Part shown: in pieces, positions 1 to 54,976 of the stretch | Layout: each line of letters begins with the position of its first letter | Numbering within the stretch: position 1 is the stretch's first letter | IMG/VR virus record: IMGVR_UViG_3300012117_000001 | Span: 1 to 54,976 of that record | Source of the DNA: a virus | DNA length: 54,976 nucleotides | Strand: one strand, 5' to 3' | Program-made: the position numbers and the translations under genes | The notes under the pieces: generated by a model | What the model was told of the DNA's origin: nothing | Databases searched by the model: none | Seen by the model: the letters and a program-made list of their open reading frames with translations, nothing else

Positions 1-113
1 ACATCGTTGTAGCTTATAAATTGGCGAAAATATCTCCCGTTTTGCCACCTGAATACATTAATTTCAATAACGTGCTTTCAGCCCTAAAGAAAATTTTGGT
101 TATGCCGACATCT
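1..113. repeat. Terminal direct repeat, left copy (exact duplicate of 54864..54976)
   Basis: The first 113 nt of the window recur base-for-base as the last 113 nt. The repeat is non-coding and AT-rich. Unique length is 54863 bp. Confidence 0.95.
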
Positions 114-128
114 AAAGAGTTAATAAAG

Positions 129-142
129 TTGGCACGTGCCAA
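129..142 (-). terminator. Putative terminator hairpin closing the late (tail) operon
   Basis: Perfect palindrome TTGGCACGTGCCAA lies 21 nt past the tail-fibre stop codon. On the minus strand it is followed by T-rich CTTTATTAACTCTTT. Confidence 0.4.
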
Positions 143-162
143 AGCGTGTGCCATCTTCAAAA

Positions 163-2046
163 TCAGTACAATTGAGGCCAGTTAGGTTTCGATTGAGTTA
201 AATCAACGTTACGCAATGAGCTGACATACTGTTTCAATCTTTCAAGCTCTTCGTCGTCACCTTCCAATGAAACTGAAAGATCATTGCAAGTCTGATACAT
301 GAGGATTAGGCCATTGACTTTTGACAGTTGTTTGCTGAGTTGCTGTCTGTTTCTTGCAAGGAGTAAGTCTCCATCTTGCTCAATCTCACCATCGGAGTAC
401 GTCCATGTTCCATCCATAGAACACCCATCCGGCAGATCATTAACAATGGCAATTGACATATTGATAGGCCAGATGTGTGGGGACACCTCATTAATCAACC
501 TGATTATCCCGGATGCTGTGTCATAACCTACTACCGTCCCGGATGCGAAGTACTTAGAAGCCTCATAGAAATCAAATCCTTCATCACTAACCAGATATAG
601 CGTGTTATCCCTATCTCTGACCTTTGGCGTATACAATTTAAAGTTTGAGAGTTCAGTAATGACTTCTGGGTACTCTTCAGATGTCTCGAGTTGCATGGAT
701 TGCGGAGGGGTCTCACCAAGCGCCATTGAGGTAAACCACTGCCCATTGATGCAGTACTGCATGGGACGTTGATAACCAAAACCGTCATCTGCGCCAAAAT
801 CACCGATTCCGCTAATTACACAACCAGCATCTGCATATGCGTCACCACTGTTTTTTGTAGCTGCATACTGAGCGCCTAAACCTGTTGCAGCAATAAATGT
901 TGCGTTAACCCAGTCTCTGGGAGCAATCCCAACAATGTCGCCTGTCGGCGTGTGCCGCATGTATGGGTTATTAACATCAGTAGCCACAAATCCCGCGGTA
1001 TCACATGTATCACGACTGATGGCGTTAATATCTTCTGCCGTTGGTTTATTTCCTGGGCTATATGAGATGTAACCATTTACACTGGTAATACCGGTTTCTA
1101 AATCAACCATAAATGGTCTGAGGTCGTTGTATGTCCCATATGCGTCATTTAAGTTTGTGAGCATAAGGTACAGGGTGTTAGCATCTTGACGCCAGAAACT
1201 GCCGTAAGTGTCATTAACAAAGCGGAAATTGTCCTGGAACGTTGACTGAATTTCAGAGTTTGTTTTAAGAACACCCACAAGTTCACCGCCAGCCACAGAA
1301 AGTACAGGAGTAAATTCCCCATCTTTCACCACTGAAGCAGTACCGTCCGAGCTAACTCCAAGGCCGTTACCATTTATAGTTAGAACAACACCAGTAGTCC
1401 CACTTTCAATTGCCCCCACACCTTCTGAATCCAACTCCAAAACACCACTACCCATCGTTACTGTCCCATCATACGTTCCTCCAGATATAGCAACTCCTCC
1501 CGCCTGTTCTGCTGTTGTGCCATGAGGGTTATCCATATCCTCGATATGTTCTTGACCAACTTCATTATACTGAGAAACCATACCATCGATTTCTTCACAC
1601 GAATAAGTGTCAACATCATGTGGTCCAAGTTCATGAGGATTGTCTATATCGTTTATATGGTCAGAGATTAAGTCACTTACTTCGTCAAACTGCACTCTAG
1701 ATATCTGAACAGAACTAGCATCCCATTCTTCAGTATTTGTACTTGGTGGCTTGGAAGTATCTGGATTGTCTACTTTTGATATATACACTTGACCATTAGT
1801 TTCATCCCAAGTTAATGCACCAAGTTTATAATTAATATCTGAACCCCATTCAAAGAATCCACGTTCACCCAATGCAAGAAGTGTTGTATCAAGTTTCCAT
1901 TGAAGGTAATTCAAAACTTCGTATGTTGGGATTTCTGCTTCCCAACCTTTCTGATATTTTGTATCGCCTGGGTCTGTTCTCACCTCACTATCCGAGGATG
2001 CCCAAATGCGATTTAATGTGGGTCTATCTACTACTGTATCTACCAT
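163..2046 (-). CDS. Distal tail fibre protein with C-terminal tail-fibre-assembly (Tfa)-like module
   Basis: Start moved to ATG 2046, which forms a TAATG stop/start overlap with the upstream gene; the 2151 start would run 105 nt into that gene. The product is 627 aa with DxDNPH fibre repeats near the N-terminus. The last ~60 aa (EELERLKQYVSSLRNVDLTQSKPNWPQ) resemble the C-terminus of lambda Tfa-type assembly proteins. Confidence 0.8.
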   Translation of the reverse strand: MVDTVVDRPTLNRIWASSDSEVRTDPGDTKYQKGWEAEIPTYEVLNYLQWKLDTTLLALGERGFFEWGSDINYKLGALTWDETNGQVYISKVDNPDTSKPPSTNTEEWDASSVQISRVQFDEVSDLISDHINDIDNPHELGPHDVDTYSCEEIDGMVSQYNEVGQEHIEDMDNPHGTTAEQAGGVAISGGTYDGTVTMGSGVLELDSEGVGAIESGTTGVVLTINGNGLGVSSDGTASVVKDGEFTPVLSVAGGELVGVLKTNSEIQSTFQDNFRFVNDTYGSFWRQDANTLYLMLTNLNDAYGTYNDLRPFMVDLETGITSVNGYISYSPGNKPTAEDINAISRDTCDTAGFVATDVNNPYMRHTPTGDIVGIAPRDWVNATFIAATGLGAQYAATKNSGDAYADAGCVISGIGDFGADDGFGYQRPMQYCINGQWFTSMALGETPPQSMQLETSEEYPEVITELSNFKLYTPKVRDRDNTLYLVSDEGFDFYEASKYFASGTVVGYDTASGIIRLINEVSPHIWPINMSIAIVNDLPDGCSMDGTWTYSDGEIEQDGDLLLARNRQQLSKQLSKVNGLILMYQTCNDLSVSLEGDDEELERLKQYVSSLRNVDLTQSKPNWPQLY

Positions 2047-2759
2047 TATATCCAACCAATAAAAGCGGAACCAATATTCAATCCACCATTGAAGCAAACA
2101 GTACCCGTGAAGACACCACCATCCTTTGGAAGAATATTTAATTGTTGGCATGTCACTTCATGCGGGTTATCCATATCTTGGACATGATGGTTAAAAGAAT
2201 CTTGGTTATCCGCAGAAAATAAATTATCAATATACTCTGTATTGTATCCACCGATATCCTCAATGTTATCTTCGTGAGGATTATCAGGCCCTTTTTGATT
2301 TATATGTGTTGTAACTTGAGTATCAATCGCATCTACGCTATCAGTGTATTGTTCTTTATTAAGGGAATAAGAACATTGCCAATACTCATTATCGCTATCT
2401 GTTGGTTCAGAGGCTGTGTTCCCCTTCTGGCAAATCCATAATGAAGTACCATGTACACAAACAGAGCCTAGCAAATATGGGACATCTTCAAACCAATCAA
2501 AAAGACCATTGGTGGCAATCTCACTGATTTTCACATCTGTGATTTGCTGCAAGAAGTTTTGCCATTGTTCAGGCTCCTTCTCTCCATCCTGCCAACCTAT
2601 TGATTTATACCTATTTTCAACATATAATGCATGGGTTATATCAGTGTCAGGGTCAGTTGCTTCGAATTCTGCGTCTGCATTTTCACCCCAGATATTCCCA
2701 AGTTTTTGCCTGTTTGTACCTATAGAAGTTAGAACAACGAACGGAATGAATCTTAACAT
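2046..2759 (-). CDS. Proximal tail fibre segment / baseplate-attachment protein
   Basis: 237 aa, stop/start coupled to the distal fibre. It carries the same DNPH repeats (PDNPHEDNIEDIGG, MDNPHEVTCQQL) and follows the baseplate genes. Confidence 0.6.
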   Translation of the reverse strand: MLRFIPFVVLTSIGTNRQKLGNIWGENADAEFEATDPDTDITHALYVENRYKSIGWQDGEKEPEQWQNFLQQITDVKISEIATNGLFDWFEDVPYLLGSVCVHGTSLWICQKGNTASEPTDSDNEYWQCSYSLNKEQYTDSVDAIDTQVTTHINQKGPDNPHEDNIEDIGGYNTEYIDNLFSADNQDSFNHHVQDMDNPHEVTCQQLNILPKDGGVFTGTVCFNGGLNIGSAFIGWI

Positions 2760-3388
2760 TAGGATACCAATGGGTAGTCTATGGAATTTATCTGGATAGC
2801 TATATCACCACCATCATCTTTAAGGGAGTATGAAACGCCAGCCACTTTAGTATCGTAGAGAACGTTAGCTAGTAAAGCCTTATCATATATATCTAGTGTA
2901 CCATGATACTTTAACTGCAAAGATGCATTTCCCTCTATTGTCTCTAGATCGAGGTCACGTCCAAGTAACAGGTCACAATACTCCAGGACATCTTCTATAC
3001 ATAGATTTCCCATTGTCTTGATAATCCTTGCACGTATTCGAGCACGCAACTGGGTATCAGTTAGAATTAAATCCCCAGATTCTTTATCATAACCACTCAT
3101 AAATCGTCCGACATTAATACCATAGGCTTGGGCATTATCATAATAGCCAAAATAGCCAATAGGATAAGCCCCGTAGATAGTTCTACTTGTGCCGACAATC
3201 GCTGCAATACAATCAAGTTGCTCACCGAATGCGAAATCCAACCATCGCCCTTTAATAATGGATTGGAATACCACTTCCAGTTCTTCTAGTTCCGAGAGGA
3301 ATATAGCTATGTAACTTATTAAATTCGGCGAGTTCCTGTATTGTGCTAAAAGTAAATTTAACCCATGTCTCTCATTCATCAGTAACAT
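2759..3388 (-). CDS. Baseplate wedge partner (P2 gpI / Mu gp48 position)
   Basis: 209 aa with a 17-nt overlap with the J-like gene. The order J, small partner, fibre matches P2 gpJ-gpI-gpH. Assignment is by position only. Confidence 0.5.
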   Translation of the reverse strand: MLLMNERHGLNLLLAQYRNSPNLISYIAIFLSELEELEVVFQSIIKGRWLDFAFGEQLDCIAAIVGTSRTIYGAYPIGYFGYYDNAQAYGINVGRFMSGYDKESGDLILTDTQLRARIRARIIKTMGNLCIEDVLEYCDLLLGRDLDLETIEGNASLQLKYHGTLDIYDKALLANVLYDTKVAGVSYSLKDDGGDIAIQINSIDYPLVS

Positions 3389-4529
3389 CCGTGATAGTAA
3401 TAAAAGTCTCTTCTGTGTATGGTTTATTAGTGATATCCATAGGCAGTGAGGAGGTTGCTTTCACATCTTTTGACAACCCAATTGTTAAACTTTCAACTTC
3501 AACCTGTGGTGAGATTAACGTAATAGGCGTGAAGAGTTTTGACCAGACAACAGTTGAGCCAGGTGGCAATGTATTTATATAACCCTCAAGTGCACTCTTG
3601 ATATTAGCAATGGTATCATTGCTACTACCTGATAGACGGTTGATGGTTACATCAATATAAACACTTGTATTTACTGGTCGAGAGAATCCAACACTGTGTG
3701 GGTAACCTTTACTATCATTCACGCTTATTGTAGTTGTACCGTAAGGTTTAATACCAGCAGGTTTGTTTTCATAAATTGTTTTGGCAATTTCTGTATCGCT
3801 ACCACCTATGACAACCACTTGAAATGAGTGCGCAGGCTGTGAACCAATAGGCGTATCATCGTCGTTATCCCTAATACGAACATACGATAACCCCATTGCA
3901 TACAAGGCTGAATAGATAGCTTCAATCGTGTTCGTACCAGTGACGATAGTAGACTTCTCGCGCCTTGCCCTGAGTTGCGGGTCTGATTCATATGTTATCC
4001 CTGTTAAACCTGCACCAGCATTGTTCACAGACGCCCAACCATCAATGGCCGTAATTATCTTCGTTACGCTATTGGATGGGATAGCCACTTCGCCAAGGGT
4101 TGTGCATATAGCGGTGGCAGTAGCTGGAAGAATCGCATCACTCTCTATTGAGAATTGGTATGTGCCGTCTGTTGTTGCAACAAGGCTACCGGCAGGGACT
4201 TTAAGACCTGAGTCACCAGCTAGTTGGCATGTAACCTTAGTGGGTGTATTTACGTACCGTACAACGCGATTTAGCTCAACGATGTTATCTAACCCAATAC
4301 CTTCTGTGGCGCCTGGTCGATATGCATTGTAGGAACCATGAGCTAACCCCCACAATTCAGAGATCTTATCGGAGATAATCCCTATAACCTGACCATCAGG
4401 ACTTTCTGGAGTTGTGTCAAAGGACTCGCCAAAAGTTGCTATAAATTTTGAATTTAAATCTGTGGTGATAACATCTAATGGTTTTCTAACGAATCCTTGC
4501 GATGTCACCCCGTATTTGGTTTCAGACAT
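3372..4529 (-). CDS. Baseplate J-like wedge protein
   Basis: 385 aa. Size and position between the gpW/gp46-like and gpI-like genes fit this family, and it overlaps both neighbours. Confidence 0.65.
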   Translation of the reverse strand: MSETKYGVTSQGFVRKPLDVITTDLNSKFIATFGESFDTTPESPDGQVIGIISDKISELWGLAHGSYNAYRPGATEGIGLDNIVELNRVVRYVNTPTKVTCQLAGDSGLKVPAGSLVATTDGTYQFSIESDAILPATATAICTTLGEVAIPSNSVTKIITAIDGWASVNNAGAGLTGITYESDPQLRARREKSTIVTGTNTIEAIYSALYAMGLSYVRIRDNDDDTPIGSQPAHSFQVVVIGGSDTEIAKTIYENKPAGIKPYGTTTISVNDSKGYPHSVGFSRPVNTSVYIDVTINRLSGSSNDTIANIKSALEGYINTLPPGSTVVWSKLFTPITLISPQVEVESLTIGLSKDVKATSSLPMDITNKPYTEETFITITDVTDE

Positions 4530-4878
4530 ATGTCATTGAATCCTCAATCTGACCATATGTGCTTTCTGCGACAAATGAGATACTTACTTTTCGTTTAGAG
4601 TAATCGGGTTGGACGTTAACCCTAATTACATATTGGACATTATTTGTCTTGGATATAACGTTAGCTACCGCAGCTTGAATATCCGCTACTTTGACTTGTT
4701 TACCTAATAGACCTTCAAACCAAGGCAGACCTAATGTCCTGTCTTGCTGCCATTCTCCTAGCAAAGTAAGCAAACGAGATTTCACATTTTGTGCTACAAA
4801 ATCTAAACCTCCAGTTCTTGTAGCACCACGGCCAATAATAATGTCCCAATTTGAATCTAACTTTAAATTGTTTGACAT
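4522..4878 (-). CDS. Small baseplate wedge protein (P2 gpW / Mu gp46 position)
   Basis: 118 aa with an 8-nt overlap with the J-like gene. Assignment is positional. Confidence 0.55.
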   Translation of the reverse strand: MSNNLKLDSNWDIIIGRGATRTGGLDFVAQNVKSRLLTLLGEWQQDRTLGLPWFEGLLGKQVKVADIQAAVANVISKTNNVQYVIRVNVQPDYSKRKVSISFVAESTYGQIEDSMTYV

Positions 4879-4942
4879 TGAACAATGAGTCTTAATGTTG
4901 ATGTTGGGTATATTTACCCAAATTTATTTCTAGGTACATTTA

Positions 4943-5479
4943 ATGAAAGCTTTAGAATTTTACGAGATATATGCAAAGCTCAAGTTGGCTCATTCTAAGG
5001 TAAACAAAGTCTTCAGTGACCTTAACCTAAGCATTAGTGATTTGAAATTTCTGAAGTCGCAAAATCGTCAGCTCAGAGAGAATAACCTTAGAATCTACAA
5101 TGACCTTGAAAATTTAAACTCAAAAAACACCAAACTGAAATATGAGTTAGATAGTTCGTTGAGGGCGCTTATACTTCATGAGAAATCAATTGAAGGTTTA
5201 AATAACAAAGTTAACGCAGGTCTGCATAACGAAAAATTCTTACTAAAACAAATAAAAATTCTAGAGCAAAAAGTCCAAAATTTAAGTGTACCGAAGGAGG
5301 CTCCACGGAGAATCCAGACAATCCAGACAAGTTGGCAATCAGCGCCTGCACGTAAGATGGGGCCTGCTGTCCCTTTGGGTATGGAAGGATTCCGTGAAGT
5401 ACCTTCAGGATATGATGAAGTAATGCAGAATCAGATAGAAGACATGGGGTTAGATTATGACCCTAGTGAATGGGACTAA
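4943..5479 (+). CDS. Coiled-coil protein of unknown function encoded antisense to the baseplate operon
   Basis: 178-aa ORF on the opposite strand. The N-terminal 120 aa are heptad-rich (LKFLKSQNRQLRENNLRIYNDLENLNSKNTKLKYELDSS). A weak AGGT lies 8 nt before the ATG. It sits 4 nt tail-to-tail with the spike gene. Confidence 0.6.
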   Translation: MKALEFYEIYAKLKLAHSKVNKVFSDLNLSISDLKFLKSQNRQLRENNLRIYNDLENLNSKNTKLKYELDSSLRALILHEKSIEGLNNKVNAGLHNEKFLLKQIKILEQKVQNLSVPKEAPRRIQTIQTSWQSAPARKMGPAVPLGMEGFREVPSGYDEVMQNQIEDMGLDYDPSEWD

Positions 5480-5483
5480 CCAC

Positions 5484-6275
5484 TCATTGAGGTGCAATTG
5501 GGGCTTGCGTATCACTGCTACCACCGCCATCTGTCCAATCATATGGGTGTTGGTGAGTTTCAATCTGAACACCGTTTATGGTTTGGGTGATCTCCATCTT
5601 TCCAGTGATGTTGAGTGAGGCTTCACCACTCCCACCTTTGGCATTAACCCCACCATTTAGGTTTGACTCACCCATAACTGTAAGTGACTTGGTTGCGGTC
5701 ACATCACCATCGAGCTTAATTGCCTCAGCTTTCACTGTAGCAGTGCTGGTTGTTGTTGCTGTGATGTCACCATCTTTGCTTATGCTAATGGATGTGCTCC
5801 CAGACTCGATGTTGATTGTCCCATCACCTTTCAATGAAATAACTTGGTTATGTTCTGCGTTCCGCAGTTCCATACCGTCTTCAGAGAAGTTGCTTATCGG
5901 TGATGTCACTGGGTTAATACCAATGACTGCTACAGCGTTATTATAAGAGTACCTCTGGCCAAATTCTGGAGCAGGCCTCCCTTGTAACATACCTGCTTTA
6001 TCCTTGCCTTCCATCAACCAGTGGTCAATCCCACGCTGGGCGAAATGGATGTAGCATGGAGTTCCATCCGGTACAGGACAAGTCATTGACCAGCCGCCCC
6101 CTCGGAAGAATTGCACAGGAACTTTTGATAGCCGGTGTTTAGTTGCTGTGGTATACCCTGACTCCAACCCAATGCACAGTGTTTCTATCGCAATCTGAAT
6201 TTCTGCTGTCTGATCTGTAGAATCAAAATTGTAGATGAACCCAGGGTATGAAGTATTTAAGTCTTCATTATCCAT
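5484..6275 (-). CDS. Baseplate central spike (P2 gpV / Mu gp45-like)
   Basis: 263 aa. It has Gly/Thr-rich beta-helix-like repeats (GDGTINIESGSTSISISKDGDITATTTSTATVKAEAIKLDGDVTA). A C-terminal HQHPY resembles the H-x-H metal-binding spike apex. Confidence 0.6.
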   Translation of the reverse strand: MDNEDLNTSYPGFIYNFDSTDQTAEIQIAIETLCIGLESGYTTATKHRLSKVPVQFFRGGGWSMTCPVPDGTPCYIHFAQRGIDHWLMEGKDKAGMLQGRPAPEFGQRYSYNNAVAVIGINPVTSPISNFSEDGMELRNAEHNQVISLKGDGTINIESGSTSISISKDGDITATTTSTATVKAEAIKLDGDVTATKSLTVMGESNLNGGVNAKGGSGEASLNITGKMEITQTINGVQIETHQHPYDWTDGGGSSDTQAPIAPQ

Positions 6276-6636
6276 TAACTGTCTCGTCGATCATGTATAA
6301 AACCATATTGTTATAGTCTTTCACCTCGCTACCCAGAGTGTTTACATCAAATGCATACAGGTTCTTTAATGGTGATTGTAGATATTGCTCCAGGATATTA
6401 ATACCTGATTTAATTGGGATGCCATAAATTGCTTTAGTCCCCCTATCCCATTTCATATCAAAGAAATAGCACTGTAGAATTTTATTAGCATACACTGGTG
6501 AGATGGTTATCTCTTCACTATTGTACGAGAACTTCACCCCACGAGATGTATTAAATGGGATTGTTTTTAAAATACCTAACTGAAGTTTACCCCCTAGTAG
6601 AATGTTCGTAAGGGTGTTTAAACTATCTGAATTCAT
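6268..6636 (-). CDS. Hypothetical baseplate-block protein
   Basis: 122 aa, overlapping both neighbours by 8 and 4 nt. No recognisable motif. Confidence 0.5.
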   Translation of the reverse strand: MNSDSLNTLTNILLGGKLQLGILKTIPFNTSRGVKFSYNSEEITISPVYANKILQCYFFDMKWDRGTKAIYGIPIKSGINILEQYLQSPLKNLYAFDVNTLGSEVKDYNNMVLYMIDETVNG

Positions 6637-7364
6637 CTAATCAGTCCTTCTAAGGCAAACAGTCCAACTGACATACCCAACTTAATGAACTTTGAATAAT
6701 CCGTTTCATTTTCCAATACTTTATTAACAGCCATATCAGTATTTGATGCTGAAGTAACTTGGAGTTCCTCCATCATAATTTCTGCTGCAAAGACTGTTGA
6801 AGTATCTTTATCCTGAATGGTCTCTATCCCTGTCACTACACAATTAGAGTAGGCACCAAGAATTGTATTTACATATAAACGAGTGCCCTCACTCATAAAT
6901 TGACTAAAGAGTTTGAAAGCACTTTGAACCCTATCTTCACTTTCGAACGCCGTTTGAACTAATGCCGCTGTGTTACCAATTAAACCTAATAGTGGTAAGT
7001 CTAAGACATCAGCAGCCGCAGTTATACCGCCAGCTAGGCTAGCCTCCCATAAGGTGTTGTTAATCATGTTGGATGCAACGACACGGAGTTTTAAGATTCG
7101 ATTTTGTATAATACGGTGGTCAGAGACAATGAAACCATTGGACATTGGAAACTTCGTTACAATACTTTGAGCAGTGTGCCCTTCACTTGGCACAGCATCA
7201 AACTTAAATAACATGAAATTTCTGTAACTAGCTTTAGGGTTAGCTGGGTCATTAATTACTGGGACGTCAACTGGTTGGGATTCACTATCAACATATTCTC
7301 CTGCTGTACTTGCGGCCTTCTCCCACAAAATAATTGAAGGTGCTAGACCATAATTAAAATTCAT
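6633..7364 (-). CDS. Hypothetical tail/baseplate protein
   Basis: 243 aa between the hub-like and spike genes. A structural role is inferred from position only. Confidence 0.5.
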   Translation of the reverse strand: MNFNYGLAPSIILWEKAASTAGEYVDSESQPVDVPVINDPANPKASYRNFMLFKFDAVPSEGHTAQSIVTKFPMSNGFIVSDHRIIQNRILKLRVVASNMINNTLWEASLAGGITAAADVLDLPLLGLIGNTAALVQTAFESEDRVQSAFKLFSQFMSEGTRLYVNTILGAYSNCVVTGIETIQDKDTSTVFAAEIMMEELQVTSASNTDMAVNKVLENETDYSKFIKLGMSVGLFALEGLIR

Positions 7365-7371
7365 CTACTGA

Positions 7372-8448
7372 TTAACTATCTCCGTATGCAGAGGCGCACC
7401 ACTCTCTCCAGTTTCTTTCTATCGCACCCATAGTTGTATCAACACCATAGTTGCCGGTGATATCAGTCTGGAAATTCTGGGCATGAGTGGAACCATGATG
7501 GACTAAACTCACTATTTGATATAGTGAAGACATACCATTAGCCATCACTGTATTATCAATATTTCCAGCATATCCAAGATTATAGGATATGTAATTCTGC
7601 GTGGTATCAACACCATCTGGTGATATCAACTTACTAACATCAATAAGCATCCCAGGCATTATTGTTGGATTTAAATTCATGGATAACTCAAGTATCGCAA
7701 TTCCTGCCACAGGATTTTCAATTACTTGACCTGGGGTTACAACTATAGGTTCCCGTTCTGTAGCAATCTCGTTAACGATATCAGCAGAAGCTATTGAGGA
7801 TGGGTAAAATTCAATGAAGGAAGGCTGTAGGCTAAAATTCATATTAAATTCAGCACATAACTTTTGCACCTCTTGTATGAATGTTCCATGAAATGCCCTT
7901 CCTCTAGAAAACTTATATGAAAGGAGGTCAGAACTTACTCCCGACGTCTTATACCCTAGACCGGCTTGGCTTGTTAAAAGCTTAATTGCATCTTCAAGAG
8001 TTGCACCTGCTTGAGCACCAATCGTTATATCTCCGAGAGATATCTGTGTTACTTGGCTTACCTGTTGCGGGACACAATATAAGTGCACTATATTTTCTGG
8101 CAACCGTTTGTAAGAAACTGCATTAGTGATAGAACCAACGAAAACAGTTAATGTTGCATCCTCTGAGTCATACATATAATCAGATATGCCTGAGCTATCT
8201 ACATAACCAACACTCAATTTTATATTTAAGGCACCATGTGTTTTTCTTTGTAGTGACTTTATTTCTTCACTGCTGAGATTATATAGAGTAATAGTTCCAT
8301 AATCCCCAGCCCACCCCATCACTGAGTGATATTCAAAGTCTATTCTGTGTGTGGGAGTATCTGGGGTATCGGTTGACTTGTAGCCAAATAGCATATGCAC
8401 AGAGTTATCATCTGAAGTAACCTCAACAGAAACTTTTCTTAACCACAT
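7372..8448 (-). CDS. Baseplate hub-like protein (P2 gpD / Mu gp44 position)
   Basis: 358 aa and the first large gene after the tape measure region. Positional inference. Confidence 0.45.
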   Translation of the reverse strand: MWLRKVSVEVTSDDNSVHMLFGYKSTDTPDTPTHRIDFEYHSVMGWAGDYGTITLYNLSSEEIKSLQRKTHGALNIKLSVGYVDSSGISDYMYDSEDATLTVFVGSITNAVSYKRLPENIVHLYCVPQQVSQVTQISLGDITIGAQAGATLEDAIKLLTSQAGLGYKTSGVSSDLLSYKFSRGRAFHGTFIQEVQKLCAEFNMNFSLQPSFIEFYPSSIASADIVNEIATEREPIVVTPGQVIENPVAGIAILELSMNLNPTIMPGMLIDVSKLISPDGVDTTQNYISYNLGYAGNIDNTVMANGMSSLYQIVSLVHHGSTHAQNFQTDITGNYGVDTTMGAIERNWREWCASAYGDS

Positions 8449-8501
8449 TTTATTCCCATTAAAGGCACAGCAAAGTGCCCTATTCTATATCTTGTTTATG
8501 C

Positions 8502-8666
8502 TTAATGGGTCAGTAGAAGAAACAGAAGACAAATTATTAGAACTGGAATTTGCCACCCCATCTGCCTTCTGAATGGGGATTTAGCCCAATGTTTCTTCCA
8601 AAGATCTTTGTGGGCTTTCTTATAAAGCCACACCTCAACTTCTGTCTCCTGCCAACTCTTTTTCAT
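8502..8666 (-). CDS. Small tail-anchored membrane protein (54 aa, below ORF-track cut-off)
   Basis: ATG 8666 is preceded by AAGGAG (8672-8677), which overlaps the stop of the upstream gene. The product is MKKSWQETEVEVWLYKKAHKDLWKKHWAKSPFRRQMGWQIPVLIICLLFLLLTH, with a basic N-terminus and a C-terminal hydrophobic helix. Confidence 0.6.
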   Translation of the reverse strand: MKKSWQETEVEVWLYKKAHKDLWKKHWAKSPFRRQMGWQIPVLIICLLFLLLTH

Positions 8667-8675
8667 TAGTTCTCC

Positions 8676-9035
8676 TTAGAATTTCGAAACCTTATAAACT
8701 AAGTTCTTAAGGTTTCCTTCAACTTTAATATCCTCTTCATCCACTTTTCCAAGGTAGTTTGGGGTTGATACTTTTATCCCACAAGTAACAAGCCCATCAT
8801 TTGTGAAAGTCACTAAATTATCTACTATGGTGTACGTGGAGTCCTTGTCAGGATGGTTCAGTTGGATATCTTTGGCATAGTAATTACATCGGTTAAATGC
8901 CTCTACACTCAGTAAATCACGCTGTGCTTGCCGGACTGCTTGAGCCTGCATGTCAGCATATTCATCTGAGTGATTAGCGACTGCAAAAGCAGCAGCACTT
9001 TGAAAGCAGAGCACGATAAATATTATGATTCTCAA
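8676..9035 (-). CDS. Secreted/periplasmic protein of unknown function
   Basis: 119 aa with a signal-like N-terminus MRIIIFIVLCFQSAAAFA followed by a polar domain. It is inserted between the tape measure and hub genes. Confidence 0.65.
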   Translation of the reverse strand: MRIIIFIVLCFQSAAAFAVANHSDEYADMQAQAVRQAQRDLLSVEAFNRCNYYAKDIQLNHPDKDSTYTIVDNLVTFTNDGLVTCGIKVSTPNYLGKVDEEDIKVEGNLKNLVYKVSKF

Positions 9036-9053
9036 TTAACTTACCTCAATCAT

Positions 9054-12000
9054 TTAAGCAACAATATTGTGAGTATTACCACCAACATTCAACTTGACGT
9101 CTTTTCTTTTAACTGACTTGTTATTGACCGTGACATCAGCTGAAGCAGTGCTGCCTTTTATATTCACATTCACATCGAGTTTTGTAGCGGGTTGTGCTGA
9201 ATTAGCATTAGTTAAGAATGGTGCTGCATTTGAGCCGGTGGTAATAGTGTTAAATCCAGCCCTAAAACTATTGTCAATACCGCGCAAATATATCTCTTCC
9301 TCATCAGTTAGGTGTTGCTTCCAACCTGATGGGTTTTTCTTAATTTGTGCATCAATTACACCTGGCCCTTCATGCATTGCTAAGGTAGTTGCAATCAGAT
9401 CGGAGCCATAATGTTTCATTGCCGCACCAAACAAATCATGACCAACTCTAGCTCGTTCCGCATCACTACCATCCTTTGCGGGAACAACCCCTAACCATGG
9501 ATGCTGTGCCGTTCCATCAGTGACTTGGTACAATCCACGCGCTGTCCCATGAATATTCTTAGCATGCGGGTCACCACCTGATTCCGCATGGATGTATGCA
9601 TGTTCCATGAGATGAATTATGTCAGCGCCAGAAGCACTCGCTTTTCCTATATCACCCGCTAGTGCCGCTACCGCAGCAGATGCAACTCTTCCGCTTTGAA
9701 CTGCCTGACTTGTGCCATCCGCTATTGCTCCTGTGATACCAGAGGAAACACCTGTTGAAAGCACTCCCTCCGCCAGATTTAACCCCATGTATCTCGGACT
9801 TAATGATATCTGAGAGTTGCGAAGGTCAGACATAGCGTTGGATGCTGCATCAGCATTAGCCTGATTCATTATGCTGTCATGTCTGCCAGCGTTATCAGAA
9901 AGGGTTGTATCATTTGCAGAGTAAGCTGCTGCTGCACCATTCAGTCCAGCCATAGACATCAAGCCAGCAAACTGCTGTCCAGTAAACCCCCGAGCTTTTG
10001 CTCGTTGAGCTGCAATAGCAACGAGTTGAGATGGGTCAGTAGTGCTGCGCACATCCTGAATAGTGATAAGCCCACGAGAGCCTACTACGATTCTTGATGT
10101 TGCAGTTGGGTCACCAACCGACAGTGTTGCTGCGGCATTTCCGATGTTGCCTGTTAGGTTATGTGCTTGCCCTTCATCCAAACCCAGTGCTTCAAAGTTC
10201 TGGTTAGATGTTGTGTATGCGTTCACATTAAAGATGCCGGCATCACTCGCCGCTGTGAATTCACCCTGCATTGCATCTATGCCATCACTAACCGCTTGAG
10301 CTGTGCCTACCAATGCAGCAACAGGCAAAGCTACTTCAGGCGCGGCTACAGATAAAAGTTTAAGTAGATTACCTGTAGCTCCACCGGGAGCATTACCAGC
10401 GAGCATCTGCTGAATAGCTGAGCCCACACCTTCTTTGGGCTCTTTCGCAAACGACTTGCCGGAGATGATGCCACGCATGTTGTGGTCAAACTCTGCCTTA
10501 GACATGGACTGGTCAAAGTCAGCATCTTCTTCCGTAGAAGTGTTATCTGGTCCTGATAGAAGTAATGGTTGTTTTCCTTCCGCGAAATCCCAGTTAGGAA
10601 CGTATCCTGAACCACCATTACCGGAACCACCACGACCGTTACCTGAAAGACCAAAACCAGATCTAACACCATGTCCGTATCCATAACCGGATGATGTGGT
10701 ATCACCCACTCGGTCATAACTATTGACGGTCGATTCATTCTTAGCGCGGATAAACTCAACACCTTCAGCTGTACCTCTCGCCACAGCTTTAGACATTGTT
10801 TCGAGGAATTCTTCCTTTGAGATTGAGCCTGACTCTACAGCACCTAGAAGTGAGCGCCCTTCTTTAATCATTCCGCCGAAGTGTTGCAACCTCTCGGCAT
10901 TCTGCGCTGCCCATTCAGGGTCTGCATGGACACGGTCAACGCGACCAAGCCAATGATATGGCTTTCCATCATTACCGTAGTTCTCACCGACCTGAGCAAT
11001 ATCGGCCCATTTGCGGCCAGTCACCGCCATTTGCATTTGTACTTGGTCTAAGTACTCAGGTCTGCTTGATGGGTCAAAGAATCGATTTGCAACAGGAGCC
11101 TTAAACTCAACCAGACCATCACTCCCAACTAATCCATCAGGGGAGACACCTAACCCAGGATATAAGTCATTCGTGACAAATCCTGTCTGCCCAACTTCTA
11201 CGCCAAATTTTGCACCATACTTTGAACGTCCAACAGCCTCCAATCGATGACCTCTGTCAAAATTCTGGTTATGCAGATTCTCAATCCCAAGTGGATTGAA
11301 ACCTACTGCACCAAAAATTGCTGACAATGGGTCACCGTGCTTATTGTGACCAAGCAAGGAGCCCGCTACCGAAGCAGAAACATTGTCGGCACGTAGTGCA
11401 TCCCACTCAGGGGAATTCTGGGCGACATTGTGGAATGTGATTCCACTGGTACTAATCTCAGTAGATCGTTGGGTGAATTCCAGTTCACTTGCAAATTTTG
11501 GTGTTGCAGCGCTGTTATTTATCGGAGCAGCAATAACACTTTGAACCATCGGCCCAACAAAATTAGAGTAGTCCTCTGAGCTTTTTCTGGAAGAAACCAG
11601 CGCCTCTGACAATGATGATGGGATAGTTATTGTAGCTGAGCGATCTTGATACCCCTCGGATAGGTACTCGATATCAGTGTCATGCTTTGATGTCTCACCA
11701 ATGGCGCGTCCAAGTTCAAGCATCCTCTCATTAACATTATCGAGATGTTCGTTAATCTGGTGTGGTGTAGATAATCCAGTTACCCCAGTTTGGTTGTTGG
11801 AAGCTGAACCGTAACCATACACTGCGGCAATACCACGCATATTTGTCCTGACAGACCTCATACCTTCTCTGTCAGGGATAATAGCTCCTGAGATTCCCTG
11901 AAGCAGATCATCTGAAATTGTCTGGGGAAGTATATCGGCGTAAGAGGTATAGGCTTCTTTACCCATAGCCTTCTCATGCGCAATCTGTGTCGCAATAGAT

Positions 12001-12749
12001 TGGATACCCGAGCCAAGGGAGGCTTGCAGCCTTCTGCTAACTTTCGCTACATCATGGGAATGTGCTGCTGAATCTGAGTAACCAGCCCCACTTACATATG
12101 ATGCTGCTACTGCTTCAATAGCTTGCTGAACCTGTAGACCGCCCAGTGATTTAGGTGTGCTGTACTCAGCCATCAGTTGTTCATCGTTACCATCATAGTA
12201 ACCAGCCATGCCGCCAAGGATATCCAGTCCACCAGCATTGCCTGTTGAGTAACCCTCAAATTTACTAAGGACGCCCCTCAACTCTCTCGGTAATGGGACA
12301 TAAGTCGAGTTTCGATATTCAGAAGGAATCTGGCTAAAGACATCAGCTGGTTCCACACCAGCTTGTCGCAAAGAAACTAATATATTGTTGTGCAAACTCT
12401 CATGCGGATTGTTATAAGCATATGCAAAAGCTTGAGCTCCACTATCGCTAGACATTAATGTCTCTGCAATTTCGGATGGGAGTAATGTATCAATATCCGA
12501 GCCAAGCCCTAATATTGATTGCCCGCTATAATATGAGTGTTCTTCCCCATGAGAATCTAAATAAATGTTTTCTTCTTCTAGAAGTTGGCTCATGCCAGAC
12601 AATGCTGCTGCACTGCTGGCAAGATATACTTCCCTAGCCAACTCTTTTTTACCCATTCGTGACGACATGGGCGCATTAAAACGTAGTGCTAATTCCGCTA
12701 GGTCTTCAACACCCATTTTCATTAAAGAAGCTAAATCGTATGACATCAT
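9054..12749 (-). CDS. Multidomain tape measure protein (HeH motif, YqaJ-like nuclease block, TMP region, SLT lytic transglycosylase)
   Basis: 1231 aa at the tape-measure position after the G/GT pair.
- N-terminus: MGVEDLAELALRFNAPMSSRMGKKELAREVY, a Rho-N/HeH-like motif.
- aa ~440-620 (nt ~10950-11430): SPEW..SAS..GHRLE..Y..LGVSPDGLVGSDGLVEFKAP, resembling YqaJ/lambda-exonuclease PD-(D/E)XK domains.
- A Gly-rich linker followed by an Ala/Gly-rich TMP-like region.
- nt ~9330-9615: SLT motif AESGGDPHAKN..GTARGLYQV. Confidence 0.8.
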   Translation of the reverse strand: MMSYDLASLMKMGVEDLAELALRFNAPMSSRMGKKELAREVYLASSAAALSGMSQLLEEENIYLDSHGEEHSYYSGQSILGLGSDIDTLLPSEIAETLMSSDSGAQAFAYAYNNPHESLHNNILVSLRQAGVEPADVFSQIPSEYRNSTYVPLPRELRGVLSKFEGYSTGNAGGLDILGGMAGYYDGNDEQLMAEYSTPKSLGGLQVQQAIEAVAASYVSGAGYSDSAAHSHDVAKVSRRLQASLGSGIQSIATQIAHEKAMGKEAYTSYADILPQTISDDLLQGISGAIIPDREGMRSVRTNMRGIAAVYGYGSASNNQTGVTGLSTPHQINEHLDNVNERMLELGRAIGETSKHDTDIEYLSEGYQDRSATITIPSSLSEALVSSRKSSEDYSNFVGPMVQSVIAAPINNSAATPKFASELEFTQRSTEISTSGITFHNVAQNSPEWDALRADNVSASVAGSLLGHNKHGDPLSAIFGAVGFNPLGIENLHNQNFDRGHRLEAVGRSKYGAKFGVEVGQTGFVTNDLYPGLGVSPDGLVGSDGLVEFKAPVANRFFDPSSRPEYLDQVQMQMAVTGRKWADIAQVGENYGNDGKPYHWLGRVDRVHADPEWAAQNAERLQHFGGMIKEGRSLLGAVESGSISKEEFLETMSKAVARGTAEGVEFIRAKNESTVNSYDRVGDTTSSGYGYGHGVRSGFGLSGNGRGGSGNGGSGYVPNWDFAEGKQPLLLSGPDNTSTEEDADFDQSMSKAEFDHNMRGIISGKSFAKEPKEGVGSAIQQMLAGNAPGGATGNLLKLLSVAAPEVALPVAALVGTAQAVSDGIDAMQGEFTAASDAGIFNVNAYTTSNQNFEALGLDEGQAHNLTGNIGNAAATLSVGDPTATSRIVVGSRGLITIQDVRSTTDPSQLVAIAAQRAKARGFTGQQFAGLMSMAGLNGAAAAYSANDTTLSDNAGRHDSIMNQANADAASNAMSDLRNSQISLSPRYMGLNLAEGVLSTGVSSGITGAIADGTSQAVQSGRVASAAVAALAGDIGKASASGADIIHLMEHAYIHAESGGDPHAKNIHGTARGLYQVTDGTAQHPWLGVVPAKDGSDAERARVGHDLFGAAMKHYGSDLIATTLAMHEGPGVIDAQIKKNPSGWKQHLTDEEEIYLRGIDNSFRAGFNTITTGSNAAPFLTNANSAQPATKLDVNVNIKGSTASADVTVNNKSVKRKDVKLNVGGNTHNIVA

Positions 12750-12754
12750 TAACC

Positions 12755-12979
12755 TTAGAGATTTATCCCGTCTCTCGGCTTCATCTTTTTACGTAAGTCT
12801 AAGATGTCATGGAATAACGCAACGTCCTCAATTGAGTACGTCCCATCCTCCAATTCATGTAACTTACATAAATCAGCAGCTTCAATAAGAGGACGGTGTA
12901 AGAAGTATTTTATATCTGGGAATTGTGGTGAGAGGTCTTCTACTTCATTTACTTCAGCTCTTCCGAATTCGATTGGCAA
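12755..12979 (-). CDS. T-frame extension of the tail assembly chaperone (expressed by -1 frameshift)
   Basis: The frame is -1 relative to the 144-aa ORF and stays open through the slippery site at 13024-13030. It has no independent ATG (the annotated start is TTG) and no SD. Confidence 0.6.
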   Translation of the reverse strand: MPIEFGRAEVNEVEDLSPQFPDIKYFLHRPLIEAADLCKLHELEDGTYSIEDVALFHDILDLRKKMKPRDGINL

Positions 12980-13383
12980 TCCACCGCCAACCGTTTCTGT
13001 TCGTTCATTTCGAGCCCTTGAACGAAAAAATCCTTGAAGTTAACCTCGCATACAAATGCAAACACTTTGCAAACAAGCATTAAGTCCCCATTATAAACAG
13101 AGTTGAATTCTGCCAATGAGACTTCTTTACCATCTCTATTTGCCAAGCAAACTGTGCGTTTAATAATTTCAGATAATTTATCATGCTGCGTCACAGTCAT
13201 TACACGAACTAGATTACCAAAATCAAAATCACCATTAATGAATGGGAACACATCTGCCCCCATTACATTAAGTAATTCGATTTGTAAATCCAGAGCTTTC
13301 GTTGCAGGGAGTTGTCGTACAAATACAGTTACGTCATCTCCTGCCTGATTTTTAAAATCACGCGAGCCGGTTTTACAAGCCAT
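12949..13383 (-). CDS. Tail assembly chaperone (gpG-like)
   Basis: 144 aa between the tail tube and tape measure genes. It contains an in-frame slippery heptamer near its 3' end. Confidence 0.7.
   Translation of the reverse strand: MACKTGSRDFKNQAGDDVTVFVRQLPATKALDLQIELLNVMGADVFPFINGDFDFGNLVRVMTVTQHDKLSEIIKRTVCLANRDGKEVSLAEFNSVYNGDLMLVCKVFAFVCEVNFKDFFVQGLEMNEQKRLAVDCQSNSEELK
13024..13030 (-). promoter_or_regulatory. Programmed -1 ribosomal frameshift site (T TTT TTC)
   Basis: The minus strand reads GAT TTT TTC, a canonical X XXY YYZ heptamer in the zero frame, 72 nt before the G stop. A -1 slip reads ..FFRSRARNERTETVGGGLPIEFGRAEV.. into 12755..12979. Confidence 0.7.
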
Positions 13384-13385
13384 TA

Positions 13386-13841
13386 TTAGTTACCTACCGA
13401 TGGATAAGTACCTGTGGTAATGTTCAACACTTCCACAAAGATTGACCACATATTCTGACCAATACTGATGCCACGAGTGATATTAGGTTGCTTGATGATA
13501 AAGCCGTTAGTGCCTTCAACAAGTACGTCACCCATTTTATCTACAATCTGCAACTGCATTGGTACCCAAAGAGATTTATTACCGGAGAGGCCTGTAGCTT
13601 GTGTAAGCTGAGCTTTCGCATACAAGACTTCATTCCAGTCAGATGTCATCAACAATGGAAATGCAATGTGTCCTGATTGGTCAGCTGAGGTTGCTACAGC
13701 TGCTTTACCACGTGCATCCATGACAGGCATATGCTGCACAGCATTTCGACCTGCGGTAATAATCGCATTCGTTGCTGGAAAACCGTCAACAGCAGAACCG
13801 TCAATTAAGAAATCAACGTCATAAAAGGAATACTGCTTCAT
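13386..13841 (-). CDS. Tail tube protein
   Basis: 151 aa immediately after the sheath gene. Size and position fit a contractile-tail tube. Confidence 0.7.
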   Translation of the reverse strand: MKQYSFYDVDFLIDGSAVDGFPATNAIITAGRNAVQHMPVMDARGKAAVATSADQSGHIAFPLLMTSDWNEVLYAKAQLTQATGLSGNKSLWVPMQLQIVDKMGDVLVEGTNGFIIKQPNITRGISIGQNMWSIFVEVLNITTGTYPSVGN

Positions 13842-13856
13842 TTATTATTATTCTTC

Positions 13857-15272
13857 TTATTGTACAAATGTACCAGAAATAGTAGCGCCTTGAAGAGCAC
13901 CAGTCCCGATGGCAATAAAGGAAGTTCCTTGCCAGATACGGGAGCCTTTTTCTCCTAACAAGTCTTCAATTGGTGTGGACTGGACGAGGTAGCCTTTAGG
14001 ATAAAACACCCCTTCACTATCATAGCCGGGACCAATTAACCCATTAGTAACACCAAGACGTAACCCATTACCAACAGCTTGGTTCACCATCGCCACACCA
14101 GTACCATCGAATGGAATCTTGGTCGTACTTTGATATTCGAGGTTGAAGATATTTGTTTGAATCTGGTTTGTTAACCAGTCAACACCTTGAACAGTGTCTG
14201 CCCATGTACCATCAGCCATGCGGCCATCGTAATAAATACCAACACCACCAGAATTCATGAACACATTACTATTAATTGCCTGTAAAGCAGATAATTGTGA
14301 TGTGTTAATATTCGCAGCGGTAATTTCTGGCATATCTTTGTACGCAAGAGTGATTGTTGACTTAGCTTGATTAAAATTGACTGTTGATAAACGACCACAA
14401 GCTGATACTTCTGGGTACTCACCTGCTTTCGCAGAGTAATTCATTAGTGTACGCATCAAGTTCATGCCAGCGATATCTTTAGCCTGGCACTCCAACCCAG
14501 CAGTCAGCATATTCACATCGTTAGAAGCATACCCATAGAATTTGCCGTTGGCTTCACACCATCTCGCGGTATCTTCCATGACGCTGGTATCACGATATTG
14601 CCGGTCAACTGCTACGAAATAGAAGAACTGACCAGTATCCAAAGCGTTAGTTAGGTACGTGGCAATGGTTGTGCCATCGCTACCATTTGTTAGCTTCCCA
14701 CCAAGGACTGTGAACCCTAATGCTTCAGCTAAATCCCCTGTATCACAGTAAGTCAGCGTTTCACTTGCACCGGATGCTGTAGTGGTAATAGAGAAAACGC
14801 CATCAGCCTGTGAGATTGTGCAGCCAGTTGGTATTACTCCCGCAATAGCATCTACAACAGCGTCGAAGTCTTCACATGCAGAGAGATCGACATCATCGGT
14901 AGTAGTTTTATCACCATCAAATGTGAAGCTCAGTGAACCCGCAGTGATGCCGTTGAGGGTGTCGATGTCTGCCAGGGTGCCTACGAGGGTTGCCGGTGCT
15001 GCATCATCCCCTAAGTCCCCAATACTTGCGACAACGAAGGTTTTAGGCTTCGGTTTCTGGGAGTAGTATGTAGAAGCAGCATTATAAATTTCACCTGAGG
15101 TATAATTATCCTCAACTTCACTCATACTATTAAATACCTGAATTGGTTGTTCACCAGCTACAGGTGTAAATTCGGGTGTTGCAAACAGTAATGGGCCATA
15201 CCCATTAGTGCCAGTTGCATTTGGTGAGATGCTAATACTAACATCAAACAAAAATGAAACAGGGATTGTCAT
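13857..15272 (-). CDS. Tail sheath protein
   Basis: 471 aa, followed by tube, chaperone pair and tape measure. This is the canonical contractile-tail order. Confidence 0.75.
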   Translation of the reverse strand: MTIPVSFLFDVSISISPNATGTNGYGPLLFATPEFTPVAGEQPIQVFNSMSEVEDNYTSGEIYNAASTYYSQKPKPKTFVVASIGDLGDDAAPATLVGTLADIDTLNGITAGSLSFTFDGDKTTTDDVDLSACEDFDAVVDAIAGVIPTGCTISQADGVFSITTTASGASETLTYCDTGDLAEALGFTVLGGKLTNGSDGTTIATYLTNALDTGQFFYFVAVDRQYRDTSVMEDTARWCEANGKFYGYASNDVNMLTAGLECQAKDIAGMNLMRTLMNYSAKAGEYPEVSACGRLSTVNFNQAKSTITLAYKDMPEITAANINTSQLSALQAINSNVFMNSGGVGIYYDGRMADGTWADTVQGVDWLTNQIQTNIFNLEYQSTTKIPFDGTGVAMVNQAVGNGLRLGVTNGLIGPGYDSEGVFYPKGYLVQSTPIEDLLGEKGSRIWQGTSFIAIGTGALQGATISGTFVQ

Positions 15273-15281
15273 TGAATCCTC

Positions 15282-15830
15282 TTATATTTTTATATTTTCA
15301 TCGTCAACGAATAGCTCACCATTGACTTTTACTTCTGAGATTGAACCAATAATTGATTCTTGAATTCGCCTAACATTGAACTGACAAGTAATTCCTCGCC
15401 GAATTTCCCAGTTGGTTTCTAAGTTTATATTACTTAGGGATGTTGGCATTTTTAATAATGGGCCAGCAAATCCATGACGTTTCATCAAAGCTTTCACATC
15501 TGGACGATAAAAGGAATTATCAAAATCGACAACTTCATTTCCTTCACGTACAAATAGAATATCGAATGTTAGAATCCTTATACCCATTGTCTTAAAAGTT
15601 AATGTGCCGTCATCATTCTGGGTGTATTTTCGTTCGTCAAGTCCGGGATTTACTGAGAGTCTGCATCTCACCGCTGCATAGTTTTCAACTGGAGGTCTTG
15701 GAGCATTTAAATACATTGGGTAAGCAAATCGCTCAATGCCAACAGCTTTATCAACAATTTCCAACATACCTTGCAGTTCGGTATCTTGGATATCTATACT
15801 TGAGTTAATTATCAAGAACCCTCGCAGCAA
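15282..15830 (-). CDS. Tail completion / terminator-position protein
   Basis: 182 aa directly upstream of the sheath gene. Positional inference only. Confidence 0.4.
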   Translation of the reverse strand: MLRGFLIINSSIDIQDTELQGMLEIVDKAVGIERFAYPMYLNAPRPPVENYAAVRCRLSVNPGLDERKYTQNDDGTLTFKTMGIRILTFDILFVREGNEVVDFDNSFYRPDVKALMKRHGFAGPLLKMPTSLSNINLETNWEIRRGITCQFNVRRIQESIIGSISEVKVNGELFVDDENIKI

Positions 15831-16212
15831 TTACCTTATGGAAACCAGCAGCACGATATTCATCTATCTGAGTAACTTTGTAGGGATACCCGTAAATATT
15901 AATGACAGATTTCATTGGCATTTCTTTGGAAGAGTGAAACTGCATGAATGCAGGTTGCCTCTCTCCAATTTCCGTTGCTTTAAGTTGTTTGCCCGTTGTT
16001 CCCGCATCTCTATCCCCAAAAGGGATGGGAGTGACATAGATATCAGCAGCAGGGGCGTAATGCTCCCCCACATACCTATTTCTTTCGTCGTAATATCCGG
16101 GATACCAGATCTGTATCGTTGCTTTTGCTGTGGTGTGCCTATTAAAGGCACGTCTTTGGTTTATCAAACGATAGCCCTCGGACCACCAAAAGCCATACGC
16201 CTCCAGCGACAA
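15805..16212 (-). CDS. Head-tail joining protein (positional)
   Basis: 135 aa, overlapping both neighbours within the connector block. Confidence 0.4.
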   Translation of the reverse strand: MSLEAYGFWWSEGYRLINQRRAFNRHTTAKATIQIWYPGYYDERNRYVGEHYAPAADIYVTPIPFGDRDAGTTGKQLKATEIGERQPAFMQFHSSKEMPMKSVINIYGYPYKVTQIDEYRAAGFHKVIAARVLDN

Positions 16213-16544
16213 TATGCCTGACCATAGCTTGTGCTAAACAGGTCACTATCAATGCCGTTCTGTGGGCTAGTTGTAGATGAAGGCAACCCATACTCCACAA
16301 GGACCTCGTCAACATCGGTGCGCTTCAATGGTGCAGAGGCGTTGGAGTCACCAGATGCCTGTGCTTCATTAAGTGTGAGGAAATGGGCAATAAGATTTGC
16401 CATTGCAACGTTGTAGTATGAGCACCAACGACTTTCGTTAGTACCCATCATTAATTCAGCATCAGAACGAAACAAATCAAAACGAGGCTCTACAACGGAA
16501 CTAAATTCAGGGAATCTGAATTTGAATGCGTCGAATGTCAGCAT
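16164..16544 (-). CDS. Head-tail connector protein (DUF4054-like)
   Basis: 126 aa. The N-terminus MLTFDAFKFRFPEF resembles the DUF4054-type proteins that follow the capsid gene in related myovirus modules. Confidence 0.45.
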   Translation of the reverse strand: MLTFDAFKFRFPEFSSVVEPRFDLFRSDAELMMGTNESRWCSYYNVAMANLIAHFLTLNEAQASGDSNASAPLKRTDVDEVLVEYGLPSSTTSPQNGIDSDLFSTSYGQAYCRWRRMAFGGPRAIV

Positions 16545-17029
16545 TATTTTAGTTTCTTATACAAATCTTTTATCTGCGAAGAGGACATCCCTTCAGCCAG
16601 CGTAATACCTTTAGTGGATAGCAGCTCGCGCATCTCTTCCATTGTAGGTTCAACCACCGGCTTTTCATGATAAATAACCAAATCACCATTTTGGATGTAA
16701 GTCTCAAAGATGCTAATTTCGTGACTTTCACCAGATTGCAAACGAGACTTAATCTTAAGCTTATCTTTCCCCATAAGGATGTCAGCATTTTCGACTTCTT
16801 CTACAATATCCTCAAAGTCATGTACGGGGGTTTTAGCTGCCATGAGAGCCTCATAGAGGCTATCGTCAATAATTACCGTTGCATTGCTTGGGATATGTAC
16901 TAATTTAATTTCGGGTTTCGCTGGAGTTAGTACTGTGTTGCCAAACTGGTTAACACTTTCAATAGTTTGCCCAGCATTCACCCGCACATTAAATTGCATG
17001 TTGGCTTTTGTATTATTTTTGATTTTCAT
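16544..17029 (-). CDS. Hypothetical head-associated protein
   Basis: 161 aa directly after the capsid gene and its hairpin. No motif. Confidence 0.5.
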   Translation of the reverse strand: MKIKNNTKANMQFNVRVNAGQTIESVNQFGNTVLTPAKPEIKLVHIPSNATVIIDDSLYEALMAAKTPVHDFEDIVEEVENADILMGKDKLKIKSRLQSGESHEISIFETYIQNGDLVIYHEKPVVEPTMEEMRELLSTKGITLAEGMSSSQIKDLYKKLK

Positions 17030-17042
17030 GTAATTCTCATAT

Positions 17043-17062
17043 TAGGGCTACGAATAGCCCTA
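17043..17062 (-). terminator. Stem-loop after the major capsid gene (attenuator/stabiliser)
   Basis: TAGGGCTA-cgaa-TAGCCCTA lies 8 nt after the capsid stop codon. There is no clear U tract. Confidence 0.4.
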
Positions 17063-17069
17063 GGTAATC

Positions 17070-18119
17070 TTAGACACCTGAGGTGATAGAGAATGCAGCT
17101 GGGTACATAATCTGCAAACCTGCGAAACGGCCACGGCCAGGAATTTCATAAACTAAGCCATGGAGTTGTACTGGCAACCATTCAAGTGGGAATGGCTCAC
17201 GAATGCGTGATGTTTTGGTACCATTAGCATATTCAGCTTTAACAATGATGCAGTCAGCGCCTGAAGTCCCCTGACCAGCAATTGCGTTTAGAGCTTTAAC
17301 TTTTTCGCGAGTAATGCCAAATGGGTTGTTCTCTACAAAATACTGGAGGACAGTCTTGTCGCTGTTATCACTACGTGGAGTTGCTGAAGCCAGAGTCCAC
17401 AAGTTGACAGGTAACCAAACTTCGGATGGCTTCATGATCTTCATGGTTGACTCAAACATGTTGGAACATGCTGTATTCAAGTCTGCCAACCATTCGCCAG
17501 GAGTCTTATCTTTCCAAGTCGTTTTACCTGAATCACCAGCAGCGGCAGTAGCTCGTGTGATAGCACTAATCTGAAAGAAGCCTTCAATCTCTTCTTCATC
17601 GTCGCCATACCAAACTGCTGAGTTGACATATTGTTCGTAACCACGAGTTGCTGCCATAGCCTTACGAGCTTCCAGCGGCATCCCTGTAACGGCTGCGGCG
17701 GCGACTTCATCAATGTCGTAGTCATATGAGGTACCTACAGACTTAACAGGCAGTGAGTACTCTTTCCCGGATACAGATGCTTTTGGTAAGTCCACAGCCC
17801 GAGCATTGAAAACTTGTGCTTTGCCTACATGGTCATAGCTACGATAGGTAAGTGTGGTTACACCAGCACCACCTGAGTTATCAACGCTGAAACATTCACG
17901 CGCTTCCAAATCTGGGTATTGAACGTCATAACTTTGCTGTTCGATATATTCGAGCTGACGCTGGAAGAAGATACCGTCAGCATCAGACAATGAGACTTGA
18001 TTCGAATTTTGGATAGCGACAATTGCATCGCAAATTTCAACTTCTTTATTTGGTAGTTCGAGGCCAAGACGGTTTAAGCGATTAAAGTCGGAGTCAGCCA
18101 GTTGTACGAGTTTAGGCAT
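17070..18119 (-). CDS. Major capsid protein
   Basis: 349 aa. It follows the portal, scaffold/protease and decoration genes and is flanked by stem-loops on both sides. Confidence 0.75.
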   Translation of the reverse strand: MPKLVQLADSDFNRLNRLGLELPNKEVEICDAIVAIQNSNQVSLSDADGIFFQRQLEYIEQQSYDVQYPDLEARECFSVDNSGGAGVTTLTYRSYDHVGKAQVFNARAVDLPKASVSGKEYSLPVKSVGTSYDYDIDEVAAAAVTGMPLEARKAMAATRGYEQYVNSAVWYGDDEEEIEGFFQISAITRATAAAGDSGKTTWKDKTPGEWLADLNTACSNMFESTMKIMKPSEVWLPVNLWTLASATPRSDNSDKTVLQYFVENNPFGITREKVKALNAIAGQGTSGADCIIVKAEYANGTKTSRIREPFPLEWLPVQLHGLVYEIPGRGRFAGLQIMYPAAFSITSGV

Positions 18120-18237
18120 TTATTATTATTATTTCCTGAATAGCTTTAACACCCACTACAGAAGAGTAATGGGCTTAATATAGATTGTAATTTTCCCACA
18201 ATTGAATTCTGTGGTTATCTTGCGACAGCAAATTGAA

Positions 18238-18504
18238 CTACGAGGTCTGGGCGGGAGAAACTGTAATTGTTGCTGGCGTAGCGTCCACACTATTACCTTG
18301 GGCGTCTACGACTGAACAGGTGACATTGCATGTCCCAGACAGTGCTGGTGTTCCACCAATATTGGATGTGGTTCCGTCAACTTCAACCATTGTAAATCCA
18401 GCGCTCTGCCCAGTAAGCTCAACCAGCACTGTGTACCCATTATCTTCAGTCCATACTGGGTCACAGACGATAGTGGCAACACCTGTGTAAGATGCACCAG
18501 CCAC
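18238..18504 (-). CDS. Ig-like domain ORF, probably a -1 frameshift extension of the upstream decoration gene
   Basis: The beta-rich T/S/V/G pattern (VSISVSPDTAVAGASYTGVATIVC..ATITVSP) is typical of Ig-like domains. The only start is GTG 18504, with no SD. The frame is open up to 18588 and is -1 relative to 18552..19040. Confidence 0.5.
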   Translation of the reverse strand: MAGASYTGVATIVCDPVWTEDNGYTVLVELTGQSAGFTMVEVDGTTSNIGGTPALSGTCNVTCSVVDAQGNSVDATPATITVSPAQTS

Positions 18505-18551
18505 TGCGGTATCTGGGGAAACTGAGATAGATACACTGCTAATAGTGGGTT

Positions 18552-19040
18552 TTAAGCTGTCGCTTCCGGCTTTACTGCTAAGTGGTTCTCAATCCATAAC
18601 ACAGTGAGTCCATCACTATCAGCAGCACGGAATACAGATGCGTTAGTACACTCAGTGCCATCAGTGCTTGAAGTTGTAAACTTACCATCACTGGTCACAT
18701 ACACTTTGCCACCAACAGCTGCACCACTCATATCAACTTGGATGTATCCTTCTTCCAGAACAGCCAAAGCTGTACCTTCGTAGTAGAAGACAGAACCATC
18801 ACCAGGACGAGTGGCTTGCTCTACATTGAGTGCACGGATAACTACGCCATTGATAGTGCCATCAGCATTGATACCTGCTGTAGCTGTACGATTATCTGTA
18901 CTCTTGATAGCACAGCCCCACTCAATTGTGCCGCCAACAGAGGCAATATAAGTATTACGTTGTGAGTTAGTGAATGTCAGACCATACAAATCACCGGCAT
19001 AACCGGCCTTTGTATTCATTGTGAAATTTTGTTCAGGCAT
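18552..19040 (-). CDS. Head decoration / cement-position protein
   Basis: 162 aa between the scaffold and capsid genes. Positional assignment. Confidence 0.45.
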   Translation of the reverse strand: MPEQNFTMNTKAGYAGDLYGLTFTNSQRNTYIASVGGTIEWGCAIKSTDNRTATAGINADGTINGVVIRALNVEQATRPGDGSVFYYEGTALAVLEEGYIQVDMSGAAVGGKVYVTSDGKFTTSSTDGTECTNASVFRAADSDGLTVLWIENHLAVKPEATA

Positions 19041-19064
19041 TATTAGGTTTTAACCTTTATTATT

Positions 19065-20288
19065 TTATTTGTATCGTGCTAAACGACGTTGTTTAGCTTC
19101 TTCTGCAGGGCTTACATACACTTCACGCTCAGTGCTTTTGCCAGAGAGGATGGAGGTATTGAGTGCATCTGAGAGGGTAATTTCGGCAGAGTCTTCAAGT
19201 GCAGCATCAAATCGAGCATCTACATAAACATCAGTCTTGCTAGAGAAATCTTCATCCCTCAATTTACTCAAAACTTCCCGTTTAATATCGGTGTCACTCT
19301 TATCTGCAATTTCTAGATCTTCAAAAACATCACCTAACTTGGCAATCTGTGTCAGCAGTTTCAAACGTCCCGCTGCCTTTTCATTGACGCGTCGTTGCAT
19401 TTCATCATCAGAAATATTCTTCGCTTTCTCATCTGATAAGGAAACCTCTAAGTTCTTAATTTTAGAGCCTGAGTCAGTCAACTTAGTATTAAGCGAAGAG
19501 ATCTCTTCAACTGAATCAGCAAGCTTGGTTAAACTTGCTTCATGCTCAACTAAGAGCTTTGCATTCTTAATCTTTAGTTCGTCATATGCAGCTTGCAGTT
19601 TACTCAAGTCTTTATAGCTCGAATCGTCATCCGTAATTACAGTTTTATCATCGATATTAATATCGTCTTCATCTGCAATACGTGCTGTTCCAGCTCGCCC
19701 TTTCTTCACAACTGCAATATGGTTTGCGCGAATTTTGGTCTTTTCTGCATCCCACTCTTTTCCATTAACTCGGACAACTACGGCTTTATGACCTGAGCTT
19801 AACTGGTCGTAACCGTCATCAATAAGGCCAATTGTTTCCTGGTCATTGAAAACTACAGTACCGGCTAATTCATCGTTTTCATCACGGAACGGCAAACCTT
19901 CAAGCATACCCTTTTGTAGCTCTTTATTATTTTCAAGAGTTACATCAATTTGAGCACCTTTATTGTTACGTGGATGATTTAAGGTTAAGGGGCAGGAACG
20001 ATATGATTCGAGGCTGTCAGCAGCAAATAACTCCTCTGCTGTAGTCATGACTTTAATAATATCCATTGGGTTACGGTCAGCAAATAAACCTCCCAAATCT
20101 TTAGCCCGATATTCCATCACGCCAGTACGAGCAATAGTACATGGTGCAATCATCTCGCCACTATCACGAAAAGTTCGTTGTGTCGGAATAGTTAATGTGT
20201 CGCCAATAGTACTTAGCTCTTCACTTACTTCATCCGAGTCATACAACATAACTTCTACAGATAATGGGAGCATCTGTTTATTCAACAT
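19065..20288 (-). CDS. Prohead protease/scaffold-like protein
   Basis: 407 aa after the portal gene. A globular N-terminal half is followed by a long charged coiled-coil (KLQAAYDELKIKNAKLLVEHEASLTKLADSVEEISSLNTKL). Confidence 0.6.
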   Translation of the reverse strand: MLNKQMLPLSVEVMLYDSDEVSEELSTIGDTLTIPTQRTFRDSGEMIAPCTIARTGVMEYRAKDLGGLFADRNPMDIIKVMTTAEELFAADSLESYRSCPLTLNHPRNNKGAQIDVTLENNKELQKGMLEGLPFRDENDELAGTVVFNDQETIGLIDDGYDQLSSGHKAVVVRVNGKEWDAEKTKIRANHIAVVKKGRAGTARIADEDDINIDDKTVITDDDSSYKDLSKLQAAYDELKIKNAKLLVEHEASLTKLADSVEEISSLNTKLTDSGSKIKNLEVSLSDEKAKNISDDEMQRRVNEKAAGRLKLLTQIAKLGDVFEDLEIADKSDTDIKREVLSKLRDEDFSSKTDVYVDARFDAALEDSAEITLSDALNTSILSGKSTEREVYVSPAEEAKQRRLARYK

Positions 20289-20306
20289 TTAACTTCCCAA
20301 TGATTT

Positions 20307-21644
20307 TTAATTAGTTTTATTTTCAGTGGTCTTTTGTGGCGGGTTTGGTGGAGCAGTTCCAAGATCTGTGTCCCCAAAGACTTTCTCATGCTTGAGCACA
20401 GTGTTAGCTACTTGTGCTGAGATAATACCTTGCTGGACTAGTTCTGATACGGAATCAGAGAGATCTTTGGCTCGTTTAGCTCTATCAACGTTTGACTCAG
20501 GAAAGACTGAATTCCATTCATAAGTCCATGCTGGCAAGCCGTAGTGCGCTTGCAGAATTCGATCAATAATCTTCAGACGTTTATCGAAGACAGACTTCTG
20601 TAAACCCCTTAGTAAATCAATGTAGTTCACCAAGTCAGACTCCCCTGTAGCATTCATACCATCAGGAGAAGCAGAGAGGAACCTTGTAGCAGGGATACCG
20701 ACGGCAGCGGCTACAATCTTCAGATATTCCCATATCAAGTCCTTTACCCCAGATAAGGCAATTGACTTCGTGGAGTAATCTTCGGTTTCATCTAAGAGCA
20801 GTACACCAAATACCGACTTGGCTTGCTTCATCAATCTGAAGCGCTTCATCACAGCTTGTTCACCTTCCGGACTTGTCAGCAGACTTTGCAGACCTTGGAC
20901 AGTAACCACATCAATGGTTGCTTCCTGGCTTAACTGTGCGGCTGATGCAGCTGTAGTGAAGAATTGATCGATGGTCTTCTGAAGTGGAATCAGTACTGAA
21001 TCTGAATACCATTGGTTACGTTGCAACTGGAACAAAGGTAACTCAGTCCCTTCAAACCTGATGAAGCGTGAGTGATGAATACGCTGTGTGCAACCAACTA
21101 ATTGGTAATACTCCGGCAAACCATAATGAGGACTTAATGGGTCAAGAACTAAGGAGCCAGTTGGCACCATTCGAGTCCTGTCCACAATCTGGAAGGACTT
21201 GATGCAACCTGGCTTCAGCCTCTTGAAGTTGAGAGGTGTGCTAAGCGAGCCAGCACCTTTCAAATCCAGCAGCAGGAACGAAGTTCCATACAGTCTCGCC
21301 CATTGATACCCCATACGGAATAACGATGGGATATCAAATTCTGTGTCTGCTTCAATACCTTCTGGAGTACTGATTTTCCTCCATTCGCGGCACATATCTT
21401 GTGGGATAATTTCACAGACTTTCTTGCTAACCCAATCCTCACGGAATCGGTTGATTAATTGCGGCCAGTCCTGATTCGAACCTTCGTAATACCAACGATT
21501 ATAAGTAGACTTATCAGCACCTGTACCAAGACCGGTTACAACATTCTCCAGACCATCAGCGATGCTAACCGGATTTATTTTAGTTTTATCGTTTGTTCCG
21601 GTTACTGCTTTGGCTTTGGCTTTATGTGCTGCCGGTCTTGTCAT
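20307..21644 (-). CDS. Portal protein
   Basis: 445 aa directly downstream of the terminase. Size and order are typical of a portal. Confidence 0.75.
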   Translation of the reverse strand: MTRPAAHKAKAKAVTGTNDKTKINPVSIADGLENVVTGLGTGADKSTYNRWYYEGSNQDWPQLINRFREDWVSKKVCEIIPQDMCREWRKISTPEGIEADTEFDIPSLFRMGYQWARLYGTSFLLLDLKGAGSLSTPLNFKRLKPGCIKSFQIVDRTRMVPTGSLVLDPLSPHYGLPEYYQLVGCTQRIHHSRFIRFEGTELPLFQLQRNQWYSDSVLIPLQKTIDQFFTTAASAAQLSQEATIDVVTVQGLQSLLTSPEGEQAVMKRFRLMKQAKSVFGVLLLDETEDYSTKSIALSGVKDLIWEYLKIVAAAVGIPATRFLSASPDGMNATGESDLVNYIDLLRGLQKSVFDKRLKIIDRILQAHYGLPAWTYEWNSVFPESNVDRAKRAKDLSDSVSELVQQGIISAQVANTVLKHEKVFGDTDLGTAPPNPPQKTTENKTN

Positions 21645-21862
21645 GCAGCCAAACTCGCGGATTTGCGTTTAATCACAGTTCCATTCGTTTTACGGATATA
21701 CATACCATCAGCAGTTTCAACACTTAAATTTGCACGACCTTCAGTTGCCTCGATAGTCGCTACAACCCTGCCGGTATTTACATCAATAATATCCAGACCG
21801 TAATTTTCTTCTGAGCGACCATCAAGTCGCGTTTTGATACTCATTTTTATTATTATACCCAA
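21641..21862 (-). CDS. Small hypothetical protein between terminase and portal
   Basis: 73 codons starting at TTG 21862, or 67 starting at ATG 21844. Neither start has an SD, so the start is uncertain. Confidence 0.35.
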   Translation of the reverse strand: MGIIIKMSIKTRLDGRSEENYGLDIIDVNTGRVVATIEATEGRANLSVETADGMYIRKTNGTVIKRKSASLAA

Positions 21863-23856
21863 GAAAGATAATTTGCGGAGAGCCCAGAGAATTCAATAGC
21901 AACAGCATCGGAGATATTATCGCAAACATCATCATGCCCTGTACCACTCCCTTGTGAAGTCATTGCTAAGACTTCTCGTTTTATATGCCCAATATGTTCG
22001 TGACCAGCGGGAAATTTAATCTTACTTTGCGCGAAATATGTGAGCGTGTTTAGGAATCTAGATATTTTATCGCCACCAGATCTATCTCTGGGGACTGGTA
22101 AACACCTTATATTCCCATCTCTTACAAATTGTTGATTTAAGAATTGCCCAGATGATTTGTCCTCCATATATAAAGCACGAGGTAATAACAGCGGGAATCT
22201 TACATCCAATTTGTTGCACTTTGCCCAGAAACCTAAAACACATTTCTTAAGCTCTGGGGTTTCATACTTACCAATTACACCATCCAACATAATCAATTCT
22301 TTATCTTTGGTAACACCCCAATAAATTAGTACTGAATAGTCAGAATAAGTTTTAACTGTGGAAGCTGTATCAGCAGTAATAAATGTCTTTGTAATGGTGG
22401 AGTAATCAAAGGTGTCTTTATCATATTCACACCACCATTCATTGCTAACCAAGCCATGCCCTTGCGCTGTCGGGTCACCCATATACTGCGAGTTGAACGT
22501 ATACGGCGTCTTAGCTTGCATCTCTTTGAGGGTTTCATAACTTTTACGCCCCGGCCATAGTGCCGATTCGTTCTCACGACCTAGGTCATACAAATAAGGA
22601 ATTGCATTTGTATAAGCTTGCCGACTTATTAGGGTATTATACCAATCTTCATTACCGGTATTTTTATCAACCAAGGCGGGGATATTCAGATAATGATAGT
22701 TATCTGCGCTACCACCTCGAAGTAAGAATCCAACAAGATCTTCATCATGTACACGCTGCATGATAATGACTATGGGTGTACGGGAACACTTGATTAGCTT
22801 GCCATCTTTGTCATTTATGTAACCATCATTAGCAAGTCGGGACATAAATGTATTGTCATATCGGTCGTTAATTTCCGCACGTATGGTATTGGAGTAAGCA
22901 TCTTTTGGCTTAATCACGTCATCAACACAGAAAATACCTGAGTAGCGTTCTGTTAGGCTCCCTGCACCCTTCCCAGTCATTTTGCCACCAGTTGGCACAG
23001 CATGTAATACACCTTGCTTCGTCGTCCCCCAACGTTCCAAAGAACGTTTGTTAGGGTCAATTCTCACTTTAGAGAATATCTTTTGGAATAACGGGTCTGT
23101 CATTATTGTTCGTATATAGCCCGAAGATTCTTGTACAACGTCGTCAGCATAAGAGGTAATGATGTTCTGCGCAGATGGATTATGGCAGAAAGAGAATAAT
23201 GGGAGGAAGATCGATATAATTTGTGTTTTGGAATGCCTTGGAGGTATCGTTACAATACCTCGGTCAATTTCACCATCAACAATCTTTTGGCAAAATTCAA
23301 ATACAACAGCATGAAAATCCTGCTCTTGGAATTTGTAATTCATCTGAATTTCAAAACACCATAGAGAGAATCTTCTAAAATCTTTTATTAATATATCATG
23401 TACAGCGTCAGCAACCGCTTTTGATATCGTGCTGGGGTCAATGTTTAATGGGTCGTTCAAAACACTATCAATTAAACCTATATGAACTTCTTCAGAAGCC
23501 GAAGATTCAATTGCTTGTCCTGCAATACGGTCAGACTTACCAGCTTTAATTATTTTTTCAATTTCAGTTGCAAACGGTGTTGAATCTTTCGTGTCACCAT
23601 TCGCCAACCTTTCGAGCTGAGCTTCCTTAAGGGATTTTAAAACTGCATCCCCTGAAAGTCCCATACCTTCTATTTCATCTTGAAGGAGGTTCGAATACTC
23701 CCCAAGAATACCAGGGTTCTGTGCTAGATAACGCCTGATACTGGGGAGAGAGTGCGCACAGTCGCGCCATTTACGAGTGATGTTATAGAGGTTGCCATAA
23801 TACTTTAGTAATTGCGTAGCAAGGTCATTATTGTAACCTTCTCCGAAATCATCCAT
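21853..23856 (-). CDS. terL: Terminase large subunit
   Basis: 667 aa. It has a Walker A-like PPRHSKTQ, a Walker B-like IFCVDDV and C-terminal nuclease acidic motifs (ITADTAS, HDDVCD). It is the first large gene of the late operon. Confidence 0.8.
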   Translation of the reverse strand: MDDFGEGYNNDLATQLLKYYGNLYNITRKWRDCAHSLPSIRRYLAQNPGILGEYSNLLQDEIEGMGLSGDAVLKSLKEAQLERLANGDTKDSTPFATEIEKIIKAGKSDRIAGQAIESSASEEVHIGLIDSVLNDPLNIDPSTISKAVADAVHDILIKDFRRFSLWCFEIQMNYKFQEQDFHAVVFEFCQKIVDGEIDRGIVTIPPRHSKTQIISIFLPLFSFCHNPSAQNIITSYADDVVQESSGYIRTIMTDPLFQKIFSKVRIDPNKRSLERWGTTKQGVLHAVPTGGKMTGKGAGSLTERYSGIFCVDDVIKPKDAYSNTIRAEINDRYDNTFMSRLANDGYINDKDGKLIKCSRTPIVIIMQRVHDEDLVGFLLRGGSADNYHYLNIPALVDKNTGNEDWYNTLISRQAYTNAIPYLYDLGRENESALWPGRKSYETLKEMQAKTPYTFNSQYMGDPTAQGHGLVSNEWWCEYDKDTFDYSTITKTFITADTASTVKTYSDYSVLIYWGVTKDKELIMLDGVIGKYETPELKKCVLGFWAKCNKLDVRFPLLLPRALYMEDKSSGQFLNQQFVRDGNIRCLPVPRDRSGGDKISRFLNTLTYFAQSKIKFPAGHEHIGHIKREVLAMTSQGSGTGHDDVCDNISDAVAIEFSGLSANYLSWV

Positions 23857-23869
23857 AGGTTAATACTCA

Positions 23870-24040
23870 TTATTTCTTTTCCTCCGTTTCTCGATTTAGT
23901 GAGGCAGCTTCTGCTAATTTGACCTCATATCTGCGCTGGGGGTTGCCAAGCGGGGAATCACACATTGGGCAATGTTTACTGAATAAATAGTCATCTTCAG
24001 CTATAGCGCGCCCACATGAATAACATGCATATGTTTCCAT
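23870..24040 (-). CDS. Zinc-ribbon protein (56 aa, below ORF-track cut-off)
   Basis: AAGGA lies 6 nt before ATG 24040. The product is METYACYSCGRAIAEDDYLFSKHCPMCDSPLGNPQRRYEVKLAEAASLNRETEEKK, with a CxxC..CxxC pair. Confidence 0.55.
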   Translation of the reverse strand: METYACYSCGRAIAEDDYLFSKHCPMCDSPLGNPQRRYEVKLAEAASLNRETEEKK

Positions 24041-24087
24041 AAAATTTCCTTATGCATACAACCGTCCATTGGTTGTTTCGCCACTCA

Positions 24088-24096
24088 CAACTAATG
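24088..24096 (-). promoter_or_regulatory. Candidate phage-RNAP promoter (late operon)
   Basis: The minus strand reads CATTAGTTG-TGAGTGG. It lies 48 nt upstream of the Zn-ribbon ORF and 22 nt downstream of the terminator at 24118-24145. Confidence 0.6.
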
Positions 24097-24117
24097 TAAA
24101 GGTGGGCACTGATTAAC

Positions 24118-24145
24118 AAAAAAAAACCAACCCGAAGGTTGGCTT
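24118..24145 (-). terminator. Rho-independent terminator at the early/late boundary
   Basis: The minus strand has CCAACC-ttcg-GGTTGG followed by nine T. It lies ~30 nt after the stop of 24173..24634. Confidence 0.8.
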
Positions 24146-24172
24146 TAACATTATATTCCTTACCAGAATAAA

Positions 24173-24634
24173 CTACTTCATGAGTTCTGCTGCTTTATTC
24201 CTTAATAGATCAAGCTCTCGAGCATGTCTACTGTATATCTCATATCGTTTAAGTTTCCAGAGACCAAAAACTTCTACAATATTGTCTGCACTGAGATAAC
24301 CTTGAGATATAGCATATCCCTCATCAATCCAACCCTTGAATTCCTTCTGGTAAAGACTACTAAGTAACACTCGGATGGTTTTATACTCTTTCTTCCTTTC
24401 CCACTCTCCGTCTTGAATGTAAGCACTATAATCATTCACCGTGATACTGTAAGCATGCACATAATGATTTTCTCTCTCATACTCGCTTTCAGCGAAAAGC
24501 GCGTACTTTCCAAATAAGCTATTCAACCATGACTGAGTATCATAATAGAGGAAAGAGTAGCAATCACCAACTAATGTAATGTCTTCAGTCAGGTCACTAC
24601 TCTCCCCATCTCTGAGAGGTTTCTTCATCATCAT
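24173..24634 (-). CDS. Hypothetical protein
   Basis: 153 aa with an ATGATGATG start. It is the last gene before the terminator. Confidence 0.6.
   Translation of the reverse strand: MMMKKPLRDGESSDLTEDITLVGDCYSFLYYDTQSWLNSLFGKYALFAESEYERENHYVHAYSITVNDYSAYIQDGEWERKKEYKTIRVLLSSLYQKEFKGWIDEGYAISQGYLSADNIVEVFGLWKLKRYEIYSRHARELDLLRNKAAELMK
24568..24576 (-). promoter_or_regulatory. Motif copy inside a CDS (possible internal promoter or chance)
   Basis: Exact CATTAGTTG-GTGATTG, but within the 5' end of 24173..24634, where it codes TLVG. Confidence 0.25.
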
Positions 24635-24708
24635 TCCGCTAAGTAAATTGTAAGCTTTCTAAATAAGCTTACAACGACTCGCAAAATAACTCTTTAGAAT
24701 AATCCGTC

Positions 24709-24987
24709 TTAAATGAGACTCGCGTAACTTACAGAAACCCTGTATGGCAAACGCAGAGGGGCTACGGAATCCTCCAAAGCTTTTACAGTGCGTTGGATTC
24801 TGTTCCGGATACGGTCTTTATCTGAGCCCTCTGGAAGCACAAATACAAAGGCATCAGCTTTTGTTTTATTACGTGCTTCTAAGATGCGAGATAAATAAGA
24901 GCCACCACCAGCAACAACGTTATCACTGAATAAATAGCAATACTTTTCACCATTTGCTTCTGCAATAACTTCCGTTTTACGAGTCAC
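24709..24987 (-). CDS. Hypothetical protein
   Basis: 92 aa with a GTG start abutting the dut stop. Confidence 0.5.
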   Translation of the reverse strand: MTRKTEVIAEANGEKYCYLFSDNVVAGGGSYLSRILEARNKTKADAFVFVLPEGSDKDRIRNRIQRTVKALEDSVAPLRLPYRVSVSYASLI

Positions 24988-25422
24988 TTATAATACCCCT
25001 GTGGAACCAAAGCCATTCACGCCACGCAGTGTCTCAGAAAGATCATCTACTTCGGTCAACTCGACCTGAGCAACAGGTACAATCATCGCCTGGGCTACCC
25101 GTTCACCTGCTTCAAAGTACAGGGCTGTCTGGTCACTATCAGTTACCAGCTTAACCATCACTTCACCACGATAATCCGAGTCGATTACGCCGAGACAATT
25201 TGCAAGGCGAACATTATGTTTGAATCCATGACCAGACCGGCCAACAACGAGCATCACATAACCCTCTGGGATTTCAAACGCAAGCCCAGTTCGTACAACG
25301 GCATCTTTACCATTCAGAACATGGCCGGAATCTAGTGCATGTAAATCAAAGGCTGCTGCGCCAAATGTCGCATATTTAGGAATGATTGCTTTTGGGTCTA
25401 ATTTTTTTAACTTAAGTTTCAT
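24988..25422 (-). CDS. dut: dUTP pyrophosphatase
   Basis: 144 aa with dUTPase motifs AAFDL, GRSGHGFKH, GVIDSDYRGEV and RGVNGFGSTG. Confidence 0.9.
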   Translation of the reverse strand: MKLKLKKLDPKAIIPKYATFGAAAFDLHALDSGHVLNGKDAVVRTGLAFEIPEGYVMLVVGRSGHGFKHNVRLANCLGVIDSDYRGEVMVKLVTDSDQTALYFEAGERVAQAMIVPVAQVELTEVDDLSETLRGVNGFGSTGVL

Positions 25423-26175
25423 TTATAATTTCAACGATTGGTATATATGTTTGATGTAATTTGAATCACCTTCAATATCACCCTCTGTAAGAAATACATC
25501 TTTGCAGGTAATATCTGGATGACTTGGTGGGTATAACCAATTACGGCTGTCTCCTTCCCATGTGAATCCTTCCCTGTACAAGCGAAGGATATAAATATGG
25601 GAGAAGACTTCTGTAAGTGGGTACACCTCTTCGATGAAGCCACCATCTGAGTAGACAGCATCAAATGTGGCAGAACAGGTTGACGCTATTTTGGCAACCT
25701 CAGCGGCCTCTCTGCGCCCGAAATAGTCTTTACCATGCAATGGCTTCATTACCATCTCAGAGATGTAAATCAGGGCTTCTCGTGGCGTCCGGTGGCCTAA
25801 TACAGGTAGCTTCAATGAGTCTTTCGTCTCACGGTCTGTTGCTACGATTTTGAAAAGCTCTGTAGCAATACCAAAGTATTCGGCTGTGGCCTTGTACAAT
25901 TGCGATTTAAATTCTCGTCGCTCCAATCGGCCACAGCTGCGTTTATAGCTACATGGGGATGCAAGCGTATTGGCACTACTAGAGTCCACGCAGTGAACGC
26001 CACAGAGCTGATTATAGGGTGTGTCACACAATGCTTTTGCAAGGGTGTCTTTCCCACAACCAGGTGGGCCATTTAATATAATCGCAACGTTGTTACAGGA
26101 TTTTGGCATGGTGATGTGTTGCTTGATGGGTGGCAAATCACTGCCACTTACCTCTAAGATTTGTGAATCAATCAT
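25423..26175 (-). CDS. P-loop nucleotide kinase (dNMP kinase-like)
   Basis: P-loop NGPPGCGKDT. Start set to ATG 26175, which overlaps the ligase stop as ATGATTGA. Size and the GKDT loop resemble phage dNMP kinases. Confidence 0.5.
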   Translation of the reverse strand: MIDSQILEVSGSDLPPIKQHITMPKSCNNVAIILNGPPGCGKDTLAKALCDTPYNQLCGVHCVDSSSANTLASPCSYKRSCGRLERREFKSQLYKATAEYFGIATELFKIVATDRETKDSLKLPVLGHRTPREALIYISEMVMKPLHGKDYFGRREAAEVAKIASTCSATFDAVYSDGGFIEEVYPLTEVFSHIYILRLYREGFTWEGDSRNWLYPPSHPDITCKDVFLTEGDIEGDSNYIKHIYQSLKL

Positions 26176-26890
26176 AAGACTCTTCAGCTTTGTCAAAACG
26201 GCAACGTACAAATGATGGAAATCTTAATTTCCCATCTTCAGTGACTTCGCGGTATTTAACTTCAATGAATGTTTCCAATAATTCATGGCGATGCTCCCAG
26301 AAATAAATACGTTGCTCATCAGTAAAACCAGTACCCACACTACCCTTACCAGTTTTAAAACTTCCGAGCATACCTTTGTTCTTACCAGTACCTTCTTTGA
26401 AACCAGTAATCTTCAAATCCATGTATTTATATGGGACAATCTTCCACCAATTAATACGGCCTTTGCCTTCGACTCGAACAATTAGTCCTTCATCACCCAA
26501 AGCTAGGCGTTGTTCCATTAATTTATGGAGATTTTCATTGGATGGGTTGGTTGCTTTACCTAAATAAAGTCGAGGGTCAATACTCCCATCTCTAAGATCG
26601 TAAATCATATCTTGCGTAATTAATTTATATGACTGACTACGAACCAAAGAAACAGTAGTGTTCCAATCAACTGAATAAACTTCACAGTCCTGGAATTCAA
26701 GGTGGTTAAGGTTGTTTAGAGGTTTGCTATCCCTACTGACAACTGTATTGTCCCGTAGACGCAAAGCCCTAACACCATCAATTTTCCTATAAACATGACA
26801 CTTCCCTTTGATAGCCTTCGATATGTCTTCCCAATCATGCGCATGTGCTTTGGTGTATGTAGTCCCGTCAATGAGGGTTTTGATACTCAT
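26168..26890 (-). CDS. ATP-dependent DNA ligase (minimal)
   Basis: 240 aa.
- Motif I: KIDGVR
- Motif III: DCEVY
- Motif IV: EGLIVR
- Motif V: WWKIVPYK
- OB region: GMLGSF..GSVGTGFTDEQR
- Motif VI: LRFPSFVRCRFDK. Confidence 0.85.
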   Translation of the reverse strand: MSIKTLIDGTTYTKAHAHDWEDISKAIKGKCHVYRKIDGVRALRLRDNTVVSRDSKPLNNLNHLEFQDCEVYSVDWNTTVSLVRSQSYKLITQDMIYDLRDGSIDPRLYLGKATNPSNENLHKLMEQRLALGDEGLIVRVEGKGRINWWKIVPYKYMDLKITGFKEGTGKNKGMLGSFKTGKGSVGTGFTDEQRIYFWEHRHELLETFIEVKYREVTEDGKLRFPSFVRCRFDKAEESYD

Positions 26891-26913
26891 AAAATTTCCT
26901 TAACTTCTCAATC

Positions 26914-27426
26914 TTATTCCAAGTGTTCTTGCAGATACTTGCGAACAAGTTCCTTCCTGGAATTAGCATTATTTGGCTTTGGGACTTCTATTCCAGCCAT
27001 AATAAGTTTTGCGGTTTGTTGGGCGGCTGGGAGTTTTGCAAAAGCAATAACCCTTTTGGCAATATTGGCATCACGAGGGGTTCCACCGTATCGTTCTTGA
27101 TAGGTAACAAGCCCATGACATTTATGGCAGAGAAGTTCTAAGTCATCTTCATTAACGAGAAGCATACGTGTAGCAAATTCACCAAAGTTTTCTAAAGTAA
27201 GAGTTCCTACCGTTTCTTTGTGGTTGACCTCTATTTCGGACGCTTTATAGAATTTACTGCAATGCTCACATTCATAATGCCATATCATCTTCCCGCCGCT
27301 GTTTTTCATTCTTATGCGTCGAGTTTGCAGAAGACCAAGCTTGACAGGATGCTTATTCCAGACTCGTCTGAGGCCACTTCTAAGCCAGTTTAAATACTGC
27401 TTCTCATCTTTGAGATAACCGTACAT
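26914..27426 (-). CDS. HNH endonuclease
   Basis: 170 aa with CEHC..EVNHKE..CHKCH. It has a 1-nt stop/start overlap with the FEN gene. Confidence 0.7.
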   Translation of the reverse strand: MYGYLKDEKQYLNWLRSGLRRVWNKHPVKLGLLQTRRIRMKNSGGKMIWHYECEHCSKFYKASEIEVNHKETVGTLTLENFGEFATRMLLVNEDDLELLCHKCHGLVTYQERYGGTPRDANIAKRVIAFAKLPAAQQTAKLIMAGIEVPKPNNANSRKELVRKYLQEHLE

Positions 27427-28460
27427 TAAGCTGCTGCAAGTTCCTCTGTTTCAATGTTTGCATCAACCCAGTTGCCATCGATAAGTCTTACAAGCTTCTG
27501 ATCACCCAAATCAAAGTAGATTTTCAATAATCCATTGAAATGCCACATCAAAGCCTTATCAGAATCGATAATGGTATTGACCATATACAATTGCCGACCG
27601 GAGGTAATCAAAGCCTGTTCCCAGGAGGTTCCGAAAACACGTTTGTACTGGGTGATAACACGCTGTAAACCTTGGGAATATGAAGTGCAGTCGTTCAGAA
27701 TATCAAATGCTTCCATAGCCCCGATACCTTCACGCTTTTCATACTCTTGACCAGCTTTCTTACCAGATTGATAGATCTTCTTAACTTTGATTCCGCAACC
27801 AATAACACCGTCTGTACCGTCACCGGTAAGAAGCTGCCAGAGGAAGAACTTAGTCCCAACTCCTTTGACCTCTTTCTTCGGCGTTTTACCTGCGCCTTTG
27901 ATAATCACACGGATTTCACCAAAACCTTTCACAGTTTCGGTCTTTTCACCCTTAGTTGAGGTTTCCCAGCTGTAATTAATGGAAGGGATTTGTTTGAGGT
28001 CTTTATCCAGACTACAAACGTAAATTTGAGTACCTTCTGGCCATTTCTCAGGTTTAGAAAGTGTTCTAATTTTATTATGCTTGCCGGTTGTTACCGTATA
28101 ATTGTATCTGGCAAAACATGCAATCAAATCATCTGCTTCAAGACCACGCATTGACATTGCATCCCAACACGTTCTTAAATGTGCTTTTGCATTATTAAGA
28201 TTTGTTGGCCGCCAAACACCATTACGGTTAGCTTTGTAGTCAGGATTAATTACAAATCTGAAGTTATCGTCTCCAGAAATAAAGACGTACATTACATCGA
28301 GGTTTAATCGGCGTTTAAGATATTCTAATTTTGCGTCCATACCCATCTGAATATGAGTAAAAGAAATGTCATCTTCTTCTTTGCCATATTCTTCAGCAGC
28401 ACTATGTGAGAATGCAACCATATCCCCGTCAATTAAGCCAACCTTAAGAGGCTTTGACAT
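27426..28460 (-). CDS. 5'-3' exonuclease / flap endonuclease
   Basis: 344 aa. The acidic clusters GLIDGDMVAF, LEADDLIA, DKDLKQIP and LLTGDGTDGVIG match the T5 D15 / T7 gp6 / Pol I 5'-nuclease family. Confidence 0.85.
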   Translation of the reverse strand: MSKPLKVGLIDGDMVAFSHSAAEEYGKEEDDISFTHIQMGMDAKLEYLKRRLNLDVMYVFISGDDNFRFVINPDYKANRNGVWRPTNLNNAKAHLRTCWDAMSMRGLEADDLIACFARYNYTVTTGKHNKIRTLSKPEKWPEGTQIYVCSLDKDLKQIPSINYSWETSTKGEKTETVKGFGEIRVIIKGAGKTPKKEVKGVGTKFFLWQLLTGDGTDGVIGCGIKVKKIYQSGKKAGQEYEKREGIGAMEAFDILNDCTSYSQGLQRVITQYKRVFGTSWEQALITSGRQLYMVNTIIDSDKALMWHFNGLLKIYFDLGDQKLVRLIDGNWVDANIETEELAAA

Positions 28461-28486
28461 TTATTTTATCCATATTGTTTGTTATG

Positions 28487-28508
28487 CTCCTATTAAATTT
28501 AATAGGAG
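28487..28508. promoter_or_regulatory. Perfect 22-bp palindrome overlapping the SD of the plus-strand orphan gene
   Basis: CTCCTATTAAA/TTTAATAGGAG lies in the 53-bp divergent gap. The right arm contains the AGGAG SD for ATG 28514. Confidence 0.6.
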
Positions 28509-28513
28509 TTTTT

Positions 28514-29062
28514 ATGACTACGTTTTATACACTTGACAGATCTAATCGCTGCACAGAGCAACAAGTATTTAACCCACAGCAATTATCGATTAACTTTGGT
28601 ATAACCACCGACAACAGCGATGAACCAACTGTTATCTCTGTTTCTTCCCATGGAATGCAGTACCTGAACAAGAATATTTTTAGAGACCCTGACGGCCCGA
28701 GCACTGCCACTGAATTAATCTTCGAGTTAGTTAGAAGTCACCATTTTCCAAACAAACCGACTAGGCTCAGATGCATGTTTGTCACAGACTCCTTAGAAGA
28801 TGCACAGCATTTTAAAAATCAGTTTTGGGCTAATAGGCCATATAAGATTTTCAGCATAGAGTATGACGGTGAAGTCCACAGAGGTGATATGCGTCTTCTT
28901 AGTATTGATGGAACTATCATCGAAATTCAAAAGCGTGCTATGGCTTATTGGTGCGGAGAGACATATCCTCTACACCCTGGTTACGAACCCTATTGGGAAA
29001 CGCTCATCCCACTACCTGCACAACTTGGTCAAATCGTAGAGCAGTGGCCAAACCCTTCTTAA
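28514..29062 (+). CDS. Hypothetical protein on the opposite strand (moron-like)
   Basis: Start set to ATG 28514, with AGGAG 5 nt upstream. It is 182 aa, convergent with 29086..29946, and has no recognisable motif. Confidence 0.6.
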   Translation: MTTFYTLDRSNRCTEQQVFNPQQLSINFGITTDNSDEPTVISVSSHGMQYLNKNIFRDPDGPSTATELIFELVRSHHFPNKPTRLRCMFVTDSLEDAQHFKNQFWANRPYKIFSIEYDGEVHRGDMRLLSIDGTIIEIQKRAMAYWCGETYPLHPGYEPYWETLIPLPAQLGQIVEQWPNPS

Positions 29063-29085
29063 AGAAAAGTTTGACCACAACATCA

Positions 29086-29946
29086 TTAGAACGGAACCAT
29101 GGAGGTTGCGCTCGAATCGGTGCCAGTTGCTGTTACAGCTGCTTGCCGTGCCAGTTCAGCTTCCATAGCTGCATCTACATCAGCTTGGCTTACTTCAGCC
29201 TCAGCAGATTCTTGCGCATCGTTCTGCGCCGGTGCAGTGCCAGATTCACCCAGCAATGCTGCTAGTTTTGACTTGTAGAATTCTGGGCCAGACTTGATAC
29301 GTTCTTGAGGGCACCACTGGTTACCGAATGGAAGTTTCTTAAAGATCTCTACATCCGGGTTATCCATATCGAAGAAGACCGGAACATTCACCAATGGTGG
29401 TGCAGTTTTCTTATCTTTCCCCTTCATTGCAGCGAAAGCTGAGACTTTATTCACCATCTTCCCAGCATTTTTCCCAGACTTGCTCATCTGTTGAATGAGG
29501 TTGATAGTCAGTGGTTCTGACAATAGTTCTTTCAGTTCTTTTGCAGGGTGACCAACAATTCCTTGTTCAGGATTTGCCAAGACTTCAAATGCATCTACAG
29601 ACTGCATTAATTTAAAGATATGAGAACGTTCACCCATGAAGCCATCAGGATTATAAGTGAACTCGAAATCAAACCAACGTGGTTTATCTTTCAGTGCCGC
29701 TGGGACCATTTCATCATCTTCTTGCACCATCTTAATAGAGCCATCTGCATTTACTTCACACATGAATTCATCAAGCAGTTCAAACTTCATAATAAGTTTA
29801 CATGCTGGATTTGGGTATTGACCGCTACCAGGTTGTAAACCTAAATCAATGATTTGAACAATACGTGCAGAATATCCACCAGCATCTAACAATGGTGCAG
29901 CAGAAGCTACGTTATTTGATTGTTTTGTTGCAGCTACAAAAGCCAT
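29086..29946 (-). CDS. Possible ssDNA-binding/annealing protein (T7 gp2.5-like position)
   Basis: 286 aa between the FEN and DNA polymerase genes. The C-terminal third is acidic and ends SMVPF. The assignment is weak and positional. Confidence 0.3.
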   Translation of the reverse strand: MAFVAATKQSNNVASAAPLLDAGGYSARIVQIIDLGLQPGSGQYPNPACKLIMKFELLDEFMCEVNADGSIKMVQEDDEMVPAALKDKPRWFDFEFTYNPDGFMGERSHIFKLMQSVDAFEVLANPEQGIVGHPAKELKELLSEPLTINLIQQMSKSGKNAGKMVNKVSAFAAMKGKDKKTAPPLVNVPVFFDMDNPDVEIFKKLPFGNQWCPQERIKSGPEFYKSKLAALLGESGTAPAQNDAQESAEAEVSQADVDAAMEAELARQAAVTATGTDSSATSMVPF

Positions 29947-30036
29947 GATAAATCTCCTTAACTCTAATCGGCACTAATATATTTCCGATTGGGTACATTT
30001 TTATTAATAGAATTTTTATAACTTCAAAATGAAGTA

Positions 30037-31974
30037 TTAGTGAATTGCGGAATAGTTTTTACCGTATTGAACATCACAAGCTATTTCACGATTCATTTTT
30101 AGGGTTGCATTGGTACGAGCCATTGACTCTTCCATAATCCCATTCCAAATATCCTGAGTACCTTTTAAGATAATCAGTATTAATTCGTCATGGAATTGGC
30201 CGGAAAGTTTCGGGTCACGGTTATAACGTTCATTGCAAATAGCAATAACGTTGTTACACCAAATATCAAAGATATAACTACCGGAACCTTGACAGAGGGT
30301 TGAGAAACGGTCTTTCTCGTAACGAAGGGAGTACCAGAAGTTATTAATCGGGTTAAGCTGCCACATTTGACCATCAATTGTTTTAACGGTTGTATTTGCT
30401 GCAATCTCTTTTATTGACCAATTTAACTTCCAATATGCTTTATGGAGTTGCTCACCAATTGCTAGTGCTACACCAGCGGCACGAGCTACTGTTGGAGGCA
30501 TAGCACCATATTGACACGAATAGTTCGTGGCTTTCCCGTAGCTACGTTGAGTTGAGTACTTTTGAACACCAGCTTTATGGTCAGCAACTTGCAATGGGGT
30601 CAACATTCCACCCATTAGACAGATCTCTAAATGTGGGTCGAAGTCTGCTGACATCTGTTTCTTCACATACTCTGGGTCATACGGCCATTGGTAGTGGTGT
30701 TTAACACGGTCTTCTAATGAACATAAGTCACTGCCAAGTAGTTCGTAACCGTCTTCACAGGTAAGTAGGCCACGCAGTTCTTTCCCGTAAACAACTCGAA
30801 GAGAAGGAAGGTTAACCAACTCACGATGTTTGAGTCGCAGTGTGTTAGTCAGACCTTGGCAGCGTGCTGTCAGGTAACCATCAACATGGTTTGCAAGGAA
30901 CCCTTTGCAGATACTTGAACGATGCTTGAGTACTCCATAACCAATTAAATGCTCAATGCCTACGCCAGGATTCTTCTTAGCCAGTTTGTACAATGAAGGG
31001 CAGATGTCTGGGTTATCATCTTCATCTTTTACTGAAATCTGAGGGATTTTCTTCATTTCGTTCGTTTCTTTATTACGAACAAACTTAAAGGTTTCAGGTT
31101 CCCAACCCAGACTGAATAGCCAATCTTTAATCTGACCTGGAGAGTTCGGATTCCCAATTTCGTAACCCGTAATCATTGATACGGCTAAATTAGTATCATT
31201 GAAATCTAATTTATTCTGGTCACAAATTACTTTCCACTCCATACCTGCTTTGGAAAGACTCCCATTTTGCTTAAAACATTTCGCAGGTCTGTTCTTAATT
31301 TTCTTATTAGCAATCTTTGGCATAGCATGGCTTAGCTCGCTATGCTTCTCGGTAACTTTTTCGTCAATTTCTGCTTTTAATTTAATGCACCCTTCTACAT
31401 CCAACTTCCAGCGCGTATTCTGTTGTATACGGAGCTGATTTGCTTTGGACATTAGATATTCGATGAATCGCATTACTTCAGAATGACTTTTATAAATTGT
31501 CATTAATTGACGATATTGCTTTTGCCATAACTTTATTTGGATTCGGCAGTCTTGCATTACACGATGGTTATATTCCTCTTGAGTGAGCGATTCCCAATCA
31601 GCGATTGGCGGTTTTGGAACTCCAAACTCCTCACCGTACTCTTCAAGACCATGCTTAACTCTGCGTGGTTCTAAGTACCAAGAAAGAAACAAGGTATCAA
31701 TAACTCTGATTTTTGAAACATCATAGCCGAGTAGCTCCAATGCTTGCTTATCAAAAGGAATACCATTGTGCATTATTAAAACTGGGCTTGAATTAAGAAA
31801 TGACTGTATCTTGTCCCTTTCAGTTCCTTCAAATAGGACTTCATTCAATAACTCAGCATTGATTAAACCTAAATTGTGGAGGCGTGGATTTGGCTGCTTA
31901 CGCATTGCATCAAGCAGCCCTGTTGTTTCAATATCCGCTGCCCACAAATTTTCTAATAGTGGGTACTTATTCAT
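30037..31974 (-). CDS. Family A DNA polymerase with 3'-5' exonuclease
   Basis: 645 aa. Exonuclease motifs are DIETTGL and HNGIPFDKQAL. Polymerase motifs are A LLGSDLCSLEDRV, B RSYGKATNYSCQYG and C FHDELIL. Confidence 0.9.
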   Translation of the reverse strand: MNKYPLLENLWAADIETTGLLDAMRKQPNPRLHNLGLINAELLNEVLFEGTERDKIQSFLNSSPVLIMHNGIPFDKQALELLGYDVSKIRVIDTLFLSWYLEPRRVKHGLEEYGEEFGVPKPPIADWESLTQEEYNHRVMQDCRIQIKLWQKQYRQLMTIYKSHSEVMRFIEYLMSKANQLRIQQNTRWKLDVEGCIKLKAEIDEKVTEKHSELSHAMPKIANKKIKNRPAKCFKQNGSLSKAGMEWKVICDQNKLDFNDTNLAVSMITGYEIGNPNSPGQIKDWLFSLGWEPETFKFVRNKETNEMKKIPQISVKDEDDNPDICPSLYKLAKKNPGVGIEHLIGYGVLKHRSSICKGFLANHVDGYLTARCQGLTNTLRLKHRELVNLPSLRVVYGKELRGLLTCEDGYELLGSDLCSLEDRVKHHYQWPYDPEYVKKQMSADFDPHLEICLMGGMLTPLQVADHKAGVQKYSTQRSYGKATNYSCQYGAMPPTVARAAGVALAIGEQLHKAYWKLNWSIKEIAANTTVKTIDGQMWQLNPINNFWYSLRYEKDRFSTLCQGSGSYIFDIWCNNVIAICNERYNRDPKLSGQFHDELILIILKGTQDIWNGIMEESMARTNATLKMNREIACDVQYGKNYSAIH

Positions 31975-33696
31975 TTATGCAGTCTTTTTATCTTTGTACA
32001 TCTCATCGTCCCAACTTCTTTGCAGGAGTCGTCCCGTTGATGTTTCGAAATAAGTCTTAAAGACGTCGGTTGTCCCATATTTCCGAGCTTTCAAACCTCG
32101 AATATAAGAACATGATGGGTCGATAGCTTGTTTGTTACGTTCGAAACCAAAGATGAAGTCAGCATATCGTTCAAGTGCTTTACTACCAGTAAGTTGAGTG
32201 GTCAGAACCCTGCCACCATTTTCATGTTGACGGCTGCCTTTCTCTGGAGCATTGAGGTGACTTAGTACGATAACTTCGAAGTCATAGTCCTTCATGAGTT
32301 TATCTAGGTCAGAGATGACACTACCGATAAAATCATTACGTTCTGAGGAACTCATCCCCTCCGTCAACTTGGTGAGGTTATCGAGGATAAATACATCAAT
32401 CTCATCGCCAATGGTTCGGATGGAAGATTTCATTCCCTCCCAGGTGGTGTGTGCATCACCGGAGCTTCCCCTATCCCAGAGATATAAATAGTCGTCTAAC
32501 CAATCGACAGTCTCAAAGAACTTTTCTTCGTCATATTCATGGCCTGGGATGTGGTACAACTCACTATCCACCTTTCCAGCAATCTGACGGACATGATCTT
32601 CTTCCTGACCTTCCATTAAAGCTGCGTAAGTCTTCCAACCATGCTCACGAGCATTATGTGCAATAAGCTCATATGCAATGGTCGTCTTACCACCGCCTGT
32701 TGCGCCACCTAAACCAATAATCTCTTGCTTACGTTGACCAAAGGTCATAGTTGTAAGAGCAGACCAAGGCCAACTTAAGCCCGGCTTTGGAGGTTCTTTG
32801 ATTCTTTGCTTCAATGTTGAGACACGAAGGATTCCAGATGGAAGTGGTTTAGCAGCACGCCAAAGTACAGCTTCTTGAGTTTGCTTAAGGAGTCCACGTT
32901 TTAGACAATCATTTGCATCGTTAGCTGGGAGTATGACTACATGGGCGTTTGGGAATAGACGGCACGCTTCTTTTGCTGCCCTCTTTCCTGGCTCATCATT
33001 ATCAAAAGCAATGACAACCTTTTCCCAACGTTGATTAATCTCATCCAGCTTCGGTCCTAATGTTTTCTGAACCGTTTCTACACCATCTGTTAGTGAGATA
33101 ACTGCAAAGTTCAAATCTGCGTATTTTGTGCCTTGATTCATCAGCTTTAAGATCTGAGTTAATGCGATTGCATCTTCCTCACCCTCAGTGATGTATAAGG
33201 TTGAACCGCCAGCAAGCTTTGCACGTTCCCAGCCATATGGGTCGTTATTTTGAGTGTCACCAACAGACCACATTGGTTGCTTCTTACTTAGAAGTTTGAT
33301 TTTCCAACGAACAACTTTCCCATCTCTGGTGAATGGGTGTGCAATTGCGTTTGGTGTAACACCATCAAATTGTGATAATAGTTTTCGGACTCCAAAATAT
33401 TGCCACCAGTCTGGCTCGATACTCCGATGTTCAAAATCAACCCTCTGACAAGTCATGATGTCATTAATTTCTTCCTGAATTTCTTCTTCAGTTTTGACTT
33501 TCACATCTTTTGGGTCAGGAGGGTTATCTCCATATGGGTCAAGGACAAGTTTGGAGCAAGCGAAACAGAAACCGCTAAAGTGTTTGCGGCCATCAGGTTC
33601 TTCATTCAACCAAACCTGTAATGATTGACCTGTGGTTGAAAGACATTTACTCCCATCTGAGGGGATGTGTTCAATCTTTTCAATGCAATGCTTCAT
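31975..33696 (-). CDS. Bifunctional primase-helicase (T7 gp4-like)
   Basis: 573 aa. It has an N-terminal Cys-rich zinc motif and TOPRIM motifs (ITEGEEDAIAL, AFDNDEPGKRAA). The helicase half has Walker A GGATGGGKTT and Walker B VFILDNL. Confidence 0.9.
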   Translation of the reverse strand: MKHCIEKIEHIPSDGSKCLSTTGQSLQVWLNEEPDGRKHFSGFCFACSKLVLDPYGDNPPDPKDVKVKTEEEIQEEINDIMTCQRVDFEHRSIEPDWWQYFGVRKLLSQFDGVTPNAIAHPFTRDGKVVRWKIKLLSKKQPMWSVGDTQNNDPYGWERAKLAGGSTLYITEGEEDAIALTQILKLMNQGTKYADLNFAVISLTDGVETVQKTLGPKLDEINQRWEKVVIAFDNDEPGKRAAKEACRLFPNAHVVILPANDANDCLKRGLLKQTQEAVLWRAAKPLPSGILRVSTLKQRIKEPPKPGLSWPWSALTTMTFGQRKQEIIGLGGATGGGKTTIAYELIAHNAREHGWKTYAALMEGQEEDHVRQIAGKVDSELYHIPGHEYDEEKFFETVDWLDDYLYLWDRGSSGDAHTTWEGMKSSIRTIGDEIDVFILDNLTKLTEGMSSSERNDFIGSVISDLDKLMKDYDFEVIVLSHLNAPEKGSRQHENGGRVLTTQLTGSKALERYADFIFGFERNKQAIDPSCSYIRGLKARKYGTTDVFKTYFETSTGRLLQRSWDDEMYKDKKTA

Positions 33697-33757
33697 TACG
33701 GTTCCTTTATTATATTTATTAGATTCTCCTAATCGAAGAAATTACTAATTCCACTGA

Positions 33758-33766
33758 CAATTAATG
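33758..33766 (-). promoter_or_regulatory. Variant motif copy upstream of primase-helicase
   Basis: CATTAATTG-TCAGTGG has one mismatch in the core and keeps the downstream GTGG. It lies 62 nt upstream of the ATG at 33696. Confidence 0.4.
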
Positions 33767-33871
33767 TTGATTAAGAAAGAAGAATTAAGAATTTCCTGGA
33801 TGACAGGCAGCGCAAGTTCCCCAAGTAAGCTGTAACTTACGATTGGGTTAAAAATCTCTTTTGATTATATC

Positions 33872-33895
33872 TGAGGCTGCTATGTCACAGCCTCA
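33872..33895 (-). terminator. Stem-loop after the 83-aa gene
   Basis: TGAGGCTG-ctatgtca-CAGCCTCA lies 9 nt after the stop at 33904. No U tract. Confidence 0.35.
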
Positions 33896-33903
33896 ATACT
33901 TAG

Positions 33904-34155
33904 TTACGCTTGTAGAGCTTTCCTGCGACTGTTCTCGTCATTTATACCTGCAATGACAACATCAGAATCCCTCGCCCAACTGTAAATAAGGTCTTGCTCC
34001 CGTTGTATTTCATCCATTTCTTCTTCAAGAAGATGAATTACACTTTCTTGCGACTTCATGGTCAACATACATTTATTAATTCGAAAACATTGCATAATCA
34101 TTAATACAGCAAGCAAGGCAATTTCTAAAGTCAACAAAGTTGTATCACTAATCAT
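33904..34155 (-). CDS. Small membrane protein
   Basis: 83 aa with an N-terminal hydrophobic helix LLTLEIALLAVLMIMQCF. It overlaps the thyX-like stop by 8 nt. Confidence 0.6.
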   Translation of the reverse strand: MISDTTLLTLEIALLAVLMIMQCFRINKCMLTMKSQESVIHLLEEEMDEIQREQDLIYSWARDSDVVIAGINDENSRRKALQA

Positions 34156-34828
34156 GTTTGATTGTACCTTTCAGAGCTTCCCAACTAATTGGGAAATACT
34201 GTTTCATCAACATATCAACCTTTGAAGCAAAGATTTGAGCTTCATGCTGGGCATGTTCTGTTGTCCGTTGTTTGAATAAACTAAACCACCCGTACAGGCT
34301 GCCTGTCCAAACCCATTCTGTTACCATGTTTTGTGGCAGAACAAACCGTGCTTGTTCCGGTGCCACACCTCTGGAGAGTAAGTCTGAATATTGCTGCACA
34401 GCAGCGCGGCTGGCGGCTTTTATGAGGTCAATAGTACCAATGCATTCCTCTGGCTCCCACGCGCTGTCAGAGCCACTGTGGAGATCTGAGGGACGCTTGC
34501 GTAATGTTGATGGAATATAAATTTCCACATCACCATCCTTATACCGGCGGGATTTCTCATTCCAGCTAAAGCCTGATTGGTGCTTACTGAGCTGCCGTGC
34601 AATCGCTATAGGCGCTTTACATCGCAAGGTAATAGTAGGGTGACGGAAAGGTGTAACATGCCCTTCACGGGCCAGGAATTTGATTAAACGAGTGTCACTT
34701 TCTGCTAATTCTAGGTGATTCACTCCCATTGTCACACGGGCTGCATTAACTACGTGCAGGTCATCACCAAGAACACCAATTACTTCAGCGGATATTGCTT
34801 CAAGTTCGTTAAGATGGCGTACTTCCAT
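34148..34828 (-). CDS. thyX: ThyX-like flavin-dependent thymidylate synthase homologue with altered signature
   Basis: Collinear with ThyX: NAARV, GHVTPFRH, KAPIAIARQL, S..EKSRRY, ARFVLPQN, HAQHEAQ. The canonical RHR signature reads KHQ here. ATG 34828 was preferred over TTG 34858. Confidence 0.7.
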   Translation of the reverse strand: MEVRHLNELEAISAEVIGVLGDDLHVVNAARVTMGVNHLELAESDTRLIKFLAREGHVTPFRHPTITLRCKAPIAIARQLSKHQSGFSWNEKSRRYKDGDVEIYIPSTLRKRPSDLHSGSDSAWEPEECIGTIDLIKAASRAAVQQYSDLLSRGVAPEQARFVLPQNMVTEWVWTGSLYGWFSLFKQRTTEHAQHEAQIFASKVDMLMKQYFPISWEALKGTIKHD

Positions 34829-34835
34829 GTGTGAC

Positions 34836-35162
34836 TTATTCCCCAAAGATTTTATCAAGGATATAAATTACTTGTTCACGTTCTTCACGAATTACATCTT
34901 CTAAAGTTTTCTTGCCTTCAGAATTTTCAACTTTTTGTGTTGCAGTTTGGAGGATGGCTTTAATATATTTAACTCCACCAAGAGCAACCATGCGATTAAC
35001 ATTCTGGACACCAAAAATATCAGTCATCAGATTGTAAAATTCTTGTGGAACACTACCAACCATCAGGCCATTGATGTACTCCATAATTGTCACGACAGTT
35101 GCAATGCTTGGAGTGTCTTTAATAGTTGCTCCGTTATGCAAGGTTTCTAAAGCTTCAGACAT
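34836..35162 (-). CDS. Hypothetical protein
   Basis: The ORF spans 34836..35219. ATG 35162 is preferred because GAGATAAAGAA lies upstream of it. The 35219 ATG lacks an SD and abuts a large hairpin. Confidence 0.5.
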   Translation of the reverse strand: MSEALETLHNGATIKDTPSIATVVTIMEYINGLMVGSVPQEFYNLMTDIFGVQNVNRMVALGGVKYIKAILQTATQKVENSEGKKTLEDVIREEREQVIYILDKIFGE

Positions 35163-35231
35163 TTCTTTATCTCTTATTTTTATAAAAAGGTGCCAACTTT
35201 GATTGAACAAAGCCAGCATATATATTAATAT

Positions 35232-35300
35232 TTAATTGCATAAGGCGTGACAAGACGGGGCGTCTATCCAGAATTTTGGTGTTGCGCCTTATGCAATTAA
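35232..35300. repeat. Perfect 16-bp inverted repeat with nested hairpin
   Basis: The arms are TTAATTGCATAAGGCG (35232-35247) and CGCCTTATGCAATTAA (35285-35300). They enclose a small GACG-ggg-CGTC hairpin. Confidence 0.8.
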
Positions 35301-35416
35301 TTTTAATGGGTGAAACACTTTGGGAATTATGGAATTTCCATCTTCTGTGTTATCCGCTCGTCAGCAGCACATTGCTCTCCCACATCTTGAGCTACAAAGT
35401 GTTTCATTTTCTTTAC

Positions 35417-37273
35417 TCAGCCATGACCATGTTTCACACGGCTAATAACTTCGTTTTGTTTGCCAGAAATAAATGGCCGTGCATTCGGAGCACCTAAATA
35501 CCCACACACACGTCTTGTTACTTGTAATGTTCCTGAATGGTTCCCACAACAAGGGCATTCAAATCCATTCTCAGTGGCTATAGTTTCACCTGCGTAATCA
35601 CATTCGCCACAATAATCAACGGGAGTATTAATCCCAAAGTAATGGACATGCTTCGCTGCATAGTTGATTACAAATTCGAGTGTATCAATCTTCCCTTTCA
35701 TGTTTGGTAATTCAACATAGGAGATACATCCGCCGGTGGCGATTTTGGTGAATGGCTTCTCGTAGTCAAATTTTGACGTAGGGCTTACTTGCCTGTTTAC
35801 ATCAAGATGATGGGAGTTGGTGTAGTAACCTTTATCTGTCACTTTATTAACACCGAAAGTAGCTGAATCTAAACGGCAGAAACGGTCACATAAGCTTTCA
35901 CTTGGTGTTGCATACAAGGCATAGCCCAGATGAGTTTCAGCCTTCTTCTCATCAGTACGCTGATGGAGGTATGTGAGTACAGCAATCAGGAATTCGTTAA
36001 TCTCAGGAGTGTTGATATCTGGCTGGCCATCAAAGCCTGGGCGAATATCATCGAACATTGCTATAGCTAGTTCGTGAAGACCAATGTAACCAAGGGAAAC
36101 CGAAGCACGATCTTTAAAGTGCTCAAAGACATACTCATCTGGTTCAAGCCTTAAACCAAATGCACCCTCACAGTAAAGGATAGGCGCGACTTTGGCCTTA
36201 ATACCTTTCAACTTGGATACACGATACTCGAGAGCGTCGAACGCAGTGTCTGTGGTTGCCCGAAGTAACCCCCAGAACACTTCCATGTTCCCTTCTGCCA
36301 ACATACCAACTCGCGGCAGATTGATTGACACAACACCAAGGTTATTCCTGCCATCCACTTCACCACTGCTCGTTGCAGATAAGAATGAACGACAACCCAT
36401 CGGGGCTTTGAAGTCACCTGTTACCTCTACTACACGGTCGTAGCTCAGATAATCGGGGTACATTCGTTTGGCAGTGCATCGCATTGCGAGTTGCTTGATA
36501 TCGTAATTAATATCACCAGCCTGCATATTCACACCTTCTCTAAGGGTGAATACTAATTTAGGGAATACAGCTGTGCGCCGATAACGTCCCAGTCCATCCA
36601 TCCGAACTTTCAAGATTTCCTCTTGGATAAGACGAGATTCCCAATCTGTGCCAAGGCCAAAACCTATAGTGACGAACGGCGTCTGACCGTTAGCTGTGTG
36701 TAACGTATTCAGTTCATACTCTAGTGCCTGAATAGCATCATGGGCTTCTTTACGCACCATCTCTGTAGCCATTACAGATGCACTAGCTTCATCGCCCTTC
36801 AGCCATTTACGGGCAAAAGCGTGATGCTTGTTATAAGATTTGCGAACATACACAGCCATAACCTCATCGAAGCGGTTAAGGCTTTGTCCACCGTATTGGT
36901 GAGAGGCAACTTGAGCTACGATCTGTGCTGTGACAGCCACGGCTGTTGAGATACTTTTTGGTGTCTCGATGTCAGCGTTACCCATCTTGAACCCATTACT
37001 TAGCATCCCCTCCAATTCGATCAAGCAGCAATTCGTCATTGCGAATGCTGTGTAATCTAAATCATGGAAATGGATGTCCCCAGAGATATGGGCAGAAGCT
37101 ACATGCTTAGGCATTTCTTGCAGTTCAAGATATTTACTAACTTCACCAGCAACCATATCCCTTTGAACCGGAATACGTTCACTCGCTTTATTAGCATTAT
37201 TGTGAAGCAGTGTGCTATCTGCACTACTGTCGATAATACCTTTGATATTATCTAATGTGTCAGACAGTTCCAT
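35417..37273 (-). CDS. nrdD: Anaerobic (class III) ribonucleoside-triphosphate reductase
   Basis: 618 aa with the C-terminal glycyl-radical motif RVCGYLG and a zinc site CGEC..CPCC. GGAG lies 5 nt before the ATG. Confidence 0.9.
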   Translation of the reverse strand: MELSDTLDNIKGIIDSSADSTLLHNNANKASERIPVQRDMVAGEVSKYLELQEMPKHVASAHISGDIHFHDLDYTAFAMTNCCLIELEGMLSNGFKMGNADIETPKSISTAVAVTAQIVAQVASHQYGGQSLNRFDEVMAVYVRKSYNKHHAFARKWLKGDEASASVMATEMVRKEAHDAIQALEYELNTLHTANGQTPFVTIGFGLGTDWESRLIQEEILKVRMDGLGRYRRTAVFPKLVFTLREGVNMQAGDINYDIKQLAMRCTAKRMYPDYLSYDRVVEVTGDFKAPMGCRSFLSATSSGEVDGRNNLGVVSINLPRVGMLAEGNMEVFWGLLRATTDTAFDALEYRVSKLKGIKAKVAPILYCEGAFGLRLEPDEYVFEHFKDRASVSLGYIGLHELAIAMFDDIRPGFDGQPDINTPEINEFLIAVLTYLHQRTDEKKAETHLGYALYATPSESLCDRFCRLDSATFGVNKVTDKGYYTNSHHLDVNRQVSPTSKFDYEKPFTKIATGGCISYVELPNMKGKIDTLEFVINYAAKHVHYFGINTPVDYCGECDYAGETIATENGFECPCCGNHSGTLQVTRRVCGYLGAPNARPFISGKQNEVISRVKHGHG

Positions 37274-37315
37274 GACACTCCTTTACATTAAGAAAGTTAC
37301 TCTATCTCCTAGTTA

Positions 37316-37342
37316 TTTAACAAAGCCAACATTCTTGTTAGC
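37316..37342 (-). terminator. Putative intrinsic terminator after the Ter cassette
   Basis: The minus-strand RNA folds as GCUAACA-agaa-UGUUGGC with one G-U pair, followed by UUUGUUAAAU. It lies 75 nt after the 46-aa ORF. Confidence 0.45.
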
Positions 37343-37416
37343 CGCATAATTACTTAATATGAGAACTCGAAAATTCCCATAGTGAATAACTATTTAAATC
37401 AGCAATTTTTAGCGTC

Positions 37417-37557
37417 TTACTTACGTTTAGCTAATGATGTTACAAATATTGCCAGCACCACACCAATACAAATACCCTCAAACAAAAGCTTAAGGGTATT
37501 GTGCATAGCGAGAGCAGCTAACAGTGCAATAACTGCGAGAGTTAGCTTTGCTTTCAT
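37417..37557 (-). CDS. 46-aa double-helix membrane peptide coupled to terB-like gene (below ORF cut-off)
   Basis: The ATG shares its A with the terB-like TGA (TGATG). The product MKAKLTLAVIALLAALAMHNTLKLLFEGICIGVVLAIFVTSLAKRK has two hydrophobic segments. Confidence 0.55.
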   Translation of the reverse strand: MKAKLTLAVIALLAALAMHNTLKLLFEGICIGVVLAIFVTSLAKRK

Positions 37558-37997
37558 CAGATGAAATCTTCCAGACGCATACCCAGAATCTGCCCAGCTT
37601 CCTTCAGAGCACGTTCTTCATGCTCATCAATAGTGCCATCACCTGCTAGCGCGATGGAGATCATATTGACGAATACTTCTGCTGAATCTGATTCATTATG
37701 GGCGATATCTTGCAGTTCTTTCTTGGCTTCAAAGCGAAGAACAGGCATACCAACCAGTTCAAATTTCTCACGATAGCGATTCAGATTCTGAGTGATTTCT
37801 GCACCAAAGTGAGCCAATTTATCATTGGTTTTGATGATTGCTTCCAAGCGCGAAATCTCTTTAGAATCGATGTCACCATCAGCTGCTGCAACCCAGATAG
37901 CACCGGCTACAATCGCTTGCATCAATTCACGATTTTCCAGTTTCTTAACAGCTGATTTTAATTCTGCTTTCTTCTTACCGAAGTTAATACCAAACAT
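37557..37997 (-). CDS. terB: TerB-family protein
   Basis: 146 aa with two TerB-type repeats (AAADGDIDSKEISRLEAII; ALAGDGTIDEHEERALKEAGQILG). It is collinear with E. coli TerB. Confidence 0.75.
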   Translation of the reverse strand: MFGINFGKKKAELKSAVKKLENRELMQAIVAGAIWVAAADGDIDSKEISRLEAIIKTNDKLAHFGAEITQNLNRYREKFELVGMPVLRFEAKKELQDIAHNESDSAEVFVNMISIALAGDGTIDEHEERALKEAGQILGMRLEDFI

Positions 37998-38002
37998 ATT
38001 AG

Positions 38003-45298: not shown

Positions 45299-46207
45299 TT
45301 ATGCTTGCAGCAGTGCTTTAACGATCTCTACAGGAGTACGTTTTAACGACAAATCACTGGCGGTTACAATAGCTTTAGCTTCATCTTTAGTGATTTTACG
45401 CACGCTATGTAGTAGTGTATAAGCACCTTGACCACCGTTAAATTCACTATTGTATCCAATGAAATATGGTTGGTTGCTACGATCATCCCTGTGAAGCATC
45501 ATTGCATAACCTCTTTGGAAACCGTTGGTATCCACTGTTGCAACAAAGAAATCACCAGTTTTATAGCCTGCTAGTTCACATGGAGTAGGAGCGTATACTT
45601 CGAGGTCACTTAGGTTGACATAACCGAGAGTACCAGTGCTGATGACTTTAAAGCGTGGATTATGGGAATGGTCATCATGATCAAGCTTTACAATTTCACC
45701 ATCTTTGATATTTAAACCAGCATCATGTGAGCGTTTCACACGAAATACAGTTTCACTGTTCCAGCCTTTTGCTCCAAATGGTGTGCCAGATGCTTTATCA
45801 ATGTCGTCCTGGGTAGCTGGGCGTACATCAGCAAGCCCTGCAGCAAAAACTCGGCCTTGTGAATCTTCAAAATATGGAATGTGGGATGCATCATCCCGGC
45901 ATAAGGTTACAACTGTACCTGAGCGACTACCTGTCAGGCAGACAAACTTGTCGCCAACTTTGTAACCAAGACGAGTTGCAGGTGTGTTAGGCATTGTTAC
46001 CGGTTGTGGAACGAGCTTAATTTCCTCCAAATTAAGGTACAACTCTTTCCCAGTACGCACATTTCGATATTTACAGCAAAGTGAACCATCGTCGTGGATT
46101 AACTCGCAAATAACACCGTTTTGAAAATCAGTACCATTATTGCAGTCTGCATTGGTAATAATAACATGACAGCCGATAGTGAAACCACGGTCAGATAAAC
46201 GTGACAT
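45299..46207 (-). CDS. Repeat-domain protein, paralogue B (four modules)
   Basis: 302 aa with the same module core (ELIHDDGSLCCKY, VTLCRDDASHIPYF, VKLDHDDHSHNPRF, MMLHRDDRSNQPYF). It shares near-identical DNA blocks with paralogue A. Confidence 0.7.
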   Translation of the reverse strand: MSRLSDRGFTIGCHVIITNADCNNGTDFQNGVICELIHDDGSLCCKYRNVRTGKELYLNLEEIKLVPQPVTMPNTPATRLGYKVGDKFVCLTGSRSGTVVTLCRDDASHIPYFEDSQGRVFAAGLADVRPATQDDIDKASGTPFGAKGWNSETVFRVKRSHDAGLNIKDGEIVKLDHDDHSHNPRFKVISTGTLGYVNLSDLEVYAPTPCELAGYKTGDFFVATVDTNGFQRGYAMMLHRDDRSNQPYFIGYNSEFNGGQGAYTLLHSVRKITKDEAKAIVTASDLSLKRTPVEIVKALLQA

Positions 46208-46339
46208 TTATATACTTCTCCAATTAATAGTTTTAAATTAAATTCTTAATTTATTCGATTGATAAAATGAATACGAAAATGGGCACTTATTCATTTTTAG
46301 ATAAATGCCCATGACTTATTTATTTTGTTATTCCAAACC

Positions 46340-46348
46340 CAACTAATG
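46340..46348 (-). promoter_or_regulatory. Candidate phage-RNAP promoter
   Basis: CATTAGTTG-GGTTTGG lies 133 nt upstream of ATG 46207. Confidence 0.5.
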
Positions 46349-46369
46349 CTAACTAGTTGACATAACTTA

Positions 46370-46615
46370 TCAGCGACTCTTTGTATAATGCTTGAGGTTA
46401 TCAAAGATGGATTTTGGGAAGATCTGATATGCTATTCTGCGATTCAACAGTATGGCATTTAATAATTTGGTGCCAGCTTGAGTGTTCTCAATTTCAATAG
46501 TGAACACCCCTGTCCTATACTGCTTCCATTTCAATTTACAGCCTGATGCAGATTTGAAGGTATCAATTGCCTCCATTACTACATTCTTGTTGCAACCTTG
46601 AATCACATAAATCAT
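46370..46615 (-). CDS. Hypothetical protein
   Basis: Start set to ATG 46615, with GAGG 6 nt upstream; the listed start 46654 is GTG. 81 aa. Confidence 0.5.
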   Translation of the reverse strand: MIYVIQGCNKNVVMEAIDTFKSASGCKLKWKQYRTGVFTIEIENTQAGTKLLNAILLNRRIAYQIFPKSIFDNLKHYTKSR

Positions 46616-46691
46616 GCAGAACCTCTGCCGAACACCTTGTGTTGGTACAACCACTGTAGATAAAGCATAGCATCACTCCATTCTTTAGCAC

Positions 46692-46877
46692 TCATATCAA
46701 CTCCAATTGACGCTCAGTATAAATAACTTCAACAACTTCACGAGTGACTCTGTAACCTCCCAGGCCACAGAGACTTAAACAATCACTAATCTCAAAGTTT
46801 GCATCAAAACAATCATTGATTAACTTTGTTATGTGTTGTGCTACTGCCACACTTGTTTCTCTAAATAATAAACACAC
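46692..46877 (-). CDS. Hypothetical small protein
   Basis: 61 codons from GTG, with no clear SD. Weakly supported. Confidence 0.35.
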   Translation of the reverse strand: MCLLFRETSVAVAQHITKLINDCFDANFEISDCLSLCGLGGYRVTREVVEVIYTERQLELI

Positions 46878-46923
46878 TAATACCCACTATCCCTTTAGTA
46901 GGCATTATGTGTTCACTCGCAAT

Positions 46924-46932
46924 CAATTAATG
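46924..46932 (-). promoter_or_regulatory. Variant motif copy
   Basis: CATTAATTG-ATTGCGAGTG is the same variant as at 33758. It overlaps the stop of 46927..47172 and lies 47 nt upstream of 46877. Confidence 0.3.
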
Positions 46933-47172
46933 GTAGAGACAAATCATCTCATCTATAAACGACTTAATTCCAGAATTGGTTACAGGGAATTCTAAACTTC
47001 TCACTGTAGAGCCATATTGGATTTTGTAAGTAGTCGGATAAAACATTATTGTCCCAACAGGTGATGGGATTGCAATAGTGTTGTTACTGTTTACTACATG
47101 CGGGATTGTTCCCAACAATGCAACAGCCTCAACTACTTGAGCGCGTTTAATTTCAGCTTTCTGCTTACTCAT
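46927..47172 (-). CDS. Hypothetical protein
   Basis: 81 aa with AGAGG 6 nt before the ATG. Confidence 0.6.
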   Translation of the reverse strand: MSKQKAEIKRAQVVEAVALLGTIPHVVNSNNTIAIPSPVGTIMFYPTTYKIQYGSTVRSLEFPVTNSGIKSFIDEMICLYH

Positions 47173-47181
47173 TGTTAGCCT

Positions 47182-47460
47182 CTAATCTAATTCTTCATCA
47201 CAATACGTACCCCACTCAAGATTTAACTCTTCAACAGTAGATACAAATTTGCGAATTTCTTTACTGATTTGTTTACGAGTCGGTTTGCATTGAAAATAAA
47301 TCTCTTGCCAATAATTATTTTTAGCAAGGCACAAGTAGAATCTCTTTAGTTCTAACCGTTCCCGAACGTTAATGATTTCTTTGATAGCGGACAGAGCTTC
47401 AGCACTGTGATATCCAGTATGCACAGTGAATACTTCATCATCTTGAAATTTATTCTGCAT
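47182..47460 (-). CDS. Small protein, tandem paralogue 2 (CKPTRKQI motif)
   Basis: Start set to ATG 47460, giving 92 aa. It shares the block FQCKPTRKQI with the upstream gene. Confidence 0.55.
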   Translation of the reverse strand: MQNKFQDDEVFTVHTGYHSAEALSAIKEIINVRERLELKRFYLCLAKNNYWQEIYFQCKPTRKQISKEIRKFVSTVEELNLEWGTYCDEELD

Positions 47461-47722
47461 ATCGCCCTTCCCAATATTCATCCCAGCATTCACGGATTTG
47501 TTTACGAGTGGGCTTGCACTGAAAACGGAAGCAACAATCATAGATTGGATTCATACATACAATAGAAACAGTGAATCTATTCTCTGATCTATCTCTTACC
47601 CAAAGACTCTTAGATTTATCATCCCAATTAGCAACAAAATTTGCTGCCTTTTCAATTACCGCTTGATTTGTGAAGTACACATTGATACTTACTTCTTCGT
47701 TATAATTCTTTATGCCCAGCAT
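47450..47722 (-). CDS. Small protein, tandem paralogue 1 (CKPTRKQI motif)
   Basis: 90 aa with GAGGGAG 7 nt before the ATG. Confidence 0.6.
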   Translation of the reverse strand: MLGIKNYNEEVSINVYFTNQAVIEKAANFVANWDDKSKSLWVRDRSENRFTVSIVCMNPIYDCCFRFQCKPTRKQIRECWDEYWEGRYAE

Positions 47723-47888
47723 TATTAATCTCCCTCAAGTACGCAATCGCAACTTCGCGAGGATTGATGGCTCTGATGAATTGCGAAAAGTAGCTGATAG
47801 TCATAGAAAGTCCCATTGAAGAAAATGTCTCAGCATCTGTACTAATTTCATTAGCAAATGCATCAACCCTGTCTCTGTTAATTTCCAT
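47700..47888 (-). CDS. First early-block protein
   Basis: ATG 47888 has GGAG 5 nt upstream, giving 62 aa. It is the first ORF after the coding desert. Confidence 0.6.
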   Translation of the reverse strand: MEINRDRVDAFANEISTDAETFSSMGLSMTISYFSQFIRAINPREVAIAYLREINNAGHKEL

Positions 47889-47941
47889 CACTTCTCCATA
47901 ATTAATGTGACAGTATAAGTGGCATTACTTCTCCTCACTTA

Positions 47942-47950
47942 CAACTAATG
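47942..47950 (-). promoter_or_regulatory. Candidate phage-RNAP promoter (early block)
   Basis: CATTAGTTG-TAAGTGAGG lies 54 nt upstream of ATG 47888. Confidence 0.55.
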
Positions 47951-48225
47951 CCGCAAACTTGATGCAATTTCACTACAATAGGACATGCCATACATAGATA
48001 AGTAGTCGTTCAAGATATCGACATTACTACTACCGATTGCACAATACATGTAGATGCAAGGTCATTATTTATTAATAAATGACCGACAATCTCAATTTGG
48101 TATCAAGGATGAGTTACCACATTCAACAAGAATGACATGCCAGATTCGTAACAAATTTAATATTCGTACCGGCACAAAAAGACTAACAGATGAGTGGTAA
48201 AATCAACCCATAACAAAGGTATTAA

Positions 48226-48799
48226 TTCCAATATCTGTGACAACGAATGAAAAGGTTGCTGCAAGTCTACATGCACTACTGACACAGAACTGCGCCAATA
48301 TTTACATGCCAAAATGCAGCAGATTCTCATGCAGAGACTGTGGCTAATTTACATGCACATTTGTAACAGTATTAACATGCGATACTGTTACAGATATACA
48401 TGCGATAATCGTTCACGTATTAACATGCACAATTAGTGAAATATCTGTATCAATTCTAAAATGGTAAACAAAACGATTTATGTAATAATATACCAATTCA
48501 ACGGTGTCTGATTTGCTATCACTTTCCTTCAATTTCGTACATTTTCCAAATCTCCCTCACCTACTGACTGTTCTTGTTATTGCAATAGCTACCAATATTG
48601 TGGAACAAGGGTATCTCACCTTACCACTAGTAGACGCACACTAACTCACAGAACTCCTTGTAAGAATATTGGGAGAATCAGAGACCTACTCCTGCAACAG
48701 TACGACATGCAATTCGCAACAATGCTCGTATCAATCTTGTTATAGATTGAGGACAATGGGTAGCAAACTGACATGCCTATACTGTTACAGATATTGGAA
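48226..48799. repeat. Repeat/operator-like array (ACATGC iterons, palindromes, 13-bp flanking inverted repeat)
   Basis: - ACATGC at 48269, 48304, 48351, 48375, 48398, 48423, 48705 and 48771, plus 47983 and 48135 outside this span.
- An 11-bp inverted repeat, TGTAACAGTAT (48362) / ATACTGTTACA (48382).
- Flanking arms TTCCAATATCTGT (48226) / ACAGATATTGGAA (48787).
- CCAATAT five times. Confidence 0.8.
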
Positions 48800-49120
48800 C
48801 TCAGAGGATTTATTAATTAATAATAAAATCCTCAGTTCCTGATTTGGTCACATGATTAACTCACTGATGCGAAGAGATTAACCACAAGTTAGTTACTATG
48901 TTCACAGCGCTATGAACAGGGAGTTCCAACTTATAGACTTTCTCTCACATCAATGTTCTCCAATCTTGTACAAACGCCTTCGTACATATGCCGGAATACT
49001 CGCGACGACACTCGGAACAAGTCTGGATTGCGTTAGCCAGGACTTATCTCAGTGGTTGGAAATCAGTAATCATGTGACCACTTTCTTTACTGCTTTGGTA
49101 AACATAGACGCTTCAAGATT

Positions 49121-49232
49121 ACACTATGGTTGGTGCCTATCTCGAAAGTCGGATGATTGCCCTTTCTCACTACCAACTAATGGCAATATTGAATTCATAC
49201 TTACAATAGAAACTACACTATGGTTGGTGCCT
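49121..49232. repeat. 18-bp direct repeat in the leaders of the tandem motif copies
   Basis: ACACTATGGTTGGTGCCT occurs at 49121-49138 and again at 49215-49232. Each copy lies just downstream (minus sense) of a CATTAGTTG copy. Confidence 0.85.
49174..49182 (-). promoter_or_regulatory. Candidate phage-RNAP promoter (tandem copy 2)
   Basis: CATTAGTTG-GTAGTGAG lies 70 nt from the copy at 49244 and fires into the ORF-free tract. Confidence 0.5.
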
Positions 49233-49243
49233 GTTTCCATACC

Positions 49244-49252
49244 CAACTAATG
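49244..49252 (-). promoter_or_regulatory. Candidate phage-RNAP promoter (tandem copy 1)
   Basis: CATTAGTTG-GGTATGG, located in the coding desert downstream of the RNAP gene. Confidence 0.5.
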
Positions 49253-49515
49253 CTGAGTGGTCAACAATGCTGAAGATGTCGAACACCACCGTCAACTAGT
49301 GTTAAAGCAGGTTGCAAGTCGTGATGCCATCTCGGGCTAACCCAAGTTGAGTGTTTGCTAGATGGTTAGGTGTGGATGCCCTATCAACAGCGTAGCACCA
49401 AGACTCCGGGCATATGTCGTGTTACTAAGGTTGCCTTATGGTTGAGGTCTACCTATGCAACTGTAATAGAAGCCACCTTGCTCAGATGACTTCGATAGAG
49501 TTACTCAGGTTTATG

Positions 49516-49559
49516 CACAGAAGAAATATGAATGTTCAGAGAAAATCATCTCTTCTGTG
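49516..49559. terminator. Hairpin just past the RNAP stop codon
   Basis: CACAGAAGA (49516-49524) pairs with TCTTCTGTG (49551-49559), with an inner ATGA/TCAT pair. A T-rich run follows only on the plus strand (ATTGTTTGTTCTTG). Confidence 0.4.
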
Positions 49560-49579
49560 ATTGTTTGTTCTTGATGGAA

Positions 49580-51463
49580 TTAAATACCACCAAGTTGTTT
49601 TGCTAAGTGCGTAAGGGGGTTGTTATCGATGAAGATCTCTTTATACGCTTCTGCAATCACATTGTGCAGTTTAGGTGCATCAGCAAGACAAACACGGAAA
49701 CAGTCATGGATGGATGTGTACCCACGTAAGCCAGCTTGTTTAGCCTTCTTGGCAACAGTACGCGCAATCAATGCATCAATACCCTGCACGAAGTGGACAA
49801 CAAAGGTACGTACAAATTCTTCTGCGGATGGCTCCCGAGCTTGTGTCGTCCATGGTGTCTTCTCTTTAACATTACCAAAGTTAACCAATGTGTCAGCACC
49901 AACCCGAATCGAGAATGCATCACAGATGATGATATCTTTCTCGAAGCAAGGCTTCACAACTTTCAAATTATCAATGTGAGTGTATGACAGGTACGCCTTA
50001 CTGGTATCCATCAACTTGTTGCTTACAGCTAATTGTAATGCCTCAATCAGTTTGTTAATGCGTTCACCTAAGGTGATTTTCACTGCGTTTAGGGTCAATT
50101 CAACGAATGCTGCCATATCCTGGGTGCCTAGCCCTGTGCTATCTAATGCACTGATAAAATCTTTGTTAGTTAATAAAGCAGCTTTACCTCCACCGTACTG
50201 AACAGACATGTAAGGACGTTTAGCAAAGTTACGAGTTAGGATTGATTCATCAACCTTCGCTCCCAGTGGGTTTACTTTGAGCAGTTTCTTGATGTTCTTA
50301 AGGCACAACATGTAAGGGTCATCAGATGTGCCAGCAGTTGTGCGAAAACCTGTTGCTTCTACTAGTTCATGTGAGCCGGCAAGTATTGCAAGTATCTGTG
50401 TACCTGAACATTTAGCATCCTCACCATACCCAAGACGGGAATCACATTTGCCTGTAGTTTCAAACTGCAACCAGTCATATGCCATACGAACATATGTCAG
50501 AGGCTTTGATGGAATTGATTTACCATCAATCTCACGCTGTAAGATCTTCTCAATTGCTTCATCAGGTTTGTTTCCTGCAAATGCCAGATATGCTGGACTC
50601 ATCCACTCATCACTACCCGCCACATCCCTTAGTTCAGTAATGAAGATATCGTAAGCATCACTACCTTTATCAACCCAATTTTCAACATTGTGAGAGTAGT
50701 AAGCTCGAGCCATATCCCCAGATTGAGGATTCGGGCCAAAGCAGGCTTCGTGGTACAAGCGACCTCTTGCATCACCTGATTGTTCAGAGAAAAGCTCTTC
50801 CTCATTCATGACTAACTCAGAGCCTTTATGCACATACATCTCAGCATCCAGACGTGGGTACAACTTGGCGTTTATATTCGTCATATTTGAACGCTTCCAT
50901 GACTCAATCACTCCATATACCGCTTGTCCCATGCGCGACTCAACATGGTAAGACGTATCAGATAGGAACTGAGCAGCTTCCTTGAACAGCTTTGATGCTG
51001 GAACTTTATTACCTTTGATGAATGGAACGCGGCGTGTCTCATCTGTGATGCGCTCGGATAATGGAAGAAGTGCATGAGAAGTCTGTGTCAAGTGTACCCA
51101 CTTACTGGTGAGGCTTAACTGGTCTTCATCATTGCTTACCCAACGCATAGATACAGCAATATCAACCATCTCTTCAGGAGTATTGGTGAGATACATAACC
51201 TTCTTATCTCTGTTACGGGTATGAACTAATTCAATAGCCTGTCCCATATACTCAACCATCTGAGCATACCCAACCTTGCATTCAACATCTGGTAAGTAAT
51301 TAAGTGCTGTGTAGATGGCAAATGCAGCAAAGCCTAATTGTTCATTGGCTTGGAAACCACACTCTTTATGATGCAAAGAAACACCAATAGCAGGTAATAC
51401 ACAATCCAGTGCAGCTTTACGAGCAAATGAAATAGCATCAGAATGGGTGAAAGCATTAGACAT
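49580..51463 (-). CDS. T7-family single-subunit RNA polymerase, compact form
   Basis: 627 aa, with GGAG 7 nt before the ATG.
- DARGRLY at aa 231 (T7: DWRGRVY at 421)
- Motif A: YGEDAKCSGTQILA, with D349
- Motif B: FAKRPYMSVQYGG, with K415 and Y423 spaced as T7 K631/Y639
- Motif C: TSIHDCF, with H586 and D587. Confidence 0.85.
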   Translation of the reverse strand: MSNAFTHSDAISFARKAALDCVLPAIGVSLHHKECGFQANEQLGFAAFAIYTALNYLPDVECKVGYAQMVEYMGQAIELVHTRNRDKKVMYLTNTPEEMVDIAVSMRWVSNDEDQLSLTSKWVHLTQTSHALLPLSERITDETRRVPFIKGNKVPASKLFKEAAQFLSDTSYHVESRMGQAVYGVIESWKRSNMTNINAKLYPRLDAEMYVHKGSELVMNEEELFSEQSGDARGRLYHEACFGPNPQSGDMARAYYSHNVENWVDKGSDAYDIFITELRDVAGSDEWMSPAYLAFAGNKPDEAIEKILQREIDGKSIPSKPLTYVRMAYDWLQFETTGKCDSRLGYGEDAKCSGTQILAILAGSHELVEATGFRTTAGTSDDPYMLCLKNIKKLLKVNPLGAKVDESILTRNFAKRPYMSVQYGGGKAALLTNKDFISALDSTGLGTQDMAAFVELTLNAVKITLGERINKLIEALQLAVSNKLMDTSKAYLSYTHIDNLKVVKPCFEKDIIICDAFSIRVGADTLVNFGNVKEKTPWTTQAREPSAEEFVRTFVVHFVQGIDALIARTVAKKAKQAGLRGYTSIHDCFRVCLADAPKLHNVIAEAYKEIFIDNNPLTHLAKQLGGI

Positions 51464-51639
51464 GATAAATCTCCAAGTTATTAGATGTTTTGAGTTAAAT
51501 AGCAGTAGGAAGAATTTAGGTAACGGGTCCTACTTTTCTTCTTACCTTCATTCCGACTCTCACACCTCCTAACCAAAAAATTTTTATAAATGTCACACGC
51601 ATAAGCTTAACCTCAATAAAGATATCCAGTATTCGTAAC

Positions 51640-51648
51640 CAACTAATG
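51640..51648 (-). promoter_or_regulatory. Candidate phage-RNAP promoter upstream of the RNAP gene
   Basis: CATTAGTTG-GTTACG lies 177 nt upstream of ATG 51463. Confidence 0.5.
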
Positions 51649-51924
51649 CTTAAAGGTATTCTTCAAACTGGACGTAATTATTACCTCTTAAGAATTAATA
51701 ATTAAGTTTGTGTAGTGTGTAATTTTATTCACTATAAATAATTGAAGAGATAATTCTATTTTGGCATTAGCAATGGTAGAAATTGACATATATTAAATTA
51801 ATTTTAATTTATAAAATAAAATTATGAAATATTGATCTGGCGCACTTGACACGCTAATTTTTTGAGATAAGATATTTATTATCTAGTGGCTGAAAAATAT
51901 TTAAGCAGTTAGTTAACGGGAACC

Positions 51925-51933
51925 CAACTAATG
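51925..51933 (-). promoter_or_regulatory. Candidate phage-RNAP promoter (distal, after the lysis cassette)
   Basis: CATTAGTTG-GGTTCCC lies 38 nt downstream (minus sense) of the endolysin stop. Confidence 0.45.
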
Positions 51934-51970
51934 TTAAAATTAAATAACAACATTAATAACAAACTGATAA

Positions 51971-52603
51971 CTAAGCTTGTAGGCTACTAGTGTCATCATT
52001 CAATATATAAAATAAATGATTCCCATACCTCTCAACAAATATAAACTCTTTACTTAGTACCCAATGTGGCTTTGACTTTACTCCAGCTGGTGCGTAATAG
52101 GATGTTGCCGGAGTATTCAATCTTCCATGAAATACCACTACATAAAAAGCAACCCAAATACTCCCCTTCAACTCTTTATCATCAATCTTTTTATGAGAAG
52201 ACATCACTGATTTGTAATGAGCAATTAACTTCTTATTATCCGTCCAAGAGAATTGGTGTGGTTGGTAAATGACATTACAAATTTTGGATGGATAATTTTT
52301 GTTATGAACACGATTTATAACGACGCTTGCAACCTTTAGCTTACCTGAGATATCCTCCCCTCTTGATTCCATGTACACATTCCTAAGCATACATTTAAAA
52401 GGAAGCATCCTATTATGTGGTAGTGATAACCTGCCCATTGAGTACATATTTGTTGCGTAGTTAGATAATAGCTTTATGCTTTCATTCTTTATGTAATCAA
52501 ATTGTGGAGAAACTCTGATAGGTATAATAACTTCTCCATGCACTCCAATTACGATAAACAATGAAAGCACAATACCCAGCATTGCCTGTAGTTTGTGCTT
52601 CAT
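51971..52603 (-). CDS. Endolysin, SleB-type cell wall hydrolase with N-terminal membrane/signal anchor
   Basis: 210 aa. The core CMLRNVYMESRGEDISGKLKVASVVINRVHNKNYPSKICNVIYQPHQFSW matches the SleB/Hydrolase_2 pattern. The N-terminal LGIVLSLFIVIGV helix suggests a SAR-type endolysin. Confidence 0.75.
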   Translation of the reverse strand: MKHKLQAMLGIVLSLFIVIGVHGEVIIPIRVSPQFDYIKNESIKLLSNYATNMYSMGRLSLPHNRMLPFKCMLRNVYMESRGEDISGKLKVASVVINRVHNKNYPSKICNVIYQPHQFSWTDNKKLIAHYKSVMSSHKKIDDKELKGSIWVAFYVVVFHGRLNTPATSYYAPAGVKSKPHWVLSKEFIFVERYGNHLFYILNDDTSSLQA

Positions 52604-52616
52604 AATTATTGCCTGA

Positions 52617-52931
52617 TTATTTATTTAAATTTTTACCAACAAAAGTGTCAAAGATATTTGTGATAACTTTCAATAGGTACTTACTACCTACACCGCCAAT
52701 GACCATGCAAAGTAGAATTGCTGAGTCATGGTTAGCTGCATAGACCTTGGTGAAGTATTCTGTGTGAAGAACCGCAAGAGAAAAGACTCCACACAGAGCA
52801 CTGTCAATGATTACAGTCCCGAAATTATCATGATTTAGGATGCCGCGAAGAAATGAGATTACGATCGTAAGAATAATACTTGAACCTTCATTCCCAATAT
52901 ATTGCGCGATGGATGAGATACGATTTAGCAT
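52617..52931 (-). CDS. Holin (lambda S-like)
   Basis: 104 aa with three hydrophobic segments. The blocks FLRGILNHDNFGTVIIDSALCGV and MVIGGVGSKYLLKVITNIF parallel lambda S blocks [23 protein letters not shown] and VFIGYIGTDSIGSLIKRF. Confidence 0.7.
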   Translation of the reverse strand: MLNRISSIAQYIGNEGSSIILTIVISFLRGILNHDNFGTVIIDSALCGVFSLAVLHTEYFTKVYAANHDSAILLCMVIGGVGSKYLLKVITNIFDTFVGKNLNK

Positions 52932-52994
52932 AATATTTATTTTAAGTTAATTAAGATTCTCCCCAATATTAGTTTTGACTGATACTGTACTGTT

Positions 52995-53933
52995 TCAATC
53001 CATTAAGTTAACGACGTTTTCTGCCTTAATGTGTGTGTATTTTGCCAACATAGTAATACTTTTGTGGCCTGATATGCATTGTAATTGCAGTGCACTCAGA
53101 CCCTTTTCGGCATATCTTGTTATGCAAGTGTGCCGCAGTGAGTGGAAACATGCGCCAATTACTCCGGCTTTATTACATGCCCTTTCAAATGCTTTAGATA
53201 CACTTTTCGGTTTAACTCCGAATAGGCAAGAAGTGGGAGTACATTTATCACAGAGACCTTTTAAAATTGATTCCGCATTTGTTGAAAGAGGGACGCTTCG
53301 ACTCTCCCCATTCTTAGTGACACCACCACTGAGATGGACTATTTTCTTATCGAAAAATACCATTTTAGGTGTGATTGAAAGAATTTCATTCCTCCGCATT
53401 GCGGTCTCATAGGCTACTATTGCGATGCTTTGCATCTGAGGTGATAGGAATTTCAATATTTTTTCGAATTCAACTTTAGTGAGAACTCTATCTCTTGGCT
53501 TGCTTGCTTTAGGTTTCCTAACATCGGCAGTAACGTCAAAATCAACTAATGTTAATTCTTTCGCCCATCTTAAAAACCGGGATAAGAGTTGAATTTCTAA
53601 TCTTACTGTAGTTGTAGATACCTCCATCAACCTCTTATCTCTATATTCAACAACTCTTAACTTCGTAATGTTTCTTAAATCTTCTTGAAAGAAACGTGAA
53701 AGAGTGTTCAACTTAAACTTGATTGTTTCATAACCTCCACGTTGCACCCCCTTTACTGTCATCACATTAAGTAGATATTTATCCGACAAGGAAGCTAAGT
53801 TATTAATTTTACCGTTCTCATTTATCCATTTTTGGGCATCCTTAAGATTACTGAATGTTTTAGCAAGCTTTAGATCGTTAACTTTAATGCGAGCTTGGTA
53901 ATTCCCAGATGGGAGTATTCTGACATTTCCCAT
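52995..53933 (-). CDS. int: Tyrosine integrase
   Basis: 312 aa with the C-terminal catalytic pattern HSLRHTCITRYAEKG..SGHKSITMLAKYTH (R..HxxR..Y). Confidence 0.85.
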   Translation of the reverse strand: MGNVRILPSGNYQARIKVNDLKLAKTFSNLKDAQKWINENGKINNLASLSDKYLLNVMTVKGVQRGGYETIKFKLNTLSRFFQEDLRNITKLRVVEYRDKRLMEVSTTTVRLEIQLLSRFLRWAKELTLVDFDVTADVRKPKASKPRDRVLTKVEFEKILKFLSPQMQSIAIVAYETAMRRNEILSITPKMVFFDKKIVHLSGGVTKNGESRSVPLSTNAESILKGLCDKCTPTSCLFGVKPKSVSKAFERACNKAGVIGACFHSLRHTCITRYAEKGLSALQLQCISGHKSITMLAKYTHIKAENVVNLMD

Positions 53934-53987
53934 GCATACCCCTTCTAATCTATATTATGAATAAGCCCACTAAATTAGGTGCTCAAT

Positions 53988-54659
53988 ATGCCTACGCTAT
54001 TCCACAGACCTCTAGTACATAAGACGACAATGTTTGAATTTATTCGTGATTCTAAGCCAATAAAAGATATAGAAATCCTTATTGATGCATTACTGCCTTT
54101 CTCCCAGATTGCACATTTAAAATCAAATCAAAGATATGAATTAGCACACAACGGGGAGGATATCTGCTGGCTGATACTTAAAGGTTCGTTGACTGTTAGG
54201 AGGGCCACTGATGACCTAATCATGTGCAGGATGACCCCTCCTGCAATACTCGGGCTTGCATTGATTACATACCCAAGTACGAATCTTTACCTACAGGTTG
54301 ATGACAGGTCAGAGGTAGCAACCCTGCCCATCGAAGTTCTTGAATCGACGCTAGACAAGTATCAATTATGGAAGTCTGTAGCTAGTGTTCAGGCATATGT
54401 AACTCAAGCGCTAGTAATTAGGGAGTCAACGTTAGTAGTTAGGTCTGCTTATGAAATTATCTGCAATCAACTACATTACCTCATGGGGGAACCCATCCAA
54501 CATCGCCGCGCATACACTGTCACCAACTACATCCTTCAACGAACCCATATATCGAGAAGTAGCATAGTTAAGATACTCCGTCAGTTACAGGATGGTGGAT
54601 ACATTGTTATGAAGAACAACAAGTTGGTGTCTATAAATTCCCTCCCAGAAGGTTACTAA
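53988..54659 (+). CDS. Crp/Fnr-like transcription regulator (candidate lysogeny regulator)
   Basis: 223 aa from ATG 53988, with AGGT 7 nt upstream; GTG 53979 is an alternative start. It has an N-terminal beta-roll-like region (ICWLILKGSLTVRR) and a C-terminal HTH (RTHISRSSIVKILRQLQDGGYIV). It is divergent from int. Confidence 0.6.
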   Translation: MPTLFHRPLVHKTTMFEFIRDSKPIKDIEILIDALLPFSQIAHLKSNQRYELAHNGEDICWLILKGSLTVRRATDDLIMCRMTPPAILGLALITYPSTNLYLQVDDRSEVATLPIEVLESTLDKYQLWKSVASVQAYVTQALVIRESTLVVRSAYEIICNQLHYLMGEPIQHRRAYTVTNYILQRTHISRSSIVKILRQLQDGGYIVMKNNKLVSINSLPEGY

Positions 54660-54716
54660 TTCGTGCCAAACACTTTATCAAAAAATACTCTTAACTCGTT
54701 GTAAATCAATAATAAA

Positions 54717-54754
54717 GTGACTCCAAGAAACGAACCTATTAAGTCTGGAGTCAC
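54717..54754 (+). terminator. 9-bp stem hairpin downstream of the regulator gene
   Basis: GTGACTCCA (54717-54725) pairs with TGGAGTCAC (54746-54754) around a 20-nt loop. No U tract. Confidence 0.25.
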
Positions 54755-54863
54755 AGAAAGAATGAATAAAGAAAAATGAAGGAGTTATGACGGACATTGG
54801 CGCCTGAAGCATTGGTCATAAAAACAGCACACATAATGATATAGCGCATATTTTCGACTGAAC

Positions 54864-54976
54864 ACATCGTTGTAGCTTATAAATTGGCGAAAATATCTCC
54901 CGTTTTGCCACCTGAATACATTAATTTCAATAACGTGCTTTCAGCCCTAAAGAAAATTTTGGTTATGCCGACATCT
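54864..54976. repeat. Terminal direct repeat, right copy (exact duplicate of 1..113)
   Basis: Identical to positions 1-113. Confidence 0.95.

Follow-up and report, generated by a model that had tools for sequence, protein, structure and literature searches.

A YqaJ/lambda-exonuclease domain within the tape measure protein of a phiEcoM-GJ1/Y2-type myophage

Does a phage protein encoded in the slot of the tape measure protein (TMP) really carry a DNA nuclease and, if so, what might such an enzyme do in a virion? The question was raised by a sequence-only reading of the window (the whole stretch of viral DNA analysed here, 54,976 nucleotides), in which one long gene was proposed to combine a tape measure region with a YqaJ/lambda-exonuclease-like block, a lytic transglycosylase (SLT) module and an N-terminal HeH or Rho-N-like motif, and in which the nuclease was suggested either to attack host or competitor DNA or to process the ends of the phage genome on entry.

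The tape-measure-slot gene and its neighbours

The coordinates of the gene, its strand and the neighbouring tail genes all agree with the position that had been proposed for it (Table 1). The order of sheath, tube, chaperone with a -1 frameshift site, 1231-aa gene and baseplate hub is identical in eight related loci, and the tail module contains no other ORF that is a candidate for the TMP. The 1231-aa product matches phrog_19855 ('virion structural protein', E=1.5e-94) in the PHROG search, and its homologues in Mangalitsa, PP101, 4HA13 and PYps23T are annotated as tape measure protein. Because HMM searches returned no TMP-specific match for this protein and BLAST linked it to no TMP verified by structure, the assignment is positional. 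On that basis the protein is the TMP, and the phage a myophage with phiEcoM-GJ1 and Y2 as relatives. The window genome also encodes an ArdA-like protein, an investment in counter-defence.

Table 1. Coordinates of the features discussed, within the window and within the 1231-aa protein
Feature	Residues (aa)	Position (nt)	Strand	Basis or remark
Tail sheath gene		13857-15272	-	upstream of TMP gene; phrog_205 tail sheath, E=4e-84
Tail tube gene		13386-13841	-	upstream of TMP gene; phrog_280
Tail assembly chaperone		12949-13383	-	phrog_11820, E=5e-54; also phrog_4364
Slippery heptamer T_TTT_TTC		13030-13024	-	X_XXY_YYZ phase, in chaperone gene
Chaperone -1 frame extension ORF		12755-12979	-	-1 frame open into downstream ORF
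Tape-measure-slot gene	1231 aa	9054..12749	-	ORF listing; ATG start
HeH-like N-terminal motif	5-48	12606..12737	-	DNA-binding HeH not established
Conserved N-terminal region, mostly helical, fold unknown	~100-320	11790..12452	-	invariant columns in the alignment (A1)
YqaJ/lambda-exonuclease (PD-(D/E)XK) domain	426-656	10782..11474	-	Pfam, PDB, AF2, Foldseek
Pfam YqaJ core	448-579	11013-11408	-	PF09588
Active-site segment GVSPDGLVGSDGLVEFKAP (D538, E548, K550)	534-552	11094..11150	-	invariant residues, lambda Exo equivalence
Gly-rich variable-length linker	661-790	10380..10769	-	gap and composition analysis
Recurrent EEDADF motif in Gly-rich linker	740-745	10515-10532	-	
Hydrophobic segment, candidate membrane-inserting	795-816	10302..10367	-	Kyte-Doolittle
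Conserved Ala-rich tape-measure core	840-960	9870..10232	-	ungapped alignment
SLT lytic transglycosylase domain (catalytic E1056-S1057)	1053-1142	9324..9593	-	PF01464
Baseplate hub gene		7372..8448	-	downstream of TMP gene; phrog_196, E=2.7e-35
FEN-type 5'-3' exonuclease		27426..28460	-	replication module, separate from TMP; phrog_107, E=2e-51

A nuclease fold within a modular chain

All the peptides quoted in support of the proposed modules are located in the 1231-aa protein, including SPEWDALRADNVSASVAGSLLG at aa 446-467 and GHRLEAVGRSKY at aa 500-511. A Pfam scan of the full-length protein matched PF09588 (YqaJ) over aa 448-579 at 58.3 bits (cut-off 22; E=1.4e-15), LHK-Exo (PDB 3SYY) matched over aa 444-596 (E=1.2e-15), and PHROG exonuclease families matched at 4e-22 and 1e-19. 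Foldseek searches with the AF2 model of the nuclease domain (pLDDT 90.2, pTM 0.87) retrieved 3SYY (E=2.9e-13) and lambda Exo (3SLP/1AVQ, E~1e-10), and the profile of the family domain aligned about 200 residues with lambda Exo at 65.9 bits. The active site is complete, with R453, E504, D538, E548, K550 and Q569 corresponding, in that order, to R28, E85, D119, E129, K131 and Q157 of lambda Exo. The HMM search and the structure prediction with inspection of the D..(D/E)xK residues had been proposed as checks, and since the match is significant and the residues are present, neither of the outcomes that would have refuted the nuclease proposal (no significant YqaJ match, or missing catalytic residues) was obtained. 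We conclude that aa ~426-656 form a genuine YqaJ/lambda-exonuclease domain, beyond chance resemblance. To judge from its residues, the domain has everything that Mg-dependent 5'-3' digestion from a 5'-phosphorylated duplex end would require, and there are no biochemical data on it.

The N-terminal motif did not fare as well, and DNA binding of the HeH or Rho-N type could not be established: no Pfam match to it appeared at E<=10 in five members, the Rho N-terminal domain (2A8V) aligned with the family profile in the right register but only at E=1.7, and the AF2 model (helix 14-23, loop, helix 34-59) is of low confidence (pLDDT 63-76). The motif (aa 6-41) is kept in most of the family, 17 members showing it. 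The AF2 model that includes aa ~100-320 is helical and likewise of low confidence (pLDDT 46.6 overall). Behind the nuclease, the linker shows 53% gaps (locally up to 91%) and 10% identity against distant members, and its DADF motif is found in 15 of 25 family members. The Kyte-Doolittle 19-residue maximum of 1.76 at aa 795-816 is the highest of the whole protein and marks its sole strongly hydrophobic segment. The Ala-rich core aligns with distant members at 28-42% identity and without a single gap, G838, G893, D899 and G935 being invariant in it or near it. The Ala/Gly-rich tape measure region that had been described is borne out by the composition (19% Gly at aa 661-790, 20% Ala at aa 791-1040). 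SLT went unreported in the Pfam scan of the full-length protein; when the C-terminal 248 aa were scanned alone PF01464 passed its gathering score (23.4 bits against 21.3; E=4.5e-5), and the domain is clear in aligned homologues (up to 48.5 bits). The peptides AESGGDPHAKN (aa 1055-1065) and GTARGLYQV (aa 1068-1076) contain the residues E1056, S1057, G1058 and Q1075, invariant in the alignment, and the C-terminal SLT domain is real. From N- to C-terminus the protein is thus a modular chain of helical motif, helical region, exonuclease, Gly-rich tether, hydrophobic segment, Ala-rich core and SLT.

Spread and conservation of the fusion

The fusion is not specific to the window but is a clade-wide trait of the phiEcoM-GJ1/Y2 group (Chaseviridae) and its temperate relatives. 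About 80 sequenced genomes of this type have YqaJ within the TMP, and some 24 clusters (50% identity) with the same architecture were found among 1.84 billion proteins searched. Machine annotation already makes it visible ('YqaJ viral recombinase family protein', 'putative endonuclease'); in the searchable literature we found neither a report of a nuclease inside a TMP nor any discussion of this fusion. The homologues phiEcoM-GJ1 gp62, vB_EamM-Y2 gp76, PP101 orf67, Mangalitsa gp68 and 4HA13 gp67 have the same gene slot, length (1165-1279 aa), YqaJ position and SLT as the window protein, but only 25-29% overall identity with it, its closest relatives (47-58% identity) being metagenomic or prophage proteins. 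Unlike the described Chaseviridae, which are lytic, the window phage has an integrase.

Conservation was assessed in 25 long family representatives, less than 50% identical in every pair, and R453, E504, R508, D538, E548, K550, Y566, Q569 and Q571 are invariant in all 25. The nuclease occupies the same position throughout the clade, and no other part of the protein is as well conserved as its core: identity is 35% there (50% near the active site), compared with 30% in the TMP core and 23% in SLT. YqaJ was detected in 24 of the 25 members and SLT in 18, those without SLT still occupying the TMP slot. We take an active site invariant across such divergent representatives to indicate, on comparative grounds alone, probable selection for activity. 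The conserved residues are also binders of 5' phosphate and metal ions, so the domain could mainly grip the leading 5'-phosphorylated end with minimal or regulated catalysis, as a pilot or cap like T4 gp2 or Mu N, as a RecBCD shield or as a channel guide; its place in the N-terminal half would adjoin the DNA end in the virion (an orientation based on Pa193), and the HeH-like motif, unproven as a nucleic-acid binder, lies N-terminal to it. We consider this quite unlikely, since all the catalytic residues are invariant in 25 divergent lineages, the general-base Lys and the two metal ligands among them, a larger set than binding alone should need because pseudo-enzymes usually lose some such residues.

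Possible roles before and after ejection

Some TMPs, such as lambda gpH, are processed during tail maturation. The nuclease block, flanked by poorly conserved flexible linkers, could similarly be cut out or be absent from the mature virion, as an assembly-time module or a vestige, and the ~800 aa that remain without YqaJ and SLT match a ~120-nm tail at ~1.5 A per residue. However, the 4HA13 homologue (1204 aa, with YqaJ and SLT) ranked second in peptide abundance in CsCl-purified virions, at 64-67% sequence coverage (PMC9699118), and the strict conservation of the active site speaks against a vestige. We find such a loss highly improbable, although the 4HA13 coverage does not place peptides in the nuclease block, which could thus still be cut out by proteolysis during assembly.

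The reading we favor, tentatively and with confidence somewhat short of even, is that of a 5'-3' exonuclease which the virion delivers as a tethered part of its TMP and which acts on the defined terminal-repeat ends of the entering genome; no biochemical or genetic data bear on it. Genomes of the Chaseviridae-type family are linear and non-permuted, with ~2.3-3 kb direct terminal repeats; the window genome was assembled as a circle, so that its own physical ends are undetermined and defined ends are known from the family. In Pa193, which has tail Pfam families in common with the phiEcoM-GJ1/Y2 clade, the TMP (gp41) is trimeric, attaches to the tail tip through its C-terminus, contains an internal transglycosylase and gives discontinuous density in the lumen (PMC11456595); a tube lumen of 4 nm, and the TMP as a proposed inner-membrane conduit, have also been described (PMC9022992). 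Extrapolating from these related myophages, the trimeric TMP would lie unfolded in the 4-nm lumen and, owing to its C-terminal anchoring at the tail tip, would be inferred to leave C-terminus first after sheath contraction. Three folded 26-kDa domains exceed such a lumen side by side, so that an unfolded or staggered state, unobserved for the family, is required. The SLT domain would cut peptidoglycan, the hydrophobic segment and the Ala-rich core would engage the inner membrane and form a DNA conduit, and the N-terminal half would be the final part to emerge, immediately before the leading DNA end, its arrival in the cytoplasm not being established for myophage TMPs. Where the channel opens into the cytoplasm, the three nuclease domains, held on a flexible leash, may refold, plausibly as a trimeric toroid of the lambda Exo type, load on the defined terminal-repeat end(s) and resect the 5' strand before phage gene expression. 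The long 3' tails so produced would be poor RecBCD substrates and, being complementary between the ~2-3 kb direct terminal repeats, could allow annealing-based circularization or concatemer formation; in the integrase-carrying window phage annealing would give the circle needed for integration. Against this model, the phage could suffer if 5' resection of its entering genome went unchecked, and lambda Exo is far slower than DNA ejection.

Between the two functions that had been suggested, processing of incoming-genome ends fits better than attack on host DNA, function being inferred in both cases. Delivery coupled to the genome would allow an ejected domain to act ahead of phage gene expression: from the onset of infection it could degrade host, plasmid or competitor-phage DNA or the nucleic acid of a defence system. 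The genome also has counter-defence, the ArdA-like protein for example. Such an offensive role fits a lambda-Exo-type enzyme poorly, because YqaJ enzymes need a free 5'-phosphorylated duplex end (R453, the R28 equivalent, is invariant) and a circular chromosome or plasmid has none. Each virion would supply only some three copies (trimeric TMP), tethered by the hydrophobic segment, and Carltongylesvirus infection is reported with condensed, not rapidly destroyed, nucleoids (PMC13340011). We regard this role as very unlikely.

The enzyme might instead work before assembly, on free or chaperone-bound TMP, as a late cytoplasmic exonuclease for recombination or for scavenging host DNA, the fusion merely coupling its expression to the late genes without any post-ejection role. 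Conserved catalytic residues fit any enzymatic role, the relatives encoded on their own are ordinary recombination exonucleases of ~200 aa, which often adjoin RecT or other annealing proteins, and a folded nuclease domain fits the tube lumen poorly. However, the gene content shows that the genome already has a replication/recombination exonuclease apart from the TMP, the FEN-type enzyme (with weak NCBIfam matches to Pol I 5'-3' exo/Xni), and the ORFs scanned yielded no partner for single-strand annealing, so the TMP nuclease is no displaced Red-type recombination module. A late free exonuclease would also endanger the phage's own DNA ends, and an internal position fixed across a deep clade between flexible flanks is hard to explain without physical coupling. 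Overall a pre-assembly role seems unlikely to us.

Taken as a virion-delivered exonuclease, the TMP domain suggests that the phage delivers its own DNA-end-processing enzyme along with its genome. Virion-delivered DNA-end or anti-defence proteins include T4 gp2, Mu N, P1 DarB and the N4 virion RNA polymerase, which are pre-packaged, injected and directed at a cytoplasmic target before expression, as is proposed here; none is a lambda-Exo-type nuclease or part of a TMP, and the likeness may be regarded as a functional analogy only. Lambda exonuclease (Red-alpha) and LHK-Exo share fold, motifs and all active-site residues with the window domain, but they are free-standing, cytoplasmic, early proteins of ~200-230 aa paired with an annealing protein (Red-beta/RecT), whereas the window copy is embedded in a structural protein of the virion, 1231 aa long, whose expression goes with that of the tail genes. 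A parallel in principle lies in the cell-wall hydrolases embedded in TMPs, namely the Pa193 gp41 transglycosylase, the Rpf-like motif of mycobacteriophage TM4 and T5 pb2, where an enzyme module is threaded in, stored in the lumen and released at infection (PMC11456595); the SLT domain of the window TMP is such a module too. While the TMP-embedded enzymes described so far act on periplasmic peptidoglycan, the window TMP adds a DNA exonuclease whose substrate would be cytoplasmic DNA or the phage DNA itself.

The nuclease domain and its active site

The 1231-aa protein encoded at 9054..12749 on the minus strand had been proposed, before any database search, to carry a YqaJ/lambda-exonuclease-like block inside a tape measure protein (TMP). 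The ORF is real, all the peptides quoted in that sequence-only reading were found in their places, and the nuclease assignment was supported by a Pfam match to YqaJ (PF09588, aa 448-579) at 58.3 bits against a cut-off of 22 (E = 1.4e-15), as well as by matches of the block to PHROG exonuclease families (4e-22 and 1e-19); the cut-off of the narrower NCBIfam subfamily model TIGR03033 was not met (29.8 bits, cut-off 68). The closest relative of solved structure is LHK-Exo, a homologue of lambda exonuclease (lambda Exo) (PDB 3SYY; E = 1.2e-15 over aa 444-596). An AlphaFold2 (AF2) model of aa 426-656, built from 111 standalone homologues (pLDDT 90.2, pTM 0.87), retrieved LHK-Exo in Foldseek (E = 2.9e-13, target-normalised TM 0.75) and also lambda exonuclease itself (3SLP, 1AVQ, 3SM4 and 6M9K; E ~1e-10, TM ~0.64), and by this model and these matches the domain has the lambda Exo fold.

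Alignment of the family-domain profile to lambda Exo (65.9 bits) paired W449 with W24, R453 with R28, E504 with E85, D538 with D119, E548 with E129, K550 with K131 and Q569 with Q157. The lambda Exo sequence used in this mapping is presumably correct, its length being right and K131 falling where PDB 3SM4 ('K131A') needs it. The D...(D/E)xK signature expected of such a nuclease is complete, together with the additional Glu and Gln (E504, D538, E548, K550 and Q569), and these positions belong to a set that is invariant in all 25 family proteins (R453, G500, E504, R508, D538, E548, K550, Y566, Q569, Q571 and M574), R453 being the equivalent of lambda R28 in the 5'-phosphate pocket. We rejected a degenerate pseudo-enzyme on the invariance of every catalytic residue, and we are close to certain that a protein in the tape-measure slot carries an intact domain of the YqaJ/lambda-exonuclease type. 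By analogy, the trimeric TMP of the myophage Pa193 is only suggestive of a toroidal homotrimer for the nuclease block, there being no data on oligomeric state or on processive 5'-3' activity.

The tape-measure assignment and the rest of the chain

The placement of the gene in the tape-measure slot also held, since it lies downstream of the tube gene and between the genes of a putatively frameshifting chaperone and of the baseplate hub (see the table). A slippery heptamer, T_TTT_TTC, is found at 13030-13024 (minus strand) in X_XXY_YYZ phase in the chaperone frame, the -1 frame being open into the short overlapping ORF, and a -1 slip is predicted from the sequence to yield a G/GT-like product joining 12949-13383 and 12755-12979. 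Programmed frameshifts of the G/GT type are a characteristic feature ahead of tape measure genes. No other tape measure candidate was found among the ORFs of the tail module. The same order of tail genes was seen in phages phiEcoM-GJ1, Y2, PP101, Mangalitsa and 4HA13, in a prophage within a 1.2-Mb contig and in two divergent metagenomic phages; the loci compared include L002, L003, L005, L007, L008, L009 and L010.

Neither Pfam nor NCBIfam reported a TMP-family profile for the 1231-aa protein, and BLAST-level similarity of its C-terminal half among 50,697 phage genomes was confined to its own clade, that of the phiEcoM-GJ1/Y2-type (Chaseviridae) myophages and their temperate relatives, with no structurally verified TMP. 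The assignment thus rests on position, elimination, composition and the proteomics of a homologue. TMP families are very diverse, so that the missing profile match weakens the assignment without excluding it. Under a rule of ~1.5 A per residue, 1231 aa would correspond to a tail of ~185 nm, and the ~800 aa remaining without the YqaJ and lytic transglycosylase (SLT) blocks to one of ~120 nm; tails in the clade measure 110-166 nm, that of the present phage being unmeasured. The labels 'T4 gp5 analogue' and 'tail fiber' of older GenBank notes are not supported by position, as a separate hub gene follows and fibre genes lie elsewhere. We conclude that the protein is very likely the TMP, which homology does not prove.

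Two side observations concern this module. The 119-aa ORF between the tape measure and hub genes begins with a signal-peptide-like N-terminus (MRIIIFIVLCFQSAAAFA) and has no match in Pfam, PHROGs or NCBIfam; the gene could be a moron with a secreted or periplasmic product, or it could encode a tail component. In L010, a divergent metagenomic relative, the chaperone is separated from the YqaJ-bearing protein, here shorter (962 aa), by two long ORFs not called by the source, 4869-6416 (515 aa) and 6626-7678 (350 aa), and the tape measure may be split there.

Features of the phage genome and of the 1231-aa protein (genome positions in nucleotides; protein positions in aa)
Feature	Position	Strand	Remarks
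Baseplate hub	7372-8448	-	downstream of the 1231-aa gene
119-aa ORF	8676-9035	-	downstream of the 1231-aa gene, between tape measure and hub genes
Short ORF overlapping chaperone	12755-12979	-	PF21829/DUF6889, phrog_4364
Tail assembly chaperone	12949-13383	-	upstream; phrog_11820, E = 5e-54
Tube-type virion protein	13386-13841	-	upstream
Tail sheath	13857-15272	-	upstream in transcription; phrog_205, E = 4e-84
Anaerobic ribonucleotide reductase NrdD	35417-37273	-	
TerB-like 'tellurite resistance' protein	37557-37997	-	
Small SSB	41612-42019	-	phrog_7364; ends in DFDDEIPF, the classic SSB C-terminal tip
ArdA-like anti-restriction protein	42518-43072	-	
T7-like RNA polymerase	49580-51463		phrog_414, E = 5e-59
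Tyrosine integrase	52995-53933	-	PF00589, E = 9e-25; phrog_1, E = 1.7e-51
Winged-helix protein (HTH_46)	53979-54659	+	divergently transcribed; adjoins integrase
Gly-rich linker	aa 661-790		directly after the nuclease; length highly variable
Hydrophobic segment	aa 795-816		the only strongly hydrophobic one
Ala-rich core	aa 840-960		conserved, gap-free; then a variable stretch, SLT and a short tail rich in beta structure

The SLT domain had likewise been proposed. It was not reported in the full-length Pfam scan of the protein; when the C-terminal 248 aa (984-1231) were scanned alone, PF01464 (GH23) scored 23.4 bits against a gathering score of 21.3. Together with the invariance of the catalytic E1056-S1057-G1058 in the family alignment, where Q1075 is invariant too, and with the scores of homologues, which reach 48.5 bits, this fragment score indicates that the proposal holds. 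The suggestion of an N-terminal HeH/Rho_N DNA-binding motif remains unproven, although aa 6-41 look Rho_N/HeH-like by eye and are conserved in most members. Pfam searches with the 60-aa N-termini of five members gave no match at all, even at E <= 10, and the family profile found the RNA-binding N-terminal domain of Rho (2A8V) in the PDB in the correct register but only at E = 1.7. AF2 placed helices at 14-23 and 34-59 with a 10-residue connector (pLDDT only 63-76), and its model of aa 1-430, obtained from a 6-sequence alignment, was poor (pLDDT 46.6) and unfit for structure search, the region appearing helical with low confidence. Within the otherwise unalignable Gly-rich linker, 15 of the 25 members share an (E/D)DADF motif, here EEDADF at aa 740-745 (10515-10532, minus strand). 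Acidic and ending in Phe, it is reminiscent of the tips of SSB-type proteins; the motif is unexplained and could be a docking or processing site.

Distribution of the family and its genomic background

When the nuclease block was compared with the 50,697 phage genomes, the best matches were all to phiEcoM-GJ1/Y2-type phages, within their homologue of this large tail gene, the next-ranking ones being ordinary exonuclease genes of ~200 aa that often adjoin RecT-like genes. The C-terminal half of the protein matched ~80 genomes, of Escherichia, Erwinia, Yersinia, Pectobacterium, Proteus, Pantoea and Aeromonas phages. Word-indexed protein searches with the full-length sequence and with the family alignment had yielded only six close relatives each, and the wider spread came to light when the block alone was searched exhaustively against 1.84 billion representative proteins. 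Among the 2957 relatives thus obtained, ~24 proteins (50%-identity clusters) take the top ranks and precede almost every standalone enzyme; they are 840-1446 aa long, with the block at aa ~430-680. YqaJ was detected in 24 of the 25 family proteins and SLT in 18, and two members lacking SLT still lie between chaperone and hub. In comparison with 18 distant members, conservation is highest in the YqaJ core (35% identity, rising to 50% at aa 521-560), followed by the Ala-rich core (30%), the SLT domain (23%) and the remainder (10-20%).

An artefact of assembly or annotation, or a fusion by frameshift, can be set aside because independent genomes, from at least five host genera, and metagenomes all have this single ORF with its domains in the same order. 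A recently arrived mobile nuclease or an intein-like insertion was also rejected, although no dedicated search for splicing motifs was made, since the block keeps one conserved position in ~24 clusters at 50% identity and the embedded copies outrank nearly all standalone YqaJ proteins. This ranking points to one old capture, and placement and conservation pattern together indicate that it was followed by sustained selection for catalysis.

The first 113 bases of the window are 100% identical to positions 54864-54976, so that the window represents one whole phage genome, circular as assembled and 54,863 bp long, whose physical termini are not established. All major genes are on the minus strand. 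No near-identical phage record was found, the sole match being 101 nt within the chaperone gene. The phage shows the Chaseviridae traits of a 52-56 kb genome, a myovirus tail module (sheath, tube and baseplate) and a T7-like single-subunit RNA polymerase. Members of that family are strictly lytic, a criterion that an integrase-encoding phage does not meet, and its TMP shares no more than 25-29% identity with the TMPs of named members. On these two grounds, and without a core-gene phylogeny, we call the phage a relative of Chaseviridae and not a member. Homologous YqaJ-TMP genes in the Lelliottia wanjuensis chromosome (L006), where integrases adjoin, and in a 1.2-Mb contig (L007) imply that the clade has temperate relatives. 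A tRNA search for an attachment site found none.

Could the block be a misplaced recombination module? It does not meet the criterion for a two-component recombinase of the Red, RecET or YqaJK type, its gene being adjoined by tail genes. No annealing protein (RecT, Red-beta, Erf or Sak) was found among 30 non-structural ORFs scanned against PHROGs (ORFs below 90 aa left out), SSB being the only find. The replication module already has a FEN-type exonuclease, and the genome also encodes SSB. With no annealing partner among the ORFs scanned, we argue against reading the block as a Red-type module out of place.

Several further elements of the genome were recorded. A 219-nt direct repeat of 85% identity (44313-44531 and 45566-45784) lies within paralogous early ORFs (43863-44921 and 45299-46207), both of which match phrog_26483 and phrog_13152, of unknown function. 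The sequence AACCCAACTAATGCTAA occurs three times in the early region at 88-100% identity (46336-46352, 49240-49256 and 51921-51937), two copies being inside longer 32-nt repeats, and is a candidate for a phage-specific promoter or terminator; according to the ICTV profile of Chaseviridae, promoters have not been identified. In a 662-aa tail fibre ORF (163-2151, minus strand) a T4 gp34-type trimerisation domain (PF21446) is joined to a Caudo_TAP domain for tail fibre assembly (PF02413) at the C-terminus, unlike L007, where the two parts are separate adjoining genes.

Virion evidence from a homologue and a possible role at genome entry

The homologue in phage 4HA13 (1204 aa, with YqaJ at 453-589 and an SLT domain) gave, as a 128-kDa protein, the second most abundant peptide signal in CsCl-purified virions, with 64-67% coverage by LC-MS/MS (PMC9699118). 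That study gives no peptide positions, and removal of the nuclease block by proteolysis before virion maturation is not excluded; neither is action of the nuclease in the cytoplasm before assembly. In the same virions the SSB of 4HA13 reached 62% coverage (PMC9699118 Table S2), which may reflect contamination or co-packaging with the nuclease-bearing TMP. Our results establish a protein in the tape-measure slot, presumably a virion protein as judged from the 4HA13 homologue, with a complete lambda-Exo-type active site under long-term purifying selection. The TMP of Pa193, whose tail proteins have Pfam families in common with the clade, is a trimer with its C-terminus bound to the tail tip and an internal transglycosylase, and it has been proposed to be unfolded in the lumen and to refold once released (PMC11456595). 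The tube lumen is ~4 nm wide and TMPs are thought to form a conduit through the inner membrane (PMC9022992).

If the TMP chain leaves the tail C-terminus first, the order of its domains would mirror the layers that it meets, the SLT domain corresponding to the wall and the hydrophobic segment and core, by inference, to the membrane. The last parts to come out would be the nuclease and the N-terminal half, flexibly tethered at the channel's cytoplasmic mouth and next to the leading end of the DNA. Three TMP chains per tail would match the trimeric toroid of lambda Exo, and the three domains could assemble on the leading end. Enzymes of the lambda Exo type need a free 5'-phosphorylated duplex end. 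In the clade, genomes are linear, are not permuted and end in direct repeats of ~2.3-3 kb, and the obvious end of this kind at entry would be the phage's own terminal repeat, which might be resected ahead of any phage gene expression. The resulting 3' tails would be resistant to RecBCD and complementary between the two repeats, allowing circularisation or the formation of concatemers; circularisation would be relevant to the integrase-bearing phage described here, temperate members then integrating.

That a TMP-borne nuclease processes the genome ends at entry is a possibility that we advance tentatively, its activity being inferred. The fuller proposal, in which the TMP is a delivery device whose three injected lambda-Exo domains resect the leading terminal-repeat end to leave a RecBCD-resistant, annealing-competent genome, is more speculative. 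A nuclease that mainly binds or protects the DNA end is not excluded. The same holds for an attack on the DNA of the host or of competitors, although this agrees poorly with the enzyme's requirement for ends and with its low copy number. Fixed in this position across a clade, such an exonuclease implies that a myophage TMP comes, at least in part, into contact with DNA or the cytoplasm, and that an enzyme is pre-packaged for a problem of early infection, whether this is protecting the ends, circularising a terminally repeated genome or attacking other DNA. This bears on the role of TMPs after ejection in contractile-tailed phages, on the storage of globular domains in a 4-nm lumen and on the survival of free ends against RecBCD before gene expression.

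There is also a practical use, as the present labels of the homologous gene in GenBank (matches H1-H165) are inconsistent, including 'tail fiber', 'tape measure protein', 'virion structural protein', 'putative endonuclease', 'tail tube initiator protein' and hypothetical, and in Aeromonas phage phiA050 the 1259-aa ORF (L001, 3599-7378) is not annotated as a single gene. The domain itself is already visible in databases, one homologue being named 'YqaJ viral recombinase family protein' by NCBI and one GenBank record reading 'putative endonuclease'. In the searchable literature we found no report of a nuclease inside a TMP and no mention of YqaJ alongside any name of the clade. If the proposed resection at entry is true, this would be the first nuclease known within a phage tail and the first recombination step pre-loaded in a virion. 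TMPs are known for their cell-wall-degrading modules, embedded peptidoglycan hydrolases being familiar, and not for enzymes acting on DNA, whereas here a lambda-type exonuclease, catalytically intact as judged by its residues, is fixed in the TMP of a clade comprising ~80 sequenced coliphages and phages of Erwinia, Yersinia, Pectobacterium and Aeromonas, several of them biocontrol candidates, and temperate relatives. We accordingly place the 1231-aa protein, as a new and divergent member, in a family that already exists but has not been described, and which extends the theme of the enzyme-carrying tape measure.

Follow-up and report, generated by a model that had tools for sequence, protein, structure and literature searches.

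An intriguing question raised by this locus is what reads a short word that recurs on one strand of a viral genome, often ahead of blocks of genes; namely, whether the copies are promoters for the phage's own RNA polymerase (RNAP), sites for another factor, signals in RNA or chance. The window analysed here, the whole 54,976-nt stretch of DNA, is an integrated prophage, not a free genome; it carries an integrase and is flanked by att-like repeats. An earlier note on the sequence had proposed that the word marks a promoter regulon of the phage RNAP. We consider it likely, on sequence comparison, that this prophage's own RNAP, a compact single-subunit enzyme of the T7 type, uses the sites as promoters, of the kind predicted for phiEcoM-GJ1 and other members of the Cleopatravirinae. 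A 2008 prediction for the phiEcoM-GJ1 family gave the same promoter word, and the prophage is a new example of a known putative signal.

A strand-specific repeated word

An exhaustive count of the window found ten exact copies of CATTAGTTG on the gene-sense (minus) strand and none on the opposite strand. Spelled CAACTAATG on the plus strand, they start at 24088, 24568, 41552, 46340, 47942, 49174, 49244, 51640, 51925 and 53543, which reproduces every copy, and the single orientation, reported earlier from a scan by eye. Chance would give about 0.4 copies per strand, and dinucleotide shuffles gave a mean of 0.74 and a maximum of 3 copies on both strands together. In an unbiased scan, CATTAGTTG was the most over-represented sense-strand 9-mer (10 versus 0.46 expected under an order-3 Markov model; Poisson P = 8 × 10−11); the enrichment claimed earlier holds, although the expectation then given, 0.2 per strand, was somewhat low. 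Non-coding DNA, as computed from the curated gene map, makes up 11.4% of the window and holds 8 of the 10 exact copies (binomial P = 1 × 10−6), in agreement with the eight copies previously placed in the roughly 10% of the window that is intergenic; those at 24568 and 53543 lie inside open reading frames (ORFs). The sequences flanking the exact copies share no homology, which excludes a single dispersed repeat as their source.

One-mismatch copies fared less well. As a class they have no strand bias (12 sense versus 12 antisense), and the only credible variants are intergenic ones with a downstream TGR: 33758, 39368 and perhaps 46924, which had been listed before, and 49293.

The word forms part of an asymmetric signal of about 17–22 nt, T-K-n-R-R-CATTAGTTG-g-a-t-g-T-G-R-A. 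The GTG(G/A) noticed downstream of it is real: among the ten copies, T at position 14 and G at position 15 each occur in 8 and a purine at position 16 in 9, and the same second block stands out in a pooled set of 51 sites (T14 in 42, G15 in 47 and R16 in 45). Only 9 plus 3–4 positions (about 12–13) are well conserved, far below the 23 of T7 promoters.

Sites, hairpins and gene blocks

The sites and their surroundings are as follows.

163..24040, minus strand: packaging, morphogenesis and tail gene block
24080..24101, minus strand: promoter-like site (9-mer 24088–24096), directly after a strong terminator hairpin; putative +1 at G 24082
24123..24146, minus strand: intrinsic-terminator-like hairpin with a T-run, closing the middle-gene block just before the candidate late promoter
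24560..24581, minus strand: exact 9-mer within the 5′ part of ORF 24173–24634; poor downstream element (TTGC)
33750..33771, minus strand: intergenic variant CATTAATTG-tcag-TGGA, preceded by a stable hairpin and followed after 61 nt by the primase-helicase gene
39360..39381, minus strand: variant site CATTAGTGG, a weak candidate 84 nt upstream of a T7 gp5.9-like gene (39065–39283)
41544..41565, minus strand: promoter-like site (9-mer 41552–41560), just after a 12-bp hairpin; putative +1 at 41546
41571..41597, minus strand: 12-bp hairpin, immediately upstream of site 41552
46332..46353, minus strand: promoter-like site (9-mer 46340–46348), upstream of a 302-aa gene
46916..46937, minus strand: variant site CATTAATTG-attg-CGAG, a weak candidate at a gene boundary, 46 nt upstream of a 61-aa ORF
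47892..49510, minus strand: gene-free gap after the RNAP gene, with tandem promoter-like sites and a GCATGT array
47934..47955, minus strand: promoter-like site (9-mer 47942–47950), at the end of the gap
49166..49187, minus strand: promoter-like site (9-mer 49174–49182), third of the tandem cluster downstream of the RNAP gene
49236..49257, minus strand: promoter-like site (9-mer 49244–49252), second of the cluster
49285..49306, minus strand: variant site CACTAGTTG-acgg-TGGT, first of the cluster
51632..51653, minus strand: promoter-like site (9-mer 51640–51648), upstream of the RNAP gene
51917..51938, minus strand: promoter-like site (9-mer 51925–51933), 37 nt past the endolysin stop codon
53535..53556, minus strand: exact 9-mer within the integrase gene and 611 nt ahead of the holin gene; downstream TGAC

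Five copies precede the first gene of a block, as proposed (38–177 nt), at 47, 37, 132, 50 and 176 nt from the start codon for 24088, 41552, 46340, 47942 and 51640, respectively. The word does not mark block starts alone: three sites form the tandem cluster in the gene-free gap, and two are intragenic. Site 24088 precedes a 56-aa ORF and then the large terminase gene, and is a candidate late promoter because of this position and the terminator directly before it. No exact copy occurs below 24088, as had been claimed for the 24-kb morphogenesis block, which is presumably a single late transcription unit downstream of that site. The gene after 41552 is a conserved 227-aa gene (phrog_13087), and the position of this site is kept in L002 and L004; 47942 precedes the first small early gene (47700–47891). 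Site 51925 is probably weak because its downstream element is poor (TCCC), and it lies where a GAGCAGTTCTG-nnn-CATTAGTTG copy follows the endolysin gene in L002 and L004. The intragenic copy at 24568 may be an internal promoter, or it may have arisen by chance or hitch-hiking, and that at 53543 could drive the lysis genes or be there by chance.

Three copies had been placed just downstream of a hairpin or terminator. The terminator scan confirmed this at 24123–24146 and 41571–41597, whereas the 9-bp stem near 33870–33895 is stable but has no T-run.

The polymerase gene

49511..51463, minus strand: compact T7-type single-subunit RNAP gene, 650 sense-codon positions

The product had been read as a 627-aa RNAP; it is encoded by a 650-codon gene in which an in-frame TAA (ochre) codon at 49580–49582 shortens the protein to 627 aa. 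The protein matches PF00940, and its AlphaFold model (pLDDT 89) has T7 RNAP complexes as its top Foldseek matches (E = 5 × 10−18), with the mitochondrial RNAP structures 6ymw and 8atw among the fold matches. It aligns with T7 residues 318–849 (hhalign probability 98%), and catalytic motifs A, B and C are conserved. The ochre codon removes the tail that aligns with the C terminus of T7 RNAP, and the regulon may for this reason be non-functional in this prophage.

Conservation across phage genomes

The GenBank record of phiEcoM-GJ1 (GJ1; NC_010106.1) carries nine 'putative phage promoter' features, reading aaACATTAGTTGGATGTGAa; these have the same word and the same downstream GTGR at the same spacing. 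CATTAGTTG is the top 9-mer of GJ1 (10 versus 0.43 expected, 0 antisense) and of Aeromonas phage phiA050 (9 versus 0.35 expected, 0 antisense). Faunus, PP101 and three closer relatives likewise have an excess of the word on one strand, and Y2 has a one-base variant of it, cTTTAGTTGGA. A position weight matrix (PWM) built solely from the GJ1 promoter annotations found 9 sense and 1 antisense matches in the window at a threshold of at least 12 bits (null mean 1.5), with sites 46340 and 49244 scoring best (22.5 bits). The variant CATTAGTGG is also annotated, as GJ1 promoter 4.

The prophage RNAP is 42–44% identical to those of the lytic relatives with annotated promoters. In relatives whose RNAPs are 55–70% identical, copies occupy the same relative positions, following the endolysin and RNAP genes and preceding the 227-aa gene; GJ1, PP101, Faunus, phiA050, L002, L004 and L005 all keep a copy upstream of the RNAP gene. 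In alignments of orthologous intergenic regions, copies of the word are the only conserved islands, and the word is kept between genomes without detectable nucleotide similarity. CATTAGTTG was not found in Aeromonas phage pAh6-C, which has a distant RNAP, in the metagenome-assembled locus L015 or in any host flank. It recurs on a single strand in every genome examined that has this RNAP clade and is absent from pAh6-C and host flanks, and thus follows the polymerase clade, not the host. Together with the window counts on both strands and their shuffled controls, the GJ1 annotations, clade co-occurrence, conservation and PWM matches support the earlier proposal of a promoter regulon.

The literature searched contains no transcript 5′ end, run-off or binding experiment for this or any related phage. 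According to the ICTV (2022), promoters of Chaseviridae "have not yet been identified"; promoter predictions for PP101 resemble those of phiEcoM-GJ1 (PMC6989608), and PMC8472413 contains a statement bearing on the same putative phage promoters.

Alternative explanations

The least improbable of the other readings, which we nevertheless regard as unlikely, is that the word is an operator or activator site of another clade-conserved phage DNA-binding protein. These phages share many small early proteins without known function, and an oriented array of ten GCATGT words (47983–48776) in the gap after the RNAP gene is another protein-site-like array of these genomes. At the level of single residues, the polymerase loop and the motif show no covariation. 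Temperate and lytic clades have different residues in the specificity loop despite the identical 9-mer, and the loop of Y2 has no obvious change that compensates for its variant word. However, asymmetric, strictly co-oriented sites upstream of gene blocks and after terminators are typical of promoters, not of dimeric regulators, and the total length and conserved G-purine start-like element fit promoters of single-subunit RNAPs. The suggestion of an operator for a 'Crp-like' regulator is refuted, as the protein in question, the one regulator that can be recognised in the window, is of the winged-helix HTH_46 type and has no counterpart in any of the Chaseviridae records searched, those of the lytic phages that bear the motif included. 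Less probable again is a role in RNA, in which the word would govern the processing, stability or antitermination of long transcripts from few promoters. Strict sense orientation and intergenic position would be expected equally of such a signal, and T7 has RNase III sites between gene blocks, but the sites share no RNA fold (Z-scores of −3.4 to +0.7, the single low score reflecting an upstream terminator) and pairing of the 9-mer differs from site to site, which leaves the structured form of the RNA-processing signal raised earlier without support. A search of Rfam gave no match; moreover, several sites directly follow terminator hairpins, where read-through RNA would be scarce, and the copy before the RNAP gene in lytic relatives is near the genome end, with little upstream transcript.

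We give still less weight to a promoter element for the host RNA polymerase, acting through a phage-encoded or alternative sigma factor. The host enzyme must transcribe at least the RNAP gene initially, and a sigma-70 promoter is annotated ahead of that gene in GJ1, but the sites show no −35/−10 sigma-70 geometry, the genome has fewer sigma-70-like matches than expected (29 versus 55, and 22 versus 39.5) and no sigma-like protein was found among the proteins scanned. Furthermore, phages of Escherichia, Erwinia, Pectobacterium, Enterobacter and Aeromonas share the identical word, yet it is missing from another Aeromonas phage, which has a distant RNAP. Chance, compositional bias or functionless remnants of a dispersed repeat are the most remote of all. 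Some occurrences may be noise, to judge from the two intragenic copies and from the one-mismatch background, which is symmetric, but the window statistics, the non-homologous flanks, the enrichment in GJ1 and phiA050 and the persistence of the word across dissimilar genomes effectively refute a chance origin.

Proposed mechanism

We infer that the phage RNAP reads the sites, and we propose start points and temporal roles for them by analogy with T7 RNAP. The invariant 9-mer would be the duplex binding element, read mainly through the specificity-loop hairpin of the polymerase; the less conserved 4–5 nt past it would melt; and synthesis would begin at the nearly invariant G six nt past the 9-mer, followed by a purine and A. 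The two copies upstream of the RNAP gene would provide positive feedback, and the three tandem copies after it may fire into the gene-free, iteron-like region. Single copies, often right after hairpin terminators, would head the early, middle, replication and late blocks, with one promoter, 24088, predicted to serve the entire 24-kb late block.

Comparison with known systems

The closest likeness is to phiEcoM-GJ1 (Chaseviridae, Cleopatravirinae), which has the identical CATTAGTTG, the T-G-purine block at equal spacing, the same orientation to genes and an associated polymerase of the same clade. In both, a copy is upstream of the RNAP gene, several are in the gap after it and others precede early and middle blocks. 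Between the two conserved blocks the lytic phages prefer gat, whereas g/t-g/t-n is more frequent in the prophage. In the prophage a copy lies right before the terminase block and the tail genes contain none, whereas in GJ1 and phiA050 one follows the tape-measure gene. The element is also an integrated prophage with an integrase, whereas Chaseviridae are described as lytic.

Yeast mitochondria offer a further case of a T7-family polymerase with a short recognition core of about 9 nt: there the T7-like Rpo41 reads the nonanucleotide promoter ATATAAGTA, which differs from the prophage word in sequence and start register. The yeast enzyme requires the accessory factor Mtf1 for melting, and we know of no Mtf1-like factor for the prophage polymerase.

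Promoters of the T7 group (T7, T3, SP6 and K11) span about 23 nt (−17 to +6) and are read by single-subunit RNAPs of the 883-aa class. They share with the prophage sites an asymmetric single-block form, co-orientation with genes, positions after hairpin terminators and a conserved G-purine at the likely start, and their polymerases share the fold and catalytic motifs. T7 also has a tandem cluster just downstream of its RNAP gene, with phi1.1A 26 nt after gene 1, although phi1.1A (AATACGACTCACTATAGAGGGA) and CATTAGTTGgatgTGRA are unrelated in detail. The prophage polymerase is about 230 residues shorter than that of T7; its N-terminal domain has about 160 aa, and it shows no AT-rich recognition loop that can be aligned. 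Finally, promoter specificities in the T7 group differ between much closer enzymes, whereas the word described here is invariant across RNAPs that are only 42% identical.

A one-orientation word, mostly in non-coding DNA

The 9-mer CATTAGTTG, read on the gene-sense minus strand (CAACTAATG on the plus strand), occurs exactly ten times in the window, at the coordinates that an earlier note had listed, and in one orientation only (10 sense versus 0 antisense exact copies across the whole window). Among all 8–10-mers, with expectations from an order-3 Markov model, it ranks first on the sense strand (10 observed versus 0.46 expected, p = 8 × 10−11). Dinucleotide-preserving shuffles gave a mean of 0.74 matches for both strands together and never more than 3, and chance occurrence is excluded by these counts.

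Exact copies of the word in the window (minus strand; first plus-strand coordinate of the 9-mer)
24088, directly after a strong terminator
24568 and 53543, inside open reading frames
41552, directly upstream of the 227-aa (phrog_13087) gene
46340, heading a 302-aa gene
47942, 49174 and 49244
51640 and 51925

Eight of the ten copies lie in non-coding DNA, which makes up 11.4% of the window according to the curated gene map (binomial P = 1 × 10−6). Five precede the first gene of a block by 37–176 nt, and the three hairpins that the earlier note described next to sites are all present. A tandem cluster of three, counting a variant at 49293, occupies the gene-free gap after the RNA polymerase (RNAP) gene. 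One-mismatch copies as a class have no strand bias (12 versus 12); those that merit attention, being intergenic and followed by the downstream element, are 33758, 49293, 39368 and perhaps 46924.

That downstream element, T-G-purine(-A), is a second block located 5 nt beyond the core. In the window it is conserved as T14 in 8/10, G15 in 8/10 and R16 in 9/10 copies, and in a pool of 51 sites from eight genomes as T14 in 42/51, G15 in 47/51 and R16 in 45/51, giving the pooled consensus T-K-n-R-R-CATTAGTTG-g-a-t-g-T-G-R-A. A position weight matrix (PWM) from the window's own eight sites was overfitted and uninformative; we used instead one built solely from nine annotations in phage phiEcoM-GJ1 (GJ1), which is out-of-sample for the window. 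At 16 bits or more, the GJ1-derived PWM matches 5 sense and 0 antisense positions in the window; at 12 bits or more the derived PWM gave 9 sense matches and 1 antisense match (null mean 1.5), the best of them being the sites originally claimed.

A subset of copies carries an upstream extension, GAGCAGTTCTG-nnn-CATTAGTTG, and may represent a stronger or differently timed class of promoter.

Copies with the GAGCAGTTCTG extension
41560–41572, window
2120–2145, closer temperate relative L002
9370–9395, Enterobacter ludwigii prophage L004
8912–8937, closer temperate relative L005
13110–13135, GJ1

The element is an integrated prophage

Nearly all genes of the window are on the minus strand, and the window is an integrated prophage. 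A circular assembly was first read from its identical ends (1–113 = 54864–54976), and this reading was withdrawn because the window coordinates agree with those of a 65.6-kb ENA contig, k141_20933, the att-like terminal direct repeat is 123 bp long, and host genes follow the second repeat: two chemoreceptors, an acetyltransferase and the type VI secretion (T6SS) genes VipA/VipB. In a megablast search against E. coli, the sole match was to the flanking T6SS gene tssC, at 78% identity. No tRNA was found at the att repeat, and tRNA and Rfam scans of the window returned no matches.

Copies of the att-like 123-bp repeat
1–123, window
54864–54976, window, running on to 54986 of k141_20933
6478–6600, locus L013

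A nucleotide search against phage records gave no match. Roughly 130 phage records were RNAP-positive; those nearest to the 627-aa RNAP open reading frame belong to the Chaseviridae, subfamily Cleopatravirinae (Faunus, Y2, PM1/PP101, Myduc and phiEcoM-GJ1; 42–44% identity). Nearer RNAP relatives, at 70, 68, 64 and 55% identity, come from metagenomes and from chromosomal contigs of Enterobacter ludwigii and Lelliottia wanjuensis; the closer relatives have in common the order integrase, holin, endolysin, gap, RNAP, long gene-free gap and early genes. Scanning IMG/VR with the RNAP returned Faunus as the sole match, and scanning GTDB genomes with the RNAP alignment returned one MAG scaffold, from which the motif is absent.

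Between the integrase and RNAP genes are those for holin and endolysin (51971–53933), at the prophage end opposite the late operon (163–24040). Read-through from the late block across att would reach these lysis genes only once the element is excised and circularised; alternatively, the intragenic copy at 53543 may drive them. A 219-nt direct repeat (85% identity; 44313–44531 and 45566–45784) links a 352-aa and a 302-aa gene, which match the same PHROG families and are paralogous early genes.

The word accompanies a compact polymerase clade

The GenBank record of phiEcoM-GJ1 contains nine features annotated as 'putative phage promoter', with sequences aaACATTAGTTGGATGTGAa. They consist of the word described here followed by the GTG(A/G) of the earlier note at identical spacing; CATTAGTTG is present in 7/9 of them and the remaining two are one base off. 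The word is similarly over-represented in other lytic relatives.

Counts of CATTAGTTG in lytic phages (observed / expected; antisense)
phiEcoM-GJ1: 10 / 0.43; antisense 0
Aeromonas phage phiA050: 9 / 0.35; antisense 0
Faunus, first 50 kb: 6 / 0.36; antisense 2
PP101: 5 / 0.24, plus CGTTAGTTG variants; antisense 0

The last 4 kb of Faunus hold three further copies flanking the RNAP gene, and Y2 has a one-base variant, cTTTAGTTGGA. The base changes in these variants are A2 to T in Y2 and A2 to G in PP101. Three closer relatives have same-strand copies at three places, behind the endolysin gene, directly behind the RNAP gene and ahead of the conserved 227-aa gene, and in aligned intergenic regions of these relatives the motif stands out as a conserved island. 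The word occurs together with compact RNAPs of this clade, and copies flank the polymerase gene. Neither the host DNA flanking three prophages nor the MAG locus L015 has it, and it is also missing from Aeromonas phage pAh6-C, the polymerase of which is much longer and only about 34% identical. The distribution of the word follows the polymerase clade rather than the host, since phiA050, which has it, and pAh6-C, which does not, are both Aeromonas phages.

All of the lytic relatives also have an intragenic copy, (A/C)ATTAGTTGGAAG(A/G)GG, in the phrog_13087 gene, which in GJ1 is the annotated 'promoter 6'. The orthologue in the window (40831–41514) has no internal copy and is instead preceded directly by one.

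Intragenic copies in phrog_13087 genes
12795, GJ1
10532, Faunus
14192, Y2
13906, PP101
31993, phiA050

A T7-type polymerase with an in-frame stop codon

The 627-aa frame matches PF00940 weakly, though above threshold. The top structural matches of an AlphaFold model based on 34 homologues (pLDDT 89, pTM 0.84) are complexes of T7 RNAP in initiation and elongation, and mitochondrial RNAPs (probability 1.0, E about 5 × 10−18, 14–16% identity), and a profile alignment places residues 162–624 on T7 residues 318–849. The fold is of T7 type, motifs A (D), B (K, Y) and C (HD) of the active site are conserved, and no part of the catalytic domain is missing; the N-terminal domain has about half the size of its T7 counterpart. 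Beta-hairpins are predicted at residues 511–540, where the T7 specificity loop aligns, with contact residues that are not conserved; covariation of this loop with the Y2 motif variant gave no clear signal. The alignment contains no counterpart of the T7 AT-rich recognition loop, which, together with the half-size N-terminal domain, would fit a promoter with a short upstream part.

The length of 627 aa given for the RNAP in the earlier note needs revision: the gene (49511–51463, minus strand) has 650 codons, one of which is an ochre codon. This in-frame TAA (49580–49582, minus strand) occupies a position at which relatives have Q, N, D or K, and the conserved C-terminal tail FHQEQTITEEMIFSEHSYFFCA, alignable with the C terminus of T7 RNAP, is still encoded by the 22 codons beyond it; the frame including this tail is therefore not intact. 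In a second record (L014), gene calling yields the same truncated protein of 627 aa. The TAA is either a recent nonsense mutation, implying an inactivated polymerase in a defective prophage, or a polymorphic codon. Any inactivation would have to be recent, because the ten putative promoter words are intact.

Sequence features around the polymerase gene

The gene-free gap after the RNAP gene contains 10 sense GCATGT words and 0 antisense (about 0.4 expected), and an equally one-stranded array, of 8–15 copies, is found in every genome of the same RNAP clade. Its extended consensus is A-n-TTT-n-GCATGT-n-AA-nn-TG, with spacings that cluster at about 24, 35, 47 and 68 nt, and the unit resembles the downstream half of the putative promoter. 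The array is iteron-like and may be a replication origin or a set of protein-binding sites.

GCATGT arrays (also present in PP101, phiA050 and Y2)
47983–48776, minus strand, window
4742–5932, L002
12540–13393, L004
2874–3844, GJ1

Directly upstream of the RNAP start codon is a leader block, a T-run plus GTGAGAGyCGGAATGAAGGTAnnnAGAAAAGTAGGACCCGTT, with conservation far above that of its surroundings in four temperate relatives. We found no convincing common fold and no conserved small ORF in it (the L005 segment was misplaced in this test). A possible role is the control of RNAP expression during lysogeny.

Leader block
about 51515–51575, minus strand, window
about 2590–2640, L002
about 9900–9950, L004

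At about 12000–13600 of L004, words such as CGCAAACCT, ACCTGAGCT and CCTGAGCTA each occur 9–15 times on one strand of the locus, which suggests that a unit like CGCAAACCTGAGCTACG is repeated in tandem in the gap downstream of the RNAP gene. The window has no tandem array of this type.

Interpretation of the word

The best explanation of the word, judged from sequence comparison, is a set of promoters for the phage's own polymerase. The earlier note had also considered an operator of a 'Crp-like' regulator. No Chaseviridae record has a homologue of the divergently encoded regulator, which proved to be a winged-helix HTH_46 protein, and the word is asymmetric, without the symmetry of an operator; this reading is refuted. 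That the word is the site of another conserved DNA-binding protein has a low probability. By eye, its consensus does not fit IHF sites or DnaA boxes.

A structured RNA signal, such as an RNase III-type processing site, was the other alternative raised in the earlier note and is not supported: the sites have no stable hairpin or other fold in common and no Rfam match. Promoters for host sigma factors are unlikely: none of the scan matches to −35/−10 hexamers 16–18 nt apart falls on a sense-strand site, and across hosts the word goes with the phage polymerase. Separately, sigma-70-type matches in window 20000–54976 reach about half their frequency in shuffled sequence (29 versus 55, and 22 versus 39.5), a depletion to be expected of a phage that relies on its own polymerase.

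As promoters, and by analogy with T7, the sites would work with the invariant 9-mer as the duplex binding element, the variable 4–5 nt after it being melted and synthesis starting from the near-invariant G six nucleotides past the 9-mer. The copy at 24088 would drive the entire 24-kb late block, and the two copies upstream of the RNAP gene would provide positive feedback.

Predicted transcription starts (window coordinates, minus strand)
24082, 41546, 46334, 47936, 49168, 49238, 51634

A broader joint reading is possible but on balance doubtful. It would assign one specificity, CATTAGTTG-n5-GRA, to a whole clade of T7-type polymerases of about 630–657 aa that lack the AT-rich recognition loop, comprising lytic Chaseviridae of several host orders and an unrecognised temperate branch of Enterobacterales prophages. 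In the temperate branch, the RNAP gene behind its own promoters would form a self-amplifying loop that would have to be silenced in lysogens, with the conserved leader ahead of RNAP or the divergent winged-helix protein as possible means, and the tandem promoters would fire into the oriented, iteron-like GCATGT array as a transcription-activated origin.

Relation to known systems

Signals of this class have already been annotated, as predictions, in the family's type phage. According to the ICTV profile of 2022, the promoters of Chaseviridae have yet to be identified; the PP101 paper (PMC6989608) and a review from 2021 work from assumed consensus promoters, those on ST32 and 4HA13 are silent about promoters, and in the literature searched we found no experiment on initiation at these promoters for any family member. 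What appears to be new is the invariance of the word across polymerases only 42% identical and across host orders, its extension to an integrated, temperate branch, and the pooled consensus with a predicted start site. The word is common to all genomes examined with Cleopatravirinae-type polymerases, including an uncultivated prophage and an Aeromonas phage, and, set against the ICTV statement, Chaseviridae now have an explicit, testable consensus and a predicted start site. The sites also provide a map of transcription units in the window. The candidate polymerase–promoter pair is small, the enzyme being about a quarter shorter than T7 RNAP, and could serve as an orthogonal expression tool. 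The results are of use mainly to specialists in phage transcription and are not surprising in kind; that a 'strictly lytic' family has integrated prophage relatives raises the question of how a self-amplifying polymerase loop stays silent.

Chaseviridae as a taxon are described as strictly lytic, with linear genomes and terminal repeats of about 3 kb. The window differs in having an integrase, att-like 123-bp repeats and adjoining host genes, and is otherwise family-like in gene order and RNAP. Promoters of the T7 group (Autographiviridae) are conserved over about 23 nt, from −17 to +6, with T7-, T3- or SP6-like consensus sequences, whereas the sites in the window have only 9 + 3–4 conserved positions and a sequence unlike that of T7 phi1.1A. 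Their placement is nevertheless reminiscent of T7, in which phi1.1A/B follow the RNAP gene (phi1.1A 26 nt past gene 1), an arrangement mirrored by the three tandem copies in the window. Of the GJ1-type putative promoter, the window has the core word, the T-G-purine block, the gene-strand and intergenic bias and the co-occurrence with the RNAP.

Follow-up and report, generated by a model that had tools for sequence, protein, structure and literature searches.

The window analysed here, a stretch of 54,976 nt, is an integrated Chaseviridae-like prophage with an integrase, and in the gene-free tract that follows its RNA polymerase gene it carries an array of ten GCATGT units, all in one orientation, spaced along the turns of the helix and conserved in its relatives. 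In relatives for which the ends of the direct terminal repeat (DTR) have been mapped, the array adjoins those ends. We tentatively propose that the array is a field of protein-binding sites on one face of the DNA that would mark the inner DTR boundary for concatemer processing or packaging, a reading that we hold to be possible rather than probable and that we weigh below against several alternatives.

Gene context of the array

All sizeable genes of the window lie on the minus strand, except an HTH gene. A T7-like single-subunit RNA polymerase of 627 aa (49580..51463, minus strand; Pfam PF00940, PHROG 414) shares 42–44% identity with the RNA polymerases of Chaseviridae, and the replication module is likewise T7-like, comprising a primase-helicase, a family A DNA polymerase, an SSB, an exonuclease and a ligase. 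TerL was identified in the window, and a 153-aa ORF upstream of it had no PHROG or other family match. Annotation of about 45 window proteins with Pfam and PHROGs yielded no HTH, Rep or TerS candidate for a protein that binds the array, and no Rep, O-like or DnaA-like initiator family was found among the scanned proteins, many small ORFs being without a family. The HTH_46 (Pfam) regulator at 53979-54659 is located at the border between prophage and chromosome, beside chemotaxis and T6SS genes. A scan of a genome collection with the RNA polymerase recovered no relative, and a scan of viral contigs returned only a Faunus-like contig.

From the stop codon of the RNA polymerase gene to the first early ORF, a tract of about 1.7 kb (47892-49579, read in gene sense on the minus strand), the ORF list shows no credible ORF on either strand. 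The description of 48226-48799 as ORF-free in the initial annotation is thus borne out, and the gene-free tract is larger than was stated there. Searching the tract against Rfam gave nothing with the gathering threshold and only a chance miRNA match (E = 0.15) with an E-value threshold, a tRNA search found none, and a nucleotide search against phage records gave no match.

Anatomy and statistics of the array

On the plus strand, ACATGC occurs at 47983, 48135, 48269, 48304, 48351, 48375, 48398, 48423, 48705 and 48771, and the other strand has no copy within the same span. Ten copies in 799 nt compare with 0.21 expected when the rest of the window serves as background (Poisson probability of at least ten, 4.5e-14), in agreement with the ten against about 0.2 first reported, and the clustering retains a P value of about 5e-9 under a harsh correction for position. 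Over the whole window 39 copies were found and 39 expected, indicating no window-wide enrichment; the signal is purely one of local clustering and strand bias. Because the genes of the window lie on the minus strand, the biologically relevant reading of the motif is GCATGT on that strand. This gene-sense reading was missed in the initial annotation.

Read in this direction, GCATGT is the head of a composite unit of about 24 bp, GCATGT-N5-TGTNACA, in which the asymmetric hexamer is followed, after 5–6 nt, by the small palindrome TGTNACA. The palindrome occurs five times in the tract against 0.6 expected, and its symmetry is typical of sites for dimeric DNA-binding proteins. Six exact GCATGT copies form a dense cluster on the minus strand at 48251..48428 (G at 48428, 48403, 48380, 48356, 48309 and 48274), with spacings in gene-sense order of 25, 23, 24, 47 and 35 nt, exactly those given earlier in the opposite order, and with a TGTNACA-like element 5–6 nt after each unit. 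A degenerate unit, GCATGA (TCATGC on the plus strand), lies at 48327-48332 inside the 47-nt gap. The sequence context proposed for the cluster, T(T/A)ACATGC(A/G), is found around four of its six copies and fails at the other two. Two proximal units (48687..48776, minus strand; G at 48776 and 48710) are located upstream of a 282-nt gap, and two distal units (47965..48140, minus strand; G at 48140 and 47988) score 18.9 and 16.5 bits with a position weight matrix (PWM). This matrix was built from relatives only; it scores the dense-cluster units at 16.6–21.1 bits and finds ten units in the tract, with a single other match of at least 16 bits in 55 kb.

Spacings between units fall into groups at 22–25, 33–38, 44–48, 53–60, 66–69 and 74–76 nt, that is, at multiples of about 11, and the vector strength of the phasing is 0.63 at a period of 10.75–11. 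Since the spacings are multiples of about 11 bp, successive sites would lie on the same face of the helix, and with sites so placed a cooperative coating of the array by a phage-encoded protein is conceivable. Tandem Repeats Finder did not detect the array in the tract, because the units are too degenerate for it.

Palindromes and hairpins in the tract

The perfect 11-bp inverted repeat described in the initial annotation is present (TGTAACAGTAT at 48362-48372 and ATACTGTTACA at 48382-48392), with a GCATGT unit in its 9-nt spacer. It is built from two neighbouring palindromic modules CTGTNACAG and extends to 21 nt at 86% complementarity. Folded as single-stranded DNA, the hairpin at 48362-48392 reaches -11 kcal/mol (z = -3.9), and the repeat is invariant in the prophage loci L007 and L009. 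The T-module ATACTGTTACAGATAT (sense strand ATATCTGTAACAGTAT) at 48779..48794 has a second exact copy at 48382-48397; accordingly, the repeated unit ACATGC(N1-2)ATACTGTTACAGATAT does recur at 48375 and 48771/2, as first noted. A search for inverted and direct repeats located related copies of the module at 48230-48242, 48440-48452 and 47906-47916. A terminal module, TTCCAATATCTGTGACA (48226..48242), is the inverted partner of 48783-48799, so that the pair brackets 48226-48799; its counterpart in lytic relatives, TGTGACAATATTGGGAA, is placed after the dense-cluster units.

Immediately adjoining the dense cluster, on its upstream side in gene sense, is an AT-rich stretch with 27–29% GC (48400..48549). 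Shortly past the RNA polymerase stop codon, a minus-strand hairpin, GAAGTCA...TGGCTTC followed by TATTA (49469..49493), resembles a terminator. The sequence around it is conserved in L007 and L009, the terminator scan missed it, and phage Y2 has a clear intrinsic terminator at the matching place. An imperfect hairpin of 15–16 bp with an AT-rich loop (48797..48839), directly upstream of the first GCATGT unit, and a second conserved hairpin at 48060-48084, found in the repeat search, are both retained with sequence changes in L007 and L009. When the unit was compared by eye with the extended -10, sigma-54, CRP, NrdR, TyrR, ArcA, PhoB, MatP and LexA consensus sequences, none fitted in spacing. 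The idea that the modules hold T7 primase sites (GTC) was also rejected, GTC not being conserved in those of the window.

Conservation of the array

Equivalent ORF-free tracts of 1.1–3.3 kb occupy the same position in ten relatives, and gene calling in relatives likewise puts no gene there. The array is kept in this tract in all ten of the GCATGT-bearing relatives examined, which include lytic genera and a temperate sister clade, and in all 11 genomes it is co-oriented with the genes. Across the 11 tracts (the window and its ten relatives), GCATGT occurs 115 times in sense and 4 times in antisense orientation. Among the window, L007 and L009 the core of the array is invariant while the flanks diverge, and L007 has units homologous to the two proximal units of the window at 5257 and 5325. 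In six lytic phages, aligned GCATGT copies were kept in 64% of comparisons, whereas a hexamer taken from anywhere in the tract was kept in 20%, and none of 10000 random hexamer sets reached 64%. The aligned copies show the GCATGT units to be under purifying selection throughout the family, as judged from their retention. The initial annotation had proposed a comparison with close relatives and named absent or unconserved repeats as the outcome contrary to its reading; the array was found to be conserved.

The array is also sharply confined. In phage Mangalitsa, PWM matches of at least 11 bits occurred only at 475-4094 of the 50 kb scanned, those on the sense strand only at 2505-4094, and the last 2.3 kb contain one GCATGT by simple count. 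More distant RNAP-myophage lineages have different one-orientation repeats in a comparable ORF-free tract beside the RNA polymerase gene. Since the motif differs in these lineages, the binder would be a co-evolving phage-encoded protein rather than a conserved host factor. We found no simple covariation between the 3' half of the promoter and the array motif in the distant lineages; in L017, for example, the promoter is TTTAGTTGTATAAGAGA and the array motif AGTGTGA. Our literature search gave no usable description of this array.

Relation to the direct terminal repeat

Counted from the inner DTR end, the dense cluster has its first GCATGT 84 nt on in Mangalitsa, 102 in Myduc, 75 in 4HA13, 67 in Y2 and 90 in PM1, all of them lytic relatives; three of these five ends are PhageTerm predictions taken from GenBank annotation, and the five phages share ancestry, so that the offsets are not independent observations. 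Applied to the window, the 67–102-nt offset of the relatives predicts an inner (right) DTR end at 48495..48530, and the Myduc boundary aligns weakly with the window at about 48517, near which we infer that the DTR of the window phage ends. The predicted outer (left) end falls at about 51536 (AAAGTAGGACCCGTTACCT, 51525..51545), to which the starts of three lytic genomes (AATACGGTCCCT...) align, again weakly. The predicted DTR would be about 3.0 kb long, within the family range of 2.6–3.2 kb. Modules related to those of the array, AATATTGnnACAATATT, occur just upstream of the outer DTR end in Mangalitsa and PM1; upstream of the predicted outer boundary of the window there are two GCGTGT and one TGTGACA, which is not significant. 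Logan contigs of 3 kb were rejected as delimiters of the DTR: the 3234-nt contig L023 is not bounded by the DTR, and the match in length is a coincidence.

These observations are consistent with the array being a cis-acting protein-binding field just inside the unique region, beside the long DTR. In concatemers, the DTR would carry the RNA polymerase gene, one or two phage promoters and the two proximal units, and the dense cluster would follow about 70–100 bp past the DTR end. A nucleoprotein complex assembled on the array could then mark the inner DTR boundary and take part in processing of the concatemer junction, that is, in cutting or nicking and in duplication of the repeat during packaging, and this complex may be met by transcription that starts at the upstream CATTAGTTG promoters. 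Both the binding of a protein to the array and its role in packaging are put forward here on the strength of position, phasing and conservation. Several points stand against this proposal. No TerS, Rep or HTH binder is recognisable among the neighbouring or early genes; the DTR end is sharp and lies 67–102 nt from the cluster, not within it; the DTR boundary of the window is itself only predicted, from weak alignments; the counterpart array beyond its predicted outer boundary is weak; and the 3' half of certain putative promoters (ATTAGTTGCATGTGAAT) consists of GCATGT. In a more specific form, which we regard as rather doubtful, the GCATGT/TGTNACA field would define the end of the ~3-kb DTR, with a protein polymerising on one face of about 10–16 phased sites and, together with RNA polymerase arriving from the DTR promoter, positioning the cut about 70–100 bp upstream.

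Putative phage promoters and alternative explanations

The motif CATTAGTTG, to which the phiEcoM-GJ1 record gives the label 'putative phage promoter 1/2', has ten exact copies dispersed over the window where 0.9 would be expected; all are in sense orientation, and several precede gene starts. The form common to the family is CATTAGTTG-N3-GTGAAG. One putative promoter for the phage RNA polymerase, GGCATTAGTTGTAAGTGAGGAG (47928..47951, minus strand), precedes the first early ORF by about 50 nt, its CATTAGTTG at 47950-47942 falling between the array and that ORF, in a position like that of T7 phiOL. Two tandem putative promoters on the minus strand (49160..49253; CATTAGTTG at 49252-49244 and 49182-49174, with the box GGCACCAACCATAGTGTA after each copy) are conserved in L007 and L009. 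By its dispersal and placement, CATTAGTTG is a better candidate than the array for the promoter of the family RNA polymerase. It is nonetheless conceivable that the phage RNA polymerase uses the array units as stacked core promoters or as loading sites, or that they are operators of an early-to-middle switch, and that from the left end they drive or gate transcription of the entire co-oriented genome. Every unit points along transcription, the units sit between the polymerase gene and all the genes that it must transcribe, and, since some putative promoters have GCATGT(G)AA as their 3' half (for example TATCATTAGTTGCATGTGAA in phiEcoM-GJ1), a transcriptional role is possible; the ICTV profile lists Chaseviridae promoters as not yet identified, and our literature search found no transcription start sites or transcriptome for the family. 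Against this, the array units do not have the 5' CATTAGTT half and are confined to the tract, while it is CATTAGTTG that is dispersed through the genome. Helical phasing and an embedded palindrome are foreign to promoters of single-subunit RNA polymerases, the sequence downstream of GCATGT is AT-rich where the promoter motif is purine-rich, and the sense strand has no sigma-70 signal. We therefore consider a transcriptional function unlikely, while granting it an appreciable chance. The same cannot be said of host promoters on the opposite strand. The initial annotation proposed a plus-strand sigma-70 promoter stack for an antisense or non-coding RNA, and its hexamer pairs and spacers (TTTACA-16-TATTAA, TTAACA-17-TATACA and TATACA-17-TATTAA) exist as described. 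Yet these are poor sigma-70 matches, all -10 candidates (TATTAA, TATACA) being without a T at position 6; promoter-like sites are not enriched, with three in 47500-49800 against 7.5 expected from shuffles and none in the dense cluster; the conserved GCATGT and TGTNACA do not coincide with the -35 and -10 positions; in 11 genomes the array is oriented with the minus-strand genes; and there is no Rfam match. Such a stack is extremely improbable.

A replication origin would account for other features of the tract. Here the phased units would be iterons beside an AT-rich unwinding region, located after the RNA polymerase gene as is the T7 primary origin, and RNA made from the phage promoters on either side would serve to prime or activate initiation by the T7-like primase-helicase and DNA polymerase. 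The window has a T7-like replication module, the tract directly follows the RNA polymerase gene and has putative phage promoters on its flanks, four units stand at a period of about 24 nt (25, 23 and 24 nt) beside the stretch of 27–29% GC, and both phasing and selective conservation are seen. However, T7-type origins need promoters and AT-rich DNA rather than iterons, no initiator gene is recognisable among the scanned proteins, the array contains no DnaA box, and an origin does not account for the constant offset from the DTR end; strand skews give no information here, the genes being all co-oriented. We judge an origin to be quite unlikely on balance. Strand-specific nicking, with GCATGT or an adjacent module as the recognition sequence of a phage nickase concentrated at the DTR boundary, would explain occurrence on one strand only, which is the hallmark of the nick sites of T5, phiKMV-like phages and tf. 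All 14 nicks of phage tf are in TACT/RTGMC, on the top strand only (PMC3517423), and TACTGTTAC in the window and TATTGTGAC in lytic relatives are each one base off the tf sequence TACTGTGAC. This resemblance is short and possibly due to chance, TATTGTGAC is reported as un-nicked in tf (PMC3517423), known nick sites are dispersed along genomes and not gathered within 1 kb, and no nicks have been reported for Chaseviridae, making this explanation very improbable. Immunity operators for the 'Crp-like' winged-helix regulator (53979-54659), another option raised in the initial annotation, have in their favour that TGTNACA palindromes resemble dimer sites, that TGTGA is a CRP-like half-site and that an integrase-bearing prophage carries them. 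Yet no Chaseviridae record contains a homologue of the regulator, though the lytic phages of the family carry the same array; gene calling in the related prophage loci L007, L009 and L010 gave no HTH_46 gene beside the integrase; and the regulator sits at the chromosome border. We give this option almost no credence. What stands of the earlier view of an iteron or operator field is the iteron-like field itself, for which the options of a packaging site or an origin fit an array that is phased, conserved and adjacent to the DTR, whereas Crp-like operators and plus-strand promoters do not.

Parallels in other phages

The proposed boundary array would be the counterpart of the T7 SRL, a short-repeat array located between promoter phiOL and the T7 terminal repeat with its concatemer-junction pause site; a second such array, SRR, flanks the repeat on its other side. 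In T7 the repeat ends at 160, CTGTTACAG lies at 164-172, twelve copies of (C/A/T)TAAAG follow at 176-356, mostly with a 13-nt period, and phiOL is at 405. Like the array of the window, the SRL is a 6–7-nt motif in one orientation with regular phasing, followed by a promoter for the phage RNA polymerase, putative in the window, and it begins just inside the unique region past the left repeat, as the Chaseviridae array does in five relatives. The two phages have in common a T7-type RNA polymerase and replisome, and the window module ATATCTGTAACAG matches T7 CTATCTGTTACAG at 11 of 13 positions. The two differ in the length of the unit (a composite of about 24 nt in the window, 13 nt in T7), of the repeat (about 3 kb against 160 bp) and of the gap to the repeat end (67–102 nt in Chaseviridae relatives, about 15 nt in T7), and in Chaseviridae, unlike in T7, the RNA polymerase gene lies within the repeat. 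GCATGT/TGTNACA and CCTAAAG are not homologous in sequence, and the likeness is architectural only. To our knowledge the function of the T7 SRL has not been established, and our search of the literature found nothing usable on it; the analogy therefore transfers architecture and not mechanism.

Other systems share some of these features. The primary origin of T7, downstream of gene 1, consists of the promoters phi1.1A/B and an AT-rich stretch and has no iterons; the tract of the window, with putative phage promoters on either side and the RNA polymerase gene before it, mirrors its arrangement. Iteron origins, such as those of lambda and of plasmids, resemble the array in having phased direct repeats of about 20–24 bp with internal dyad symmetry and an AT-rich neighbour, but in the window no initiator gene or DnaA boxes were found. 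The R sites of lambda cosB and the pac boxes of SPP1 are repeated protein-binding sites about 50–200 bp from the cut that makes the genome end, and the Chaseviridae array is comparable as a set of repeated sites near a genome end, an adjacency observed in the relatives. Compared with these terminase arrays there are more sites here and all are direct, the ends are long direct repeats rather than cohesive or headful ends, and the window has no recognisable TerS. In phage T5 the injection-stop region, a non-coding stretch rich in direct and inverted repeats, is found at the inner end of a long terminal repeat that carries the genes expressed first; it is part of that repeat, its motifs are unrelated to those of the array, and Chaseviridae are not known to transfer their DNA in two steps. 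T7-type promoters and the array are both co-oriented with the genes, and in some promoter copies the 3' half overlaps with GCATGT.

Implications for Chaseviridae

How DTR ends are set in phages with long DTRs is poorly understood, and the array is a candidate element that is conserved, sharply delimited and easily mutated. It is now separated from the dispersed CATTAGTTG motif, with which it shares a tract. Chaseviridae are used for the biocontrol of Erwinia, Pectobacterium, E. coli and Yersinia, and knowledge of the cis-acting regions for packaging and replication aids phage engineering and the annotation of genome ends. This study also documents integrated, integrase-bearing relatives for a family that has been described as strictly lytic. 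If the more specific form of our proposal is true, phased arrays beside DTRs, including the T7 SRL and the arrays of L016–L018, would be a general, lineage-specific repeat-boundary device of phages that encode an RNA polymerase, and the phage of the window would show that such a phage can also be temperate.

Prophage setting and gene content

Nearly all genes in the window are carried on the minus strand, and we therefore refer to the ACATGC motif of the initial annotation in its gene-sense form, GCATGT. In the minus sense, a tyrosine integrase, a holin and a cell-wall hydrolase precede a T7-like single-subunit RNA polymerase (49580-51463, minus strand; Pfam PF00940, PHROG 414), which is 42–44% identical to the polymerases of Chaseviridae (Erwinia phages Faunus and Y2, Pectobacterium phage PM1, Proteus phage Myduc and Escherichia phage Mangalitsa). 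Downstream are small early ORFs, an ArdA antirestriction protein (42518-43072), a T7 gp5.9-like RecBCD inhibitor (39790-40008), TerB- and TerC-family genes (37557-38917) and the anaerobic ribonucleotide reductase NrdD (35417-37273), all on the minus strand, as well as a T7-type primase-helicase and a family A DNA polymerase. The replication genes are followed by myovirus structural genes; the tape-measure position (9054-12749, minus strand) is occupied by a 1231-aa protein that has both a virion-structural C-terminal region and a RecE/YqaJ-like exonuclease domain (residues ~406–655). The source contig runs on past 51971-54976 (locus L022, 1-10000) into chemotaxis-receptor genes, an acetyltransferase and the type VI secretion genes VipA/VipB. 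The Chaseviridae-like genes, the integrase and this chromosomal continuation together identify the window as an integrated prophage of the Chaseviridae type. Relatives within the genomes of Enterobacter ludwigii (L009) and Lelliottia wanjuensis (L010) have the same layout, and the latter also encodes an unusually large protein, with YqaJ and SLT domains. The window and prophages of this type form a temperate clade that is sister to a family described as strictly lytic.

A conserved, phased repeat array

The plus strand carries 10 copies of ACATGC between 47983 and 48776 and the other strand none in the same span, where 0.21 would be expected per 799 nt at the rate in the rest of the window (Poisson P = 4.5e-14). 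Across the whole window, 39 copies were found and 39 expected, so the signal is one of local clustering and strand bias. Re-examination of the sequence bore out the initial annotation's six-copy cluster with spacings of 35, 47, 24, 23 and 25 nt, its perfect 11-bp inverted repeat at 48362-48392 and its unit recurring at 48375 and 48771. The tract was rightly described as free of credible ORFs, but it extends over 1.7 kb (47892-49579) rather than 0.6 kb. As single-stranded DNA, the palindrome has a predicted fold of -11 kcal/mol (z = -3.9), and the small palindrome TGTNACA occurs five times in the tract, compared to 0.6 expected.

In all GCATGT-bearing relatives examined, the ORF-free tract that follows the polymerase gene is filled with gene-sense GCATGT, with 14 sense copies each in Mangalitsa and Myduc, 12 in phiEcoM-GJ1, 10 each in phiA050, 4HA13 and PM1, and 9 in Y2. 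Among the prophage loci, the closer, integrase-bearing L007 (polymerase 70% identical to that of the window) has 15, L009 (64%) has 8 and L010 (55%) has 3. Pooling eleven tracts gave 115 sense and 4 antisense copies. An anchored alignment of 57 units yielded a consensus of ~28 nt, consisting of a weak A/T preference, GCATGT, (A/C)A(A/T)T and TGTNACA, often followed by ATATT. With a weight matrix built from the relatives only, the ten window units scored 11.8–21.1 bits, and a single match of at least 16 bits was found outside the tract in the whole window, at 29805 (minus strand). That match (18.5 bits, AGCATGTAAACTTATT), which lacks the TGTNACA module and lies within the ORF at 29086-29946 directly after the DNA polymerase gene, is probably due to chance. 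Mangalitsa matches of at least 11 bits were confined to 475-4094 of the 50 kb scanned, and the sense-strand ones to 2505-4094; by simple count, the Mangalitsa genome has one GCATGT in its final 2.3 kb. The array units are tract-specific.

Alignment of the tracts of the window, L007 and L009 showed a mean identity of 67%, with an invariant core, GCnTGTATATCTGTAACAGTATnGCATGTnAATnCTGTTACAnATGTGCATGT, between divergent flanks. Among six lytic phages with tracts just 48–90% identical, GCATGT of Mangalitsa was kept in 64% of aligned comparisons, versus 20% for any tract hexamer, and none of 10000 random sets reached this retention. These comparisons indicate that the array is under selection. Two stretches of the window tract (48540-48670 and 48880-49060, minus strand) contain further blocks that are shared with L007 and L009 but are not GCATGT units, such as GGTAAGGTGAGATACCCTTGTTCCACA, AGTAGGTGAGGGAGATT, TTCCGAGTGT and TTGGAACTCCCTGTTCnTAGCGCTG; they have no Rfam match, and may signal the repeat end or belong to a structured leader RNA.

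Unit spacings of up to 80 nt (51 spacings in 8 genomes) fell at 22–25, 33–38, 44–48, 53–60, 66–69 and 74–76 nt. Vector strength peaked at 0.63 for a period of 10.75–11 nt, a value that cannot be read as a probability because homologous positions inflate the count. Successive sites therefore share one side of the helix.

Terminal repeat and location of the array

According to the ICTV profile, the terminal repeats of Chaseviridae genomes are long, at ~3 kb (PMC12842549). In each of five relatives, which are non-independent observations, the inner end of the direct terminal repeat (DTR) falls in the array's large gap, which measures 282 nt in the window and 214–414 nt in lytic relatives. PhageTerm annotations in GenBank place this end at 3234 in Mangalitsa, 3202 in Myduc and 3120 in 4HA13, lying 84, 102 and 75 nt, respectively, from the first GCATGT of the dense cluster; the two repeat copies in the records of Y2 and PM1 place it at 2608 and 2665, at distances of 67 and 90 nt. 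Applied to the window, these offsets predict an inner boundary at 48495-48530, and the Myduc boundary aligns weakly to ~48517. At ~51536, the predicted outer boundary, the window aligns with the first bases of three lytic genomes, implying a putative repeat of ~3.0 kb, within the family range. Directly upstream of the outer end, Mangalitsa and PM1 carry AATATTGnnACAATATT-related modules without GCATGT. Just upstream of ~51536 in the window, between the hydrolase and polymerase genes, 51650-51900 has 21–24% GC; one TGTGACA and two copies of GCGTGT (51849-51854 and 51595-51600, minus strand) are associated with this extremely AT-rich region, and Y2, PM1 and Mangalitsa have comparable A/T runs ahead of the repeat.

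A dispersed promoter candidate

A separate motif, CATTAGTTG, occurs 10 times in the window, always in gene sense, compared to 0.9 expected, and ATTAGTTG has 13 sense copies and no antisense copy. Copies of CATTAGTTG are located on the minus strand at 51640-51648, 49244-49252, 49174-49182, 47942-47950, 46340-46348, 41552-41560, 24568-24576 and 24088-24096, and also at 51925-51933 and 53543-53551. Several are intergenic and ahead of genes: the copy at 51648 precedes the polymerase gene, that at 47950 the first early ORF and that at 24096 the large terminase gene, and two more precede the ORFs starting at 46207 and 41514. A tandem pair (49252 and 49182) marks the start of the ORF-free tract. Each is followed by one copy of a 24-nt direct repeat (49120-49143 and 49214-49237; 92% identity, 94 nt apart; gene sense GGCACCAACCATAGTGTA), so that the putative promoter and a downstream box are duplicated together. 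The motif is common to the family, with the extended consensus CATTAGTTG-N3-GTGAAG in relatives, and the phiEcoM-GJ1 GenBank record annotates it as "putative phage promoter 1/2" (CGACATTAGTTGGATGTGAA, TATCATTAGTTGCATGTGAA). Eight dispersed consensus promoters were likewise hypothesized for PP101 (PMC6989608). The ICTV profile describes Chaseviridae promoters as unidentified (PMC12842549). CATTAGTTG is a better promoter candidate than the array units, and a concrete candidate for the promoter of the Chaseviridae RNA polymerase.

Possible roles of the array

Our preferred reading, offered tentatively and at less than even probability, is that the array is a cooperative protein-binding field. The field would mark the inner boundary of the terminal repeat and would act in packaging and in the processing of concatemer junctions, possibly coupled to transcription that starts at promoters inside the repeat. 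No binding protein was identified among the window proteins scanned with Pfam and PHROGs. A transcriptional element, either a stack of promoter cores or an operator field, is a rather unlikely alternative. GCATGT forms the 3' half of some putative promoter copies, so some relation between unit and polymerase is possible; however, the array units have no CATTAGTT half and are clustered rather than dispersed, and the phasing and dyad sub-site are predicted by cooperative binding and not by a stack of independent promoters. That the array is a replication origin seems more doubtful: it would fit the T7-like replisome, a location following the polymerase gene and an adjacent stretch of 27–29% GC, but neither an initiator nor DnaA boxes were found.

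Strand-specific nick sites, as in phage tf (PMC3517423), are quite improbable. We give very little credence to the initial annotation's proposal of operators for the "Crp-like" protein, a winged-helix HTH_46 regulator (53979-54659) at the prophage/chromosome border, since no Chaseviridae record contains a homologue of it and gene calling in the related prophage loci L007, L009 and L010 yielded none either. The plus-strand sigma-70 promoters suggested there are equally implausible, being unsupported by a promoter scan.

The cooperative-field reading has a parallel in T7, whose record (L013) shows a 160-bp terminal repeat, ATCTGTTACAG at 161-172, 12 copies of (C/A/T)TAAAG in one orientation at 176-356, mostly 13 nt apart, and promoter phiOL at 405. 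ATCTGTTACAG contains ATCTGTT, the concatemer junction's class II pause element. With the repeat end of the window at its predicted position, both systems share the order of repeat, small palindrome, phased one-orientation array and phage promoter (putative in the window), and the window module ATATCTGTAACAG matches T7 CTATCTGTTACAG at 11 of 13 positions, although the array motifs themselves are unrelated. The sense-strand module TATCTGTAACAG, found twice in the window (48779-48794 and 48382-48397), is nearly equal to T7 TATCTGTTACAG (157-172), which directly follows the terminal repeat and contains ATCTGTT; lytic Chaseviridae have ATATTGTGACA in its place, and the resemblance may be meaningful or due to chance.

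No published description of the array was found in the literature searched, and in the array stretch the phiEcoM-GJ1 record carries an annotation for the CATTAGTTG motif alone. The array, whose role is putative, is best grouped with the known arrays of short repeats next to terminal repeats, or with iteron-like fields. In more distant RNA polymerase-encoding myophages, a comparable ORF-free tract adjoins the polymerase gene and carries other one-orientation repeats: CTTGAATC in L016 (7392-8331), AGTGTGA in L017 (7414-7822), which also has nine sense copies of a dispersed TTTAGTTGTATAAGAGA motif, and a 12–13-nt tandem TGTGTAGGTTTTG in L018 (2992-3762), where the tract is upstream of the gene. 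These differences among distant lineages point to a putative binder that is encoded by the phage and co-evolves with its array, rather than to a conserved host protein.

Follow-up and report, generated by a model that had tools for sequence, protein, structure and literature searches.

A temperate Chaseviridae-type prophage of Rahnella encoding a compact T7-family RNA polymerase, probably inactivated by a nonsense codon

The window, that is, the whole stretch of 54,976 nucleotides analysed here (IMG/VR record IMGVR_UViG_3300012117_000001, positions 1 to 54,976), is, with fairly high confidence, a temperate Chaseviridae-type prophage of Rahnella with its own compact single-subunit RNA polymerase (RNAP) and a proposed promoter circuit, in which this copy of the polymerase gene was probably inactivated by a nonsense mutation. 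The features on which the analysis was based are the following.

1–113, no strand: direct repeat, left copy (attL core), the exact repeat running to 123 bp (1–123)
163–23856, minus strand: packaging, head and contractile-tail module of Chaseviridae type (profiles; collinear with Faunus and PP101)
163–2151, minus strand: tail fibre (profile)
3372–4529, minus strand: baseplate wedge (profile)
13857–15272, minus strand: sheath (profile)
17070–18119, minus strand: major head protein (profile)
20307–21644, minus strand: portal (profile)
21853–23856, minus strand: TerL (profile)
24087–51932, minus strand: span holding nine of the ten copies of CATTAGTTG(-N3-GTGGA) (exact match)
49511–49579, minus strand: severed 3' end of the RNAP gene (22 codons in frame, then the original TAA)
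49580–51463, minus strand: single-subunit RNAP ORF as encoded, 627 aa, with a premature TAA at its end
51464–51970, minus strand: AT-rich gene-free region upstream of the RNAP gene, with two copies of CATTAGTTG (51932 and 51647)
51971–52603, minus strand: endolysin, cell-wall hydrolase (profile match, Hydrolase_2)
52617–52931, minus strand: holin (profile match, Phage_holin_3_1)
52995–53933, minus strand: tyrosine integrase, 312 aa (Pfam Phage_integrase 9e-25, phrog_1 2e-51)
53979–54659, plus strand: winged-helix regulator, IprA/YaiV-like (Pfam HTH_46 5e-21, weak MarR_2)
54864–54976, no strand: direct repeat, right copy (attR core), with 10 bp more outside the window on the ENA contig

The ORF at 49580–51463 is a genuine T7-family single-subunit RNAP with the complete catalytic set of palm and fingers, as had been proposed from the letters alone. 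In profile searches it matched PHROG_414 (5e-59) and, above the gathering cut-off of 22, the phage-type RNAP family Pfam PF00940 RNA_pol (25.9 bits), and the profile of its own family aligned with T7 RNAP over 421 columns (hhalign, 98.3%, E 1.9e-14). Profile–profile alignment paired the DxRGRxY element D231-A-R-G-R-L-Y with T7 D421-W-R-G-R-V-Y, motif A D349 (DAKCSGTQ) with D537, motif B R411/K415/Y423/G424 with R627/K631/Y639/G640, and motif C H586-D587 with H811-D812, so that the aspartates of motifs A and C, a misalignment of which would have spoken against the assignment, fall exactly on their T7 counterparts. These residues are invariant in 39/39 family sequences. The AF2 model (pLDDT 90.2, pTM 0.85) retrieved T7 RNAP as the top PDB match in Foldseek (E 4e-18, TMq ~0.6), followed by mitochondrial RNAPs, and its best structural match was the model of the GJ1 RNAP (TM 0.85). 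Promoter-specific, DNA-dependent RNA synthesis is a candidate activity of the protein, in view of the co-occurrence of a conserved, strand-specific sequence motif with its clade.

In comparison with T7 RNAP (883 aa; PDB 1CEZ, 1QLN, 1MSW, 8DH3), the palm, fingers and thumb core is held in common and a beta-hairpin (residues 526–540) lies at the position of the T7 specificity loop (~742–767), whereas identity is only ~15–20%, and a phmmer search of the protein against PDB gave E 0.33. The compact RNAP is ~230 aa shorter, with a thumb region ~34 residues and a motif A-to-B stretch ~28 residues shorter than in T7, and the N-terminal part accounts for the largest share of the loss: the DxRGRxY element comes after 230 residues, whereas 420 stand before it in T7, and T7 residues 1–317 correspond to only ~160 residues (hhalign). 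This bears out the reduced N-terminal part described by the sequence-only reading. When residues 1–235 were aligned with T7 1–430 by hhalign, no similarity of the N-termini was detected (probability 0.9%), significance beginning only at about residue 157; no N-terminal domain was matched in the Pfam profile search, and the PHROG and Pfam matches begin at residues 218 and 333, respectively. In the AF2 model the N-terminus is a helical bundle with a short beta-hairpin at 109–118, which could be the counterpart of the T7 intercalating hairpin. Among 1.84 billion cluster representatives surveyed, most relatives measure 610–760 aa. The length of 627 aa, read earlier as that of a very compact enzyme, is indeed far below that of T7 RNAP, but it is partly due to a nonsense codon that had been overlooked.

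The polymerase is of the known compact Chaseviridae type (phiEcoM-GJ1 type, 640–650 aa) and an ordinary member of that family. A phage with a contractile tail and a compact single-subunit RNAP, phiEcoM-GJ1, was reportedly described in 2008. Relatives of the RNAP are contained in 112 phage records; among the matches listed, the best reached 44% identity, most were annotated as RNA polymerase, and all but one weak match to a Xanthomonas phage came from Chaseviridae-type myoviruses of ~51–57 kb. A total of 35–36 genes are collinear with Faunus and PP101, and the element fits the Chaseviridae definition (myovirus-type virion genes, a genome of the 52–56-kb class, a DNA polymerase and primase/helicase of its own, a single-subunit RNAP), with matches to sheath, baseplate, portal, TerL and DNA polymerase profiles. 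The RNAPs of the Cleopatravirinae (phiEcoM-GJ1 gp01, 648 aa; ST32, PP101, Y2, Faunus) share the family, the fold and the compact size, aligning with residues 19–627 of the prophage protein, and their genomes share the same architecture. Identities to this subfamily were 42–46% for the RNAP, 62% for TerL, 67% for the portal and 60–62% for the DNA polymerase, against 32–34% for the RNAPs of the Nefertitivirinae, which are longer. Since the RNAP is only ~44% identical to those of the Cleopatravirinae, it was placed in a separate clade, and these identities suggest that the temperate clade may be a sister group of that subfamily.

The integrase, the Crp-like regulator and the sheath and baseplate genes listed by the sequence-only reading are all present, as are tail-fibre genes, the regulator qualifying as Crp-like because it is IprA/YaiV-like. 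The context judged there to be unusual for such a polymerase is not, as the combination of contractile tail and compact single-subunit RNAP defines the Chaseviridae. The unusual feature is the temperate lifestyle, since in the ICTV 2022 profile Chaseviridae are lytic, with terminal repeats of ~3 kb; the promoters of their RNAP are given there as unknown. By contrast with this lytic, integrase-free condition, the present genome is integrated and carries an intact integrase, with the catalytic residues R181, H264xxR267, H290 and Y299; no homologue of this integrase was found in Faunus, PP101, phiA050, VPs20 or BUCT696. In the Cleopatravirinae, moreover, the RNAP gene lies at the left genome end within the ~3-kb terminal repeat, whereas in the prophage it lies behind integrase, holin and endolysin.

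The element is integrated in a Rahnella chromosome between 123-bp direct repeats, and the intact integrase, these repeats and the Rahnella DNA beyond them uphold the earlier description of the phage as temperate. About 54.7 kb lie between the repeats. On the ENA contig, which is identical to the window, Rahnella genes follow beyond the right repeat; the repeat also marks the start or end of two JGI contigs, one with the right and one with the left host flank. The G+C content was 41.2% for the phage and 52.7% and 51.9% for the flanks. Phage and host share a contig at the right junction alone; the left junction was inferred from another contig, because the phage contig starts exactly at the repeat. 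The integration site is not a tRNA gene, since ARAGORN found neither tRNA nor tmRNA in window or flank, and no known RNA was detected in the window by Rfam at gathering thresholds. The four closest relatives (55–70% identity) share the order integrase–holin–endolysin–RNAP, which is thus found in 5/5 members of the 55–100% clade. Two of these members sit in the chromosomes of isolates, Enterobacter ludwigii (GCA_049316685.1) and Lelliottia, within contigs of 450 kb and 105 kb and adjoining chromosomal genes. A scan of species-representative bacterial genomes returned one distant locus only (Ekhidna MAG, 40% identity), owing to the strict peptide patterns applied, and a scan of IMG/VR returned Faunus only. 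The Aeromonas phage similar to prophages reported in PMC11292799 was considered and set aside, as it belongs to the Peduoviridae and is irrelevant to the Chaseviridae question.

The motif CATTAGTTG occurs in ten exact copies on the gene strand and in none on the other, against 0.31 expected, and eight of the ten lie within gene-free DNA. The 5' ends on the minus strand are at 51932, 51647, 49251, 49181, 47949, 46347, 41559, 24575 and 24095, and the tenth copy, at 53550, is inside the integrase gene. The gene-free region 51464–51970 also contains sigma-70-like hexamers, and both copies of CATTAGTTG in it are devoid of the downstream GTGGA part. The Cleopatravirinae carry the same strand-specific motif, with one copy near the RNAP gene; copies occur at the equivalent site in relatives, and related genomes have conserved it even at an RNAP identity of only 44%, but it is absent from the Nefertitivirinae, with RNAPs ~33% identical. 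CATTAGTTG-N3-GTGGA tracks the compact-RNAP clade and is likely its cognate promoter; the motif could also be the binding site of another factor. The argument that a short promoter fits a reduced N-terminal domain is not established: weaker conservation widens the invariant core of 9 nt to ~25 nt, an extent that resembles the length of the T7 promoter. A promoter consensus for PP101 has been published in the form of a figure, which may or may not equal the CATTAGTTG motif. A full-text literature search for CATTAGTTG retrieved no report of a phage promoter.

A circuit is proposed on this basis. Upon induction, the AT-rich upstream region would drive transcription of the polymerase gene by host RNAP, and the phage enzyme would go on to initiate at CATTAGTTG-N3-GTGGA sites before the early, DNA-metabolism and terminase/structural genes. 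Positive feedback would come from the motif copies in front of the RNAP gene, as proposed for LUZ100, and a repressor, for which the divergent winged-helix protein is a possible candidate, would hold the loop off in the lysogen. In the LUZ100 model, a phage-promoter-like site upstream of the RNAP gene would give positive feedback that is checked by a regulator. We lean, by a modest degree, towards a wider reading, namely an undescribed temperate sister lineage of the Cleopatravirinae in which the lysis–lysogeny switch would gate a self-activating loop of RNAP and CATTAGTTG-N3-GTGGA, this motif being the promoter of the compact-RNAP branch of the Chaseviridae. Such a lineage would infect Enterobacterales (Rahnella, Enterobacter, Lelliottia); its contractile-tailed members would establish lysogeny by means of a tyrosine integrase and yet depend on a compact single-subunit RNAP of their own.

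The RNAP ORF ends at an in-frame TAA (49580–49582). Beyond it the reading frame stays open for 22 codons, FHQEQTITEEMIFSEHSYFFCA, up to a second TAA at ~49511–49513, the original end of the gene. This translation matches the conserved C-terminus of the relatives, including that of the Cleopatravirinae, and since it does so in all of them, the ancestral gene had ~650 codons. The tail is kept in 38/38 relatives, among which its T, E and F are invariant or near-invariant and the position of the premature stop is occupied by Gln or Asn; 14/22 residues are identical to the E. ludwigii homologue (655 aa), overall RNAP identity to relative P0004 being 64%. In the model of a full-length relative the tail is ordered (pLDDT 93–95), and the ancestral C-terminus (...TEEMIFSEHSYFFCA) is similar to the T7 foot (...RDILESDFAFA). 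The gene is a member of the family by descent, but the foot is missing from the encoded product of 627 aa, which stops 22 residues short. A longer real ORF had been named in advance as a result that would undermine the claimed compactness; the ancestral gene is indeed longer, but by only 23 residues, so that the compactness relative to T7 stands.

Recoding of TAA was rejected, because this codon is the stop of 27/37 conserved genes; its commonest context is TAAT, and in enterobacteria a TAA with T as the next base terminates strongly. No tRNA, tmRNA or suppressor gene was found by ARAGORN in window or flank. The other large genes of the prophage are full length in comparison with their homologues, and searches for tandem and inverted repeats in the gene-free region after the RNAP gene gave nothing notable. 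In T7 RNAP the foot extends to the active site, and processive, Mg-dependent catalysis requires it (PMC10110463, its references 32–34). As the nonsense codon removes a conserved and structured tail, the encoded polymerase is probably inactive, an effect extrapolated from T7 RNAP, which is only ~15–20% identical. The otherwise intact prophage would then probably be locked, and the inactivation of the polymerase would be recent. It would represent a natural case of a single base change disabling a prophage that depends on a single enzyme.

The stop is present in three assemblies (ENA, JGI-derived and Logan), which show 100% identity to each other and probably go back to a single sample and sequencing run. 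Their agreement accordingly leaves some room, albeit little, for a sequencing or consensus error or a rare allele, with a real gene that is intact and has 650 codons, since no second independent sample supports the stop. Nevertheless, the same base was obtained by three different assemblers, the change from CAA to TAA is a substitution and not a homopolymer indel, the more typical error, and prophage decay commonly sets in with nonsense mutations in lytic genes. Hardly more probable, and likewise judged unlikely, is that the stop is real while the polymerase is functional and the prophage inducible, either because the tail is dispensable or because readthrough of TAA is sufficient. A small amount of enzyme might suffice given positive feedback, the upstream motif copies could amplify a weak signal, the remaining prophage seems intact, and the codons behind the stop show the same degree of conservation as the remainder of the protein (14/22 against 64%). 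A recent mutation, however, explains a conserved tail equally well, and the retention of the tail in every relative, its near-invariant T, E and F and its order in the model stand against dispensability, as does against readthrough the standard use of TAA as a stop together with the lack of a tRNA or suppressor gene.

A very small probability was assigned to a lytic phage that is not integrated, whose direct repeats would be a terminal repeat or an artefact, with Rahnella DNA joined as a chimera and the integrase serving another role, for example the resolution of replication dimers. The contig does begin at the repeat, with the left junction elsewhere, and a lytic lifestyle and terminal repeats are known from the classified Chaseviridae. 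Those repeats, however, measure ~3 kb and include the RNAP gene, instead of 123 bp beside tail-fibre genes; two JGI contigs join the repeat to host-like DNA of 52% G+C, on either side; and homologous integrase–holin–endolysin–RNAP elements lie within the 450-kb and 105-kb contigs of isolates.

Chaseviridae have been treated as strictly lytic and proposed for the biocontrol of E. coli, Erwinia, Pectobacterium and Aeromonas; with integrase-bearing prophage relatives in Enterobacterales, family membership is no proof of lifestyle, a lesson drawn recently for T7-like podoviruses as well. CATTAGTTG-N3-GTGGA offers a testable candidate promoter for the Chaseviridae RNAP and, together with an enzyme of ~650 aa, a potential small orthogonal RNAP/promoter pair for synthetic biology.

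T7 itself, a lytic podovirus, has another promoter. LUZ100, Pasto, HTVC019P and Bp-AMP1 combine their own single-subunit RNAP with a tyrosine integrase and a winged-helix regulator, as the prophage does; of the traits of the LUZ100 type, the integrase and a winged-helix protein are present here, but the two upstream copies of the core motif lack GTGGA. These temperate Autographiviridae are podoviruses with an RNAP of T7 size and the T7 gene order, whereas the prophage is of the contractile-tailed Chaseviridae type. The best match of the integrase in the phage database was to Bp-AMP1, at ~31% identity, a similarity too low to claim a shared integrase cassette. The regulator of the temperate Autographiviridae is MarR-like and co-transcribed with the integrase, while that of the prophage is IprA/HTH_46-like and divergent from it, being the sole gene on the plus strand. 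This protein, a candidate lysogeny regulator, matched NCBIfam IprA at 3e-20, below the cut-off, and its sequence matched none of the solved structures searched; the integrase–regulator intergenic region and the region upstream of the RNAP gene yielded no palindromes or shared 9- to 10-mers. An inserted module made up of the att site, the winged-helix regulator and the integrase separates the tail-fibre genes from the lysis cassette.

The open reading frame 49580..51463 (minus strand, 627 aa) was securely identified as a T7-family single-subunit RNA polymerase (RNAP). It matched PHROG_414 (phage RNA polymerase) over residues 218-625 (E 5e-59) and scored 25.9 bits with Pfam RNA_pol (PF00940), a little over the curated cut-off of 22. 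In a sequence search against solved structures the sole match was T7 RNAP at a non-significant E value of 0.33, and the protein is thus highly divergent from that of T7. In hhalign, a 39-member family profile aligned with T7 RNAP (98.3% probability, E 1.9e-14, 421 columns), placing residues 162-623 on T7 residues 318-848. All the T7 landmarks named in the sequence-only reading were recovered in this register and were invariant in the family alignment: D231-ARGRLY with T7 D421-WRGRVY, motif A D349 with D537, motif B R411/K415/Y423/G424 with R627/K631/Y639/G640, and motif C H586-D587 with H811-D812. A confident AlphaFold2 model built on the same 39-member alignment (pLDDT 90.2, pTM 0.85) had T7 RNAP structures as best PDB matches (E 4e-18, query TM ~0.6); the mitochondrial RNAPs of yeast and human came next.

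When 50,697 phage records were searched in translation, 112 contained an RNAP relative, the best at 44% identity. The matches listed were ~51-57-kb Chaseviridae-type myovirus genomes, except one weak Xanthomonas phage match; they included Erwinia phages Faunus and Y2, Pectobacterium phages PM1 and PP101, Escherichia phages ST32 and Mangalitsa and Aeromonas phage phiA050, among others, and the majority were annotated as RNA polymerase. Faunus and PP101 are classified in the family Chaseviridae, subfamily Cleopatravirinae, and share with the window 35-36 collinear genes (24-68% amino-acid identity), including primase/helicase, DNA polymerase, TerL, portal, major head protein, sheath, tube-like protein and baseplate. 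Profile matches in the window comprised the sheath (4e-84), baseplate wedge, portal and terminase. The best predicted viral structure match was the phiEcoM-GJ1 RNA polymerase (648 aa, TM 0.85/0.83, 41% identity). The contractile tail together with a compact RNAP, a context considered unusual from the sequence alone, is the defining and long-known trait of the Chaseviridae (ICTV profile) and no anomaly.

Compact RNAPs are present in PP101 (641 aa), ST32 (646 aa) and GJ1 (648 aa). Among 1.84 billion cluster representatives, 162 proteins matched with E ≤ 1e-3 and 43 with E ≤ 1e-30, and the full-length ones were mostly 610-760 aa long. Compactness is typical of the whole RNAP branch. Nefertitivirinae RNAPs are longer (about 718-889 aa as annotated). 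The protein studied here is a nonsense-truncated member of this known family, and the genuinely different feature of its clade is the temperate lifestyle. One contig of an Ekhidna sp. MAG (JABSPG010000007.1), encoding an RNAP 40% identical and a primase/helicase 48% identical, was binned with a Bacteroidota genome, and the family may therefore extend beyond the Gammaproteobacteria, the host range given by ICTV.

The family consensus runs ~28 residues past the end of the 627-aa protein. The terminator is an in-frame TAA (49580-49582), after which the frame goes on as FHQEQTITEEMIFSEHSYFFCA to a second TAA; relatives end in ...LGGI-Q/N-FHAEKVLTEELIYSEHSYFFTA, and the Enterobacter ludwigii homologue has CAG (Gln) at the position of the TAA. 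This C-terminal tail was kept in 38 of the 38 relatives examined, with an invariant Phe and one Thr and one Glu conserved in >90%, and was ordered when the full-length E. ludwigii RNAP was modelled (pLDDT 93-95 at residues 631-650). It resembles the T7 RNAP C-terminus (...RDILESDFAFA), the "foot", which sits beside Mg-binding residues and, according to a passage of PMC10110463 (its references 32-34), is required for processivity and efficient Mg-dependent catalysis.

Recoding or suppression of the TAA is unlikely, because this codon is the usual stop of the phage (27 of 37 conserved genes, commonest context TAAT) and a tRNA gene search of the window found none. The codons after the stop are conserved like the remaining protein (14 of 22 identical to the E. 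ludwigii homologue), and other large genes of the window are full length against their homologues. The stop was seen in three assemblies, 100% identical and probably all from one sample. We conclude that the ancestral gene had ~650 codons and was truncated by a recent nonsense mutation; the truncated product is probably inactive, to judge by the T7 foot. The compactness claimed for the protein thus holds relative to T7, but its length of 627 aa is partly a lesion, and the alternative of a longer real frame proved partly correct.

Of the ~230 residues by which the protein is shorter than T7 RNAP, most are missing from the N-terminal part. In the hhalign register, T7 residues 1-317 are matched by ~160 residues, the thumb region (T7 318-421) by 69 against 103, the motif A-B stretch is 28 residues shorter and B-C 9 shorter; after motif C there are 63 residues in the ancestral frame and 40 as truncated, against 71 in T7. 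The N-terminal shortening proposed previously was supported. The N-terminal 155 residues were left uncovered by PHROG_414 and PF00940 and had no significant similarity to the T7 N-terminal domain (hhalign probability 0.9%). They were modelled as a helical bundle (helices 10-32, 41-54, 66-83, 85-90 and 96-105), a short beta-hairpin (109-118) and a helix (120-127). In that non-significant alignment, a lead and not a result, the hairpin falls opposite the T7 intercalating hairpin, and the T7 AT-rich recognition loop region and refolding subdomain (~152-205) fall in gaps. An equivalent of the specificity loop seems to be retained, since a modelled beta-hairpin (526-529 / 538-540, loop GNVKEKTP) aligns with it, K533 and K535 lying opposite T7 R756 and Q758.

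The phage is temperate on several lines of evidence, as had been proposed. Its lysogeny genes are:

52995-53933, tyrosine integrase, 312 aa (Pfam 9e-25; phrog_1 2e-51)
beside the integrase, divergent, winged-helix gene (HTH_46 5e-21)

The integrase has its catalytic residues in place (R181, HxxR 264-267, H290, Y299). The winged-helix protein was IprA/YaiV-like (3e-20, under the NCBIfam cut-off) with a weak MarR_2 match, so that the earlier label "Crp-like" is fair. On the linear Chaseviridae map the RNAP comes first and the lysis genes come last; relative to this map, the attachment site, regulator and integrase form an insert where the tail-fibre genes meet the lysis cassette.

A 65.6-kb ENA contig matches the window base for base over its initial 54,976 bases and then continues with genes for a chemotaxis receptor, an acetyltransferase and type VI secretion; of these flank proteins, one has an identical counterpart in Rahnella and the others group with proteins of that genus. 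The 113-bp terminal identity of the window is a 123-bp direct repeat on this contig. One JGI contig starts at the repeat and runs on into the right host flank; a second ends with the repeat, preceded by 130 bp 98.8% identical to window 54734-54863. The G+C content was 41.2% in the phage and ~52% in both flanks. Such a layout is to be expected of attL and attR when assemblies break at the repeat. Upstream of the 130 bp, the second JGI contig carries a different, P4-type integrase gene (395 aa) in 52% GC DNA; the attachment region (window 1-123 and 54734-54976) is common to another mobile element. Immediately next to the E. ludwigii prophage, too, lies a P4-like integrase/AlpA/D5-primase element (5779-7020 of that locus). 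This may reflect either tandem islands at a single hot spot or a satellite and its helper.

The order integrase-holin-endolysin-RNAP was shared by all four of the closest relatives of the RNAP, which are intact proteins of 655-657 aa with 55-70% identity; one is located within a 450-kb E. ludwigii contig and another, with chromosomal genes alongside, within a 105-kb contig of Lelliottia wanjuensis. The latter (JASSOM010000095.1) is a prophage remnant: two integrases, a holin, the intact 657-aa RNAP and a few early genes run straight into tape-measure and baseplate genes, and the genes for replication, packaging, the head and the sheath have been lost by deletion. No integrase homologue was found in the classified Chaseviridae examined, in agreement with the 4HA13 paper, and the family is described as lytic (ICTV). 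The literature on Chaseviridae prophages yielded a single passing mention, of auto-classified prophages in an Enterobacter cloacae survey silent on RNAP.

The 9-mer CATTAGTTG is a candidate for the cognate phage promoter, and was enriched on the gene strand in every compact-RNAP genome counted:

Copies of CATTAGTTG (gene strand, other strand)
Window: 10, 0
phiA050: 9, 0
Faunus: 6, 2
PP101: 5, 0
E. ludwigii (22 kb): 6, 0
Lelliottia: 2, 0
L017 (locus of a relative): 3, 0
L019 (locus of a relative): 3, 0
Nefertitivirinae VPs20: 0, 1
Nefertitivirinae BUCT696: 0, 1

In the window 0.31 copies were expected, and eight of the ten are in gene-free DNA, roughly 15% of the genome (binomial probability ~1e-5). 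The motif was absent from the Ekhidna contig and from the gene strand of VPs20 and BUCT696, whose RNAPs are ~33% identical. Aligned copies were conserved over ~25 nt, with the consensus tcTtt.aCATTAGTTG..tgTGGa.Aaaa in the temperate clade and Tt.aaCATTAGTTGgA.gTGaAt in the Cleopatravirinae. Copies precede early genes and the terminase/structural operon (24095), and occur just downstream of the RNAP gene and also upstream of it (the upstream copies of the window are at 51932 and 51647, that of PP101 39 nt ahead of the start codon). Promoters of these phages were not identified according to ICTV (2022); eight consensus promoters were hypothesised for PP101, their sequence being in a figure only, and a full-text literature search found no report of CATTAGTTG as a phage promoter. 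This conserved motif is a useful, testable by-product. In ST32 (MF044458), just after the RNAP gene, the published Table 2 lists 'AGGATGGcattagTTG' as Shine-Dalgarno plus TTG start of ORF2; because this is a copy of the motif, ORF2 may be a mis-call.

Mechanistically, the nearest precedent is LUZ100, a temperate T7-like phage. By the same proposed logic, host RNA polymerase would start from the AT-rich region 51690-51900, in which sigma-70-like hexamers are present; the phage RNAP would then amplify itself via the motif, and the remaining genome would be transcribed. In the lysogen a repressor would hold this loop off, the winged-helix protein being a candidate, for which no operator evidence was found.

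Downstream of the RNAP gene lies a 1.25-kb gene-free stretch (48331-49579). Part of it is conserved within the temperate clade (71% with L017 across 533 nt), and a similar gap follows the RNAP gene in all Chaseviridae examined. Its plus-strand ORF 48912-49250 had no family match, and Rfam and repeat searches gave no Rfam match and no notable repeats; it could hold genome ends, packaging signals or non-coding RNA. Other features were the following:

35417-37273, 37557-37997 and 38003-38917, cargo genes for which Faunus and PP101 showed no counterpart: NrdD, an anaerobic ribonucleotide reductase (Pfam 3e-172), a protein of the 'tellurite resistance' family (phrog_632) and a membrane protein of the TerC family
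43863-44921 and 45299-46207, paralogous early genes, both phrog_26483, with a 219-nt segment at 85% identity (44313-44531, 45566-45784)
47260-47296 and 47489-47525, a 37-nt repeat in a second pair, of small DUF7279-like genes
9054-12749, 1231-aa virion protein at the tape-measure position with an internal YqaJ/RecE-like exonuclease domain (aa ~406-655); YqaJ and SLT matches were obtained for its 1194-aa homologue in Lelliottia
163-2151, 662-aa tail-fibre ORF

The C-terminal segment of the latter (aa 500-660) matches tail-fibre assembly (chaperone) families and is either a fusion or an intramolecular chaperone.
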